A DNA stretch of 64,000 nucleotides from the NCBI GenBank assembly GCA_951406725.2, contig OX597830.1:11160001-11224000 (forward strand), written 5' to 3'. Below, one piece after another: positions 1-64,000 of this stretch. Under the pieces are notes generated by a model. It did no database searches. It saw nothing but the letters and a program-made list of their open reading frames with translations, and had not been told where the DNA came from. This DNA comes from Octopus vulgaris. Its lineage: Eukaryota. Within the stretch, counting starts at the first letter, position 1. Every line of letters begins with the position of its first letter. The translations under genes were made by a program, and so were the position numbers.

Positions 1-490
1 TCGAATCATTTAAACAAACACCTCAATGACAGTGGGAAATCCTACCTGACAGAGAAACTCTTCGAGACTGAAAATAAACACAGAATCTCCCATGAAAAAG
101 AAAGAGAAATCTGGGCAATCAAAAATATAAAAATAAATCCTAAAGCCTTCTACATGTTGGCAAAGGAGTTTGCCTCAGTATGCTATCAGATAGGCCACTA
201 TTTGGCAAAACCAACTCACTAACTGCAGACCTGGGCAAGATAAGTGAAGCACTAAATAAACAATTCCAATGTGTTTTCACTTCTCCACTGGAAAATATGC
301 AAATAAACAAGCCTGAGGAGTTTTTCAGTGTAACGAATCTAATCAGAAAAGAGGGAACCATCGATTACATCAACATAACAGAAGAGGATGTAATATTGGC
401 CATTGATGAGATGAGATCAAACTCAGCAATGAGACCAGATGAACTCTCAGCTGTTCTCTTAAAGACATGTGAAACGGCTCTAGCCTTTTT
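1..490 (+). mobile_element. Decayed CR1/L2-group LINE ORF2 fragment (region between endonuclease and RT)
   Basis: Translates to KNIKINPKAFY...LNKQFQCVFT...INITEEDVILAIDEMRSNSAMRPDELSAVLLK, resembling the KxFY / FxSVF / SxGPDxI motifs upstream of non-LTR RT. Confidence 0.7.
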
Positions 491-519
491 GTTGCAAAAA
501 GGCGTACCAAACATCATAT

Positions 520-1256
520 GGTGATAGCTGTGTGAAAAAGTGTCGCATCCTAGTGGAAGAGGTAGACCCAGGAAAACCTGAGATGAGGTAGTGAAGCACG
601 ACCTTTGAACATTAGGCCTCACCAAGGCAATGACTAGTGACCGAGACCTTTGGAAATATGCTGTGTTTGAGAAGACCCGGCAAGCCAAGTGAGACCATAA
701 CCCGTGGCCTTTGCCAGTGGTGTAATCAGCCCACTTATGCATACCTTTCCTTCATTGGACACTAAACTCTGCTTGCGAAGACCTGTTGAAGCAAGTGAAT
801 TTGGATTCGTGCTAGTGGAACATTAAGAGCACCATCCGAGCGTGATCGTTACCAGGGCCGCTGACTGGCTCCTGTGCCGGTGGCACGTAAAAAGCACTAT
901 TCGAGCTTGATCATTGCCAGTGTCGCCTTACTGGCACTTGTGCAGGTGGCACGTGAAAAACAACATTCGAGCAAGGTCGTTACCAGTGCCTCTGGACTGG
1001 CTCCTGTGCAGCTGCCATGTAAAAAACATCATTTGAGCATGGCCGTTGCCAGTACCGCTTGACTGGCCCTCGTACCAGTGGCACATAAAAACACCCACTA
1101 CACTCATGGAGTGGCTGGCGTTGGGAAGAGCATCCAGCTGTAGAAACTCTTCCAGATCAGATTGGAGCCTGGTGCAGCCATCTGGATTGCCAGTCCTCAG
1201 TCAAACCGTCCAACCCATGCCAGCATGGAAAGCAGACGTTAAATGATGATGATGAT
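520..1256 (+). mobile_element. 5'-truncated RTE LINE: C-terminus plus 3' UTR with internal tandem units and (GAT)n tail
   Basis: GRGRPRKT*DEVVKHDL...SDRDLWKYAV, then units containing GGCACGTAAAAAGCAC, then the conserved GGAAGxGCATCCAGCTGTAGAAAC block and GATGATGAT tail. Confidence 0.8.
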
Positions 1257-1989
1257 ATACACATTGCTACTGTGGAGTTGCATATTTTTAATTGAATGTC
1301 TAACAATAAGTCATTATGACTGGTTTCCGTCATGAATTTGATAGATGGGTAAAGTGTTCAGAATGTTATGGAATATTTGTAGATCATCAGTTCATCTTTC
1401 TTTTCTTCTTTTCTCTCTCTAACTAAGCCTCTAAACATTCACCACACACAAACACATGTTTACACACACACATACATACACATATAGATTCAAAATAACC
1501 AAGAACATCTCAACCTCTCCCAAAACACCCTCTTCCCATAATCCAAGAAAACAAATTCAACTCCAGATTTTTGTCAATTAACTCACATAGTGTCTCATTT
1601 GGGACACCACAGTCTGTGACTCTCTTGCTCCTTCCCGTATCGTGAATGCTGTGATTAATGGGAGAGTCACTGCTTCTAAAGCTGAATGAAACAAATCTTT
1701 GAAGTATTGAGACCTGTGGCATTTAAGATATTTGGAGGGACTGGGACACTAACAGCAAAGTTCTTGTCATTGTTGGCAGTTCACTTCACCGAGGTGTCAG
1801 GCGATGCCCCGTGAGGGTGCTTGGTTCTTTTCAATGCCTTAGCCTTACCATCGCTCATGGTAATGCCATGAGCATGCTAGCTTGCTTCAGTAGGTTCCGT
1901 TGAACTTTGTGGTGTGTGACCAATTGAAGTACTTGATGCTATATTGATGAGTTTCTCCTTTTCTTTGTTTTTTTTTTGTTGGAAATTGT

Positions 1990-2378
1990 AGTTAAGACAC
2001 CCATACCAGTGACACATAAAAAGCACCACCCAAACATGCCAGATACTAGCGCCGCCTGACTGGTGTCCATGTTGGTGGCACGTAAAAGCACCAACAAGCA
2101 CCGTCCGAACGTGGCAGATACTAGCGCCACCTGACTGGCGTCTGTGTCAGTGACACGTAAAAGCACTAACTGATCGTGGCCGTTTGCCAGCTTGCTCTGG
2201 CACGTAAAAAGCACCCACTACACTCATGGAGTGGTTGGCATTAGGAAGAGCATCCAGCTGTAGAAACACTGCCAAATCAGACTGGAGCCTGGTGCAGCCT
2301 CCATGGCTTACCAGACCCCGGTCAAAACGTCCAACCCATGCTAGCATGAAAAACGGACATTAAATGATGATGATGATG
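1990..2378 (+). mobile_element. RTE 3' UTR-family copy with (GAT)n tail
   Basis: Same tandem units and terminal block as 520-1256. Confidence 0.8.
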
Positions 2379-2586
2379 TTATTCTTTTGTTAAATATATT
2401 CCTCTTCATATTTTGAATAAAAAATACTGTATAAAATTGTATGAATTTTCTACATTAATGCTGTTTATTGAACATTTTTCATACTTTCATAATGGCTGTC
2501 CCTCCTTTTGTCTTTCCTTTGTATGCCAATATCATTCATTGTTTCCCTGAATACTATTATTAACATTAGAATATATTTTTATTCAG

Positions 2587-2695
2587 GTAACACTGTATTG
2601 TATGTTTGTGTCTGGAATGGCTATGTCAGCCAAAGTGAGTGATCCTGCGATTGGTGGTTCTTACATGACTTTGTTAAATACTGTTAATAACTTGG
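2587..2695 (+). CDS. SLC33A1: Acetyl-CoA transporter 1, internal coding exon (gene starts upstream of window)
   Basis: ttcag|GTA...TTGG|gtaag; encodes VTLYCMFVSGMAMSAKVSDPAIGGSYMTLLNTVNNLG, matching the AT-1 motif AKVSDPxIGGTYMTLLNTxxNLG; 109 nt. Confidence 0.95.
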
Positions 2696-3059
2696 GTAAG
2701 TGTTTTGCTAATTACAGTGTAATAACTCTTGTAAACTCAGTTGAATCAGTAATATGATGGAATTAAGGGATAAGATGATGGTAAATGTTTTGTTGTAATT
2801 GAAATTAACTTTAGTACAAGGGTAACCAACATACCATCTTTTCTTTATTTTGTTATGCTACTAGTATTTAAATTATAAAATATCAGTGCTATACTAAGTT
2901 GAGGTTCGGTTGCTATGATTACCTTTACCTACCTATATTATACTAAATACAAATGTTTATGTCATAGAATAAATAGTTTTGTGTATGTTAGTTTTTTTAA
3001 ATGTTTTGTTATATTTAATATGTTTCTTTACCTGTTATTTAAATATAAAATTAAATAAA

Positions 3060-3290
3060 ATAAAATAACGAAGATGTACTTGCATAGCGAGTGACTTGAT
3101 CTGAGATCGTGTGCTGGAACGAAAACAATTCCAGTGTGGAAGGTGTTTATAAGCCATTTCAGAAACACACAAAAACCGTTAAATTCACTTCAACATTTAA
3201 ATTTAATTTGTCAAAATATTTTCATCGCTTTGAGACCGTGACCTGTTCACTGACAAAGCTTCATGCTGCATCTCTTGTTAAAATTAAATA
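3060..3290 (-). mobile_element. Probable Penelope-like pLTR remnant carrying a hammerhead-like motif
   Basis: Non-AT-rich island in an AT-rich intron, containing the motif at 3207-3257. Confidence 0.45.
3207..3257 (-). ncRNA. Variant minimal type I hammerhead-like motif (G3-C8 core)
   Basis: Minus strand: TTTGTCA-GTGAACA-G-GTCAC..GCGAT-GAAA-ATAT-TT-TGACAAA; 7-bp stem I. Confidence 0.5.
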
Positions 3291-3404
3291 AATACTAAAT
3301 ATAAAGTATTGGAGTATATTTATTAAAAAATAGATATTGAAAAATAATTTGTAATAAAATATTGAAGCACTTCTGTCATGTTGTTTTTTAATTTTTCTGT
3401 TTAG

Positions 3405-3508
3405 GTGGCAATTGGCCAGCTACAATTTCTTTATGGTTAGTTGAGAGTCTGACAATCAAGACTTGTTCTTCAGATAATAGTTCTTGTTCTGATGCAGCAA
3501 ATGCTGAG
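3405..3508 (+). CDS. SLC33A1: Acetyl-CoA transporter 1, penultimate coding exon
   Basis: tttag|GTGGC...GCTGAG|gtaag; phase-compatible with previous exon; (G)GNWPATISLWLVESLTIKTCSSDNSSCSDAANAE. Confidence 0.95.
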
Positions 3509-3723
3509 GTAAGGAAATTCTTTTAATTGCTTCTTAAATATTCTTAGATCTAATCATTGCTATCACCAATAAAAATGTCTGCATCTGTGACAAAGATTTT
3601 CAGTTATAGAAAAAAAAAATTATTTAATCTGATTCTTTAAGGCTAATGATGATTTTCATTTTCAAATGCATAATTTTAGAGACAATAGAATATTAGTATC
3701 TACAAATGGAATTTTCACTCTAT

Positions 3724-4040
3724 AGGTGCAGGTGTGGCTTGTAGTAAAAAGTTTGCTTCCCAACCACATTGCTCTGGGTTCAATCCCACTGTGTGACACC
3801 TGAGGCGAGTGTTTTCTACATCCCCTGGCCAACCAAAACCTTGTGAATGGATTTAGTAGACATCTCTCATTTCTATATGTATGTGTGTTACACTCTCTTT
3901 ATGCTGACATTGCACATAGTTGTCAATGAGTGTTGTTGTAATGCAAATGGTGTACTTTGTTTCTAATATTCTGGTCATGAGAAATTATTACCTTAATTGG
4001 AAACAGGTGAAGGTTGGCAACAGAGAGGGCATCCAGGTAT
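3724..4040 (+). mobile_element. Diverged tRNA-derived SINE (head as in 63381-63779)
   Basis: AGGTGCAGGTGTGGCT...GGGTTCAATCCCACTG head; ends near an RTE-like GGGCATCCAG block. Confidence 0.6.
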
Positions 4041-4291
4041 TGGGTTGGACAGTTTGATGAAAACTGGTAAGCATTCATTGGGCTGGTGTTTATCTCCAGT
4101 TTCCATACTATTTAAGAGATGAGAAATAAACCTCTCCTTGTATAGAATGTTTGTTTATTATAAGTTACCTTTCCTGGGGAAGGAACTGAACTCTGCACTT
4201 GAAGCTAGAATATCCATCAATTCAGACTGATGAGAATTGTGTGTGAAGTTGGAACTTCTTTGTGTTAATGCTTGTTGAGTAAAGAAAATCA

Positions 4292-4548
4292 TCTCTTGTG
4301 AAAGGTAGGAGAGTCCAGTTTGCTGGACATTGTTGTAGAGCTGAAAAAGAGGTAATTTCTACTCTCCTCCTCTGGAAGCCATCTACTCGCAATGCCAGAG
4401 GGCGCACACTCTCCTACCCTGATGTAATCTCCAGGGATACAGGCATCCAGCAACAGGACCTCTGTAATGCTATGATGGACCGTGAAGTCTGGCGTAGCAT
4501 AGTAAATTCCATTGTCTCGACCACGGTCGAACAATGATGATGATGATG
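4292..4548 (+). mobile_element. 5'-truncated RTE-clade LINE with TSD
   Basis: KGRRVQFAGHCCRAEKEVISTLLLWKP...DREVWR, (TGA)n tail; TSD AAAGAAAATCA at 4281-4291 and 4549-4559; near-identical to 8650-8886. Confidence 0.85.
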
Positions 4549-4559
4549 AAAGAAAATCA

Positions 4560-5050
4560 GGGATAGTGTTCCAAAGAGTTACAGTTTTAAGTAGGCAGGA
4601 TTTGGAAAACTCTTTACCAAATCTGAAGGAAGGGTACTGTGAAGAGACGACAAAAGCAAAATAGGGGGATGCATCAGCAGAATATAGAGAAAGAGAACAT
4701 ACAGCAAGCATAATCTGTGAGTGAAGATTTATCTTAGAGTGTATTGGTATATTCTCAGACATTGTATAGCTATGTGAGTAGTTAGTTAATTTGGCTCAAA
4801 AGCAAATAGCAAGGCCATGTAGGGGGACACGGAGTTAAGTACAGGGTGGTGTTCATGTAAAGAGTTCAGGCCACATGAGGTCAAGGGAGGCTTTGAACAA
4901 AGCGGTCTTCAGCATCTTCACCATCTCGTCTGGCAGCTTGTTCCACGGATCCGCAACCCAGACGGAGAAAGCTCCTCTCCTTCGATTGAGATGAAGTAGG
5001 TTCGATTGAGTAGGTTCGTTAGTGCTTTGTAGATGTCTGCAACTGTTCAC
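4560..5050 (-). mobile_element. Two adjacent CR1/L2-type LINE 3' end fragments
   Basis: Minus-strand KTVTLWNTIPD and GAFSVWVADPWNKLPDEMV...FKASLD match the WNxLP C-terminal motif of CR1-group ORF2. Confidence 0.7.
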
Positions 5051-5306
5051 AGCTGAAAAATACTCAGACTTTGGAGAAAGATTTATCAGAAATTGCGCAA
5101 AACCTGATGATTTGTGAAGTCTGAGATTTTACTTGTGCTGTTCAGGAATTGGGAAGAGACTGTATTTTGTTGTGACTAGGTTGTTATGTCTTTATTGGAA
5201 GAAATTTTCAAAATCACCTGAAATACTATGATTCATGTAACCAGATCATGGCAGTTTTTTCTAAAACTGCCATGACCATTTAGAACTAGAACAAACATAT
5301 TTTAAA

Positions 5307-5687
5307 TCTTTATATATAAAAGTGAGGTTGTGTGCTGTCTATCTCCTATGATTTAGATTCCTAACTACTCCCACATTTTGCGGTGCAGTGTAACCAAAAG
5401 CGGGTATCTTATAGTCGTGATTCATATCGAGCCCTTCTGGGTATTAGCATGAGTCTACGATTTAAAAAAAAAATTACCATCATTTTTTCCATTTTTTTGC
5501 TTTTATATAAGGGAAGTAACTCTCTAAAAATGTCTACGATGAGTCAACGATTAAAAAAAAAATTTACCATCATTTTTTTTCCATTTTTAATGCATTTTTT
5601 TGCTATTTTTTAGCTATAACTCTCTCTAAAAATGCTTATATAGTTATTTCCCTTACAAACCCGAGCAACGCCGGGCGATACTGCTAG
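5307..5687 (+). mobile_element. Non-autonomous Helitron (family A)
   Basis: A|TC start, CTAG|T end, subterminal hairpin CCCGAGCAACGCCGGG, no TSD; copies at 31519-32015 and 58167-58549. Confidence 0.85.
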
Positions 5688-6095
5688 TATAATATATTTG
5701 TTTAAATAAAATGTGTTTTTGATATAAATGTTTTCACCCAGAGTACTATTTGATTTCTTGACTGTTTTGATTCTTATTTAATCTACTGTTTGTTATTAAT
5801 AGTTCTAAATTATTTCCAGTTACAAAAAGAGTTGTAAAAATTCCTGTGAAAACTAGCTGGCTTGATACTGGTAGATTTGGACATTACTAAAAAAAATCAG
5901 AAATATTAAATTTCTAAATATCTCATAGAGATATGTACGGTGGTGGGGCGATAGAATGGTTGTATACTGTCAATCTAACGTGACAGTAGGGGATTACACC
6001 ACCGCTGTTTAGCCCTAGGAAGCATCGACACATTTCCTGTGTCCTTATATATATTTACGAAGGGGAGACAAACACCCCCAACAGCCAGGCCTGCA

Positions 6096-6142
6096 TCTAG
6101 AGACACGCATGTTTCAGGGTCTTTGCCCATCATCGGTCTAGA
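6096..6142 (-). ncRNA. Minimal type I hammerhead motif (left arm of palindrome)
   Basis: Exact reverse complement of 6250-6296. Confidence 0.7.
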
Positions 6143-6249
6143 GTAGCAGATGCCCGCCAGCCGCAGATATCTGTCCCAACTTCGGAAATATTAGATATAT
6201 ATATTTGCAAAGTCGGGACAGACATCTGCAGCTAGCAGGCCTCTGCTAC

Positions 6250-6296
6250 TCTAGACCGATGATGGGCAAAGACCCTGAAACATGCGTGTCTCTAGA
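6250..6296 (+). ncRNA. Minimal type I hammerhead motif (right arm of palindrome)
   Basis: TCTAGA-CCGATGA-T-GGG-CAAAGA-CCC-T-GAAA-CATGCGTG-TC-TCTAGA; GUC triplet; U4C core variant. Confidence 0.7.
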
Positions 6297-6625
6297 TGCA
6301 GGCCTCGCTGTTGGGGGTATTTGTCTCCCCTTTGTAAATATATAAGGACACAGTAAGTGTGTCGAAGCCGACAGGAAGCGTCGATGCTTCCTAGGGCTAA
6401 ACAGCGGTGGTGTAATCCCCTACTGTCACGTTAAATTGACAGTATACAACTATTATAAAAAAAAAACAGTTATATTTTTAATAAAAACTAGTATAAATTA
6501 TATTTTGAAATTTAAAACATACTTACATGCTTTTATATGTGAAATTAACAGATTTCCTTGTTGTTTGTATTCATTATATTGTTTTATATATTAAATGATT
6601 TGTTCCCATCTTCTTATCTTTTTAG

Positions 6626-6790
6626 AGATGCACTGGAAAAGGTGGAACATGTTTAACTATAATTGATGGATATTACATAGAAATTGTGTTTTGTTTAGTC
6701 ATTGGTTTCCTCTGGTATTTTAATAGAAGGTCTACCATTAACCGATTACAGAACCTTAAAGCAGACCAATGGAAAGTGCCAAGACAATGA
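6626..6790 (+). CDS. SLC33A1: Acetyl-CoA transporter 1, last coding exon
   Basis: Pyrimidine tract + tttag|AGA; RCTGKGGTCLTIIDGYYIEIVFCLVIGFLWYF...WKVPRQ*; matches the AT-1 C-terminal GGxC...DGYY motif; TGA at 6788-6790. Confidence 0.95.
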   Translation, partial: RCTGKGGTCLTIIDGYYIEIVFCLVIGFLWYFNRRSTINRLQNLKADQWKVPRQ

Positions 6791-6854
6791 CATTCTTGCC
6801 GCTGGCATAATATTTAGTATTTATTATCAACAAAAGCTAATTGTTCAAAAGAAT

Positions 6855-6860
6855 AATAAA
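6855..6860 (+). terminator. Candidate polyadenylation signal for SLC33A1
   Basis: AATAAA 65 nt after the stop codon, with T-rich sequence downstream. Confidence 0.45.
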
Positions 6861-7244
6861 CATTTTAATTTGAAAATATTTTTGAAGGCTGTAAATTCAA
6901 TCTTTTTTTTTCTTTCCTTTTCCATTTCCACAGGTCTTGTACTGTCGTGTTATTTTCAGATAATAGTGTAAATCCTAGTACTTAACCTTGTTGCAAAATG
7001 CCTCTTTGGAACCTCTGAAGACAAATTTTTTAGCAGTGTGAGGACAGTTAATAACAACAGTGATTTCTCAGTGATGGGTGGTATTTGTGTACTACCAACC
7101 AAGAAGCCAAACTTACTACTGACCCCTGACCCAACTTCTCATCTTTGATCTCCTCAAGCGATCAAGACTTAATTTGTTTGAAACTCATGCAAACCCAAAT
7201 CATCAGCTCCTGAATATGTGTGTATGTTTGTACACATACACATA

Positions 7245-7575
7245 TCATCATCATCATCATCATCATCAACATTTAACGTCCATTTTCCATGCTGTCATGG
7301 GTTGGGCAGCTTGAGAGGAACTGGCAAGGCCAGAGGCTGCACCAGGTTTCTACAACAGGATGCCCTTCCTAATGCCAGCCACTTTACAGAGTGAACTAGG
7401 TGCTTTTTATGCAGCATCAGCATCCACACCAATGCTTTTTATGTGGCACCTTGGTTTTAGGGTCTCAATTCTATTGTTGTGGGTGGGTCTTCTTGAATAC
7501 AGCAATGTTCCACATGTCTCAGTCCTCAGTCATCTCCTTCATAAGGTTCAGCATTTTGAGATCGGCATTCAGTAG
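7245..7575 (-). mobile_element. RTE 3' UTR-family copy
   Basis: (ATC)n followed by the reverse complement of the conserved terminal block. Confidence 0.7.
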
Positions 7576-8259
7576 GAAGTATTGAAGGCTAATGTCACAA
7601 CACTGAAGATGTATATAGACCAAATATGCGGCTGGTGTAAAGCTCCAGCCAGACAGGGTTGATGAGACAGTGGGGTAGACAGACTCATAAAAGTGAAAAG
7701 ACAGACATGGGAAGACTGGAAGAATGAGAGCAGCAGAGAATTATATCTGGCTAGCAGTAATACCTGTCATTAATTGGGTAATTACTTTTATTTTTTCTCG
7801 GGAGCCACATTCAAAGTGTTATTATATATATAGATTTACTCCTCCTGTATGTGTGTATTTTATAAGAATAAAAAAACATATGATTATTTAAGTAGAAAAA
7901 AAGATCAATTTCATACACGAACTTCTGTTTGTTTATTATATGACAATAATAAGTGAGTTGTTTGTGTTATTTTATATATCAATACAGTAATGGCAATTAT
8001 ATAATAAGGCTTTGGTTGGCACGGAATTGTAATGAAAGAGAATTGCCCAACATGCCACACAGTGGAACTGAACCCAAGGCAACACGATTGGAAAGCAAGC
8101 TTCTCAACCACACAGCCAATCCAATAATGGAGAGCTACGTTTTGGATAATATATTCCTTGATACAATATGCTTAACAAGAAGATGGGTTATTTAGGCGGG
8201 AAGATCTTTGATATCAGTATTTCCTCGAGCAATGCAACAACTAACAACGCTTCACCATA

Positions 8260-9159
8260 CAGGGTGTTCCAGAATTAAACTATCTGTTTCATTGAAATTG
8301 AGCAAATTTTAAAAAAACTGACAGAATTTTATGTTTATTATCAAAACAAATAGTTTTATAAATCTCACGTTAAACTTTTATAGAAAATTTTCAACATGTC
8401 TGTATCCCTGCATACCTCAGATCTCTACTTAGCATTGTGAAACACATTTTGAAGCATTTCAAGGGTTAGCTCTTCAAAGCCACAGTCGAACCAATTCTAC
8501 TATATGGCTCAGAAACCTGGATGTTATCAAAGAAGCTTGAGAGGCGGTTGGATGGAACCTACACTCGCCTCCTTATGAGAGCTCAAAATCTCTCATGGAA
8601 GCGCCATCCAGCCAAAATGCAAATATATGGGAAACTACCACCTGTGTCATCTCTTGTGAAAGGTAGGAGAGTCCAGTTTGCTGGACATTGTTGTAGAGCT
8701 GAAAAAGAGGTAATTTCTAACTCTTCTCCTCTGGAAGCCATCTACTCGCAATACCAGAGGGCGCACACTCTCCTACCCTGATGTAATCTCCAGGGATACA
8801 GGCATCCAGCAACAGGACCTCCGTAATGCCATGATGGACCGTGAAGTCTGGCGTCGCATGGTAAATTCCATTGTCTCGACCACGATCTTGCATTGCTAAC
8901 TGAATGTGTTCTTTAAGTTCAGCCAAACGATTGCTCCATCTTGGGAATGGAGGTTAAGAAAATGGTTGCTGCCAAATTGAAAAAAAGCTGTCATGGACAA
9001 ATGAGAAGGGTCCAACTGGAATGAAAATAAAATTATAAACAAAATTCAAAATTTATACACTTTTAACACATATTAAACATGATAAACATGAATAAAAGTG
9101 AGTTTTAAAAAAGATGCATCCAATTTCACTCAAATCATCATTAATCCTGGGACACCCTG
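8260..9159. mobile_element. Tc1/mariner-type non-autonomous element with nested RTE
   Basis: TA|CAGGGTGTTCCAGAATTAA ... TTAATCCTGGGACACCCTG|TA: TIRs plus TA TSD. Confidence 0.8.
8470..8886 (+). mobile_element. RTE-clade LINE 3' fragment nested in the Tc1/mariner element
   Basis: FKATVEPILLYGSETWMLSKKLERRLDGTYTRLLMR...FAGHC. Confidence 0.85.
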
Positions 9160-9164
9160 TATTT

Positions 9165-10002
9165 ACTCGTCTGACTAAACAAGGGAGAGAACACAGGGAG
9201 TGGGGACTAATTGCAGGTGGCGAGCATAGCTTCCGGAAGTGGTCACACAGTCGAACTCAAATGGCTGTGAGTCACAACAGCAGTTTGTTTTTTTTTTGTA
9301 TGAACATTTTGCATTATATAGTTCAGGCATGGATGACATAGAAGGCAGACATGCTGCGTTGCACATGATTGGAAACATGAAACATCAACAGGGCACTTCT
9401 GGAGAATGGATGAATGGGTTTTTTTGTGCCTTTACCCAGCTACACACACACACATGGCCCCGTGGTGCGCGGGATGGTAACATGAAGCATCAACAGGGCG
9501 CAGACAAAAATTTTAATGTTCTTCTCATTTCCTCTACCAAATTGGACAAAAAAGTTTTCGTGAAATATTATCTGCTACCTATGATGCATAAATAGCATCA
9601 ATATTTTATCGTCGGAAAATGGCCTAAAACAAAGGTAAAACCTAGCGCAGTATACTCACATCTGATTAATCTGCATTTTGGTGGGGCCCATAATTGGTGT
9701 GGGAAAATTTTTTTTTAGTCAACAATTCGAGGAGCCTGGTTAATGTTTGTTGCAAATTTGGAGGAAAACAACTGGATACTCTTTGAATTATGGGCCTTAA
9801 CACTGCGAAAATGCTTAAAAAATGTGGTTTATCTTCCCCTATGCCCACATTAGGCAAGAAGATGAAAATCTTTTCGGCCCATGGCATTTCATGGACCCTA
9901 TGTAATGCATGTGTAACATTTCATTAAAATTGGTGGGGTGGCTCTCGAGTTTTAACATGACAAACACACAGACAGACATGTCCTGTGTTTTATATATATA
10001 GA
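9165..10002 (-). mobile_element. Helitron-like non-autonomous element (5' end clear, 3' end uncertain)
   Basis: Minus strand begins A|TCTATATATATAAAACACAGGACATGTCTGTCTGTGTG, like the other Helitron 5' ends here. Confidence 0.5.
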
Positions 10003-10370
10003 TAGCAAGAAGTAAAGGGGAAAAATAGAATTAATATTTTTGATTTTGTTTGGCTTTATGAATTTAATTTTTTTAAATGCTTTTGTCAATTGCTTGATGC
10101 AAGAAAGAAGAAATTGGAAAAATCCTGACCAAAACAGAGAAATTCTAACAAAAATTACAGAAAGAGAAAGTTGTGTTTATTTCTATCATGCAACACTTAT
10201 TATCGCACTCACGCATATACGTTCATATATATGTGTGTGTGTGTCTTTTAGTTTTTGTTTACTTATACACTTCAACAAATGAGCCAATTGAACAACTCTG
10301 TGTGGTTGTTCAATTTGCTAGAAATAACAGCAAAATCTCTCTCATCTTATGTTCATCCTGTGTCGGTGTT

Positions 10371-10856
10371 GGGGTTACCACTTTAGCAGGATATCTTCAT
10401 TTTCACATCAGGGTCACCACTTTAGATGGTTAGTGTCCACATCACGCCAGGGTCACCACTTTAGATGGTTAGTGTCCACATCACGCCGGGGTCACCACTT
10501 TAGATGGTTAGTGTCCACATCACGTTGGGGTCACCACTTTAGATGGTTAGTGTCCACATCACGCCGGGGTCACCACTTTAGATGGTTAGTGTCCACATAA
10601 TGTCGGGTTTACCACTTTAGATGGTTAGTGTCCACATCATTGCCGGGGTCATCACTTTAGATGGTTAGTGTCCAGATCACGCCGGGGTCACCACTTTAGA
10701 TGGTTAGTGTCCATATCACGTTGGGGTCACCACTTTAGATGGTTAGTGTCCACATCACGCCGGGGTCACCACTTTAGATGGTTAGTGTCCACATCACATC
10801 GGGTTTACCACTTTAGACGGTTAGTGTCCAGATCACGTTGGGGTCACCACTTTAGA
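10371..10856 (-). repeat. 39-bp minisatellite (~12-13 units), each containing a tRNA-Trp primer-binding site
   Basis: Unit GGGTCACCACTTTAGATGGTTAGTGTCCACATCACGCCG; contains ATCACGYYGGGGTCACCA, the 3' 18 nt of eukaryotic tRNA-Trp. Confidence 0.85.
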
Positions 10857-11226
10857 TGTTACAGGTTGTGGTGTCATCTAATGAGACTCCGCTCAGAAGG
10901 TTGTAATGTTGTTTGGTAGTAGACCTGGATGAAGAATATGCAAACAGAAGGCTGGTGACTTTAAATATGTTTATTGTGGTCACAAACTGAATGGAAGTGG
11001 TTGATGTACTTTTGTTCATATATATATATATATACAAGCATCTGCGTGGGTTGTGTGTTAGCTGTTAACTCTGGTGAGAAGCTCATGAACAACGAAGTGT
11101 AGGAACCAGTGTAGTGTGTTGGTGCTGTGTAGATGTTGGCGCGTCAGTGAGAGACATCAGTGGTGGCAACGAAGATGGAGGTCGCTGCAATGTGGTCAGT
11201 GGTTAGAAAGTCTGGAATCAACTGAT

Positions 11227-12629
11227 TTCTTTATTTGGCACCCAAGCCATGACATAGAGGGGACAGCTCAAGGACAGACAGAACACCACAGTGGGGACAA
11301 AAGGCAAAAAAGGAATGAAAATGAAAAAATGTATACTGAAATCGATGATATATTTCTTTACTACCCACAAGGGGCTAAACATAGAGGGGACAAACAAGGA
11401 CAGACAAACGGATTAAGTCGATTACATCGACCCCAGTGCGTAACTGGTACTTAATTTATCGACCCCGAAAGGATGAAAGGCAAAATCGACCTCGGCGGAA
11501 TTTGAACTCGGAACATAACGGCAGACTAAATACGGCTACGCATTTCGCCTGGTGTGCTGACGATTCTGCCAGCTCGATGATAATGAAATGGCTGCATTGA
11601 ACCCCACTTCTCAAGCAGAACCATTTAACTGTTAATTTATACAAGTTATGAAAGTTTTTTCTTTCTTTTTGCATATTTTTTTCCTGAAAGGCATGGCTGG
11701 TGGCAGCAGTCATGCACGAAATGGGGGAAGATGCAAGGATTCTGAAGATAACCTCCACCACCACTCTTAGCGCAATGTCTTGTGGTAGAAGAATCTCTTC
11801 TACAATTCCATGTAGGTCTTTTAACTCAACTTGAATTACCATTTCTATGCCGTAGCCCCCATCAATTAACTTCCTTCGTTCTGGTTATCTTCAGAATCCT
11901 TGCATCTTCCTCCATTCCATGCATGACTGCCACCACCAGCCAAGCCTCTTCGATCTCGGGGAGCACTCTGCCGACTCTCACTTTGGTAACACCTTTGCCA
12001 CAGTACATCGGCAGCAGCACCCACTCTTGTGTCCTTATTGGCTCAGTGGAATGGTTAATAACGTCCTCCTCACTGGAGAACCTAGCCTCCACTGTGCAGT
12101 ATTTTCTTCCACATGTATAGTAGGTGGTTAACCCTCTCACTTCAGCTAGACATTCTTCTATTGCCTCTATTGGAGCAATTTCTATTTTCTTGGTAGCGGT
12201 TGATAACGTCCTGTATACAACCGTCTTCCTTGTTACATTCTTCATCACTTCTTCTGGCGAGGTCAGCTTTAAACTAGACCCTTCCTTTTGTAACAATTTT
12301 TTCCTTTTTCCCATTCCTCTGTCTCTATTTTTATCTCGCGAACTTCAAGGGTGTTGGTCGTAATACCCTGTGTAGTTGCGGATGCATAACTTGCGACACA
12401 TTCCATTTCTCCTCCTTTTCCCACTTCACCCATAATGGGGAAGAAACAATTTTCAAAAACAGGCAAAACACAGCAACAAAAATTCAACAATCAAAACAAT
12501 TCAACGAATCTTGGTTCTCCCACATGGGGAGACCTACAACAAACATATAATAACAGTGTGTAACAATTCAAACTCACGGCAAAGAAACTACTACCAATAC
12601 CCTTCTGGCTTTACAAAGCTCACCGACTC
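11227..12629 (-). mobile_element. Internally deleted Tx1/L1-type non-LTR element (5' region + partial ORF1 + 3' tail)
   Basis: 18-bp TSD AGTCTGGAATCAACTGAT (11209-11226, 12630-12647); ORF 11862-12314 resembles the ORF1 at 53719-54620; tail ends AATAAAGAA. Confidence 0.75.
11351..11573 (-). mobile_element. tRNA-derived SINE family I
   Basis: Reverse complement of the 21939-22170 family; TSD TCGATGATA at 11342-11350 and 11574-11582. Confidence 0.9.
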
Positions 12630-13568
12630 AGTCTGGAATCAACTGATGCTGAGCCTATGAAGAGGTGAACTTTTATAGCTGAAGGGTAGGCTCAAATGCT
12701 TGTTTGGAACAGACTGTCTCATGTGACTTATTTGAAGGCTGCAATTGGTTGGGTTGCATATTGGCACACATGTTTGTTATATAATAGAGAGAGGAAGTTC
12801 ACCAGAGTTCGTTACAGTTGTATTCGAAAGCCAAAGGATGTTTTTTAGCCGAGGTGTAATTTGATAATTTCAGAACATAAGACTTACCATGTTATCTGGT
12901 GTATGGCCGAGTTCAAATGGGTAGAAGACCTAAAGCAAATGTGTGTATGTGTGTGTGTGTGGTTGGGACTGGGGTCAATTTCAATCCAATCGTAGAAAGG
13001 CATTCAAATAATCAGCCACTCTGAAAAGACAGTTTCATGCCATCATCTCTCTCTCTCTTTCACTTCCTCTGCTCAATACACGCATCAGATTTAAGTATCT
13101 TAATTTTCTGATTAAGGTAATTGTTGAGAAGTGGTAATGCAATACATAAGTGCTGGTTTCAAATCTCTTTCAGAAATTACAAGAGATCTACTTAATAACT
13201 TTTTATTTAAGTAACAAAATTTCTTTCAACAATTTCTTTCTTTTAAGCATGACACACGCGGCAGGTACGTATAAAAAACAAATTGGCATATTAATATTAT
13301 CGATGATACAAAACTAGCTAGAAAGAGAGACATATTGTTGAGAACAATAGATTTCGTTGGGGGTACCTGTTATCTCAATTCTAACTTTTCATGACCAAGA
13401 AGAGGTCAAGAGGGTCAAGTGGTAAAGACATAAATCTGCTTAGCAAAGCCATATGTTAAATGTAACTTGCTGTCAACCATTGTTTCTCTGTAAGAAAAGT
13501 GCTGTTGTAACGTTAAGGGAAATTGGTAGATTCTGGTTCAAATTTACTCTATGCCTAAATGAGATCAC

Positions 13569-13980
13569 GGATCTTTTCGGTTTGAATGGCAGTTTTTTCT
13601 AGCGGTCATATGAAATTGTCACCCATAATTATGATCCTAGTATCGATCTATTGCATTTCAATCTGTTTTAGGGTTAGGGTTAGGGGTGGGGAAGGGTATC
13701 TTTTTTTCTTCACAAATGTAAATAAACCCAATCTGTTTCTTAAACGAGGGACATATTCATACGGCACAGAATGTTTTTTTACCTCAATGGACGTCAGTGA
13801 TTGGTTGAAATTGCAAAAATTGAAGAAAAAACAACAAATATCTTACAAACTATAAAATTTTCTCAATATAGCCAAGAGAAAAAGATGTTTTATAAACACA
13901 TTCTACCAGTATACGAAGTTTAAAAGTGTTTAGTTACAAAGAAATTATGTTCAAAACTGCCGTTCAAACCGAAAAAATCC
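13569..13980. mobile_element. MITE, Merlin-like (GG...CC termini, 8-bp TSD)
   Basis: 28-bp TIR GGATCTTTTCGGTTTGAATGGCAGTTTT / AAAACTGCCGTTCAAACCGAAAAAATCC; TSD GAGATCAC on both sides. Confidence 0.9.
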
Positions 13981-14400
13981 GAGATCACTACATATCCCTC
14001 AACCAAATGATGTGGAAAAGCACGTCTCAGTAATGTGTGTTTATATGTGTATATCAACATGTGAATAGGAAGGTTAAATTAAAATTGTGCTACTTCTCAT
14101 AACTTCAAATTTCCGCTATAACTTCACCGTCATTGTTACAGGCATTGCTAAGAAAAACAACAACAACAAAATTTGCATAAAGGCTCCCGTCAAAAGGTAA
14201 ATACACTTTAAGGAAGATATAAACCCTGGGCCACACCACCGTCATCACAAAATGGTAGCTGAGTTATGTTTGTGCATAACCCAGTAAATAAATGAAAAAG
14301 AAATTACGGAAATTAACAAAAAACCAGTTGATCCAATGAGGGTTCTTGCGAGTCAAAAAACGAAAGGTCGCCCAATATTATGTTTTATCACTACTATATG

Positions 14401-15125
14401 TTTCTTTATTGCCCACAAGGGGCTAAACATAGAGGGGACAAACAAGGACAGACAAACGGATTAAGTCGATCACATCGACCCCAGTGCGTAATTGGTACTT
14501 AATTTATCTTAAGGCGGCGAGCTGGCAGAAACGTTAGCACGCCGGGCGAAATGCTTAGCGGTATTTCGTCTGCGTTACGTTGTGAGTTCGAATTCCGCCG
14601 AGGTCGACTTTGCCTTTCATCCTTTCGGGGTCGATAAATCAAGTACCAGTTACGCACTGGGGTCGATGTAATCGACTTAATACCTATGCCTGTCTTTGTT
14701 TGTCCCCTCTGTGTTTAGCCCCTTGTGGGTAATAAAGAAATAGGTACTTAATTTATCTTAAGGCGGCGAGCTGGCAGAAACGTTAGCACGCCGGGCGAAA
14801 TGCTTAGCGGTATTTCGTCTGCGTTACGTTGTGAGTTCGAATTCCGCCGAGGTCGACTTTGCCTTTCATCCTTTCGGGGTCGATAAATCAAGTACCAGTT
14901 ACGCACTGGGGTCGATATAATCGACTTAATACCTATGCCTGTCTTTGTTTGTCCCCTCTGTGTTTAGCCCCCTTGTGGGTAATAAAGAAATAGGTACTTA
15001 ATTTATCGAACCAGGAAGGATGAAAGGCAAAGTCGACCTCGGCGGAATTTGAACTCAGAACGTAATGGCAGACGAAATACCGCTAAGCATTTCGGCCGGC
15101 GCGCTAACGTTTCTGCCAGCTCACC
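14401..15125. mobile_element. SINE I cluster: minus-strand copy interrupted by two tandem plus-strand copies
   Basis: Plus units 14509-14742 and 14758-14992; GGTACTTAATTTATC occurs three times at the junctions. Confidence 0.9.
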
Positions 15126-16447
15126 GCGTCACCAAACAAACAACCTAGATACAAGCCACTACTTGCCACTATGTGTACAGCGTAGCCGACTTATGCTGGT
15201 GACTGATTATTTTGAACTTCCTTATACAGGTGTGCTGTAATCTACCTTTGCGCGTGTAGTAGTCTATCTACGCATGTCTCAGGAAACATACAGAACCGTC
15301 CATTGAAGGTAATCAGGTAACTTTTCATAACTCTTCACTTTTTTTATTTTGTTTTTTGTTGGTCTTTCAAAATTATTATTATTATTATTGTAATTATTGT
15401 AATTAACTTTCAAATTGCTTTGAAGAGAAACTTTAGCTTGTTACCTATCGTTAAGAGGTTGTATTATTTACATCCCTAATAGTTTTGGGTCTGATCGTAA
15501 TAACCTTCTCCTCTCTAAAGTTTCTGTGACACTGAAAACTTAGCTTACCTGCATTGCGAGTTAGTTACTAAGTTTGCTAGAAGAAATAACGATGATTATA
15601 GTATTTATATATATATATATATATTTGTATTTATTATTCTTTTGAATACTGAAAATCTTATTAGTTCTTAGAACTTGATTATGTTTTACCCCTGTATCAA
15701 TCATTAGGGACGATGAAGTGGTAGGGTTGTTGTAATGGTGACCGGTAATAAAGTCACAATTAATTTATGGGATCCGGACAAAACTCTCTTGGACAACACC
15801 CTCCCCCGGACAAAATCTCTGTGACTTCTTTTCCATGACTTTTTTTTTTTTACCTGTATTCGTTGGGAGATGTCTTGGTAAGTTTGTTTTTGTTTTTGTT
15901 TTTCTTAGTGAAAATCGTGCGGGTGTTAATCGAAAATTATACCTATTTTTCAATGTACGTGGAAAAAAATACAGAGATTAAGAATATGGGAATTTTTTTT
16001 TTTTTAATCTCAAGTTTTCTATGAAAAACTCCAAACTGACTGAAACCGTAAATGTCGATATCCTAAAAATAATAGCCAAATGCTTGGAGAACATTTGTGT
16101 GTGTGTGTGTGTGTGTGCGCGCGCGCGCACAACAAATTCAATTACCTATACGAATAAACTAAGTACAGAAATATATGCTCTACATCTCTGTTATATATGT
16201 CAGCTTTCGTTTTCGCATCCATGAAGTTTTTGGGGATGACGGTAAAGCTATTTGATGCACCCACTAAAAGATTTGGGAATGGGGCTAATGCAAATTCACA
16301 CCTCCCCTTCAGAAATGCATTTTTCTGGAAAAGTTTATTCTGACATATAAAACCTAGGAATCCAAATAAACTTTTTCAGAAAAATGCCTTTTTCTAGGAG
16401 CAACATCTTCAATAATGGCAATGATCATTATTATTATTATTATTATT

Positions 16448-16921
16448 GAGTGAGAGAGCAGTGCATGCCATCAAAGTGACACTGGGGTAAAATATACGAA
16501 GCCCAGTATACCCATCATGACTACTCGTCTGATAAGGGTACACTAGGCACATGCATCACAACCATGTGTGCACGACATGGTGATCTCATATCAAGATAAA
16601 CAGCACATGACCTTGCAGGTGGGGCCCAGTTAGAATTTTCTTCTGGTTGAGTAAACCATCCCGCTCAAAAGGTCCTTGAATAAGGGGTGATTAAGGATGT
16701 TGAACGAAACACCCATGTTTCCAGAGGTGAATTATTCAAACCCCCAAAGAATCCCTCTCAACACATGGCTATGATGCTCCCCCACTACTTCTGCTCGTGA
16801 TCAGAGATGCACATATCGTTAGCCACTAAGGGACACGCTCAACTGGTTATGGTCAAACAACTGACAAGCAAATCTGTGGTATTGAGCAGAATATTTGCTG
16901 TAGCCCATCTTTTATACCTAG
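16448..16921. mobile_element. Unclassified insertion between (TTA)n tracts
   Basis: Higher-GC segment flanked by (TTA)n on both sides; no recognisable motif. Confidence 0.4.
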
Positions 16922-16991
16922 ATTATTATTATTATTATTATTACTATTATTATTATTATTATTACTATTATTATTATTATTATTATTATTA

Positions 16992-17200
16992 AGGTAGTTA
17001 GCTGACAGAATCATTTGCACACTAGACAAAATGCTTAGCGGTATTTCTCTCTTCTTTACATTCTGAGTTCAAATTCCACTGAGGTCAACTTTGCTATTCA
17101 TCCTTTTGGGGTCAATGAAATAAGTACCAGTTGTGCACTGGGATCAATGTTATCAACTAATCCCTTTCCCACCAAATTTCAGGACTTGTGCTTATTCTAG
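16992..17200 (+). mobile_element. Diverged SINE I copy
   Basis: AGGTAGTTAGCTGACAGAATC...GAGTTCAAATTCC...TAAGTACCAG. Confidence 0.75.
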
Positions 17201-17281
17201 AAAGGATTATTATTATTATTACTATTACTATTATTATTATTATTATCATTATCATTGCTATTATTAGCATTATTATATTAA

Positions 17282-17350
17282 CTAGCAGACATACCCAGCA
17301 TAGCTTGGGATTAAAATGGCATGGTTTGTCTATATGTTACAGTTATGTAA
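17282..17350 (-). mobile_element. Helitron 3' end (type C)
   Basis: Minus strand TTTTAATCCCAAGCTATGCTGGGTATGTCTGCTAG|T; similar to 38080-38110. Confidence 0.6.
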
Positions 17351-17379
17351 AAATCAAAATCAAATCAAATCAAAATCGA

Positions 17380-17932
17380 TGAACATCAATGGAATTTGTA
17401 GTTTTGTGGTACCAGTGCCGGTGGCACATAAGAAAACCATCCGAACATGGCCGTAGCCAGTACCGCATCGACTGGTCTCCGTGCTGGTGGCACGTAACAA
17501 ACACCATCCGATCGTGGCTGTGCCAGCCTCGCCTGGCCTCCGTGCCGGTGGCACGTAAAAAACACCATCCGAGCGTGGCCGTTCGCCAGCCTCGTCTGGC
17601 ACCTGTGTCCGTTGCACATAAAAAAAAACACCATCCGAGCGTGGCCGTTCGCCAGCCTCGTCTGGCACCTGTGTTGGTGGCACATAAAAAAAAAAACACC
17701 ATCTGAGCGTGGCCGTTCGCCAGCCTCGTCTGGCACCTGTGTTGGTGGCACATAAAAAGCACCCACTACACTCACGGAGTGGTTGGCGTTAGGAAGGGCA
17801 TCCAGCTGTAGAAACACTGCCAGATCTGACTGGCCTGGTGCAGCTTTTGGGCTTCCCAGACCCCAGTTGAACCGTCCAACCCATGCTAGCATGGAAAGCG
17901 GACGTTAAACGATGATGATGATGATGATGATG
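17380..17932 (+). mobile_element. RTE 3' UTR-family copy with ~6 internal tandem units
   Basis: Repeated CACCATCCGAGCGTGGCCGTTCGCCAGCCTCG...GGCAC units, conserved terminal block, (GAT)n tail. Confidence 0.85.
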
Positions 17933-18119
17933 TTGGAACAGGTGATGTGGGAAAGTGCAGCATTGACAACAAAACAGTTGTGGAGTAAATGCTGGGCTAA
18001 TTTGACTAAGCAACATGTCATGGCCCCTGTTTGAAGTATTCGAGGCCCTGTTTGAAGTATTCAGCATTTTGGCGTTGAAGTTGTTATAACGTGAAGCCTC
18101 ATCCGCTTGTATGTTGCCA

Positions 18120-20160
18120 TCGGTACTGTTATATTCTTGTCACCACTATTATGTAGTGGCAGTATTACATGTCTTACTATCTTTGACTCATCTATCGTGC
18201 TATTGCTGATAGCTCTGTAAGGTGACTTTGTAACATCTACCTCGATGCTAACTTGAACTCGTATACATCACATAACTGACACTAAGTCCAACTGAGAACT
18301 CATGCAACGACTCTACTACTACTGACCCTCTACAACAACTGTCTGACTTTATAGTGGCTGGCCCGTACCACTTTGTCACATCTCCCCTTTTAATTTTTTT
18401 TGGGGGGAGGGGGTGAAGCAAGTAATTTTATTTTACTTTATTCACCCCTCCTCCCTTTTTAGCATTTTTTTTTCCAACTTAATATTTTTCTTTTTGGAGT
18501 CTGTTTGTAGGAACTCTGTATTCTTCTACTTTTGCACATAGGTTCAACTGCCTGTTGGTACCTGAAATGTGTCACAGCTATTTCATAGTTTCTTCCACTC
18601 TTCACTTGGTTTCTGTGTCTCTTTTCAATACTTTTTCTGCTTTTAATTCCATGCATCATTTTTTCTATGTACTTTGTAATTTTTCCTTCTTCCCAGTATT
18701 GTTTTCCATTTCTATACAACCTCATGTACACATTATCACCAATTTTGAAAAATTTTGGATTGTCTTTCCTGATACTTTTGTTTCCTTGCCAGGTAACAGT
18801 TTATCAAAAACTAATTTCACCTTCCTGGTGACCATCAGTTCAGCTGGTTAGCTTCCTACTGGTGTCACTCAGTACACCCACTGGAATTGCCATAAAGCAA
18901 CTTCATTTGTGGATGCTTTGTCTGCATTTTCCAAAGCTCTTTTAAAAGTGTCCAACGAACTGCTCTGCTTGTCCATTTGATCTGGGATGGTAACGTGTTA
19001 TTGTTTTATGTTCTACCGTGAACACTTTCTCAGAATTTTCTGAATTCACTGGACACAAAGTGTGTTCCAATATCAGATACAATCACATCTGGTATGCCAA
19101 ATCTTGTGAATAATTCGCGAAAAAAATTTACTACAATTAAGGCAGTTGGTCTTTTGCACTTAACAATTTCCAGTCATTTTGTAAAACTGTCAACGACAAC
19201 TAAGTAGTAATAACCATTTAACGGACCTACAAAATGTGTAGTCTTGTTCATGGACATTTTACTTCTGGCCATTTTTGAGTAGGCAATTTCGCTGCCAGGG
19301 TTTTCGACTTCCTTGTCTATCTTCAGCCAATACACACAACTGTGCATAAGTACTTTGATCCTTGCAATCCCCAGATGTCCAATACGGAATTCTTTCAACA
19401 TTCTTTTTCATGGAGTCTCAGGTACCACTACCCTTTGGCTATGCATCAGTATGCCATTGCATGTTGAATATATGTTTACATCTTGTTTTTTTCTCACTGA
19501 ACCTTTTTTTGTTTTCTTTCTCTGACCCAAGAGTTTTTTTTTTTTTTGTTTCATTAATAAACTTGTCTTTTGATGTATGTCTAGAGTTATTGGTAACTCT
19601 CATACAATGTTCCACATTATGTGTTTAATTTCCTCTTCAGCTCATAGGGCTGCTGGTATCCTTGAATGGTTCACCATTTCTGGGTATTAACCTGGATAGG
19701 CCGTCAGCATGTCCCAGCTTTTATGAAGGTAAATTTTCCATAGAATACTCATAGTTAAGTAGAATGGTGCCCCATCACTGCAACTTGTTTGCTGCTGTAT
19801 GTACTGGGATTCCTTCTTGGATCCATAAATTGTTAGCAACGGGCGATGGTCTAAACTGTCTACCATGTATAAACCTGTTGAACTTTTTTTATGCCAAATA
19901 AAATTGCCAATGCCTCTTTTTCACTTTGACTTCAATTTCTTTCTGCTGGCAAGAATGTCCTTGACACGTGAGCTATCATCTTTGACTTGTCCATTGTGGT
20001 ATTGCTGATAGCTCTGCAAGACAATGACTTTGAAATGTCTACCTTGATGGTAACTCAAACTCCTATATATCATGTAGCTGGCACTGACTCCAACTAGGAA
20101 CTCATACAACAACTCTGCTACTACTGACCTCCCTAAAGTGAATGGCTCTCACTTTGTAAT
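18120..20160 (-). mobile_element. Decayed Ty3/Gypsy LTR retrotransposon (RNase H/integrase remnants between two related LTR-like segments)
   Basis: GHLGIARIK...VYW, GPLNGYYYLVVVDSFTK, RFGIPDVIVSD, KEALAI; PPT AAAAGGGGAGA|TGT at 18381-18392; 18182-18335 resembles 19981-20135. Confidence 0.85.
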
Positions 20161-20215
20161 GTGAGAAGGAGTGTACCATTTTCACTACAACAGAAGTATA
20201 TATTGTTTATTATTA

Positions 20216-20582
20216 TTATTACCTCTGCCTTAGCGAAGGCATCATTTTCAGCCATGTTTGTTTGCTTGTTTGTCTGTGGACAAGATATCTCAAGAACTGC
20301 CGGATGGATTTGGATGAAACTTTCAGGGATGTTTGGCCTCGTGATTGGCATGAACTGATTAGATTTTGGGATAGACCTGGTACCAGACAAGGATTCTGGA
20401 TTATTTTTTTGTGTTTTTTGTGTTAATTTTTGAGAGTGGTTGAGTTCATTTTTAGTATTTTCGTTTGTGAGAGCAGTTGAGTTTCTTTCAGATATTCTCA
20501 TTTTAAAAATCATCTCTGGCTAATTGTTGAGAGGATATTGATATAACCTTGGCGAAGGTTTGCATTTTCTGAGTGCTCTTGT
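20216..20582 (+). mobile_element. Helentron/HINE-like non-autonomous element
   Basis: 5' TTATTACCTCTGCC, subterminal inverted copy GGCGAAGGT, 3' hairpin GCATTTTCTGAGTGC, internal GTTT microsatellite, T-rich insertion site. Confidence 0.6.
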
Positions 20583-21938
20583 TATTATTGTTTTACTTCT
20601 CAGAACATTTGGTCTTGTTTGTTCTGGTAGATTCTGTGAGAGCGGACAGCAGCTTATTGTCAGAGGTCTCACAGGGTCTCTTTCTGCACATTATAAGCTT
20701 TGATACTCGGTTGTTAATTATCATGGGAGGCATTCACCATCCAAGTACCAATCTCAAAGTTTCTTTTGTGATGCTTCGTGTTTCAATTAATTTAAAATAT
20801 AACAAAGAATTTAGTAAAATAACTTAGTTATCATTAAGTTGGTGTTAGGAACATAAATTGTGACTCAGAACTTATGAAAACAAAACATTTGTACTACGGA
20901 GCCAAAGGCGCTTTCAGCTGAGTTGGTATCAAAAGGGTTCAACAAATTTGCCTTTGAATCCAAGTGTACCACAGAAAGCTGTACTAGAAATGGTATTTAT
21001 CATACCAGGATCAATTACAATTGTTACCATGTGAAAGGTTTCTAACTTCTTACATTGCATATTATTTCAGTCTAAATGTTCAGTGTTTTCAAATGCTATC
21101 TTTTTCTATCTCTCTCTCTTTTATGTGAAAGGCAACAACTCACATCATGGCAAAAATCCAGTTAGCTTTGCTGATATATGGTAGTCTCTCAAGTTCTGTA
21201 TTTTCTTGCTGAACAACCTGCACAGATGATTGTAGTGATCAAATGTTTGTGCTGCACATTAGCTTGCTCCCTCCATCAAATCAACATCATTTGTACAGGT
21301 GCATGATGTGCCACATGTCAGATATTGAAGTGATTGCAGAACAAGGCAAGATGAAGTGTTTTGTTCAAGAATGCAACACCACTAAGTCTGGATATCAAAC
21401 CTATGATCTCATGATTGTGATGCAATACCCTAACCGCTGGGCCATGCTGATATATGCAAGAAGGACAATTCATTAATCCACTATCAACAACAGGGAGGAA
21501 ACCTTATCTACAAGCTAGTGGTTATAGTATGTTGGTAACTGAGTCTTTGGTATCCAACTAGTTGGCCTAAAATGTTTTGCAGTATCACTAATACAGACAT
21601 GTGAGAAGCCTTGCTATCCATATACTTGAGCTTTGTAGAATCTAAGCTGATGAATACAACTGAAGTATTTTTGAATCCGAAGAAGAAACCTAGACTTAGG
21701 AATGCTGATTTGGCAATATTATACATACAAGATTGCCTTGAAAAACCTTAGACCAAACATTTATATCCTCTTTGAGGTTTTATTTGTGCATTGTTCATTT
21801 ATAGGAAGGATGTATTGCAAGGTTGTTTCCATATGTCTTTATGCTGTTTACCAAAACTCTCATGTTCTCAATGAAAGATGTTACCAAGACCTATATTGGT
21901 ACATTACATTCAGTTCTCATTATGCCTTGTGGTATTTA

Positions 21939-22170
21939 AGGCAGCGAGCTGGCAGAAACGTTAGCACACCGGGCGAATTGCGTAGCCGTATTTCGTCAGC
22001 CGTTACGTTCTGAGTTCAAATTCTGCCGAGGTTGACTTTGCCTTTCATCCTTTCGGGGTCGATTGAATAAGTACCAGTTACGCACTGGGGTCGATATAAT
22101 CGACTTAATCCGTTTGTCTGTCCTTGTTCGTCCCCTCTGTGTTTAGCCCCTTGTGGGTAGTAAAGAAATA
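21939..22170 (+). mobile_element. tRNA-derived SINE family I, full length
   Basis: A/B-box-like head, central GCCTTTCATCCTTTCGGGGTCGAT...AGTACC domain, tail AAAGAAATA; flanks GGTATTTAAGG / GGTATTTGAGG. Confidence 0.9.
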
Positions 22171-22179
22171 GGTATTTGA

Positions 22180-22440
22180 GGTGACAACAAGATCGTTCTA
22201 CCTTCTAACATGGAAAGCATCCTTGACAACTTGTTCCATCGTTAATCCTCTACTTTTAAGATCTGCTGTTATTGTTCTTTGCCACGTATCCTTTAGTCAG
22301 CCACATCTTTTACCTTGTGGAACCTATTGCAATTGCAATCTTGACAATTGAGTTCGGTTTATAGCGACAAACGTGACCCAGCCATTTCCATCTTTCTTGT
22401 ATGTGGATGATGCTAATGTGTGGAAAGAATGAAGGATAGT
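22180..22440 (-). mobile_element. RTE-type LINE 3' fragment
   Basis: Minus strand RWKWLGHVCR...KDTWQRTITADL. Confidence 0.65.
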
Positions 22441-22616
22441 GTCATCGGTATATATGTCTTATCAGAAGTAACAGTAAAATAGTCATTGAGAAAGTACAGA
22501 AGAATGATGTACCTGAACTCTTTTTACTATGCCATTCAGAGAGAGCCCTTTCAATACATCACAAGTCATTTTGTCTACTATTTTGCTGACTCTGCTAGCT
22601 ACCACTTTAATCATAA

Positions 22617-24659
22617 TCTCTATATTATAAATCTGAAATGCGAAAAGTTTGTTTGTTTGTTTGTTTGTCTGGTTTTGGCATTGAGAATGGGTTAAAGGCC
22701 ACTAGATCCTGTCGGATTGACTCCAAAATTTACAGGGACATGTAAAATGAGGTGAGGATGCCAGTGGGCTAGGTTAGAAATCCCCATCTTAAAAGGTGTC
22801 GTTGCTAGGGCCAAAAACGCACTTTGACAAGTCGACTCTCATTCTTTTATGTATCTGTCTTTCTCCGTCACTCACTCTCTTTCTATATATAACGTCGATT
22901 CATGGCATCTAACTCCCCTTCACATTCTCTTTATAACGTTGTCAAACAGCATTCTATATCTCCCCCTCACTGCCTTCGACAGCGCTTTCACACTCTCTCT
23001 CTCTCTCTATGTCTGTCTGCATTCATAGACAGAATTATCACCACCACCACCACATAATCATGAGAACAAATATTATGAATCAGATATTTATTGGGTTAAT
23101 TTATATATGTGTGTGTTCTATATATAAATATGTATATTAAACTTTTTAATACTTTTTGACAGTTATATATATTTTTTAAAAATTATAAATATAAATTAAT
23201 AATTTTAATTTTAAATTTAAATAATTTAAATTTTTAAATTTTATATTTATATATTTTGTATATCATATTTTTATTTTTATGTTTTCGTTTATGTTTTTCA
23301 CTGTTTGATTTGCCTAATAGTGGTTTTATCTCTAATTTAATTTATATATATATATAATTTGTATACATTTGTATATATAATGCGTACACACACACACATA
23401 TATATATATAATATAATCCATATTTTCAGCACAACCGACCACATAATGCACACATTATATATATATATATATATATATATATAATGTGTGCATTATGTGG
23501 TCGGTTGTGCTGAAAATATGCACACCTATGTTAAAAATGATGGCGAGTTTGCATGGCAATTTTTTTCCTCAAATGAAAGGCGTGACCTCTAGGACAAAAT
23601 TCCTCATCTTTTAAAATGTGACCCGAGTAGACCCGAATGAAATTGGGTCATATTAACCAAAATGTGAAAAGAGGTCTAAATGGGGCTTGAAGGGGATTAA
23701 AATTTACAGGAACGGGTGTTTAGGAATTCTCTGTTACATGAAGCTAAAAAATTTGCACCAGCCTTTAAATCGTCATTGTGTTGCCGTCCATGATGAAGAA
23801 GTTTTGAATGCTTGCCATGGTGAGTCTACTGTCGTGAGAAAGAATCACTTCAAAGCTTGGTGTTTAGGAATTTTCTTTTACATCAAGTTCAAAATTTTAC
23901 GCCAGCCGTTAAACTGCCACTATGTTACTGTCCATCGTTAAGAAATGCCAGCCATGGTGACTCTTCTATCCTCAGATTCTATCCTTTCAAACTTTGGTTT
24001 CCAATATTTTTTTTTATTTTTATTCAGCTCGCAAGTCCGTCTGTCCCTTTTAAATGTTAGTGTTTTGCTTTCTGCCTTGAAGCAGACCTTTCCGTTGTCA
24101 CTGCCTGATATTTATGATTGATCTTTCAAACTACTTTCTTTCTCAACTTACTCAAGATCTTTTGTTGTTTATAAATGGGAGAGAGATAGATAGAGAAAGA
24201 TAGAGAGTAAGAGAAAGCGAGGGAGAGTCCGAGAGAAAGGAAGAGTAAGAGAGTGGGAAAGGGAGAGAGAAACAAAGAGGGAGAATCATCATCATCATCA
24301 TCATCGTTGAACGTCCATTTTCCATGCTAGCACGGGTTGGACGGTTTGATCGGGGTCTGGGAAGCCAGGAGACTGCACCAGGCTCCAGTCTGATCTGGCA
24401 GTGTTTCTACAGCTGGATGCCCTTCCTAATGCCAACCACTCCGTGATTGTAGTGGGTGCTTTTTTCGTGCCATGGGGTGAGGGGCACTGGCAGCGGCCAC
24501 AATTGGTTGGTGCTTTTTACGTGGCACCGGCACGGAGGCCAGTCAAGGTGGCGCTGCCATCGGCCACATTCGGGTGGTGCTTTTTACGTGCCAAAAGGAT
24601 GCAACAGAAAATAACAACCACACTCTTACCCGCACATAGAGAGGGTCACCTTAAGCTAG
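22617..24659 (+). mobile_element. 2-kb composite non-autonomous Helitron (3' end type B)
   Basis: A|TCTCTATATTATAAA start; ACCCGCACATAGAGAGGGT hairpin and CTAG|T end; body shared with 37250-38110 and 40090-40353. Confidence 0.8.
24286..24592 (-). mobile_element. RTE 3' UTR-family copy nested in the Helitron
   Basis: (ATC)n plus reverse-complement terminal block. Confidence 0.85.
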
Positions 24660-24803
24660 TAATGTATGAAGCCAGAAATTTGTTAAGGACAATGTGTAGT
24701 ATCAAGCATATATTGTGGTCAGTTAAATTTATTCTAATCCAGTTTTGTAAATTTTTAGTCTCTTCATAATGCTATTATTGTGCTTTTCTTTCTTTTCACA
24801 TAG

Positions 24804-24924
24804 AAATCCCTTAATTTCTTAATCAAAAGTCACTGACAAGAACTGCAACATCTTCATGGGTGGAGACTGAGATCAGCAGAGTGAAAGAACAAGAACAAGA
24901 GCAAGGGAAAATCAGAAAGTTAAT
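24804..24924 (+). other. Candidate exon (non-coding or UTR) of a second transcript
   Basis: Long pyrimidine tract + catag acceptor; AAT|gtaaga donor; all three frames contain stops. Confidence 0.3.
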
Positions 24925-25635
24925 GTAAGAATCGGTAAAATTTCTGTTTGGTTCTCAAGGATTTCAAGGAAACAGCAGCAGTTAGTGTAACTAAGCAGTT
25001 TGACATCAAAAATATTTCAGGAATACAATGGTTAATCTTTGTCATCAAAATTTATTTCTAACACGTATGTATTTGTATCATATTGAAAATATCTCTTTTT
25101 ATAAAATAGTTTTGATTGTGAAGTAGCTTTTTGTTTTAAATACTGTTGTTTTTTCAAATATTGTATCCAAAGCACCTCTTCTCATATCATGACAACATTT
25201 TAAAACTGAACATTTGCTGTGTACACTTGTGCTTAAGGCACATTCTTATTTTACAAAAAACATTCTTGACTCAGTACTTGACTTGCATAAACAATACTAC
25301 TTATAAATACTTTTATAAATACTGCTTATATGTGCAGTATTGATAAACACATAATGCTTGGATGAAATTTCCATCAGAATATTCTAAACTGAGCATATTT
25401 CTCCTATAATATATCTAATAAGGTATAAAAGCCATCTCAATATGGCTAACCACAAAGGGGTTGAGATGGCTTTTATACTTTACATTGTCGAGTGATTACT
25501 GTCTACATCTCATTCTGAGATTAAATAATATCTAATAAAATTATATGCAAATAATTTCTTATATAATGATGTGTATATTCACTTTTAAAATGTTCCAGCA
25601 GATTTGAACATGAATATACTATTCTCTGTTGGATT

Positions 25636-26032
25636 TCTTTTTTGGTTGGAAGCACTCCGTCGGTAACGACGTCGAGGGTTCCGGTTGATCCGAATCAACG
25701 GAACAGCCTGCTCGTGAAATTAACGTGTAAGTGGCTGAGCACTCCACAGACACGTGCACCCTTAACGTAGTTCTCGGGGATATTCAGCGTGACACAGAGA
25801 GTGACAAGGCCGGTCCCTTGAAATACAGGTACAACAGAAACAGGAAGTAAGAGTGAGAGAAAGTTGTGGTGAAAGAATACAGCAGGGATCACCACCATCC
25901 CCTGCCGGAGCCTCGTGGAGCTTTTAGGTGTTTTCGCTCAATAAACACTCACAACGCCCGGTCTGGGAATCGAAACCACGATCCTATGACCGCGAGTCCG
26001 CTGCCCTAACCACTGGGCCATTGCGCCTCCAC
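25636..26032 (-). mobile_element. tRNA-derived SINE family IV
   Basis: Near-identical to 32836-33230; TSD CTGTTGGATT at 25626-25635 and 26036-26045. Confidence 0.9.
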
Positions 26033-26322
26033 ATTCTGTTGGATTACATCTTTGGAGAACAAATGATATGTGTTGATACCTGTGTTTTGGTATGAATATA
26101 GTTAGTCAGAATCATTGCTAAGGACTCTAAGGGTAAGCAAAAATAGTTGTTCTTATTTATAGAATTCAGAAAACAAAATATTTTCTGATGTAAGCTATGT
26201 CTTGGATCTGATACCAAATTATTGTGAACTAGCAAAACAGTAAGAACCAAAACAATAATGATTTGAATATGCCATTTGTTGTTGGGTTTCATCTTGGAGG
26301 ATAACTCCCTTTAAATGATGTA

Positions 26323-26748
26323 TACTCTTTACTCTTTTACTTGTTTCAGTCATTTGACTGCGGCCATGCTGGAGCACCGCCTTTAGTCAATCGAGCAAAT
26401 CAACCCCGTGACTTATTCTTTGTAAGCCCAGTACTTATTCTATCGGTCTGTTTTGCCGAACCGCTAAGTGATGGGGACATAAACACACCAGCATCGGTTG
26501 TCAAGCAATGCTAGGGGGACAAACACAGACACACAAACATATACACACACACTTATATATATATATATATATATACATATATATGACAGGCTTCTTTCAG
26601 TTTCCGTCTACCAAATCCACTCACAAGGCATTGGTCGGCCCGCGGCTATAGCAGAAGACACCTGCCCAAGATGCCACGCAGTGGGACTGAACCCGGAATC
26701 ATGTGGTTGGTTAGCAAGCTACTTACCACACAGCCACTCCTGCGCCTG
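26323..26748 (-). mobile_element. tRNA-derived SINE family III with internal microsatellite
   Basis: Reverse complement of 63381-63779; (GTAAAAGA)n tail. Confidence 0.9.
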
Positions 26749-27395
26749 TTAACAACTCATACCGTTCAGTAAATTGTTTGCTGAATTCTATAAATAGGAA
26801 CGGTTGCTCTTGTTCAGACCCAGAGTTCTGGGCTTGTCTCCAGCTGAAAGGGTTCGGTGATGTTGAAACACCAGTGTCTCAATCAATCCATTACATCACT
26901 GAATTGTGTATGTTGTCAAATGCATTGTATAAAGAGAGAAGTTGTTCTCAGAAAATGAAACCCAATAATCGGTACTGCTTCCATATGGTACTATAACAAT
27001 ATTTGGTAACAATTTCCTGTATTGTCAATATAATATTCAAACAGTTTGTTTGCCCACTATAAATAGTGGAATTCAAAATTCTTCTGTTATTAAAGACAAG
27101 CGGATCTCCATGTCTGTCTGTTACAACATCAATAAGAGGGAAGGAGGGAAAGAATGGGAAGAATCAAAATATATGCCACAATGTATTTTGAGAGAGGGAG
27201 GAGAAAAAGTTGATGTTGAGATAGAAATAGAGTTGTGTGTATGTGAAAGAGAGAGAGAAAGAGCATGTGTGAAAGATAGATAGATGGAAAGAGAGAGAGA
27301 GAGAAATAGTGTTGCCACCATAGTCTGTTAGAGGGAGGAAATAGGGGGAGGAGAAAAAGTTGATATTGAGAGAGAGAAAGAGAGAGAGAGACTTT

Positions 27396-27431
<36 letters not shown>

Positions 27432-27750
27432 AAAATTAATTGTTATCGCCATATTAATATGGCAATCTTATAGATATAAGACTAAAAGCTGTCACTGATT
27501 AGCTCCATGAGGTGATCGCCTTAAGATAGCTATTTGACACACAAACTGTCGTAATCTCTTTTAGAGAGACTTAGTAATTTTAATATTTCTATTATATATA
27601 TATATATATATATATATAAATATATATATATGTATATATATATATATCTGGTTCACCAGCCCTCAGTCAAAATTGTCCAACCCATGCTAGCATGGAAAGT
27701 GGACATTAAATGATGATGATGATATATATATATATGTGTGTGTGTGTATA

Positions 27751-28974
27751 CAGGCATACCTTGGCTTAAGGTGTTTCGATTTAAGTCGTTCTCATTATAC
27801 ATCGGTTTTCAAACCTAATATATGGAAAAAAAAATCAAGTTAAGTCATTTTACTCAACTTTACGTCTGTTCGCCATGAATATAGGAATCGTAAAATCATT
27901 AGAAAGCAATTAAAAGCACATAAAATCATGTTACTGTACAATAAATAAGAATAAAAGCATATAAAATCATATTAAAATACGTACAGTAAATGTTAAGATG
28001 CACACCATAAAGTAGTGTAGCTTAGTGAATGAAATCATCTGTGCTGTCTTATCTATTGGTTTTTCAGAGCTCATATTGCACTGTTGTTCTAATATCCACT
28101 GTAAGGCATCGTTATCACTCATGATTCCTGCAATTGTTTTGTAATCAGATTTGCTTACGTCTGTTTATTGGCTATTTTCTCATTCTCATTCATTAGTGAC
28201 TTTAATTTTTGCTCCCATGGCTCCTAAGAAAATTCATAGTGAAAGTGCTAAGTGTTATGCTATAACACTGGAAGATAAACTGGCTGTGATAAAACACCAT
28301 GTAAAAGTTGAAAAAGTGGTAGCAATTGCACTATCTTTTGGGATGAGTTGGACAAGTGTATCGACGATTGTACATAATAAGGATAAGATTTTTGCACATA
28401 TCAAATCTGAAGCCCCAACGATAAAGAACACTGTCATCAATAAGAAAAGAGGTAAAATCTTTAAAGAAATGGAAAATCTTTCTCTTTGGATTGTTAGGTT
28501 GAATCGTCAGCGTGATTAGTCAAGAAATCATTCAAGAGAAAGCATTGTCTTTGTTTGAGGATCTGAAGAAAAAATATCCAGATGAGAAAGATGTAGGGTT
28601 CCAGGCAAGTCAAGGATGTTTCATGAGATTTAAGGAGCAAAGAAGTTATCACTCCGTTTAGAAGCAAAGTGAAAGTGCATCAGCTGACGAACAAGCAGCA
28701 GTGGAATTTCCTAATGCATTAAAGAAAATCAGCGAAGAAAACAGGTTTCTTCTCAAACAGATTTTTAACGAAGACGAAACTGGATTGTATTGGAAAAAAA
28801 TTGCTCAACCATTCATTCATTTCCAAGGAGGAGAAAACTATTCCAGGTTACAAGGTCTCAAAAGAACGTGTGACAAGTAAATCCAGTCTAGCTTAGCTTA
28901 GCCTAGAGACAAATTAATTCGACTTAAGTCGTGTCTCCTGGAATCAATTAACAATGTGGAGGGATGTATGCCTG
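27751..28974 (+). mobile_element. pogo/Tigger DNA transposon, decayed and internally deleted
   Basis: TA|CAGGCATAC...GTATGCCTG|TA; MAPKK...ITLEDKLAVI...STIVHNKDKI (HTH), FQASQG, QIFNEDETGLYWKK. Confidence 0.9.
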
Positions 28975-29785
28975 TATTTATATGTATGAATTTATTCTAA
29001 TTCCAATTCATTTTAAGTAAATATCTTATTGAAAATTGTTTAGAGTTAAATACTTTAAGGCCGTTTATCCCAAACCTCAATAACTTTTCTTTCAGTTTTT
29101 CTTGCTGCTGTATATAACCACAGAGCCTCTTGCTAATATTTACCACCTGATCCAACACCCTTAAAGTTCGTTACTTTGATTTGTTTTTGCACTTAGCGAC
29201 ACCGCATTTTTGTCTTTCTTTCACCCTCTCTCCTTAAATGTCCCTAGAGTTAAATATTCTGTTTCATTATCAGTACATAACATCACTGCCCTCTCTCTGT
29301 CTCTGAACATCCCTAAAGTTATATATTTTGATTCATTGAACCTTTGTAAAGTACACTATCTCGATTCTTTCACATTCTCTCTTTAAACCTTCTCTCTCTC
29401 TCTCTTTCTGTCTCTCTCTCTCACCCTCTCTCTTTCTCTCTCTCTTCCTAAAGTTTTATCTTTTGTTTTGTTAATCTGTGTAAAGTACACTATTTAGAGT
29501 TCTTTTAGCGCTTAGCAATACCCTTTTCTCTCTTTCTGTCACCTTGTTATAGACTTCCTTATTTCTTCCCTACACATAATGACCCCTCTTGTTTCAGACT
29601 CCTTATTTCATATTTCATCTCTCATTGAACTTTCCTTTTCTTTCTCTCTTCAACACAAATTTCCTTTTACTCCCCACTGCACATCTACGGATCTTTTGAA
29701 CTCCTACCTGTGCTTTTATTGGCAATAATTCCACTCTCTCTCTTCCTCACCTTTTATTCTTCAAAAAGGCAACAGATGGACACCA

Positions 29786-29973
29786 ACATCATCATCATCA
29801 TCATCATCGTTTAGCGTCCGTTTTCCATGCTAGCATGGGTTGGACGGTTCTACTGGGGTCTGTGAAGCCAGAAGGCTTCATCAGGCCCAGTCAAATCTGG
29901 CAGTGTTTCTACGGCTGGATGCCCTTCCTAACGCCAACCACTCCGTGAGTGTAGTGGGTGCTTTTTATGTGCC
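29786..29973 (-). mobile_element. RTE 3' UTR-family copy
   Basis: Closely matches the reverse complement of 45115-45302. Confidence 0.85.
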
Positions 29974-30742
29974 ATAAATTTATACAGAGTCAGATTGAGG
30001 CAAACAAAAAGCAAAAGCTGCATTAAAACTGGCAATTCGACGAGCTCCGTCTTTTTATTCAAGTATAGAGCATGAGTAAGGGCTTTCTATCCAGTAACCT
30101 AATAGCGGTGGCCTTGAAGAGCTATGGTTTCAGTAGGACTATGGCACAGATCGTGTGAATGAAACAGGAGTTCATATGCTCCTATGTTCTTGTCAAGCCA
30201 CATCTCGACCTACTAGAAAACATAATGAAGAAAACAAATGAAGTGTTCAGTGACGACCCTGCATATCTTGAAACCAATGAAGGACAAACAGATGCTATAA
30301 AAAAGCAACTGTGAACACCACCAGCCCTCAAAACAGCACTGAGAGCAGCTACGGCTTCAATAAGAACAGCCAAAGCTGGACTGTGGTGAAAAACGGAGGT
30401 GGACAAAAAACTGACATGGCCAGGAAAACTGATGCTCCCAAGAAGGACAAGAAAACAGATAAAAACCCAAAACACCAAAAAGGAAAATGAAGAAGCACAT
30501 GGACAGAAATGAATAGAACCCAGGTTGTATGTAAATTTTACTTAAAAGGCATCTGCTGGCCTGGAGAGAGGGCTGCAGATTTGCCCATCTCCAAATCTTA
30601 TCAGAACAACAAGCAGGGTAACCAGCTGAAGCAAAACCAGCAAAAACAAAGAGGGCAATCATCAAGCATGGACCTGCAAGCTAATAGTGCATGAACAAGA
30701 AGAAACAAGTCTTAAAAGAGTAGGAAAAGAGATCACTGCATG

Positions 30743-30983
30743 AACTGGGTCGGGAATGAAATTTGATTAGGGGGGTGCAAACCCAGGTCCAAAAATATTT
30801 ACAAACAAGGTCTTTTTTTTTTTGTTCTTTGAGAAGGAACCTAACTTCAAGCTACTTTTTACACATCTCTTTTTATTTACCATTTTCTAAACCTGGGGAA
30901 AATAAGTAGGGCTGCAGATTTTGGTTCTGCACTCCACAAAAATTCTAGGGTGTGCATTTGCACCCCCTGTTCTCGGGCCCATA
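30743..30983. mobile_element. Short DNA-type insertion with 8-bp TSD
   Basis: ACTGCATG at 30735-30742 and 30984-30991; GGGGGTGCAAA / TTTGCACCCCC subterminal inverted motifs. Confidence 0.55.
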
Positions 30984-31518
30984 ACTGCATGCACTCTGCA
31001 CCCTTCAAAAGGCAATATGCAGAGACTGTACAAACTGCAGCTATCAAACAACAGTCTTATTTTCATATGGCTCAGAGGATAGTCCAGCATCTGACATGGA
31101 TGCACAGGTTACAAAGTCAAAGCCATACATTTCAATGCACAAGACTGCCTCGGGTGAGAGGCCCAGAACGGCCACCTCTAACCCCTACCCAGATATTGCC
31201 TCCATATTCCTACTGAACATCAGAGGCCTACTAAAACTCAACAACAGAGGTAAAATTCTTTATCTAAAAGTGTTTGCTGCATGTAATCAAGAAATATGCA
31301 TAGCACTCACTGAAACGCATTTAAACCCCTAATATAACAGGTGCAGAAGTACACATACCAGGGTATGCAGTATTTCATACAGAAGAGAAAGAAGCCATGG
31401 CGGAGTTGCTATTTACATCCATGAAGATGTTACAACTCTCCTATTACTCTCACATTCAAATTCATTTGTGACAACTTAATAATACATATAAAACAAGTTG
31501 ATGCACTTGTATACACAA

Positions 31519-32015
31519 CTAGCAGTATCGCCCGGCGTTGCTCGGGTTTGTAAGGGAAATAACTATATAAGCATTTTTAGAGAGTTACTTCCCTTATATA
31601 ATAGCAAAAAAATGCATTAAAATGGAAAAAAGTGATGATAAATTTTTTTTAAATCGTAGACATTTTTAGAGGGTTACTTCCCTTATATAATAGCAAAAAA
31701 AAATGCATTAAAAATGGAAAAAAATGATGGTAAATTTATTTTTAAATCGTAGACTCATCGTAGACATTTTTAGATGGTTACTTCCCTTATATAATAGCAA
31801 AAAAAAATGCATTAAAAATGGAAAAAAATGATGGTAAATTTTTTTTTAAATCGTAGACTCATCGTAGACACGTGCTAATACCCAGAAGGGCTCGATATGA
31901 ATCACGACTATAAGATACCCGGTTTTGGTTAAACTGCACCGCAAAATGTGGGAGTAGTTAGGAATCTAAATCATAGGAGACAGACAGCACACAACCTCTC
32001 TTTTATATATAAAGA
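31519..32015 (-). mobile_element. Non-autonomous Helitron family A with internal tandem triplication
   Basis: Reverse complement of 5307-5687 with TC/CTAG ends; an 80-90-bp internal unit present three times; interrupts the LINE APE domain. Confidence 0.85.
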
Positions 32016-32356
32016 TATACTGTTTGCCAAATACCGTGAAATATGAAGGCAAATTTGAGGATTGTCTCAACCACATAGAAGTGGTATTGACAAACCCAGA
32101 TCAGCACATCGATATACTGCTACTAGGTGACTTCAAACTCTCAGATGTTAAATGGCCAGAAGGCTACATCCTTTCTGGGATGTTGCTGCATAAGAAAAAA
32201 AGATGCTGGGGCTCTCTAATATGCTGTTCATGAAACAAGTGATACTCACACCAACCAGGGGAAACATCTTCATATTTCACGGTATTTGGCAAACAGTATA
32301 TTGAAACAGTTGCTTGACCATTCAGATGTTAGTGGGATATAACTTGACTTCATTAT

Positions 32357-32389
<33 letters not shown>

Positions 32390-32835
32390 TGGCTCATAAC
32401 ATTTATTGGTCTTGAAAGGGTGAAAGGCAAAGTTAGCCAAGGTGGGATTCGAACTCAGAATATAAAAAGACCAGACACTACCAGTTAACCTATCCAATGC
32501 TCCAACATCATTATTGATGCTAACAGTGGATTCATTGACCAGGTGTGATAAAAGGGTTCTCATGATTATTTGTACCGTTATTTGATAAGGTAGACCATGT
32601 CATGATATGTCATAAGCTGCAAGGGCTTGGCACTTTTGGTAAACTGGGAGAACAGCTGCATGACTTCCTTAAAGACATTTGTAGCCAACAGTGCCCTTTC
32701 TGAGAAAACTCAAATCCTAAGTGGCATCCCCCAGGGGACTGTTCTGGGGCCATTACTTTAAATCACAGTTAGTCAGTGATGTCATTTTGATGTCAGTAAA
32801 TAACAGTTTGACAATGAGGTCATAATTGTAAGTTA

Positions 32836-33230
32836 GGCGTGGAGGCGCAATGGCCCAGTGGTTAGGGCAGCGGACTCGCGGTCATAGGATCGTGGTTTCG
32901 ATTCCCAGACCAGGCGTTGTGAGTGTTTATTGAGCGAAAACACCTAAAGCTCCACGAGGCTCCGGCAGGGGATGGGGGTGATCCCTGCTGTACTCTTTCA
33001 CCACAACTTTCTCTCACTCTTACTTCCTGTTTCTGTTGTACCTGTATTTCAAGGGGCCAGCCTTGTCACTCTCTGTGTCACGCTGAATATCCCCGAGAAC
33101 TACGTTAAGGGTACACGTGTCTGTGGAGTGCTCAGCCACTTACACGTTAATTTCACGAGCAGGCTGTTCCGTTGATTTGGATCAACCGGAACCCTCATCG
33201 TTGTAACAAACGGAGTGCTTCCAAAAAAAA
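32836..33230 (+). mobile_element. tRNA-derived SINE family IV
   Basis: A-box TGGCCCAGTGG, B-box GTTTCGATTCC, A-tail; TSD AATTGTAAGTTA at 32824-32835 and 33231-33242. Confidence 0.9.
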
Positions 33231-33352
33231 AATTGTAAGTTAATAGCATGTAAATAGTAAACTGGAATATTGTGATTCTAAGATCAGTAAATATTTACCT
33301 GTTAGGAAATGATATACCTCTGACCATCTTGATTTTTATTTTTCCTTTGCAG

Positions 33353-33403
33353 TTTTGCTGGCAATTGCAGACTGCCAGTTGTCAATGTTGTCTAGAGAGA
33401 GAG
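33353..33403 (+). other. Candidate 51-nt exon
   Basis: ttttcctttgcag| ... GAG|gtgagt, both sites near consensus. Confidence 0.4.
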
Positions 33404-34419
33404 GTGAGTTTTCAAATTTTCCTTCACTAAACAAAATACATATTCTGCAATGAAATACATTATAATGTTTTTGCTATGTTATCAAATATTGCATTTTAGT
33501 GAAGTATGGGTATTGTAGATAGAGAACATTTGGTGAGCAAAGGCAAAAGTTCATATGTACCATAACTCCCAATGCTTTTGCAGAGTCAGTGCTACTATTA
33601 GCATTTGGAATACTGGAATGGATACTTGGATAAATCTAAAATTTAGTCATCCAAACTAAAAGGAGACTAACAACTACTAGCATCTTCCACAGTGATATGG
33701 ATAGGATCTACATTAAATCGAGTAATGGAAGCAGATGCATGAGTTCAAAGAGCCTGTAAGTCTTTGAAAATAATGGTTTCAAATTTTTCCACTAGACCAG
33801 CAATTTTTGAGGGGAGGGGGAAGTCAGTTGCATTGACCCCAGTGCTCAAATAGTACTTATTTTATCAACAAAGTCTGTGAAAAGAATAGCATCATGCGAT
33901 TAGGTAAATAACTGCTGAACAGGTAGATTGCCAGAATACGAAAATGGTGGAAGGATGTATTCTGATTTTCCTTTGATGTCACCATGATCAGTGCGTACAT
34001 TTCGCACAAGGAAGCGCCAGTTGGGCTCCACCCTAAACTGCTGTCTCACCTGGATTTTCATGTCAAGGTCTCATCAACAACTTTTCATCCAGGAAACGGA
34101 ATCCCATATTGATGCTGAAGAAGTCATCATCGAGAGCCCAACATGTTATGAGCCAACCAAAATCCATCCCAAGGGAGGATTACGGAATTGTGTGGGAATG
34201 CAGACATTGTGGAGTGGCACTTGGCAAGGACAGTGAATGTTTTGCCACATTCCACAATTACCAGCAATAGTTTTGTTCCTCTTTGAATGCATTTCAAAAG
34301 GATGGAGCAACTTACCTGTGCACACCTGTAACGATGTCACCGACAATATCAAGGACAACAAACCAAAATTCAGTCAGTATATGCATGAGTGTCAGAACAT
34401 AAAAAATAACAACTAATTA

Positions 34420-35190
34420 ATCAATAATGTATTCGCCCTTGTTGTTTACAACTTCTTCCCAACGTTCAACAAGATTTTCAATATCTCGTTGGTAGAAATC
34501 ACCTGATTTCAACTTGAAAAATTAATCCAACCAAGCTCTCAATTCTGCATCAGTTTTGAACGAAACTCTGTGCATAGCATTTGAAAGAGATCAAAAGCGG
34601 TGAAAATCTGTTGGTTCTAAATCAGGAGAGTACGGCGGGTGTGGCAGCACTTCACAGCCATGCGTTTGAATGGCTTCCCTGGTCATATTGGCAATATGAG
34701 GGCGGGTGTTGTCATGCAGCAGAACTCCATGCTGCCGATTAGGTCTTTTCTCTTGAATAGCCATGTTGAGTCGTTCCATCCGTTGAACATAGAGTTCTGT
34801 GTTGAACATTTGGTTCCGTTCAAGCAATTCAAAATGGATAATCCCTTCTCTGTCTCACCATACACACAACATCGTTTTATGCGGACGAAGATCTTGTTTC
34901 ACATGTAGTGTTGCCGGGGCTTGTTTACCAGGGCTAAGCCGTTCCTTACGCTGCTTCATATTGATGTACAGGCACCATTTTTCATCACCAGTAACGATTC
35001 GGTGAAGAAATCGTTGCTTGTGTCCATGAGTTGAGTAGTGACAAGCAAGCAAACCAGTGGAGATTGTGGCTCATTGATTTTTGTTGTTGTCACTTAAAGC
35101 GTGCGGAACCCATGCTCCATACTTCTGAAGCTTTCTCATCGAGTGAAGATACTTCTCTATAGCAAAGTGGGAGCATTCCGTTTTCTCTCG
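34420..35190 (-). mobile_element. Mariner transposase pseudogene fragment
   Basis: FLHRIVTGDEKW, LLHDNTRPH, HPPYSPDLEPTDF motifs; frameshifted. Confidence 0.9.
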
Positions 35191-35605
35191 CAGTTCAAAG
35201 AAGTCTTTAATTTGTATAAAAAATACTTAATTGCCTAAAGTAAATATTTAAAAATATTATATTTTCGATGTTCATAAGCTGTTTTTTTTATAAGATTATT
35301 ATTCATTTACTTATGATGTGTATACAATGTAGATACTTTCTTATATAAAATATTTGAAAATGTCTTGCTTTCGATATTATTCATTTATTTATTATTTGCA
35401 TAAAAGTACTTCCTTACTTAAATAAAATATTTGAAAAGTCATGCTTTTGATTTCTACACACCTGTCTTTGTTTTATTAGATTGCTTATAAATTACTTAGG
35501 GGATAACATAACTTAAAAAAAAGAAAATAATTTGCTCAATGTGGCCTCCATGAAGGATGATGAATTGTAATGTGGCCTTTATGCACAAAAACGTTCCCCA
35601 TCTCT

Positions 35606-36075
35606 GGGTTTGATGGTTCAACTAGGACTGGTAAGCCAGGGAGCTGTATTAGGCTCCAGTCTGATTTGGCTCGGTCTCTATAGCTGAATGCCTTTCATAA
35701 TGCCAACCACTCCAAGAGTGTAGTGGGGACCTTTCATGTGTTACCAGCACGAGTGCCTTTTACTGTGATTTCACTTGCCTTGATGTGTCTTCTCAAGCAC
35801 AGCAAATCACCAAAGATTTCAATCACCTGTCATCGCCTTCATGAGACTCAAATTCAAAGAACATGCTTCACTACAGTCTCATGTCTTCCTGGGTCTACTT
35901 CTTCCATAGTTTCCCTCCACAGTTAGAGATTGGCACTTCTTTATGCAGCTGTCCTCATACATACACATCACATGACCAAACAGGCAATCTTCTGTCTTGC
36001 ACATCACATCTGATGCCTCTTATGCCAAATTTTATCTCTCAAAACACTTACACTCTGTTGTATGTGCACACTGAT
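35606..36075 (-). mobile_element. 5'-truncated RTE LINE (C-terminus + 3' UTR)
   Basis: Minus strand GRSRPRKT motif contiguous with the RTE 3' UTR block. Confidence 0.7.
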
Positions 36076-36646
36076 ACATACATATATATATGAATAATAT
36101 ATAATCGATTGATTAGTTTTCTACATGCTAGACCACTTGTAGTAAAAATAAAAAATTTTTTTTTACCTTAAAAATAAATATTTAACATAATAAATGGGTT
36201 GTATGACATAATCCTAATGTTTTAAATTTCTAATTTAGATAATAGAGTTTTTTTTAATTAGAAAAATTATTATTTTATTCATTTCTTAAAAAATATTGTT
36301 TAACTCTATTTGCTTATTTATTTAACTATTATCATAACCTGAAGATTGACTATAATTTTAGTTTGAATTTATTTCAATTGAATTTAAACTTAATTGTAAT
36401 TCGAATTTAATTATAGCCTTGAAACATACATAGTGTTTTTACTTATTATATTATATTTATCATTCTTTTTATACTTTTGGGGGAAAAAAATTAAAATATT
36501 TTAAAAATTTATAAAAAATTTTAATTTTAAATTTTATATATATATTATATATTATATTATATTTATATTATTTGTTATTTATGTATTGGTTTATGTCTAT
36601 CACTGTTTGAGTTGCCTAATGGTGGTTTTATCTCTAATTCATATTT

Positions 36647-36702
<56 letters not shown>

Positions 36703-36858
36703 CATACCATCACATACACAAATATACAAGGTGATCCATCTATAAGATCTAATATACATAATTAATAGCATAAAACAATAATTGAAAACATACACATACA
36801 TGTACATATATATATATACATAAGTATACATACATATATCCACATATACGTATACGAA

Positions 36859-39800
36859 TCCAAAAATATAAAAGAGGAAAAAAACTTGACACTTTGGTTT
36901 GGTAGTCTTCAACTAACACTAACTCTTCCAAGACCCTGAGGTGCAAGTTGACCAAAATTGAGAGTATGATAGAAGAAGGCTTGCTCTTCCTTCTGTAGAA
37001 GAAAAAATTCAAATCGGACCATGTTAACACCAAAAATTATTCACATCAAAAAGGTGCTTTTTTTTCTATGAAAATCTCTATTTTTTACGATTTTTTGACT
37101 GCTGTGTCGCCATTTTTCGGTGTATTTCAACCAGAAAAATGTTCACTTAAAGAGAATAACACGCTACATAATGTAAAAGTTTTACTTTTCAAAAATTCAA
37201 ATTCTAAAGGGTCGAAACAAACCCGAGCAACGACGGGCGATACTGCTAGTCTACCTATATAAAAGAGGAAAAAAACTTGCGCACTTTGGATTTGGTAAGG
37301 GTTTAATGGCACTAGATCCGGTCGGATTCACTCCAAAATTTACAGGGACATGTAAATGGCTATCTCAAAAGCTGTGGTTACTAGGGCAAACAAACCCACA
37401 CTTTGATAAGTGTTTGTTTATTCTCTCTTTCTCCTATCTGCCTGTCTTCCTCCGTCTCTCTCTCCTTTCTCTCTATAACGACGTTTGAAGTTTCCACTAT
37501 CTTTTCCCCTTCGCCAGTGCTGTCACTCTTTCTCTCACATCTTCTCTCTCTCTCTGTACGTCTGTCTGCACTTTCTCTCTATAACTTGTCCTCTATAACG
37601 ATGTTTCACAGCTTCACCGTCTCTCTGTCACTCTTTCTCACTGTATTTCTGCCTCTATCTATAGAGAGAGAAAGCGTGACAGTAGCAACAGTTTAAATGT
37701 TCCTGTCTTTTAGAACGGTGATATTTTATCGCCCACCACCATCGCACAATCATAACAGATATTATTAATCAGATATATAAAATGTATATATTTGTATATA
37801 TGTGTGTAGATATATATATGTGTAGACATGTATATATAACGTGTATATATATACATATTTAATGTGTATGTATATAATGTGTGCATATGTGATCGGATTC
37901 AGCTGAAAATATGCACACCTCTGTTAAAAGTGCTAACGAGTTTGCATGGCAACATTGAGTTTGCTCAAATGAAAGGCATCGCCTCTAGGGCAAAATTCCT
38001 CATCTTTTAAAATGTGGCCCGCGTACACCCGAATGAAATTGGGTAATAATGCCGAAACAAGTAAAATGATAATAAACTATTTTAATCCCGACCAAGGCCC
38101 GGTATATCTGTCTAATCTATAAAATGAAGAAGGCGAATGTTGATACAAATTGGATTTTTATGTAAAAAGGGATTTAATTGGGACTGGAAGGAGATTAAAA
38201 TTTACAGGAGGGCGTAACTTGAGGTGGGAAATTGATTGCGAGACGTTTTGGGGTGCTACAGTGGTTGCTTTGGTGTAAAAACTGGGATTTTATTGATTTT
38301 AGGGGACACTTGGGGGTCTAGATCGGGCACCTTTTGCCCGATTTCAATCAAGTTTTAAACGTGGTAAAGTGGAAGCAGATTTGTAATTTAAACACGGAAA
38401 TCTAATTATTTATAAATGGGAGAGAGATAGATAGAAAAAGACAAAAAGTAAGAGAAAGCGAGGGAGCGTCCGAGAGAAAGGAAGAGTGGGAAAGTGAGAA
38501 AGGAGAGAGAAACAAGAGATTGTGGTGATAAGAAACAGAAAGGAAGCAACAGAAAGTAACAACCACACCCTCACCCGCGCATAGAGCGGGTTACCTTAAG
38601 CTAGTCTACCTATATAAAAGAGGAAAAAAACTTGCACACTTTGGCTTTGTTAAGGATTCAATGGCACTAGGCATGCTAGGATCAAGCTGAAAATTTCCAC
38701 ACCTATAGAAGGCGTGGTGTAGTTACGGCCAGAGTAGGTTTCAAGTCTCTATCTCGATAACAAAGGCCCGAAACAATGCATTTTCTGCGAGTGAGTGGAT
38801 GTCATACACTATTGCCTTGAGTTGTATTCACGCAACATGTTGGATTCTATGCGTGACTGTGCACGTGTTTTCGTGAATGCAACGGAAAAATGGGACGAAA
38901 ACTAATTTTTGAGTTTTTCAAAAATCAAAATATGAGTATATACGTAGAAAAATTTCCTGAATCGATTGGAGCAAGTTTCAGTTCTCTAGCATGAAAAATG
39001 CAAATTCCAGCGGTTTTGAGTGTGCCTTTTTAAGGAGTTCTCAGTTGAAAATGGTGTCAAAAAATAGCTCAAAATGAGAGAATTATTTTGCAGACCGAAT
39101 CGCCTCAAAACTCAAACGGGAAGTGCTCTTAATCTATATATATAAAGCTGAAGTTGTCTGTGTGTGGCAGGTTTGGTAGCCTTCAACTAACACTATCTCC
39201 TCCAAGACCTTGTGATGCAAGTTGACCAAAATTGACAGTATGATAGAAGAAGGCTTGCTCTTCATTCCGTAGATGATAAAATTCAAATCGGACCATGTTA
39301 ACACCAAAAATTATTTACATCAAAGAGGTGCTTTTTTTATGAAAATCCCTAATTTTTTACGATTTTTTTACTGCTGTGTCGCCATTTTCTGGTGTATTTC
39401 AACAAAAAAAATGTTCACTTAAAGAGAATAACATGCTACATAATGCAAAAGTTTTACTTTTCAAAAATTCCAATTCTAAAGGGTCGAAACAAACCCGAGC
39501 AATGACGGGCGATACTGCTAGTCTAATCTATAAAATGAAGAAGGTGAACGTTGATAGAAACTGGATTTTTATGTAAAAAAAAGGGTCTAAATGGGCCTGG
39601 AAGGGGATTAAAATTTACAGGAGGGGTAACTTGAGGTGAGAAATTGATTGGGAGACGTTTTTGGGCACTACAGTGGTTGCTTTGCTGTGAAAACGAGTAT
39701 CTTATTGATTTTTGGGGACACTTGGGGATCTAGATTGGACACCTTTTGCCCGATTTCAATCAAATTTTCAACATGGTAAAGTGAAAGCAGATTTGTAATT

Positions 39801-40353
39801 TAAGCATGGAAAATGGGTTCGAAATTTTCAAAATTAAGGCAAGATTTTTGAAGTTGAAAAAAATTTCTCATTTTTACGTATTTTTGCCTTTTATTTTTTA
39901 TTGTTTACAGTTTTCAATTATTCTGAAAGAAATTTACAGCTGCATGTAGCCCGTGTTTAGAGCTTCCATTTGCATGGTCAGTCGTCGAAAAATTCCCAAA
40001 ATAAGTACTAAATTTAACGAAGAAATCCTTTTTTTTTTTCCTTAATTTTTAATCGCTCAAATAGTGGCACGTACAAAAGGCAAGTGTGCTTTCCGTTGTC
40101 ACTGCCTGATATTTATGATTGATCTTTCAAAATATTTTTTTTCTGAACTTACTCAAGATCTTTTATTTTTTATAAATGGGAGAGAAAGATAGAGAGTAAG
40201 AGAAAGCGAGGGAGAGTCCGAGAGAAAGGAAGAGCAAGAGAGTGGGAAAGTGAAAGAAAAAGGAGAGAGAAACCAAGAGGGAGAATGTGGCGATAAGAAA
40301 CAGAAAGTAACAACCACACCCTCACCTGCATAGGGCGGGTCACCTTAAACTAG
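36859..40353 (+). mobile_element. Head-to-tail array of six non-autonomous Helitron units
   Basis: CTAG|TC junctions at 37249/50, 38604/05 and 39521/22; further TC starts at 38111 and 39133; hairpin + CTAG|T at 40353. Confidence 0.8.
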
Positions 40354-42350
40354 TTGATAACATAAAACAATAATTGAAAACTTACACATACATGTGTGTG
40401 TGTATATATATATATATACATAAATATACATACATATATCCACATATACATATACGAATCCAAAAACTAGTGTATTCATGTGGGTATGTACATGCACACA
40501 TATTTTTTAGAAAACTTTATACTTAACTGTAAATGTAAACATATACCAATATACATATACATATGGATATACATACAAACACATACAAGTACATATAGAA
40601 TATACATATATGTACACACATATCGACACCTATATATATAAACACATGCACATACATATACATAAATTACACACATATACATACAAGACAAACAATACAG
40701 TAACCTTCAGTTCAACCTGCACACACAACCCTATCATATTTCGCACTGTATGGTCATTACCTTACATAGGAGATAGCCGTAGACTAGGAGTGACGATGGC
40801 ATAAAGCATTTTGAAGTGTTCATGGGAGGCAACCCAGGGTTGACGAAGAATAGGAATGATAGGAACTTCCAGTATAGGTAGGAGGGTGGGTGCACCTCGA
40901 ACTAGAAAGGGGTCTGCTTAGCATAGTTTAAATGAGACAGCAAATGTTGATAATAGTAAAATAGACTTGAAAAATCCGGGAGTTCTCCGTCAGACAGTCT
41001 AAGACAAAATTTAGGGGATAAATAAGTAACTGTGTGATAACTTTGATAGCTGAATGAGTCAATGAACAGCAAGGAAGACGAGCCTATTTGAAAACTATAT
41101 TTACATGATGGCATGTTACTGAACTAGACAGAATAATGAACAGAACTAATAGCGGAGGGGTTTATGATCTGTGCTGAAATAGTAAGGTGGATGAAACGAG
41201 GTTGAAAAGATGGAAAAATTCATATACAAAAGTCCATATATCCATAACCCTTTACAATTTCATTACTCCTAAATATATTACAGTAAAAGTACTCATTATA
41301 ACTAGTTGCACCAATATACATATGGATGTACATACAAACACATTCAAGTACATATAAAATATGCATATATGTACACACATATCGACACCTATATATATAA
41401 ACACATGTATATGCATATACATAAATTACACACATATACATATATATACAATGATGCATACATCCATAACCCTTTACAATTTCCTTACTCCTAAATATAT
41501 TTAAGCAAAATTGCTCATTATAACTAGTTGCATTTATTTCAAAGGTTAGTTTATAATAAGTACTTTTTATATCTGGAGAAAGTATATCCTATTTTATGAA
41601 GACATAATCCATTACGTTCCTTAAAATTGTTAATAATTGGTAGATTAGCCTGTATTATGAAGAAAATTTAATTAATGCATAATGAACTATTTTTATTATT
41701 ATACGCTGGTGCAGATATAGATATTTTCCATTGCTAATTATAATTAATTTTTTTATCCTTAAGTCCCCATATATATGTACTTAACCCTGTAGAATTACTC
41801 CTATTTCTATTTTTAAAAGTATATCTGTGATAATTAAGTCTTTGTTTCAAATTATTCTTCGTAGCCCCAATATAGACTTTCTTATCATATTTGAAAAAAA
41901 TTTTTGTTGAATTATTCTACGATGCTATATTGATTTGATGGATCAAAATGCAAATATAAGTATAATCTTAACTTCAACTTTGGTGAAAAGAAAAAAATCC
42001 TCATATGGATATTACGCTTGAACTTTTTTGAATTAAGACGAACTATATACTGAAAACCAGAGTCTAACTGTATGTTTATATGCATGTATATTTGTATACA
42101 TATATATATGTATGTGTTCTATATATATATATATATATATATAAATAATGAGGGAGATAAATTAATATTAATTTTAATATCAATTTAAAACCAGTAGTCT
42201 AGCATACAAAAAATCTGAAAAATCAGATTTAGCGCACCGGAACTAAGACATTTGAAATTTTATCCCTAATGTAATCGGTAAAACTAAACACGTGTCTGTT
42301 TTGGCACAGAAAGCTGGGGTTAGTTTTTTCAGATTGCATTTACACTGAAC

Positions 42351-42429
42351 AATTGTACTGATGAGGCCACGGACATTTGAATTATGTAAGTAATTCTTTT
42401 GTTAAAGGCCGAAACCGAGGTATGCAATT
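42351..42429 (+). ncRNA. Type I hammerhead ribozyme motif
   Basis: AATTGTA-CTGATGA-GGCC-(long loop)-GGCC-GAAA-CCGAGG-TA-TGCAATT. Confidence 0.8.
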
Positions 42430-42726
42430 AATTCTGTTTTTTATATAAATTTTCATCTGTCCTGCCCGCCAAATTTGGTTCTGGTGTTCGCTGAATTTTT
42501 CCTCTAGAGAACTTTCTTTGAAGTTTGATCGTTGATGATCTATTTCTAGCATACGGCCGACTACCTAGCAGTCTTGCCCTGCCAATATACATATATATAT
42601 ATATATATTTGTATGGATTGTGGATTGTTTATCTTGTATCATAATATTTGATATGTTAGAATCTATTATATGTATTGTCAAGTGAAGATTACTATAAATA
42701 TAATAATATTGTTATTATTGATAAAC

Positions 42727-42759
<33 letters not shown>

Positions 42760-43030
42760 TTAATAATTGATTATTATTTATGTGGTCATAAGCATAGATG
42801 TGTTTATATGTTCCAGTATATGTATATATATGTATATGATGTATAGTATATCTACTTAGACCTATTGTTTAATTGTGTTTATTTATGTATTTTACACTTG
42901 TAAAAGTACATACACTTTGCTAATGTATGTATATGTGTATATATGTATATGTCTATATGGATATTTGTTCATATTTTTTATATATATCTACGTATATTAA
43001 ATAATACATGTATCATGTTTAATGTATTAA

Positions 43031-43170
43031 ACCTCTGACGAGGCCTATGGTTATATATATAAGTACCATATTTTTAAATGCCTACAGCATCATTATGTTG
43101 ACAACTGTTGGCAATAAAAATAAAAATAAAAACAACTACTTTTAGCCATAGGCTGAAACAGCTGTAAGAA
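43031..43170 (+). ncRNA. Type I hammerhead motif with extended stem II and weak stem I
   Basis: CTGACGA-G-GCCTATGGTTA...TAGCCATAGGC-T-GAAA-CAGCTG-TA. Confidence 0.65.
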
Positions 43171-43570
43171 GTGATTTTAATGATTTCAATAATTTATATT
43201 GATTTTTATAACTTGTATTCTTATCTTATATGTATTGAATTATAAGATATATATGTATAATATTGAGGTTCTCATTTTGTTGAATGAATAAATAATCCAA
43301 CATTCTAATATCCGAAAGTTGATGAACAAACTAAAATTTTCTTATTTGTGTTATAAATTTACGGTAAAAAATTTTCTTTACCTTCACCCGTTTAATACAA
43401 TAAATGATTTAATTGCATTGCAATTAAAAACATTTATGTATTAAGAATCTGGGTACTTTACCAACAGTAGATTGGATAAATACTATCCCATAGTGGGTTA
43501 CACCCATAACCCCTATCTTACTGTGTATATATATAATATATACATATATATATATATACACACACATATG

Positions 43571-43624
<54 letters not shown>

Positions 43625-43633
43625 TATATGTAA

Positions 43634-43690
<57 letters not shown>

Positions 43691-43773
43691 GGTCCCGGGT
43701 TGATTCGGGGTTAACCACAGTAAATAAGGTACTCAATACATAGCAGAGTAAAATTAATTTATTATATAGAAGG

Positions 43774-43824
43774 AGCTTCTACAGGACTAGAACTGTTTCA
43801 TTCAAGAGAAATCATCAGGAAGCT
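43774..43824 (-). ncRNA. Type I hammerhead ribozyme motif
   Basis: Minus strand AGCTTC-CTGATGA-T-TTC-TCTT-GAA-T-GAAA-CAG-TTCTAGTC-CTG-TA-GAAGCT. Confidence 0.8.
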
Positions 43825-44032
43825 AGTTAACAAGAATAGTTTTGGCATTTATACATTTAGGCAGGTTTAAAGGGGTGGTGGTGGGGGACTTTTTGGGGAT
43901 AGGCATAGCGCAAAAATATCATACTTAGGGGAGTGGTCAAGGAGTCAGTGGTAAATTAGATAAAAGAATAAATAAAAGAATAAAAAAATAAATAGAAGAA
44001 TAGAGTTTTAGGTAAATAAGGAGATTCTCCCT

Positions 44033-44125
44033 TATACATATACACATATGTATATATATACACACACACACACACATATACATACACACATATACATATA
44101 TACACATACATATATATATATACAC

Positions 44126-44180
<55 letters not shown>

Positions 44181-44375
44181 CATGTATATATACACACACG
44201 CCCACACATACATATACACACAAATATATACATACACACACATACACATATACACACACATATATACATACACACATGCACACACATGTCCATACATACA
44301 CATATATATATACATATATATACATATGTGTACCTATACATACCTACACATACGCACATATACATACACATACAA
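44033..44375. repeat. Compound (TA)/(CA)/(TACA) microsatellite
   Basis: Low-complexity tract; source of the spurious Y/I/H/T-rich ORFs. Confidence 0.95.
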
Positions 44376-44613
44376 ACCCATTCCCTTATTTTAATTTTAT
44401 TATTATTTTCATTTATTACTTTTGTTATCTTTGACCGCGGTCACAAGCATCTTGGCTATCGTCCCCCTGGGGACGACAGCAAGTCCATTTATCTTTCAAC
44501 TCGCACACAAGCACTCACTCACGCACGCACACTTATTCGCACGCACACTCACTCATTCGTACACTCATACGTAAAAGAGTAAAAGAGTATATATATATAT
44601 ATATATATATATA

Positions 44614-45003
44614 TACTCTTTTACTCTTTTACTTGTTTCAGTCATTTGACTGCAGCCATGCTGGAGCACCGCCTTTAGTCAAGCAAATCGACCCCGGGAC
44701 TTATTCTTTGTAAGCCCAGTACTTATTCCATCGGTCTCTTTTGCCGAACCGCTAAGTGATGGGGACGTAAACACACCAGCATTGGTTGTCAAGCAATGCT
44801 AGGGGGACAAACACACACACACACACATACACACATATATATATATACATATATACGACAAGCTTCTTTCAGTTTCCGTCTACCAAATCCACTCACAAGG
44901 CATTGGTCGGCCCAGGGCTATAGCAGAAGACACTTGCCCAAGATGCCACGCAGTGGGACTGAACCCGGAACCATGTGGTTGGTTAGCAAGCTACTTACCA
45001 CAC
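44614..45003 (-). mobile_element. SINE family III
   Basis: Reverse complement of 63381-63779. Confidence 0.9.
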
Positions 45004-45040
45004 AAGGGTAAATAATTATTAATTTTAAAATCAATAATTA

Positions 45041-45302
45041 TCGTGCCGGTGGCACATAAAAAGCACCATCCGTTCGTGGCCGTTTGCCAGCTCTGTCTGG
45101 CACCAGTGCGGGTGGCACGTAAAAAGCACCCACTACACTCACGGAGTGGTTGGCGTTAGGAAGGGCATCCAGCCGTAGAAACACTGCCAGATTTGACTGG
45201 GCCTGATGAAGCCTTCTGGCTTCACAGACCCCAGTAGAACCGTCCAACCCATGCTAGCATGGAAAACGGACGCTAAACGATGATGATGATGATGATGATG
45301 AT
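45041..45302 (+). mobile_element. RTE 3' UTR-family copy
   Basis: Tandem units, conserved block, (GAT)n tail. Confidence 0.85.
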
Positions 45303-45540
45303 TACCAAGTAGTTTCAGTATGGAAAGAGAACCATAATTAGTAGGAACTTTTAGAAAAAGCTACATCTGTAATAAATAGGAATAAGCAGTCTTTTGGCTG
45401 CTATTTCTAAAGTTTTGGTATGTGGTTAAGCAACCTGTTGCTTAACCCTAATTATATACTTATGTATATATATATATATATCAGTACTAGGGAAAATATC
45501 AGTGTGCACATATGACATACATTGATGAGATCTGTTGTTT

Positions 45541-45885
45541 AGGTGCAGGAATGGCTTGCTGTGTGCTGGCTCTTCTACTATACCACTGAGCTGACCGAAG
45601 CCTTGTGAGTTGACTTGGTAGATGGAAACTGAAAGACCACACATATATATATCTATGTGTGTATGTCTTTGTGTCTATATTTGGTCCCCTCCCCATCACT
45701 GCTTGACAACCAGTGTTGGTGTGTTTACATCCCTGTAACTTAGTGGTTTGGCAAAAGAGATCGACAAAATAATTATCAGGCTTAAAAAAACAAAACGTCT
45801 TAGGATTGATTCAATTGACTGAAAACTCTTCATGCTGGTGCCCCAGCTTGACCGCAGTCTAATGACTGAGACAAGTAAAAGATAG
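45541..45885 (+). mobile_element. Diverged SINE family III
   Basis: AGGTGCAGGAATGGCT head; GCTTGACAACC...ACAAGTAAAAGA tail. Confidence 0.75.
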
Positions 45886-46455
45886 AAGACAACACACGCA
45901 CACATGTGTATATCACATATACATTTATGTATGTAGATCTGTTGGTTTGTTTGTTTGTTTACACCGTAAATCTACACAAATAAATTGAAATAAGGGTTAA
46001 GATTGTTTTTATAATATTGCTATCTGCTTTATATCCATCGTAGATTACACTATTTGCAATAAAAATCCACTCTACGTATCCAGAAACTACTGGGGTTATA
46101 TCAATATCAACCACAATAAATTAGAAGAGTACGGTAAATGTACATTAACGTTGAAGGCCTGTGAAAAATGTGTGATCAGCTTGTTCTTACATGGAGAAGA
46201 TGTGAACGGAATGTGTTCCTCAAATATCATGTGCCCCTGTTATTTAAGGTAAGAGTCTTGCATATTTAAAGGTTGGGTGTCTGTTTACAAATGTATTTCT
46301 ATGTTTATGTTCTTGCCAACCTAGGGTTCATTAAGGAAATATACTTAGTGTGTGGAAAATATCGTAACTCTTGAATCAATTAGTGAAATTAAAGATATTA
46401 ATGTCTGTGTACATACTATATTTAAAGACTGTGTAACTGCATGCCCACACACACA

Positions 46456-46492
<37 letters not shown>

Positions 46493-46524
46493 ATCCTACA
46501 TGTGTGTATGTATACATGTGTTTG

Positions 46525-46897
46525 TGTGGCACCTGTGCAGGTGGCACATAAAAAGCACCCACTACACTCACGGAGTGGTTGACATTAGGAAGGGCATCCA
46601 GCCGGAGAAACATTGCCAGATCAGACTGGGCCTGGTGCAGCCTTCTGGCTTCCCAGACCCCAGTTGAACCGTCCAACCCATGCTAGCATGGAAAACAGAC
46701 ACACAAACACACACTCATATATATACATATATACGATGGGCTTCTTTCAGTTTCCGTCTACCAAATCCACTCACAAAGCTTTGGTTGGCCCGAGGCTATA
46801 GTAGAAGACACTTGCCCAAGGTGCCACACAGTGGGACTGAACCCAGAACCAGGTGGTTGGTAAGCAAGCTACTTACCATACAGCCACTCCTGCACCT
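46525..46897. mobile_element. RTE 3' UTR copy (+) fused to the 5' half of a SINE III (-)
   Basis: 46525-46697 terminal block lacking a GAT tail, followed directly by a reverse SINE III head. Confidence 0.75.
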
Positions 46898-47143
46898 ATA
46901 TATATCCTTTTTCACTGAGTTGCTATTCAATACCTGGTGTCCTGGGCAGTGAGGATTAGGTTTTCAGTCTTCTTTTTTAAGGTCACTTTTGCTGAGCCAC
47001 GTCCATGATGTTTCCTGACTTCTAAGTTGTTAATTTCATAGTGGAACTGACCATGTAATTCCATGCAGAGCAGCGTTGCTTCTCCCTTCCCATATTGGCT
47101 ATTCAGGATTGGAATTCACTACCACTCTCAACTCCATTGTTAG

Positions 47144-47416
47144 TGTAGTGTGATGGATGAAAAGGACAACAGAAGGAGAAGGAGAAGAAATACAAAACAG
47201 GTCTTACCTCGGCAAAGATCAGAGGTCTCTTACAAATTCGACACGTCCTGTCGCTTCCTCGTCTATGCTCGAACTGCCCGCTTCCTCGATCGCCACACGT
47301 GCGTCCCACTTGACCGCTTCCGCTTCCCCCCGCACATGAGCCCTCCAGTCTTCCACCGGCCCCTGCAAGCCGTACTTCCACCCACCTCATCTGTCGTCCT
47401 CTCCACCGACACCACA
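47144..47416. mobile_element. Solo LTR (273 bp)
   Basis: TGTAGTGT...ACACCACA termini; 5-bp TSD GTTAG at 47139-47143 and 47417-47421. Confidence 0.85.
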
Positions 47417-47921
47417 GTTAGTAAATCCTTCTGTATTAGCAGCATACTGTCGCAGGTCTTGTTCACTGCTTACCAAATACTCTGTTATATTTCTTTGTTC
47501 ACTGCCAATGCACCCCCATATGCTAATCAGGCCACATCCACCTTTACGTGTACGTTCACTTTAGGGTGGAGAGCACCTTGCATTGTTGTCATCATTCAGG
47601 TAGTGCGGTTGAGATCCAGTTGGTCAATCTCTGCTCATGACCATTTCAGAATGATTTTCTCTATACCTATTCTTGAAATTCTTCTAAATGGTATTTGGAT
47701 CTACGTGTCATACATGAGACATTACCTTGGATGTGTTTTCTACTTGCATTTATTGGTGTCTGGTTGTTGGATATAGTTAACCAAATTCATTTAAAACTGA
47801 GTGCTTTATTTACATTGGCCTGGTTTTTCATAACCCCTTTTTGTCTTCTTATATGTATGTATGCATATTCATTTGTGTGCATATATAGGTAGGCAGGCAG
47901 GCAGGCAGGCAGGCATAGTTA

Positions 47922-48296
47922 TCTCTCTCTATATAAACGGCAGTTTGTCTGTGTGTGTTTCTGTGTGTCTGTTTGCTTGTACCCTCACTCTGACCACGGC
48001 TTTCAACCGATTCTGATGAAACTTGACACACACATAGCCCAATGTCATAATTCAAAACTAACGCAGCGAAAATTTTGAAAAGTTCCCCCAGTTCTGAAAA
48101 AGATCGATAAATTCGACATGGGGGTCGACTATCAGAAACACAAACCACAGACGCAACTCGACCTTTTTAACTATCAAAAAAAACTTTACCATCATTTTTT
48201 TCCCCATTTTTTTGCTATTTTTTGGCTATAACTATCTAAAAATGCTTTATAGTTATTTCCTTTACAAACCCGAGCAACGCCGGGCGATACTGCTAG
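47922..48296 (+). mobile_element. Non-autonomous Helitron: family-A 3' end with a different 5' half
   Basis: A|TCTCTCTCTATATAAA start; last ~130 bp shared with 5307-5687; CTAG|T end. Confidence 0.85.
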
Positions 48297-48309
48297 TAGA
48301 TATATATTC

Positions 48310-49430
48310 ATGGATGGTGTAGGCATAGTTAGCAGAAAAGTGGGTAGATAAGGTAACTGAGGTAGTCAGAGTATGTGATGGGCTAATTAAGCTGAGACTT
48401 ATCATAGATAAATTAACAGTTACATTTATCTCTGCCTATGCTTCTTAGTCTGGTCTGGCTGATGACCAGAAGGACCAATTTTATGAGGTCCTTTTGCAGA
48501 CTACTTCAACAATGAATGACAGAAACTTTGTTATTGTGGTTGGTGACTTCAAAGGGCATGTTGGACAGCATCCCCATGGAGTGCATGGTGGTTATGGCTT
48601 TGGTTGTCGGAATGAGGATGGAACAACACTGTTAGAGTCCTGTGATGCAAATGATCTCATGATCTGCCACATCAACTTCAGGAAACCTGCCAAGCCACCT
48701 AATCACTTATCAGTTTGGTGGGGTACTTTAGCCATATTGATTACCTCCTGGCCAGGCACCACGATAGACAGATACTTGCAAACACTAAGTCTTTCCCAGG
48801 TGAAGAGTTTACAACCCAACATAGGCTACTAGTTAGGGATTTCAGAATTAGAGCTGGAAAGACTTGGAGAGATAAATCATTCTGGAAAAGAAGATTATGG
48901 AAGCTCAAAAACGCAGCAAACAGATGGAAATTCAGAGATATTCTAATGGAAGCTTCTGACAAAAGGGTGGAAGAGTTGGGGACATATAGCTTAGACGACA
49001 AATGGAAGTTTCTGTGGGACAATCTACTGAGGGCTACATACCAAATCTGTGATTCGTGCACAGTCCCAGCTAGGCTGAGGGTGATATGGTGGTGGAACAA
49101 GGAGGTGAACAGTGCTATAAAAGCAAAGAGACAGGCCTGGAAAGACTGGAAAAATAGTGGAAGCAGAGGATTTTACCCAGTAGCCAGAAGGAAAGCTAGG
49201 TGACAGGTTTACATAGCAAAAGGAATAGCAGAAGGTAAGAGGTTTGCCAAAGATCTACAGTCTCAGGATCAGAGGCATGAGGTGTTTAGGATTGCAAAGC
49301 AGGATTGCAAAGCAGAGAGAACAAAGATGTGGTGGGTGAGAAATGTGTGAATGGTTGATGGTATGCATGGAAGATGCATAGGAGTGTCTCTATGAAAGGT
49401 TACTAAATGTGGAAAATGCATGTGATGTGA
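48310..49430 (+). mobile_element. RTE (BovB-like) LINE endonuclease-region pseudogene
   Basis: ISAYA, VGDFKGHVG, VHGGYGFGCRNEDG, SHIDYLL, TQHRLLVRDF, WWWNKEV. Confidence 0.85.
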
Positions 49431-49439
49431 AGGAAAAAA

Positions 49440-50460
49440 ATGGGAAACAGAGAGAGAATTACCGTAGTCTTACCTGTTTATCTAGAAGGGTCACTCACAA
49501 TGTCCATGTGCTCTGTCTGCCACTGTATGTGGAAGGGGTCACTTATAACGTCCACATGCTCTCGTACACTGTCCACTGCCAACTGACCACTTGCACCTTG
49601 CCAACCCTGCATGCCCACTGCAGACCTTCTGGTGGGACTCACAGGCCCCTCTTCCAACAGAATATGCATACTTCCTCACTTCCAGTCCTTCCCTACAACA
49701 CAGCCTGGCTCATAACACCACACGCCCACCCTGATCTGAAGATCATTCAACCAACCTGCTCACACTCTCTCCTCAACCCTGACCACATGCCTTAACTTGT
49801 CTCGTAATCAGCTAACCAGTGAGGAGGGTATCGCTCCTTCTGTGGTCGCTGTGGGACTTCAGGACTGGCCTCAGTCCTTGGTATGCTGCTGCCAGCTTCA
49901 TCCTCTTGTCCATTACTGTTGGCTCCATCCTCCAACACATTGATGATCCTGTGCACATCTAAAACATGATGTAGCATGCCATCTACGGACACGTTGTTCC
50001 TCGAATTTACAGAGGTTATTGTCCCCTTTCCTCATTGTGATGTGCACCATGCATTTGGGGATTTAACCCAGACTTCTTCCTTGACCTCCACAAAGGTATG
50101 CTCTTTCTCTTCTTTGGGTTGCAGCAATGCAGTACATGGATGTCTCCACACATACTTGAATATTGCCTTGTGTGGCACTGATTCCTCAGCCTATCCTGAC
50201 CTGGGTAACATATTATACCAAAAAACAGCCTTGACTGGTGAGATGTGGCCTCTCTCTGCTATGGTCTTGATGGTGCAATGATGCTTCTCCACAACACCAA
50301 TGCCACTTGGCCAGTATGCTGCCCTGAAGAAACAGCTAACATGACACTTGTTGAGCATTTCTCTCAGCACCTCCAAGTCCACAAGAAGCTCATCTAAGAG
50401 GTCTCATTCTTGGAATATTTCATTTAGTATTCTTGTGATTTCCTCCATGGTCTCTGTCTT
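49440..50460 (-). mobile_element. Gypsy-like integrase C-terminal remnant with probable 3' LTR sequence
   Basis: RAAYWPSGIGVVEKHHCTIK, EEVWVK, ERYPPHWLADYE. Confidence 0.7.
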
Positions 50461-50778
50461 CATTATCTCTGTGTTTACATCCCTGTAACTTAGTGGTTTA
50501 GCAAAAGAGACTGATAGGATAAGTACTAAGCTTATAAAGAATAAGTCCTAGGGTTGATTTGTTTGACTAAAGGTGGTGCTCTAGCATGGCCACAGTCAAA
50601 TGACTGAAACAAATAAAATAAAAAACAATATAATAAATATTACAGCATTATATAGTATGTATATCATATAACGTTATATGTATGATAAGGTTATATTTTA
50701 TGCATATCACATTAGGTTATATTATGTCTGTCATATTAGCTTTACACTCAGTGCCTAACATCTGTTAATCTTTTACAG

Positions 50779-50829
50779 CAGTTTTTCTCCAGATGTCTAT
50801 TCAAGTGATCGCTATTGCTACAGAAGAAG
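50779..50829 (+). other. Candidate 51-nt exon (NAGNAG acceptor)
   Basis: cttttacag|CAG... GAAG|gtaaga; two frames are open. Confidence 0.4.
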
Positions 50830-52334
50830 GTAAGAAAATCATTATTATATTTTGGAGATAATTTACTTGAAAATAGTTATATGTATATTGGTTTCAAATT
50901 TTGGCACAAGGCTAGCAATTTGGGGGGTGGGGTGGATTACATTGACCCTTAGTGCTCAATTGGTACTTCTGTAATTGATCTCAAAAAGAAAAAAATCAAC
51001 CTCAGCGGAAGTGGTGGGCACACTTCCACTAATGCGTTAACAACTAATTAGCGAAGCTAAGTTTTCATTTAGCGGATTAGCGTTTTGCTAATTTTCGAAA
51101 CCATTAGCAGACCAATTAGCTTCTACTAACTTTAAGTCTGCTAATAAAATTCATGTTTGCTCCTGTCTGTTGTGGGTGTGTTTTGAAGAGTCCATGAGGC
51201 ACACTATTGGTTTACTATGTGTACATGGGACAAGATGTGATTGGCCAACGCAGCAGCTTTGTGTAATTCTGCAGTTTTTAAGTTGTGTTCACTTACAACG
51301 TTGTCACTTTACAGACAGTCTTACCATGTCAGTGACAGCAGTGTATGTTATCAGCTTATCAAGTTATTGCTTATTGCTATGGAAGGTGAAGACGTTTTTG
51401 TTGGGCCTGAGGATGAAGGGCCTCTTAAGGAGTCTGCAACAGCTGTGGGTGAGGCAGAGGTCGCTCAAGTTGAGAGCAAAGAGTCTCAGAACCCATAGCT
51501 CCACATGGAAGACTACTTTGTATGTCAAAGGATAATGGGAATGTCAAACTCTTGTACTCCTGATGCATCATGTGCCACCCTGAGGAAACCACCATCAGGG
51601 GACAAGCAGTGAACCTCTACAACTTGAAGTTGCATGTCAAGAGGAAACACAGTGCATGTCCATTCAGTTTGAGGGGAGGATCAAGGCCAGCTCTTCCCAT
51701 GGGAAACACAGGCAATCTTGTGGTAGCAGTGCCAGTAGCCAGTTGTCACAACTATGTGCAAAGAAAGCATGCCAGCCCAGCATTGGAGGGTGTGTTTGCC
51801 CAAACTGCTGGCACTGGTGTCCATCAGTCTTTGGTGAACAGAAGGATTGTAGATCTGTTTATTGACAACATGTTACTGGAGTCTACCTTGGTTGGCCTGA
51901 TCAAGATGTTGAAACCCGGCAAGACATCGATGTCCCACCCCACTCTGGGTAGGATGATCTTGGACAGTCATAAACAGTTGGAGGAGTATCTTACAAGGTA
52001 TTTATAAATTAAAATTATACGAGATTATTAAATTACTATTATGGCGTACTTCATATTTTCTTAATTCAATTTAATTATTTATTAGATTATTATTTTCTTA
52101 ATTAATGTAATAAAATGTATAATAGCTAATTGAAATAAATGTCATAATATACACACAGCAAAACAGCAATCTTTAAAGGAATAATGAATAAATGAACCTT
52201 AAGTTCTGAACTTAATCAAATTCCAACTATCATACCATCCCTCATCTTGGTTAATCTTCACCCCCAGCATGTCACCTTTCAAATTAGTGTTACTATTTTC
52301 AAAAGTTTAATAACAAAGCTTTAAATTATAGGCA

Positions 52335-52830
52335 ATCATCATCATCATCATCATCGTTTAACATCCGCTTTCCATACAAGCATGGGTTGGACGATTTTGA
52401 CTGAGGGCTGGCGAGCCAGATGGCTGCACCAGGCTCCAATCTTGATCTGGCAGAGTTTCTACAGCTGGATGCCCTTCCTAATGCCAACCACATGCCACCA
52501 GCACGGGGACCAATCAGGCGGTACGGGCAACGACCTCGCTCGAATCTTTTTACACGTGCCAGTAAAGCGACGTTGGTAACGATCACGCTTGAATGGCGCC
52601 CTTGTACATGCCACGGGTATGGAAGCCAGTTGGCTGCTCTGGCAACGATCACGCTCGGATGGTGTTCTTTGCACCCTACTAGCACAGGCATGAGTGCCAG
52701 TAAGGCGACGCTGGTAACGATCATACTTGAATAGCCGCTCTGTCAACGATCACACTCGTATGGTGCTCTTTGCACCCCGCTAGCACGGATGCCAGTCATC
52801 GAAATGATTTTGATTTTACTTGCCGCAAAA
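52335..52830 (-). mobile_element. RTE 3' UTR-family copy
   Basis: (ATC)n, reverse terminal block, tandem AACGATCAC units. Confidence 0.85.
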
Positions 52831-53108
52831 AGTCTTCATAAGCAGAGTTATTTCCATGAATTTAGAACAGCCAAGTAACAAATGTTAAGCTACAATATGT
52901 GTGATTTTTATAAACAAAATATGGTTATAAGATACTGTGATTAAATGTCCTTCTTCCTTCCTACCCACAAAAAATTATATAAACCACATGCTCACAAAAA
53001 CCATTGCAGTTTGTGCGGAGATGTGGATGAGAGGCTAGTTTTATTTTTTGCTTTTTTTGTTTGTTTTTTTTTAGTATGCCTTCCTTATACTCTGTGTCAG
53101 TTTATATA

Positions 53109-53506
53109 TAGTGATGGTGAATTATTTCCTTGTTGGTTTTAAATTGTTGCTAGCCACCTTGATTTATTTTTGTAATTTTCACATTGTCATTTTGTGAAAT
53201 CAGCCACTGATTTCAGTGGTATCCATGATACTGACTGGGTGAGTTGGCCTCTACCAGCTGTGATGGAGTGAGCATTACTGATGAGTATTAATTCCCTATA
53301 CGAAATTACCATGCTAATCTAATGCATCTTGTTCAGTGTGGAAATGGTTTTCTCACCTGTCAATATAAAGAGACCATATGCTTTTGTGGCTAAGGAGTCT
53401 GTGACTCTTATTTCTAGTAATGCTGGCACTCACTGCACCCTTTGCACTCTTAGTGATGGTGAATTATTTCCTTGTTGGTTTTAAATTACTGCTAGCCATC
53501 TTGATT
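53109..53506 (+). repeat. 342-bp unit with 56-bp terminal redundancy and a degenerate hammerhead (retrozyme/pLTR-like)
   Basis: 53109-53164 repeated at 53451-53506; CTGATGA-GTAT..ATAC-GAAA at 53278-53305. Confidence 0.6.
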
Positions 53507-53718
53507 GACGGATGCTAATCAAATGGGCTCCATGTAAGTTGGCCATTTTACATGTTTAAAAGTTTTTATTGTCAAATATTTTATGTTTAAAAGTTGTGCA
53601 AGAACACTCACTACAAAACTTGATAAATATTTACATAGAATTTCGATCCTGTGTGGGTGAAATTTCCAAAATTTTGAAGGCTTTTGTGGATTCATTTTAG
53701 CCATTTTTCATTTCGAAA

Positions 53719-56190
53719 ATGGCGACTGGAAACCACATGGCCAGTGCACAAGTCATGCGGAATGCTATTGAGGCACTACCGCTACCATTAGCTGCTGAAC
53801 CTGACAGCTTGAATGCTACCAACATCACCACCACCACCACCAAGGACAAAACAAACTTCACGGAAGTGATAAAACAAAAGAGAACCATCGTAAAGTTCTC
53901 TGCACAAGAAATAAACAACACAAAGGTACTTCTCACCAAGGAAGGAGATAATTTACATCTCCACATTCCACAATACATCATGGAAAACACAAAAAAAAAA
54001 ACAATCATATATAAAGTTAACAACATGAAGACAAGATGACCGGAAAGTGCACCACAGCAAAAAATAGAAAAATGTCTTCACCCTGTATGGGCTCACAAGG
54101 AATACATCAATTGGTGGCATAAATTTGGCACAGTCCAAGTACGATTTTCCACATTAGCTATTCATACAGATGATTTGGTGATGATACTGACTTATTTAGG
54201 CCAGAGAGTGATGAAAATCACAATAAAAAATGTGCCACCTGAAGTAGAAACACAATGGCTAAGCTCTGCCATCTGCTTTGAAATGGAAGAGACAAACATT
54301 CTGGAAATCACTGTTCAAGAACAGCAAAACTGTGTGGGGAAAAACAATTCAATTATTTCTTCAAATTGATGAAATATCAACAGAGAAGATACCCACCGCT
54401 ATAGAATTGCCAGAAGGCTACAGACTGTATGTAGTGGTGGAGAGCAGGTGGCCACGCTGCAATCTGTGCAGCAGCGAAACGCATTTGAAAAAGAATTGTC
54501 CAACCACTGCACAACAAGAGCAACAACAACAACCACCACCACAGCCAAAACATTCCAAGAAAAAAGCACTACTACCCACACCACCATCAACACAGAAGAT
54601 GACAGAAGAAGCACTATAAGCAAATCCATCAACAATCAAAAATAATACAACACCTGAGAAAATACCAACACTACCAACAACAGCAAGAAATAAATAAACA
54701 GAAAAACAGAAAAATACAAAAACTGATTCCTCATCCCCTTTACTGCACACACCACACACAAACAGTCAACAACCAGCATCAACGAAAACAACTACACAAC
54801 CACTTATACAAACATACATAGAAACCTACAACATACCCCTACCCACTTCTGATTCCTCAGAAATTTCGGCGGAGGCACAATGAGGCATCAGAGCCACCAT
54901 TCGGTCTCAGGTAGATGAACAGGGGTGCGAATTACTCAAGCCAAGTCAAATGTGTTAGGCCTTTCAACAGCATTTTGCTTGACTGTTTGGGATGAGTGTC
55001 GAGCGAGAATGCAGGGTGGACTTCAGTACCTACCTGCACAGCCTGCCATGACTCAACAAGAGAGGCAAGGTGCTGTGAAGGTGCCACCATGGTGGGAGAA
55101 TGCTCAAGGGACAAATCGCCAGGTGGGTAGGGGTATGTTGTAGGTTTCTATGTATGTTTGTATAAGTGGTTGTGTAGTTGTATGCCAGACCTGTTTGGTG
55201 ATATCTTGCCAGCAGTGTACTGCAACTGGCAGCATCTCCGGTTTTGTGAGCTGAGGAGCCATAACACTGCTGAAGAAAGATCCAAACAAGAGGGACGTAA
55301 TAGATAACTTTAGGCCCATCACTCTGCTCAATGCAGATTTGAAAATTTTGGCCAAAGTGTTAGCCAAGAGGTTGGCACTTGTCATCAAGAAACTGGTCGA
55401 CAAGGCACAAATGTGCGCTGTGCTGGGCCGGATCATCCATGACAACTTCCATCTGATGCACTACATCATAGACAGAGTAGTTAAGGAACCTAGCATAGGC
55501 GGGGCCCTGATCAATTTGGATCAGTCCAAAGCTTTCGATAGGGTAGACCATCGATACTTGGAGGCTGTTCTCATAGCAGCTGGTTTTGGTCCTGTCTTCC
55601 ACAGCTGGACAGCTGCCTTGTACAGAGGCATCCGTTCAGTAAGTCATGTAAATGTACATCTATTGAGACCTTTTGACATTGCATGTTCAGTCCATCAAGG
55701 ATGCCCCTTCTCGTCGCCTGTGGAAGCAGGTGATGCTGAGAGGCATTCCGCAAGAATTGGGATGTGGGACAAGTGTGTCCACATACGTGAACTACGTCAC
55801 TGTCATAGTGTCTAGCCATGAGCACACCAAGCTGGTCAGCGAGACACTGAAAGACTATGAAGCAATAACAGGAAAAAAAAATCAACCCAGAAAAGTCAGT
55901 GGGTTTGCAACTCGGCACCTGGAGAAACAAGTCATTGCTGTCCAACAGCACCTCCATTGTGGGATGCTGGACCAATGGTCTGGTCGAGTTGCTTGGGGTC
56001 TGGTTTGGTCCAGACCCCCAAAATGGAGAAGAACTGGAATGAGATAATGAGTAAGGTGGTCACTCTTGCCTGGAAATGGGCTGAGAGGAAGCTGTCCCTA
56101 AAAGGTTGGGCGGAGATAACGAACACATACATCGCGTCCGTCATCTACTGCTGCCTGGCCATCATGCCTTGTCCTGACCCTACCATCACC
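53719..56190 (+). mobile_element. Decayed Tx1/L1-clade LINE (ORF1 with zinc knuckle; RT fragment)
   Basis: CNLCSSETHLKKNC (CCHC); RPITLLNADLKILAKVLAKRL, LDQSKAFDRVDH, VHQGCP, RKLSLKG; endonuclease apparently missing. Confidence 0.85.
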
Positions 56191-56418
56191 AAACTGGAAT
56201 GCATTCAAAATATGAACTCCTATTGGAATTTACATACCACGGACAAGAAGCATTTCTACCACTTCTACACACCACTTTCCTTGGATAATGAAACTGCAAC
56301 AATAGCATCTTTATATATTTTTATTTTTACTTTTATTTCTATTTTTATTCTCTTATTTCCCTCTATACTCCTTATTTCCTTCCTGAACTCTAATATTACT
56401 CTCTGACCATCTCATATC

Positions 56419-56466
56419 GTCTCTGATGAAGGGATATCCCTAATATCCCAGAAACAGCTGTAAGGC
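56419..56466 (+). ncRNA. Minimal type I hammerhead motif
   Basis: GTCT-CTGATGA-A-GGGATA-TCCCTAA-TATCCC-A-GAAA-CAGCTG-TA-AGGC. Confidence 0.8.
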
Positions 56467-57647
56467 TGACTTTCTGTTTATAACTGTCCCGAAAATTCCA
56501 CACAGCTTTGGCTTTGTTGTCTCATTTTATATAACATATATATATATAGAATTTTAAGTTTTTACTTTACAACTTATGTCTCTTTACAATTTAATATTTT
56601 TTAATTACAGATTGCTCAAGGATGTCCCCTGGGTGGTGACCACCATGGACTGTCAGTCGGCCCTACCTGGGGATGACGGCACACTGGTTGGTCCCCAAGA
56701 CCTGCACAAGACAACATGCCATCCTGGCCTGCTCTCAGTTCAGAGGACATCACACCTTTGATGTTCTCGCCCAGGCCATGATGGATATCCATTACAAGTT
56801 CTGTCTGGAAGACAAGGTGACCAGGACCATGACAGACAATGGCAAAAGCTTTAAGGCAATGGCAAAAGCTTTTATGCAGTTTGGTACAGGAGTTGATCTC
56901 TTGCCAGGCATTCTTGAGGCTGCTGCTAATCCAGACATGGAGGGTGTCAAGGATGTGGACCTGGACGTGGATCCCAAGGCTGGGGATGTGGATGAAGATG
57001 AGTACATCTCTGTTGATGCTATCCCTGATGAGTCCAGTTCCTGGGCCTAAACCTGCCAGTGCACATGAAGTGCGCAGCCCATACCTTCAGCTTGGCAGCC
57101 AGTGTGGATGCTGACAAATCTCTTGATTGCGCTTCGTTTAAGTTGGTCTACAGGAAGGCCATGGAATCTGCAGAGCTGCAACACAGCTCCCCAATAGTAT
57201 CAGATGGAACTCTACCTATGACTCTCTTGTTATCCTGAACAACTTGCTGGAGAAGAATAGGGAAGCTGTCCACAGGGTGACAACACAGCTGAAGTTGCAG
57301 GCCTTCACTGATTCCAATGCCGGCTTCCTGAGAGAGTACGCCCAGGTGATGTTTAATGCTACCAAGGCCTTGGATGAAATCCAGTGGGAGGTCCAGGCTT
57401 ACTTGAGTGCCTTCTGCCAACTGTAGTGGCTACTGTCATGATGTTGAAGGAGGCCAAATTCTAACATCTGTTGTACTGCAGTCCTCTGGTGGATACAATA
57501 AGGGCAAGTATCCCAAAAAGATTTGGGGCCCCTCCTAGAAAGCTAGGAGTGCCAGCTGGCCACTACTTTCCATGCTAATTTCGCCTGGTCAAGCTGGAGC
57601 AGTATAATAACAACCAAGTTAGCAGAGTAATGAATACCACTGAGACC

Positions 57648-57702
57648 TATTTCTTTATTACCCACGAGGGGCTAAACACAGAGGGGACAAACAAGGACAG
57701 AC
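57648..57702 (-). mobile_element. 55-bp 5'-truncated SINE I tail with TSD
   Basis: TSD AATACCACTGAGACC at 57633-57647 and 57703-57717. Confidence 0.9.
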
Positions 57703-58166
57703 AATACCACTGAGACCGTCGTAGAGACAACCCTAATGGTGACCAATGTGGTGGGCAGCAACATCACCAGCAATGAGGATGGAGGAAGATGGTCTCTTCA
57801 GTAATGTCACTCAGTTATGGGAAAGCAGGAGCTACAGGTTACTGAAATCCCATGTGCAGAACATAGTGAAGACCTGGCTGTACACTTTCATCATCACCTG
57901 ATCTTGGTATGATACCTATGCTAAACTATATAACTTTTTGATTCGTTTAATACTTTTTGTACAGTAAATAAAGCATATGACGACTGAAAAACTAATGTTT
58001 AATTTCATTTGTTCATTTGATTATTTGAGTACACCTTGATTATCACCTGATCTTGGCATGCTATACCTTTTTGGAAACCTCTATGTCTAAGCTTTAAGAT
58101 GAAAATTTCAGCTCTCTAGGTCTGTTTTCAGGGATCTTAGATCTGAAAACCCAAACTGAAACTAAA

Positions 58167-58549
58167 TCTTTATATATAAAAGTTGTGTGTGTGTGCTGTC
58201 TGTCTCCTACGATTTAGATTCCTAACTACTCCCACATTCTGCGGTGCAGTTTAACCAAAACCGGGTATCTTATAGTCATGATTCATATCGAGCCCTTCTG
58301 GGTATTAGCGCGCATCTACGATGAGTCTACGATTTAAAAAAAAAATTTACCATCATTTTTTTCGCTATTATATAAAGGAAGTAACTCTCTAAAAACGTCT
58401 ACGATGAGTCAACGATTTAAAAAAAATTTACCATCATTTTTTTTCCATTTTTAATGCATTTTTTTGCTATTTTTTGGCTATAACTCTCTAAAAATGCTTA
58501 TATAGTTATTTCCCTTACAAACCCGAGCAACGCCAGGCGATACTGCTAG
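58167..58549 (+). mobile_element. Non-autonomous Helitron family A
   Basis: A|TC...hairpin-CTAG|T; near-identical to 5307-5687. Confidence 0.85.
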
Positions 58550-59049
58550 TTCATAATAAAAGTTAGCAGTTATCATTTAGCATTAGCTTGTGCTAATTTT
58601 TTTTACCTGTTGAGCTGATTAGCATTTGCAAAGCTAACTTTTTTAGTTAATGGATTGGTGGTTTGTGAAGCTAACATTTTTGGTTAGCTGTGTCCACCAC
58701 TGTTCAGTGGCATTTGAACTTGGAACACAAAAAGGGATGAAATGTTGCTAAGCCTTTTCTCTGGCACACTAATGATTCTGCCTGCTCGCAACCTTATACT
58801 TGTATGTATGTTACTTTATATGCATCACAGCTGATTATTAGTCATTATCACCATCATCACCACCGTGATCGTTACCACTGCTGTCTTTGTCCTCGTCATC
58901 ATCATCATTACTATTCTGCCCATTATCATAACCATCATTGCAGAATCATCTGGAATTAGTAGCCAGATCTCCCTGAAATTATACAGTACTCTCTAAAGAA
59001 AGGAAGGATATATAGACTTATATATAGGCTGTATACTCTTGTCTGAATG

Positions 59050-62000
59050 GTGTGTTCAGCTGCACCCCATTGACATTATAGCAAAGTTATTGTCACAGAG
59101 AGTGGCCTGCAACAGATACCCCCTCTTATAGGGCTCATTTCTTAGATTGGCTGCTGTCATTCTGATTTTTTGGAGGAAACCAGCAGTGTCAGGTCCAAGG
59201 ACACCTGACTGGTGGCCAATCAAACTCAGGTATATCTTCCTCTTCTCTGCATTGTGGGTGGCCTTACCTGGGTTTTCTGTTGATGTGGCAAGGGTGGAAG
59301 GAGAGAATGTGTTGGAGCATGTCACATCCTAGATTAGGGACTTACCTCCCTCATATGGAAAGAGGGTTGTTCTTTCAGGGTGCTTACCGTCCCTGCAGTC
59401 AAGACCTGCTAGCTCTAGTTGTGATGAGAAGCTGGCCAGGTCAAGACCCCTTCTGATAATATCATTCAGAACAGCATGTCAAGGGAACCAGCCCATGTAG
59501 TAGGATAATGGATGCAAGTTGAGTTTGTCAACTACAGCCCCACAATGGAATTTGTGCACATACAGAGACTGGGGTGCTGGGCTACTCTGATGTGAGTGCA
59601 CTTGTCATCAAGAAGGGTACCAGTTGATGGGGAAGACACTGAATCAAGCCATGTGCTGCTGTTTGGCTGCCAAACAGAATGGGGACGGTGAGGTAGTACT
59701 GTTCAAGGAAACCTCCGTTTGCCTGAAGGTTGACTTGCACTTGATGTCATCTCCGTTACATTGCACATTTGTATTCTGGGAGATGGCAAGGCCTTCGGCA
59801 GTCCAATTAGCAAGAGCTGACTCCAGTTCCTGGGCCACATCAAGTTCAGCTGTCCAGTGGAGTACCTCACTGATGAAGGTATGGCTGGAGGAGATTGAGG
59901 AAAGATAGGCTGATAGCACCAGGTCTGAAGTGGAACGGAGGCCAAGGCCAGAGAATTTAACAGATAGTTTCTACTGGTGCCTGCTGTACACTATCAAAAC
60001 TAATATTGCAGATCAGTTCAGCACATCTCCAGATGATGGTATCAATTTCACTGAGTTGATGAGTGAGAAGGTCACTTAGTGCACTGCTTAACAAGAAATG
60101 AAGCTGAGGCAGAGAAAAGCAATTCTTCAAGAGGAAGAAAGCTGAGTTTGCATCAATGAGGTGCAATCTCTGTGTGTCATCCCGGACAGCACTGCAAGAT
60201 TGATCTCCAGGCACTCTTGCATGGTTTTCAGGAGGACTGGGAAGCAAAAATGATACAGCATCCTTTGGTGTCAGCTGAACCCTGCCAAGACGGGCTGGAT
60301 GCTGAGTATACCATCCTGAAATTCAGTCTCACCATAGCTCACATTGAATGGACTGGTCTCAAGCTTAAGGAGCTTTACAGCTGGGATGGTCTGCAGAAGG
60401 TCCCCAGCTGAGCCACCCAGGAACATTGAAGTGTGAGTGGACTGAATGGATAACATCATTGATAGCCAACACAAAAAAGGAGCAGGCCAAGAGGGTCATC
60501 TTACTGGACACTTGTCTTGGAAGTGATCCTATTGTCCAACAGCCATGAATGTGCTGAGTGTTCCATATGAGGAGTGTGCAAGTGGGTGTAATGAGGGAGC
60601 AGCATGTCTTAGATACATCTCCTAGATGTGGTCCTGCCTAATACTGTTGAAGCCTAACCTCTACACTTGATTCCCACTCCCAGATGGACAAGGCTTAGTG
60701 CTTTGCTCTGACTGGTCCACTTGTTATCCTGGCTGCAAGTCATTGAAAAACTTTACCCTCTGCTATCAGACAGACGCCTTCATAATTCAGCATATTCAGG
60801 TTGGCTGAGGAGAGATCTTGTACAGTTTTCTTCATGTAGTGCAGGGTCCACATGAAGAAGACTGTCTGCCAGAGCAGTGATAGATTGGAGGAAACATGCT
60901 TCTGTCTCAGCAGAGTGTGGCAACATTAAATCTCTAGGGTGGTTGGGTCACAGGCCATCTACTCTTCCACTGCTGCACAGGATAGCAGCCACATTTCTTA
61001 CTGGCTGTGGTGAAGGCCATGTTACTGTCTGGGATTTGGAAATCTCTGATAGCTGCCAGAAGATTCAGATGCTTGAGAGGGAGAATAGCCATAACATACA
61101 GTGTGGGTCTGAGCACTGTGTTGCTTGAGGCCATATTTATGACCCTGAATTACTTTGTGATTGACCTGGACTCAGAGCCTTTTCAACAATTGGAAGAGGC
61201 CTGCTGATGAGATCTCAAGAACAAGTGTTACAAAACTTAATTCTTTACTACCCACAAGGGGCTAAACATAGAGGGGACAAACAAGGACAGACAAAGGGAT
61301 TCAGTCGATTATATCGACCCCAGTGCATAACTGGTACTTAATTTATCGACCCCGAAAGGATGAAAGGCAAAGTCGACCTTGGCGGAATTTGAACTCAGAA
61401 CGTGGTGACAGATGAAATACCACAAAGCATTTTGCCCGGCATGCTAACGATTCTACCAGCTCGCCGCCTTTACAAAACTGAATGATTTGTTCCAGTCTTG
61501 TGAGCTGTTTGTAGCAAGTGCTTGGTCTATAAACAATGCTACCACTTTGACCGCAAAATCTCGGGTGGCCTTGGGGATCCTGATTATGGTTTTCTGTGAC
61601 TAGTTGAGATTGGAAGCCACCACAAAGACTTTGTCAGAGCTGAGCAGGATCAAGTCCTCACCATGCTACACTTCTGTGTCCACCTATAATGTTGAGATGG
61701 ATGTCCATCCATCCACTGAAGTTCAGCAACTTGGGCAGTGCCACAGGTACAAGGATTCTGAGGTGCAATGAATGAGTTTGATGCAAGAGGGTGGAAGAAT
61801 TGTTACAGTTGGAACACTTCTTTACCTTCTTCTGCCTGTTGTGTGTGACACAGATGTGACATTGCTCAGCTTCCTGCCATGTTGAGGATGGGAAGAGGAA
61901 GAGTCTCAAGTGCTCACAAAGCTGGGATGAATGTTGTGTCCACAGGATGTTAGGCAGCCAAAAGCAGAGCCACCAATGTAAGGAAGTGCATGAAATGAGT

Positions 62001-62210
62001 CTGATGCAAGAAAAAGTGAAAAAATTTGTTTACAGTTAGATCCCTTCCTTCCCCTCCTCTGCCTATTATTCGTGGCACAAGTATGATATTGCTTGACCTC
62101 CCATGAAGTAGAGGGCTGAGGAGAGGACATAGAAGAGGCTTGGGTGGAGTCGAAATAAATTTGGTGTTCATATTCTATGTTTGTACTTTCCACTTCACAT
62201 CGCATCACAG
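59050..62210 (-). mobile_element. Decayed non-LTR retrotransposon with restriction-like endonuclease (CRE-like)
   Basis: Minus strand RDGKHPERTTLFPYEGGKSLI*DVTCSNT (PD..D RLE motif), upstream Cys/His knuckle remnant, CFSLPQLHFLL. Confidence 0.65.
61241..61469 (-). mobile_element. SINE family I nested in the CRE-like element
   Basis: Full-length reverse copy; flanks TTACAAAACTTAA / TTACAAAACTGAA. Confidence 0.9.
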
Positions 62211-62212
62211 TG

Positions 62213-62866
62213 TATTCTGAGCCTTGTTATATAGGTCATATTCTGAGCCTTGTTATATAGGTCATATTCTGAGCCTTGTTATATAGGTCATATTCTGAGC
62301 CTTGTTATATAGGTCATATTCTGAGCCTTGTTATATAGGTCATATTCTGAGCCTTGTTATATAGGTCATATTCTGTGCCTTGTTATATAGGTCATATTCT
62401 GAGCCTTGTTATATAGGTCATATTCTGATCCTTGTTATATAGGTCATATTCTGAGCCTTGTTATATAGGTCATATTCTGAGCCTTGTTGTATAGGTCATA
62501 TTCTGATCCTTGTTATATAGGTCATATTCTGAGCCTTGTTGTATAAGTCATATTCTGAGCCTTGTTATATAGGTCATATTCTGATCCTTGTTATATAGGT
62601 CATATTCTGAGCCTTGTTATATAGGTCATATTCTGAGCCTTGTTATATAGGTCATATTCTGATCCTTGTTATATAGGTCATATTCTGAGCCTTGTTATAT
62701 AGGTCATATTCTGATCCTTGTTATATAGGTCATATTCTGAGCCTTGTTATATAGGTCATATTCTGAGCCTTGTTATATAGGCCATATTCTGAGCCTTGTT
62801 ATATAGGTCATATTCTGAGCCTTGTTATATAGGTCATATTCTGAGCCTTGTTAAATAGGTCATATT
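62213..62866. repeat. 26-bp minisatellite, 25 units
   Basis: TATTCTGAGCCTTGTTATATAGGTCA repeated with few variants. Confidence 0.97.
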
Positions 62867-63380
62867 TTCTGTCACTCCAGCAACCATGTCATGTTGTCTG
62901 CATTGAATACAGACAATGTTGAGCAGTCTAACTTGTGCTGATCTTACTGTAGGACTGTCTGACCACTATAGTCTTTGGCATGTTTATATGTGTTTTATGT
63001 GTGTTTGTGTTTTATTTGTGTGTATAACTGAATCTGTGTGTTTGCGTGAGTATCCTCTTGTTTAATTTGTGTGTAATGTATTCAAATATCGTTATAGGTG
63101 TCCCCTTATCAAAATCGTAGCAACTCCAGCCAACCAGATGGTACTTGCTCCTTCATACCAATCCAACTGCCAGATTTCTACCAAGTCATCAGAAATATAC
63201 ATTGATGTATGCCAGTCTCAGACTAATGTTACTGGTGTAAACATGATGTATAAAGTAGACTGTGAGTATTATTAATCTTTCTACTTATTTCAATATCAAC
63301 ATTTATATTCACGACTCTATATTGCCACATCTACATCATGTGATGGTTTAATGGGATACCCCACTGCCATTCAATGACTG

Positions 63381-63544
63381 AGTGGCTGTGTGGTAAGTAG
63401 CTTGCTAACCAACCGCATGGTTCCGGGTTCAGTCCCACTGCGTGGCATCTTGGGCAAGTGTCTTCTGCTATGGCCCCGGGCCGACCAATGCCTTGTGAGT
63501 GGATTTGGTAGATGGAAACAGAAAAGAAGCCCGTCGTATATATG

Positions 63545-63575
<31 letters not shown>

Positions 63576-63779
63576 TTGTGTGTCTGTGTTTGTCCCCCTA
63601 GCATTGCTTGACAACCGATGCTGGTGTGTTTACGTCCCCATCACCTAGCGGTTCGGCAAAAGAGACCGATGGAATAAGTACTGGGCTTACAAAGAATAAG
63701 TCCCGGGGTCGATTTGCTCGACTAAAGGCGGTGCTCCAGCATGGCCGCAGTCACATGACTGGAACAAGTAAAAGAGAAT
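63381..63779 (+). mobile_element. tRNA-derived SINE family III, near full length
   Basis: TGGCTGTGTGGT A-box, GGTTCAGTCCC B-box, internal (TA)/(TG) tract, GTAAAAGAG tail. Confidence 0.9.
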
Positions 63780-64000
63780 AATCTAATGGTATTTGAAAGT
63801 AGCATGGTTCCAGTGGTTGTGAATGGTTGCTAGAATAAAGGTAACTGGTTCTGATATGTGATAGAAGTGGATAGTGGTTAGCATGAAGTTGGTCAAATTT
63901 TCAGGAACATATGAAGGTATTGGATGATACCTAGAGTGGTTCAAGTGGTTTACACAAAGGTTAAGTAGGCTGGCTAGAAACTGTTGGTTAGTCCCAGGTC

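Follow-up and report, generated by a model that had tools for sequence, protein, structure and literature searches.

Eight type I hammerhead motifs in 64 kb of Octopus vulgaris DNA very probably mark the ends of seven retroelement families

The window analysed here is a stretch of 64,000 nucleotides of Octopus vulgaris DNA (assembly GCA_951406725.2, contig OX597830.1, positions 11,160,001 to 11,224,000, forward strand). Its hammerhead motifs and the elements that carry them, the families being referred to by number, are as follows.

3065-3278, minus strand: SINE-like ORF-less element of ~210 bp (family 3250), starting 5-25 bases before stem I, with two alternative 3' ends
3207-3257, minus strand: type I hammerhead motif with a swapped G3-C8 core, an extra G after A9, a palindromic stem III and U17; cut predicted after 3214
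5893-6457, no single strand: ORF-less unit of ~365 bp (family 6256) as a head-to-head inverted pair, the arms matching at 133 of 144 bases
6096-6142, minus strand: type I hammerhead motif with a U4C core, U10.1.U11.1 and a GUC site
6250-6296, plus strand: type I hammerhead motif with the same sequence as that at 6096-6142
41563-41880, minus strand: broken GIY-YIG endonuclease end of the 43035 Penelope-like element, inverted in the window copy
42070-42614, plus strand: ORF-less 546-bp unit (family 42358), with an inverted 3' piece (~42070-42227) and a direct piece (42228-42614)
42351-42429, plus strand: type I hammerhead motif with a canonical core, a 38-base loop II and a GUA site
43033-43168, plus strand: type I hammerhead motif at the Penelope-like 3' end (family 43035), with a 12-pair stem II, a long loop and a palindromic stem III
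43690-44570, minus strand: 3' end left by 5' truncation of a young Penelope-like element (family 43818), with a microsatellite-rich 3' UTR
43774-43824, minus strand: type I hammerhead motif with U10.1.U11.1 and a GUA site
51009-58702, plus strand: decayed hAT DNA transposon with 15-bp inverted ends and an 8-bp target duplication (51001-51008 and 58703-58710)
53109-53506, plus strand: 343-bp unit with a 55-bp partial repeat (family 53278), in the hAT intron and on the same strand as the transposase
53272-53325, plus strand: canonical type I hammerhead motif with 6/4/4 pairs; stem III is fully palindromic in most family copies
56206-56540, plus strand: 3' end left by 5' truncation of a third Penelope-like element (family 56423), inserted at a TA run of the hAT intron that carries 53278
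56419-56466, plus strand: type I hammerhead motif with A.A at 10.1/11.1 followed by 7 pairs, a palindromic stem III and a GUA site

The type I order, with three stems round a conserved core, was found at all eight sites of the original prediction, with exact spans within 2 bases of the earlier coordinates. The site at 53271, which had been called degenerate, proved to have the canonical core and the stems listed above. The consensus core (C3 U4 G5 A6 N7 G8 A9, G12 A13 A14, A15.1-U16.1, H17) was complete at five of the eight sites, and the family-wide departures from it were G3-C8 at 3250 and U4C at 6136/6256. In the 43035 motif, only 2 stem I pairs adjoin the core, and loop II extends over about 90-100 bases before stem II closes. 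None of the minimum-energy folds of the eight monomers gave the complete hammerhead fold.

Such motifs could be chance matches in AT-rich repetitive DNA, a reading favored by an Rfam scan of the window, in which no hammerhead family was present among 123 matches at E<=10 (genome-wide, 6 of 73 scored candidates matched Rfam Hammerhead_1). With a strict descriptor whose terms were set beforehand, however, 2 sites were found, whereas 40 local dinucleotide shuffles gave 0.025 on average and never more than 1. With a 10.1-11.1 mismatch allowed, 4 sites were found (0.0 in shuffles), and with U4C allowed, 6 (0.43 in shuffles). A widened descriptor retrieved exactly the eight sites and no others, against 0.18 (maximum 2) in 50 shuffles; its tuning after the sites had been seen is a point in favor of chance. 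Motif frequency in shuffled sequence, proposed earlier as a check, was thus far below the real one. In a further 600 kb of DNA, the tuned descriptor found 21 motifs, against 0-1 in five shuffles, and the motif was conserved throughout the families. The shuffles and the new DNA together have already refuted the chance reading, which we consider to have next to no probability.

These 21 motifs per 600 kb of arbitrary stretches amount to about one per 29 kb, and the window is therefore a roughly 3.5-fold local cluster. The high density claimed at the outset was confirmed. The genome-wide number is estimated at about 10^5, and because of the density in arbitrary stretches, Octopus vulgaris is probably among the most hammerhead-rich animal genomes. 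The main text of a 2026 octopus repeat annotation leaves ribozymes unmentioned (PMC13282606).

The flanks were multi-copy at every site, and the eight motifs fell into seven multi-copy families, in agreement with the suggestion of several families made from stems that differ while pairing is kept. Candidate relatives at first look numbered 2855 (3250), 2445 (6256), 992 (42358), 757 (43035), 1386 (43818), 154 (53278), and 2367 (56423). Forty relatives were scored per family; in the 19 best copies, chosen by their likeness to the window copy, the core was intact in 18 for 3250, 6256, 42358, 43818, and 56423, in 17 for 43035, and in 9 for 53278. Stem compensation was observed in locus L026, where a G-C pair of stem II is replaced by A-U. 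Inverted 5' pieces and insertion at TA runs were seen among the copies, and four families had two 3'-end peaks, 60-110 bases apart. The proposed single dispersed RNA system of Penelope/retrozyme type was borne out as to type (several families, multi-copy flanks, and Penelope RT/GIY-YIG or retrozyme-like features) but not as one coordinated system, the motifs being separate insertions, five of the eight nested in TA-microsatellite sites inside other elements. Some motifs had also been placed inside host introns. The sole intron identified belongs to the hAT transposase and no host exon was found; a Pfam search of 145 window frames (10 + 135) brought up no host gene, its matches being either to mobile elements or weak and below the cut-off, though it would miss exons of fewer than 48 codons or without a Pfam family.

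Linking the flanks to Penelope RT/GIY-YIG ORFs, another of the checks proposed, succeeded for 43035, 43818, and 56423 and for none of the other four families. In three of six extended loci of 43818 (L190-L192), the same strand carries an endonuclease frame 3.5-4 kb upstream. It was co-linear in 4 of 12 loci of 43035 (85-89% identity at L254 and L263, 72-75% at L259 and L264) and in 2 of 25 loci of 56423 (L277 and L280). The upstream frames have matches to full-length proteins, 725-753 aa long, in which an RT domain precedes the endonuclease region. The RT region itself was found for 43035 (L259) and 43818 (L075 and L190), and was not seen for 56423 in its loci. All three families showed variable 5' truncation and an inverted upstream piece, while, among them, two 3'-end peaks were clear for 43818 only. 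Copies of 43818 were 98-100% alike over the 200 bases searched, and 56423 had sister families (L326, L371, and L383) with changed stems and retained pairing. From these sequences, 43035, 43818, and 56423 are truncated 3' ends of EN+ Penelope-like elements, presumably resembling the Nematis clade in their motifs. The description of the elements as short and non-coding is thus apt for four ORF-less families, the other three of the seven being 5'-truncated ends of protein-coding Penelope-like elements.

No full-length intact partner was retrieved for any of the seven families. A young 753-aa Penelope-like family was rejected as a partner of any of them, as just one of its 11 long loci (L177) contained one of the seven families, in the form of an inverted pair nested there. 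In its ~84% sister family, the query's own locus was the only one of 30 to contain any of the seven.

Among the ORF-less families, 3250 gave at least 1,440 exact G3-C8 matches and zero C3-G8, and the swap is fixed in this family. An A3-U8 subgroup was not retained: it was represented by 3 of 5 double variants, shared diagnostic changes were absent, and the count was compatible with chance. In 30 unselected copies, neither a partner ORF nor a same-strand tandem was found. No partner ORF was present in the loci examined for 6256, 42358, or 53278 either. Because of this lack of a partner ORF, mobilization of the four ORF-less families by Penelope enzymes is suggested by insertion footprints only.

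Family 42358 is inserted in the window at a TA run within the 3' UTR of the 43035 element, and its copies are young (96-99% alike). A monomer-to-monomer joint of this unit was observed in contigs of one of four runs, a run not on record as RNA; genomic tandems explain it equally. Units repeated head to tail, each with its own hammerhead, were found for 6256 (a trimer at L010, period 365) and 42358 (a trimer at L202, period 546), while 53278 reached only 1.16-1.4 units. These trimers and partial repeats, as well as the youth of the copies, are what one would expect of an active circular-RNA (retrozyme) system, in which units are transcribed, cut by paired hammerheads, circularized, and reinserted by rolling-circle reverse transcription, a cycle reported as established for coral, mussel, and axolotl (PMC7229834). 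However, no more than three families would fit, the window has only single, truncated, or inverted copies, 3250 lacks same-strand tandems in the copies mentioned above, and read-through or template jumps also make tandems. We regard such a system as possible but rather doubtful.

The last ORF-less family lies within a hAT transposon whose transposase is in two parts, with an intron between ~52005 and 56608. The 15-bp ends were present in the window copy, L200, and L201, and the 8-bp target duplication, absent in L200, agreed at 6 of its 8 positions in the window copy and at 7 in L201. The transposase had 15 homologues (46-76% identity, named 'BED-type domain' and 'HAT C-terminal dimerisation'), while a Pfam-A search of its fragments gave no hAT match. 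Copies of the transposon without the 53278 unit (empty sites) exist, and shared junctions suggest that the unit was inserted once into the intron and then spread with the transposon. A tree of 31 hAT exon-2 rows, made as a single-origin test of the filled copies, was star-like, with no strongly supported branch. Two families have additionally spread as DNA-transposon passengers, one in the hAT intron and one in a Helitron-like carrier. Since filled and empty hAT copies show a unit gaining copies without an RNA step of its own, copy number is no evidence of ribozyme activity.

Taken together, the eight motifs very probably belong to seven separate retroelement families, whose ends carry them. 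Three of these are truncated 3' ends of coding Penelope-like elements, and the remaining four, which lack ORFs, have likely been copied by those Penelope enzymes. By analogy with published Penelope biology, the GIY-YIG nuclease would nick AT-rich DNA, and the reverse transcriptase would begin at either of two sites 3' of the hammerhead and usually end prematurely, so that only a short end with a single hammerhead is made. A hammerhead that stands alone in the genome and has a short palindromic stem III would have weak cutting activity, mostly where a tandem transcript brings two copies together, and most copies are probably inert. In a published test, only one of nine frog retrozyme dimers is reported to have cut (bioRxiv 10.64898/2026.07.22.740005).

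Alternatively, the hammerheads may be non-cutting relics or protein-binding structures, the fold being kept for recognition by the Penelope protein. This would agree with the family-wide core departures (G3-C8 with U17, U4C, and mismatched 10.1-11.1) and with the 5' ends of the copies, which showed no accumulation at the predicted cut (in family 3250, 2 of 103 pieces, and in the other six, 0 of 233, most loci in this count having been selected for spanning the motif). Insertion of an Anolis element in vitro is also reported to be unaffected by hammerhead mutants (PMC11167929). On the other hand, the same source reports some activity for the C3G/G8C double mutant, another does so for U4C and U10.1.U11.1 (PMC3088659), and core letters other than these departures were all kept across seven otherwise unrelated families. 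We consider the relic reading unlikely. A stronger version of our own reading is put forward with hesitation, as we regard it as rather unlikely. The G3-C8, U17 hammerhead would then be a natural, working one, marking a SINE-like Penelope parasite of ~10^4 copies missed by standard descriptors; of the ~10^5 motifs, some would have been spread by hAT/Helitron-like transposons and not by retrotransposition, and the sense intronic hammerhead could cut the transposase pre-mRNA.

The hammerhead class itself is already published, and the window is an ordinary, dense sample of it. As described for metazoan Penelope-like pLTRs, with minimal type I hammerheads, an extra base after position 9, and a palindromic stem III (Cervera and de la Pena 2014, PMC4209133), the octopus motifs have type I topology and a short palindromic stem III, and family 3250 has the extra base. 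Also shared with that description are the prevalence of single truncated copies, pairs on opposite strands separated by 100-700 bp, a large number of sequence families in one genome, and one family covariant at 3-8, which is U3-A8 there and G3-C8 in octopus. In contrast to the pLTR motifs described there, several octopus families have U.U or A.A in place of the G10.1-C11.1 pair, and in two of them loop II is long, at 38 and about 90 bases. The estimated ~10^5 octopus motifs exceed the 4,000-9,000 given for coelacanth and frog, with descriptors that differ.

The ORF-less families resemble animal non-LTR retrozymes as reported (PMC7229834; bioRxiv 10.64898/2026.07.22.740005) in being low-GC units (343-546 bp) that each carry a single type I hammerhead, in their head-to-tail repeats (two octopus families), and in their proposed dependence on Penelope-like elements. 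Octopus arrays, however, are at most trimers, and 3250 was never in tandem. The 546-bp unit is longer than the 150-450 bp of Cervera and de la Pena 2020 (PMC7229834) but falls inside the range of 51-972 bp given by Li, Clavereau and Pollet (bioRxiv 10.64898/2026.07.22.740005). Animal retrozymes are documented by circles and cleavage (PMC7229834), the octopus families by their sequence.

With EN+ Penelope-like elements as reported (PMC8557442; PMC11167929), the octopus elements share an RT followed by a GIY-YIG frame, a hammerhead at the 3' end, two 3' ends (the Penelope 'tail'), an inverted upstream piece, and AT-rich/microsatellite targets. They differ from those described in their 3' UTRs, which measure 1.5-4 kb and abound in simple repeats, and in tails of 60-110 rather than 30-40 bases. 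Finally, family 3250 shares its swap of the tertiary 3-8 pair with laboratory C3G/G8C double mutants, which are reported to be partly active, including in a Penelope hammerhead (PMC11167929, PMC8495972, PMC3884650). Compared with these mutants, the octopus swap is natural, fixed, and accompanied by U17 and an extra base, as read from genomic copies. This family thus offers a natural test of a swap for which the literature searched shows laboratory mutants only, though survey alignments or supplements may list G3-C8 or octopus examples.

All eight type I hammerhead motifs of the original prediction were located in the window by descriptor and sequence inspection (8/8). With a strict descriptor, set before any relatives were inspected, we found 2 sites vs a mean of 0.025 in 40 dinucleotide shuffles; allowing a 10.1-11.1 mismatch gave 4 sites vs 0.0, and allowing U4C gave 6 vs 0.43 (40 shuffles each). 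A widened descriptor, tuned on the window itself, returned precisely the eight sites vs 0.18 (50 shuffles), and because of this tuning it was applied to 60 arbitrarily placed 10-kb stretches, where it found 21 motifs in 599,800 bases vs 0-1 in five shuffles. The hammerhead motifs are real and well above chance. Extrapolated to the genome (2.8 Gb, 227 contigs), their number is about 98,000 (95% range 61,000-150,000). The window is ~3.5 times as dense in motifs as the genome on average (Poisson P 0.002, a significance inflated by descriptor tuning and nesting). None of the eight motifs was matched by Rfam models in a scan of the window. The window is repeat-rich, 48% of it matching other loci examined, and also contains two tandem arrays (62083-63032 and 10294-10936) with periods of 26 and 39, unrelated to the hammerheads.

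The motifs belong to seven families, named here by motif position, with little in common beyond the hammerhead core. As had been proposed, these are multiple and multi-copy, a first look giving hundreds to thousands of candidates for each. Among the 19 best copies of each family, 17-18 retain an intact core; the exception is the old family 53278, with 9.

The proposal that the motifs mark short non-coding retroelements fits families 6256 and 42358 and does not fit 43818, 43035 and 56423, which have a GIY-YIG endonuclease frame upstream in some other copies. In family 6256, three units with a period of 365 stand head to tail at L010, and the window copies are an inverted pair; the U4C core of this family gave 75 exact 35-base matches vs 5 with U4. 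In family 42358, L202 has a head-to-tail trimer with a period of 546, and the window copy lies in a TA run inside the UTR of the 43035 element. Loop II of this motif contains a splice-donor-like GTAAGT (42385-42390, +), found in nearly all copies; Drosophila Penelope is known to have an intron that overlaps its hammerhead (PMC4209133).

In 3 of 6 extended 43818 loci, the end of an RT/GIY-YIG frame lies on the motif's strand, 3.5-4 kb upstream of it, with a simple-repeat-rich UTR in between; the frame shares 36% identity with two full-length proteins, one having a weak Pfam RT match. For 43035, the endonuclease end lies in the window at 41563-41880 in inverted orientation, and frame and motif were co-linear in 4 of 12 other loci (2/25 for 56423). 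Each of the three is the 3' end of a Penelope-like element, truncated on its 5' side, of the kind described in PMC4209133. About 30 bases past an inverted 43818 copy begins an intronless 381-codon ATG4 protease family frame (L188:3952-5094, -; PF03416, E 3e-102), possibly a retrocopy or a single-exon gene beside which 43818 inserted. A very young Penelope-like family, present at L177:1286-5057 (+) and many other places, has a 753-codon RT/GIY-YIG frame and, ~410 bases upstream, a separate 367-codon frame; the gap is perhaps an intron. A descriptor scan found no hammerhead of its own within several kb downstream.

Some motifs had been placed inside host introns. The intron holding 53278 turned out to belong to a hAT transposase. 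The alignment with a lobster protein breaks off at its residue 231 (52004) and picks up at residue 229 (56609), and GT and AG ends are visible in another copy (L199). It contains a 343-bp unit plus a 55-bp repeat and, between two hammerhead elements, a broken LINE fragment (53508-56200, +) with the following feature:

55255-55812, + strand: LINE RT domain (Pfam match, PF00078)

Among 29 hAT copies, collected by exon 2 alone, 12 carry the unit, whole or partial. Five (L217, L218, L219, L222, L230) have simple repeat only at the same insertion site, one (L208) retains the 56-bp repeat alone, and some of the rest carry unrelated insertions there. Filled copies start and end at identical positions within the unit, which points to a single insertion, afterwards spread by DNA transposition; a tree of 31 hAT exon-2 sequences was star-like and lacked any well-supported branch. 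Copies also occur outside hAT (L052, L247-L252), so the unit was mobile by itself. Those at L247-L252 are a diverged subfamily within multi-kb duplicated segments, many on contig C31, and these segments are a third route of passive spread. The transposase of this hAT element (51009-58702 in the window; L200:6401-7117) shares 76% identity with the lobster protein, 63-66% with proteins from fish but 49% with one from octopus, a hint of horizontal transfer.

Family 3250 differs in its tertiary 3-8 pair. G3...C8 was found in 47 of 55 anchored copies and C3-G8 in none; five of the 55 had been picked for differing at both positions. A 33-base pattern gave 1,440 exact matches; excluding G3 and C8 it gave 5, none with C3-G8. 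Six of the 60 arbitrary stretches contained eight insertions between them, which suggests a copy number of around 10^4. The copies start 5-25 bases upstream of stem I, have two alternative end points ~60 bases apart, often include an inverted piece and sometimes show a target duplication. On contig C1, 10 of the 30 matches that come first lie within a carrier whose termini are TC and hairpin-CTAG, flanked by A and T, as is characteristic of Helitrons. Pieces of a Helitron-like family, a relative of which carries 3250, are found in the window at 5304-5697, 31501-32016 and 58164-58550.

According to PMC11167929, PMC8495972 and PMC3884650, a C3G/G8C double mutant keeps part of its activity in vitro. 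A G3-C8 variant is reported to have lower activity when position 17 is C than when it is G (data not shown in the source), which may account for the U17 of 3250. The literature covered contained laboratory G3-C8 mutants and no natural case. Natural U3-A8 cores are published (excerpts of PMC4209133, PMC3088659). Two identical U3-A8 motifs lie 1.3 kb apart at L338:7049 and 8384 (+); thus, the genome contains C3-G8, G3-C8 and U3-A8 cores.

Penelope proteins would most likely nick AT-rich DNA and copy RNA starting at either of two positions on the 3' side of the hammerhead (PMC11167929). Early termination and strand switching would then leave truncated ends and inverted pieces. Four families show two peaks of 3' ends. 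Copy ends did not build up at the predicted cut (2/336 pieces), which is consistent with uncut RNA serving as the template. Any cleavage would be weak and would take place more readily in tandem transcripts.

In the same literature, the accounts of hammerheads in octopus describe none of these seven families, and those that join hammerheads with Penelope, Helitron, hAT and retrozymes describe no passenger hammerheads. The passenger copies and the G3-C8 family are the parts that merit biochemical attention. The seven families add members to an already published class of hammerhead-bearing elements: the truncated 3' ends of 43818, 43035 and 56423 resemble the Penelope-like elements of PMC4209133, and 6256 and 42358, as genomic DNA, fit animal retrozymes in sequence organisation (PMC7229834; bioRxiv 10.64898/2026.07.22.740005).

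Follow-up and report, generated by a model that had tools for sequence, protein, structure and literature searches.

Introduction

A textbook LTR element has a single primer-binding site, the position of which fixes the U5 end. Voronin and Pathak reportedly observed in 2004 that engineered retroviral vectors with two primer sites can initiate from more than one of them on a single RNA. Such vectors are artificial, whereas the stacks described here from Octopus vulgaris are natural, and the copy of the LTR end that precedes each site would make the product integrable.

The closest described relatives belong to the CsRn1 clade of Ty3/Gypsy elements, which is marked by a tRNA-Trp primer site, a 4-bp target duplication, TGT...AAA/ATA ends, a CHCC gag and a GPY integrase tail (PMC2582038). 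CsRn1, PwRn1 and AgCR have all of these in common with the octopus family, but the passages cited describe one primer site, whereas octopus leaders hold 2–8 (13 in the copy studied here) and the element end appears to shift (PMC2582038, PMC3630058). TRIM/Helenus elements, as presented in PMC10886601, make a 4-bp duplication in animals, and the octopus family likewise has short internally deleted copies (L084, L118, L146); its LTRs, however, are 350–1000 bp long, carry tRNA-complementary rather than tRNA-promoter sequence, and enclose pol remnants.

Further parallels come from primer use and strand transfer. Read-through into the tRNA is documented in HIV-1 proviruses (PMC12657518, PMC1785368), where delayed plus-strand transfer leaves tRNA complement behind the primer site, 7–54 nt long and copied past m1A58, as in the octopus family. 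According to the relevant section of PMC12657518, a forward strand jump in HIV-1 yields deleted, defective proviruses, whereas in octopus a backward jump into U5 likely produced a duplicated junction that was inherited. HIV-1 MAL likewise has a duplicated piece of the primer site downstream, although this is one partial copy and is not described in the cited passage as a priming site; the pairing proposed there between HIV-1 U5 and the anticodon stem and variable loop involves the same part of the tRNA as the octopus U5 motif (PMC3185550). Drosophila Gypsy has a second tRNA site, an extra tRNA-complementary element as here, but the account cited places it near the 3' end and reports that it does not prime (PMC1635307).

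Here we analyse a tandem array of tRNA-Trp primer sites in a 64-kb stretch of octopus DNA (the window), together with its sister copies in the genome. The array is most plausibly the leader of a dead, truncated CsRn1-clade element: its units would have arisen by faulty plus-strand transfer, spare sites of this kind would have been used in sister copies, and the 11-fold repeat would be a later expansion at the DNA level.

Results

An array of primer sites behind a split LTR

An earlier note on this DNA had described a 39-bp tRNA-Trp site array of ~12–13 repeats behind an LTR. The array is present on the minus strand (TRF, 11.5 copies, 90% matches), as 11 such units plus two others (Table 1). 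In all, 13 primer-site-like units can be counted, starting at 10850, 10811 and so on to 10381, the last of which ends near 10349; an unrelated abundant repeat begins at ~10345. Units 1–11 are ~91% alike, and the head-to-tail arrangement of units within the 10–60 bp range, with interspersed variants, is that of a minisatellite (VNTR). Unit 12 resembles a unit of sister copy L085 (32/39) more than it does the units beside it (26/39), while unit 13 is weakly assignable and the leader breaks off within it.

Table 1. Positions of the array, the LTR and associated features in the window
Feature	Positions	Strand	Remark
11 units of 39–40 bp	10421..10850	minus	primer site + short spacer (likely tRNA read-through) + LTR-end copy
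First primer-binding site	10832..10849	minus	complementary to host tRNA-Trp at 17/18
Unit 12	10382..10420	minus	different unit type, present in sister leaders too
Unit 13	10349..10381	minus	cut off
3' LTR part	10851..11226	minus	true end 10851
U5 motif	10885..10903	minus	complementary to tRNA-Trp anticodon stem + variable loop (host-gene residues 38–48 and slightly beyond); 11-mer has one mismatch here
1.4-kb insertion splitting LTR	11227..12629	minus	18-bp duplication at 12630–12647 and 11209–11226
5' LTR part	12630..12816	minus	starts TGTA at 12816; ~115 bp shorter than in sister copies
4-bp flank before LTR	12817..12820	minus	no matching target duplication after any unit here

The genome searched (2.8 Gb, 227 contigs) contains 36 pattern matches to host tRNA-Trp(CCA), and ARAGORN calls tRNA-Trp at 3 of 6 loci tested (three distinct genes). 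Seventeen tRNA-Trp-type pattern matches, two of them confirmed by ARAGORN, cluster within ~83 kb (G000:C6:58378998-58461519); in the window ARAGORN finds no tRNA. Against the complement of the host 3' 18 nt including CCA, units 1–13 have 1, 3, 1, 1, 1, 7, 4, 1, 1, 1, 2, 3 and 7 mismatches, the 7 of unit 6 reflecting a shift by an insertion. The match to tRNA-Trp described in the note stands, with the genes present and 7 of the 13 units one mismatch away, none of them perfect. Its picture of an array that simply decays towards the distal end does not, since units 2, 6 and 7 are the most altered among the 11 and unit 12 is of another type.

Contigs from independent sequencing runs cover the array start (X2, 10768–10892, 0 differences) and its far end (X5, 10316–10438, 4 differences); none spans the array, so that the copy number rests on the assembly. 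With both ends present in other sequencing runs, an assembly artefact is an unlikely source.

The LTR ends in ...CATCTAAA at 10851, leaving a 1-nt spacer before the primer site. This end was chosen because solo copies carry the target duplication right after it, and it lies 6 bp beyond the TAACA that had been proposed previously. The 3' LTR piece is dispersed through the genome (42 matches within 40 scored candidates; the others are 73–84% identical to the window piece), as is the 5' piece (51 matches, likewise within 40 scored candidates). These dispersed copies, with target duplications at the LTR end, confirm that the flank behaves as an LTR elsewhere. The insertion that splits the window LTR contains a SINE copy (11351–11579) and a 160-aa frame; Pfam gave no match for this or the other frames of the insertion. 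It is of non-LTR type, and its 3' tail resembles the SINE nested in it.

Family internal DNA, Gypsy RT/IN and a second LTR were sought throughout the 64-kb window and not found, which agrees with the absence of gag/pol behind the array noted earlier; no remainder of the element was found elsewhere in the window either. The window copy is thus dead, with its LTR split, no internal part, no 3' LTR and decaying sites. An RVT_1 domain fragment at 55255–55812 (E 1.8e-13) is unmatched by the family RT and is likely a LINE piece. Other repeats in the window include a 26-bp array of 25 copies (62213–62866, 96% alike), two related 66-bp arrays (830–1095 and 17407–17763) and a tandem SINE dimer (14490–15007, 98% alike).

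The family bears the marks of the CsRn1 clade

On sequence criteria, the family is a CsRn1-clade Ty3/Gypsy, assigned by the diagnostic marks of the clade as listed in PMC2582038. Its primer site is that of tRNA-Trp and its LTRs have TGT...AAA or TGT...ATA ends. Among 47 distinct copies recognised by LTR likeness, 11 have an exact 4-bp duplication directly after the plain end (...CTAAA/CTATA), three more have a 3/4 duplication and in three the end had to be shifted by eye; the window copy is not readable in this respect. The CHCC (CX2HX9CX3C) Gag motif occurs in 9 sister copies, where it lies on the sense strand and follows the sites, and is absent from the truncated window copy. The best PDB match of the sister-copy RT is Ty3 RT (E 1.5e-6), while Pfam found no match in the decayed RT frame; sister copies also contain an rve domain (E 2.5e-12) and, in L084, a GPY-bearing integrase tail. 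All sister copies are decayed, and their LTR pairs are 78–96% alike.

The family falls outside the TRIM definition of a two-LTR element below 1 kb without coding remnants: the window copy has one LTR, the shortest two-LTR sisters measure ~2 kb, and one of these, L084, has the integrase tail. The tRNA-derived Pol III promoter that Helenus/TRIMp3 elements have in the LTR is likewise lacking, the U5 motif being a short stretch that is antisense to the primer tRNA. A conserved stretch lies between primer sites and gag (L091:1795-1959, also in L088, L089, L092, L094 and others) and has a short antisense-strand frame, for which Pfam gave no match. In L125 a SINE copy is inserted within the primer site.

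Stacked primer sites are a family trait

The junction pattern has 98 matches in the genome, 12 of them in the window, compared with 6 for the reversed control. At least two junctions are present in 28 of the 29 leaders that continue into internal DNA (six with 2, thirteen with 3, five with 4, two with 5, and one each with 7 and 8, the last two being L124 and L144). The note had allowed that a single site in all other copies would reduce the array to a one-off expansion; multiple sites instead prove to be the rule of the family. Nor are the stacks special to non-autonomous elements, as had been suggested, since they precede CHCC gag and pol remnants and are also present in short deleted copies.

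tRNA read-through and the probable origin of the unit

In three copies the tRNA complement extends beyond the 18-mer, over 32 nt in L099, 28 nt in L098 and 21 nt in L042 (29/32, 27/28 and 19/21 matching), each with a mismatch opposite A58; a fourth long read-through, in L125, has no mismatch there. In L099 the read-through runs into the U5 sequence that follows the tRNA-complementary motif, and then into the LTR end and a second site. This is likely a duplicated junction caught whole, in which read-through rejoined U5, and thus the origin of the units. L099 (C14:32534242-32534983) also has two LTR pieces head to head. L098 (C8:107311237) and L042 belong to another Trp-primed family, and in L098 the 28-nt read-through is joined directly to the integrase tail, apparently a deleted element formed by a forward jump.

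The spacers of ordinary units resemble tRNA read-through as well. A T-arm complement match of 6/7 or better is found in 26 of 145 units, compared with 2.9 for shuffled segments, and the observed number of read-through traces was equalled or exceeded with 7 of 499 shuffled probes; the copies are related, so the motif counts are not independent. The window array's own spacer matches the tRNA complement only loosely.

An 11-mer in U5 can pair with tRNA residues 38–48, exactly in 29 of 53 LTR ends and with at most one mismatch in 47 of 53, whereas 39 of 20,000 random 75-mers hold any such 11-mer. The motif is among the best-kept parts of U5, although the copies share ancestry and this amounts to one observation. 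We infer a role in primer binding, because of its likeness to the elements proposed in the cited parts of the HIV (PMC3185550) and Gypsy (PMC1635307) reports.

We postulate that reverse transcription of the tRNA-Trp primer runs beyond m1A58 and that the overshooting end re-anneals back in U5, aided by the tRNA-complementary motif, such that the LTR end and the primer site would be copied twice; L099 would be the one direct witness of this step. The earlier idea that the unit originated in a strand-transfer error is likely right, given the L099 junction and the traces of read-through.

Spare sites probably primed in sister copies

Priming at site k+1 would give a cDNA whose right end is the LTR plus k units. 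Such a product would still have its integrase end, because the last bases of each unit repeat the LTR end and stop one nucleotide short of the next site. The 5' start is readable in 42 copies that bear sites, and in 8 of these an exact 4-bp target duplication follows a unit (k = 1, 1, 1, 1, 1, 2, 2 and 3), while permutation of the flanks gave a mean of 1.1 and a maximum of 7 in 20,000 trials. All 8 are among the 18 copies that end after units (8/18), and the 24 that run on into internal DNA have none, this division of the 42 having been judged by eye. Left out of the count were five chance matches (L128, L138, L139, L147, L148), two one-site copies of another family (L116, L143), four without usable junction or orientation (L090, L098, L102, L152), one too rearranged to score (L101) and eight short sequences superseded by longer ones of the same loci. 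An earlier automatic pass, whose anchor had fallen on an upstream sequence resembling the U5 motif, had found duplications in 2/18. The automatic count gave no exact duplication for 10 of the terminal copies; of these, two have 3/4, and three, L111 among them, are 3' LTRs for which an incorrect start had been used. Among the copies counted, the L155 duplication sits in a TA repeat and the end motif of L141 is worn, as is that of L111 (7/9).

Units are also carried by four LTRs (L105, L108, L111, L145) that a preceding purine tract or stretch of 3' untranslated DNA identifies as 3' LTRs. In L145, whose 3' LTR is deleted to ~90 bp, and in L111, a case additional to the 8, the sequence flanking the start of the upstream 5' LTR is seen again behind the last unit. 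Terminal units also have close counterparts in the leaders of longer copies (L130 33/34, L154 37/38, L105 38/40, L108 31/34), above every spacer-shuffled control. A scheme in which units are made anew at the right end with each insertion was rejected for most cases on the strength of this match; for the short 22-bp terminal units of L141 and L142, no close match was found among the leader units.

Because exact duplications follow units, 3' LTRs carry units, and these match the leader units of longer copies, downstream sites likely primed reverse transcription in sister copies and thereby shifted the element ends. The evidence for this use is fossil sequence throughout. Priming at site 1 would also happen and be the commoner outcome: in seven two-LTR copies whose leader is stacked the 3' LTR is plain, and of 13 verified solos found regardless of sites, 11 end at the plain LTR end and 2 at a later site. 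On these grounds site 1 is taken as the usual start.

The same plain ends fit a different history, in which spare sites were never used and deletion after insertion, through the 9–25 bp that a unit's copy of the LTR end shares with the genuine end of the 3' LTR, left the LTR, k units and the duplication. This predicts the solo copies equally well. The unit-carrying 3' LTRs (L105, L108, L111, L145), however, would require that a three-LTR tandem formed first, and 2/13 seems high for a 9–25 bp repeat that would have to compete with LTRs of 350–650 bp. We consider deletion a distinctly unlikely account, and favour priming at spare sites.

The 11-fold repeat is probably a local expansion

The 39-bp unit has 16 matches genome-wide, 11 here and one at each of five other loci, making this the only locus with more than one copy. 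Six variants are common to non-adjacent units, and units 2–6 and 7–11 form a five-unit higher-order repeat (differences between pairs at lag 5 of 3, 0, 1, 1 and 3), in which unit 7 retains the two site mutations of unit 2. Since duplication by reverse transcription through the primer should have renewed the unit 7 site, it is more likely that an array which already carried mutations was duplicated at the DNA level. The sites show no sign of preservation: variation affects 9/18 site columns and 2/21 outside, with 18 differences in the site and 4 outside it, partly at CpG.

Far-site priming with near-site transfer, over repeated rounds of reverse transcription and under selection for more priming, could also have built the long array, and this mechanism is able to duplicate blocks of units. 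Other leaders reach 7–8 units (L124, L144), and an array in another organism has ~44 sites. We nevertheless regard it as rather improbable, as this unit is not multiplied at any second locus, the site at the five-unit duplication junction is not a fresh tRNA copy, and the uneven variation described above shows that the sites were not preserved. The boosted priming proposed in the earlier note for the 11-copy array meets the same difficulty, the copy being dead and the unit multiplied at this locus only.

The array could in principle offer tRNA-Trp 3' fragments many sites to bind, as a target or decoy serving host or element, and most units could still pair with the 3' 18 nt (computed at −30 to −36 kcal/mol in 9 of 13 units, −36.3 for a perfect match). 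Yet no unit is perfect, the differences are concentrated in the site, as expected if CpG-rich DNA decays neutrally, and an insertion interrupts the LTR that bears the promoter; we think a decoy role very improbable.

The 11-fold expansion is therefore best read as a likely DNA-level minisatellite expansion in a dead copy. Slippage or unequal exchange would have multiplied the first unit to 11 copies, one step being the duplication of a five-unit block, and the sites are now decaying. The array itself is real but probably a functionless by-product. Minisatellites seeded inside retroelements include MaLR- and Alu-derived examples. In these, likewise, a short stretch of a dead element was tandemly expanded in place, whereas the seed here was a functional primer-site junction that was already repeated.

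Stacked sites beyond this genome

The natural insertions suggest a movable LTR end and working spare sites, otherwise traced only to engineered vectors. No description of natural primer sites that are stacked and used in turn was found in a search of mostly open-access literature. Target duplications after sites 1, 2 and 3 would provide an in vivo measure of site choice, with a later site in 2/13 verified solos. Use of spare sites would also be a route for U5 growth and drift of the LTR boundary, and would explain mis-called LTR ends in annotation, while the stacked junctions show a seed for minisatellites. With confidence evenly balanced, we propose more broadly that a Ty3/Gypsy lineage across several animal hosts uses an extensible primer-site stack. 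Read-through of m1A58 would add modules of site plus integrase end, any of which may prime, and the right end of the LTR would be chosen anew each cycle; the U5 anticodon-stem motif would drive stacking, and genomes would preserve a record in which choices of site and read-through of the tRNA modification could be counted.

Metagenome contigs were scanned for pairs of Trp sites no more than 40 bp apart, which yielded 30 loci; of these, 6 were set aside as GC-rich coding-like repeats and 24, judged by eye, have an LTR end and a repeated site. In L180/L199 the stack leads into a CHCC gag and shows clear read-through. A young family of 11 loci with 8 distinct 3' flanks (L179, L186, L187, L189, L192, L193, L195, L197, L201, L202, L206) has near-perfect 18-nt sites in 27-bp units, and its copies stop at the LTR-end copy after 2–4 units. 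Lastly, L204/L185 carries ~44 Trp primer-site units of 30–31 bp in 1.45 kb behind an LTR end, far longer than the window array; L182 groups with this long array from another organism.
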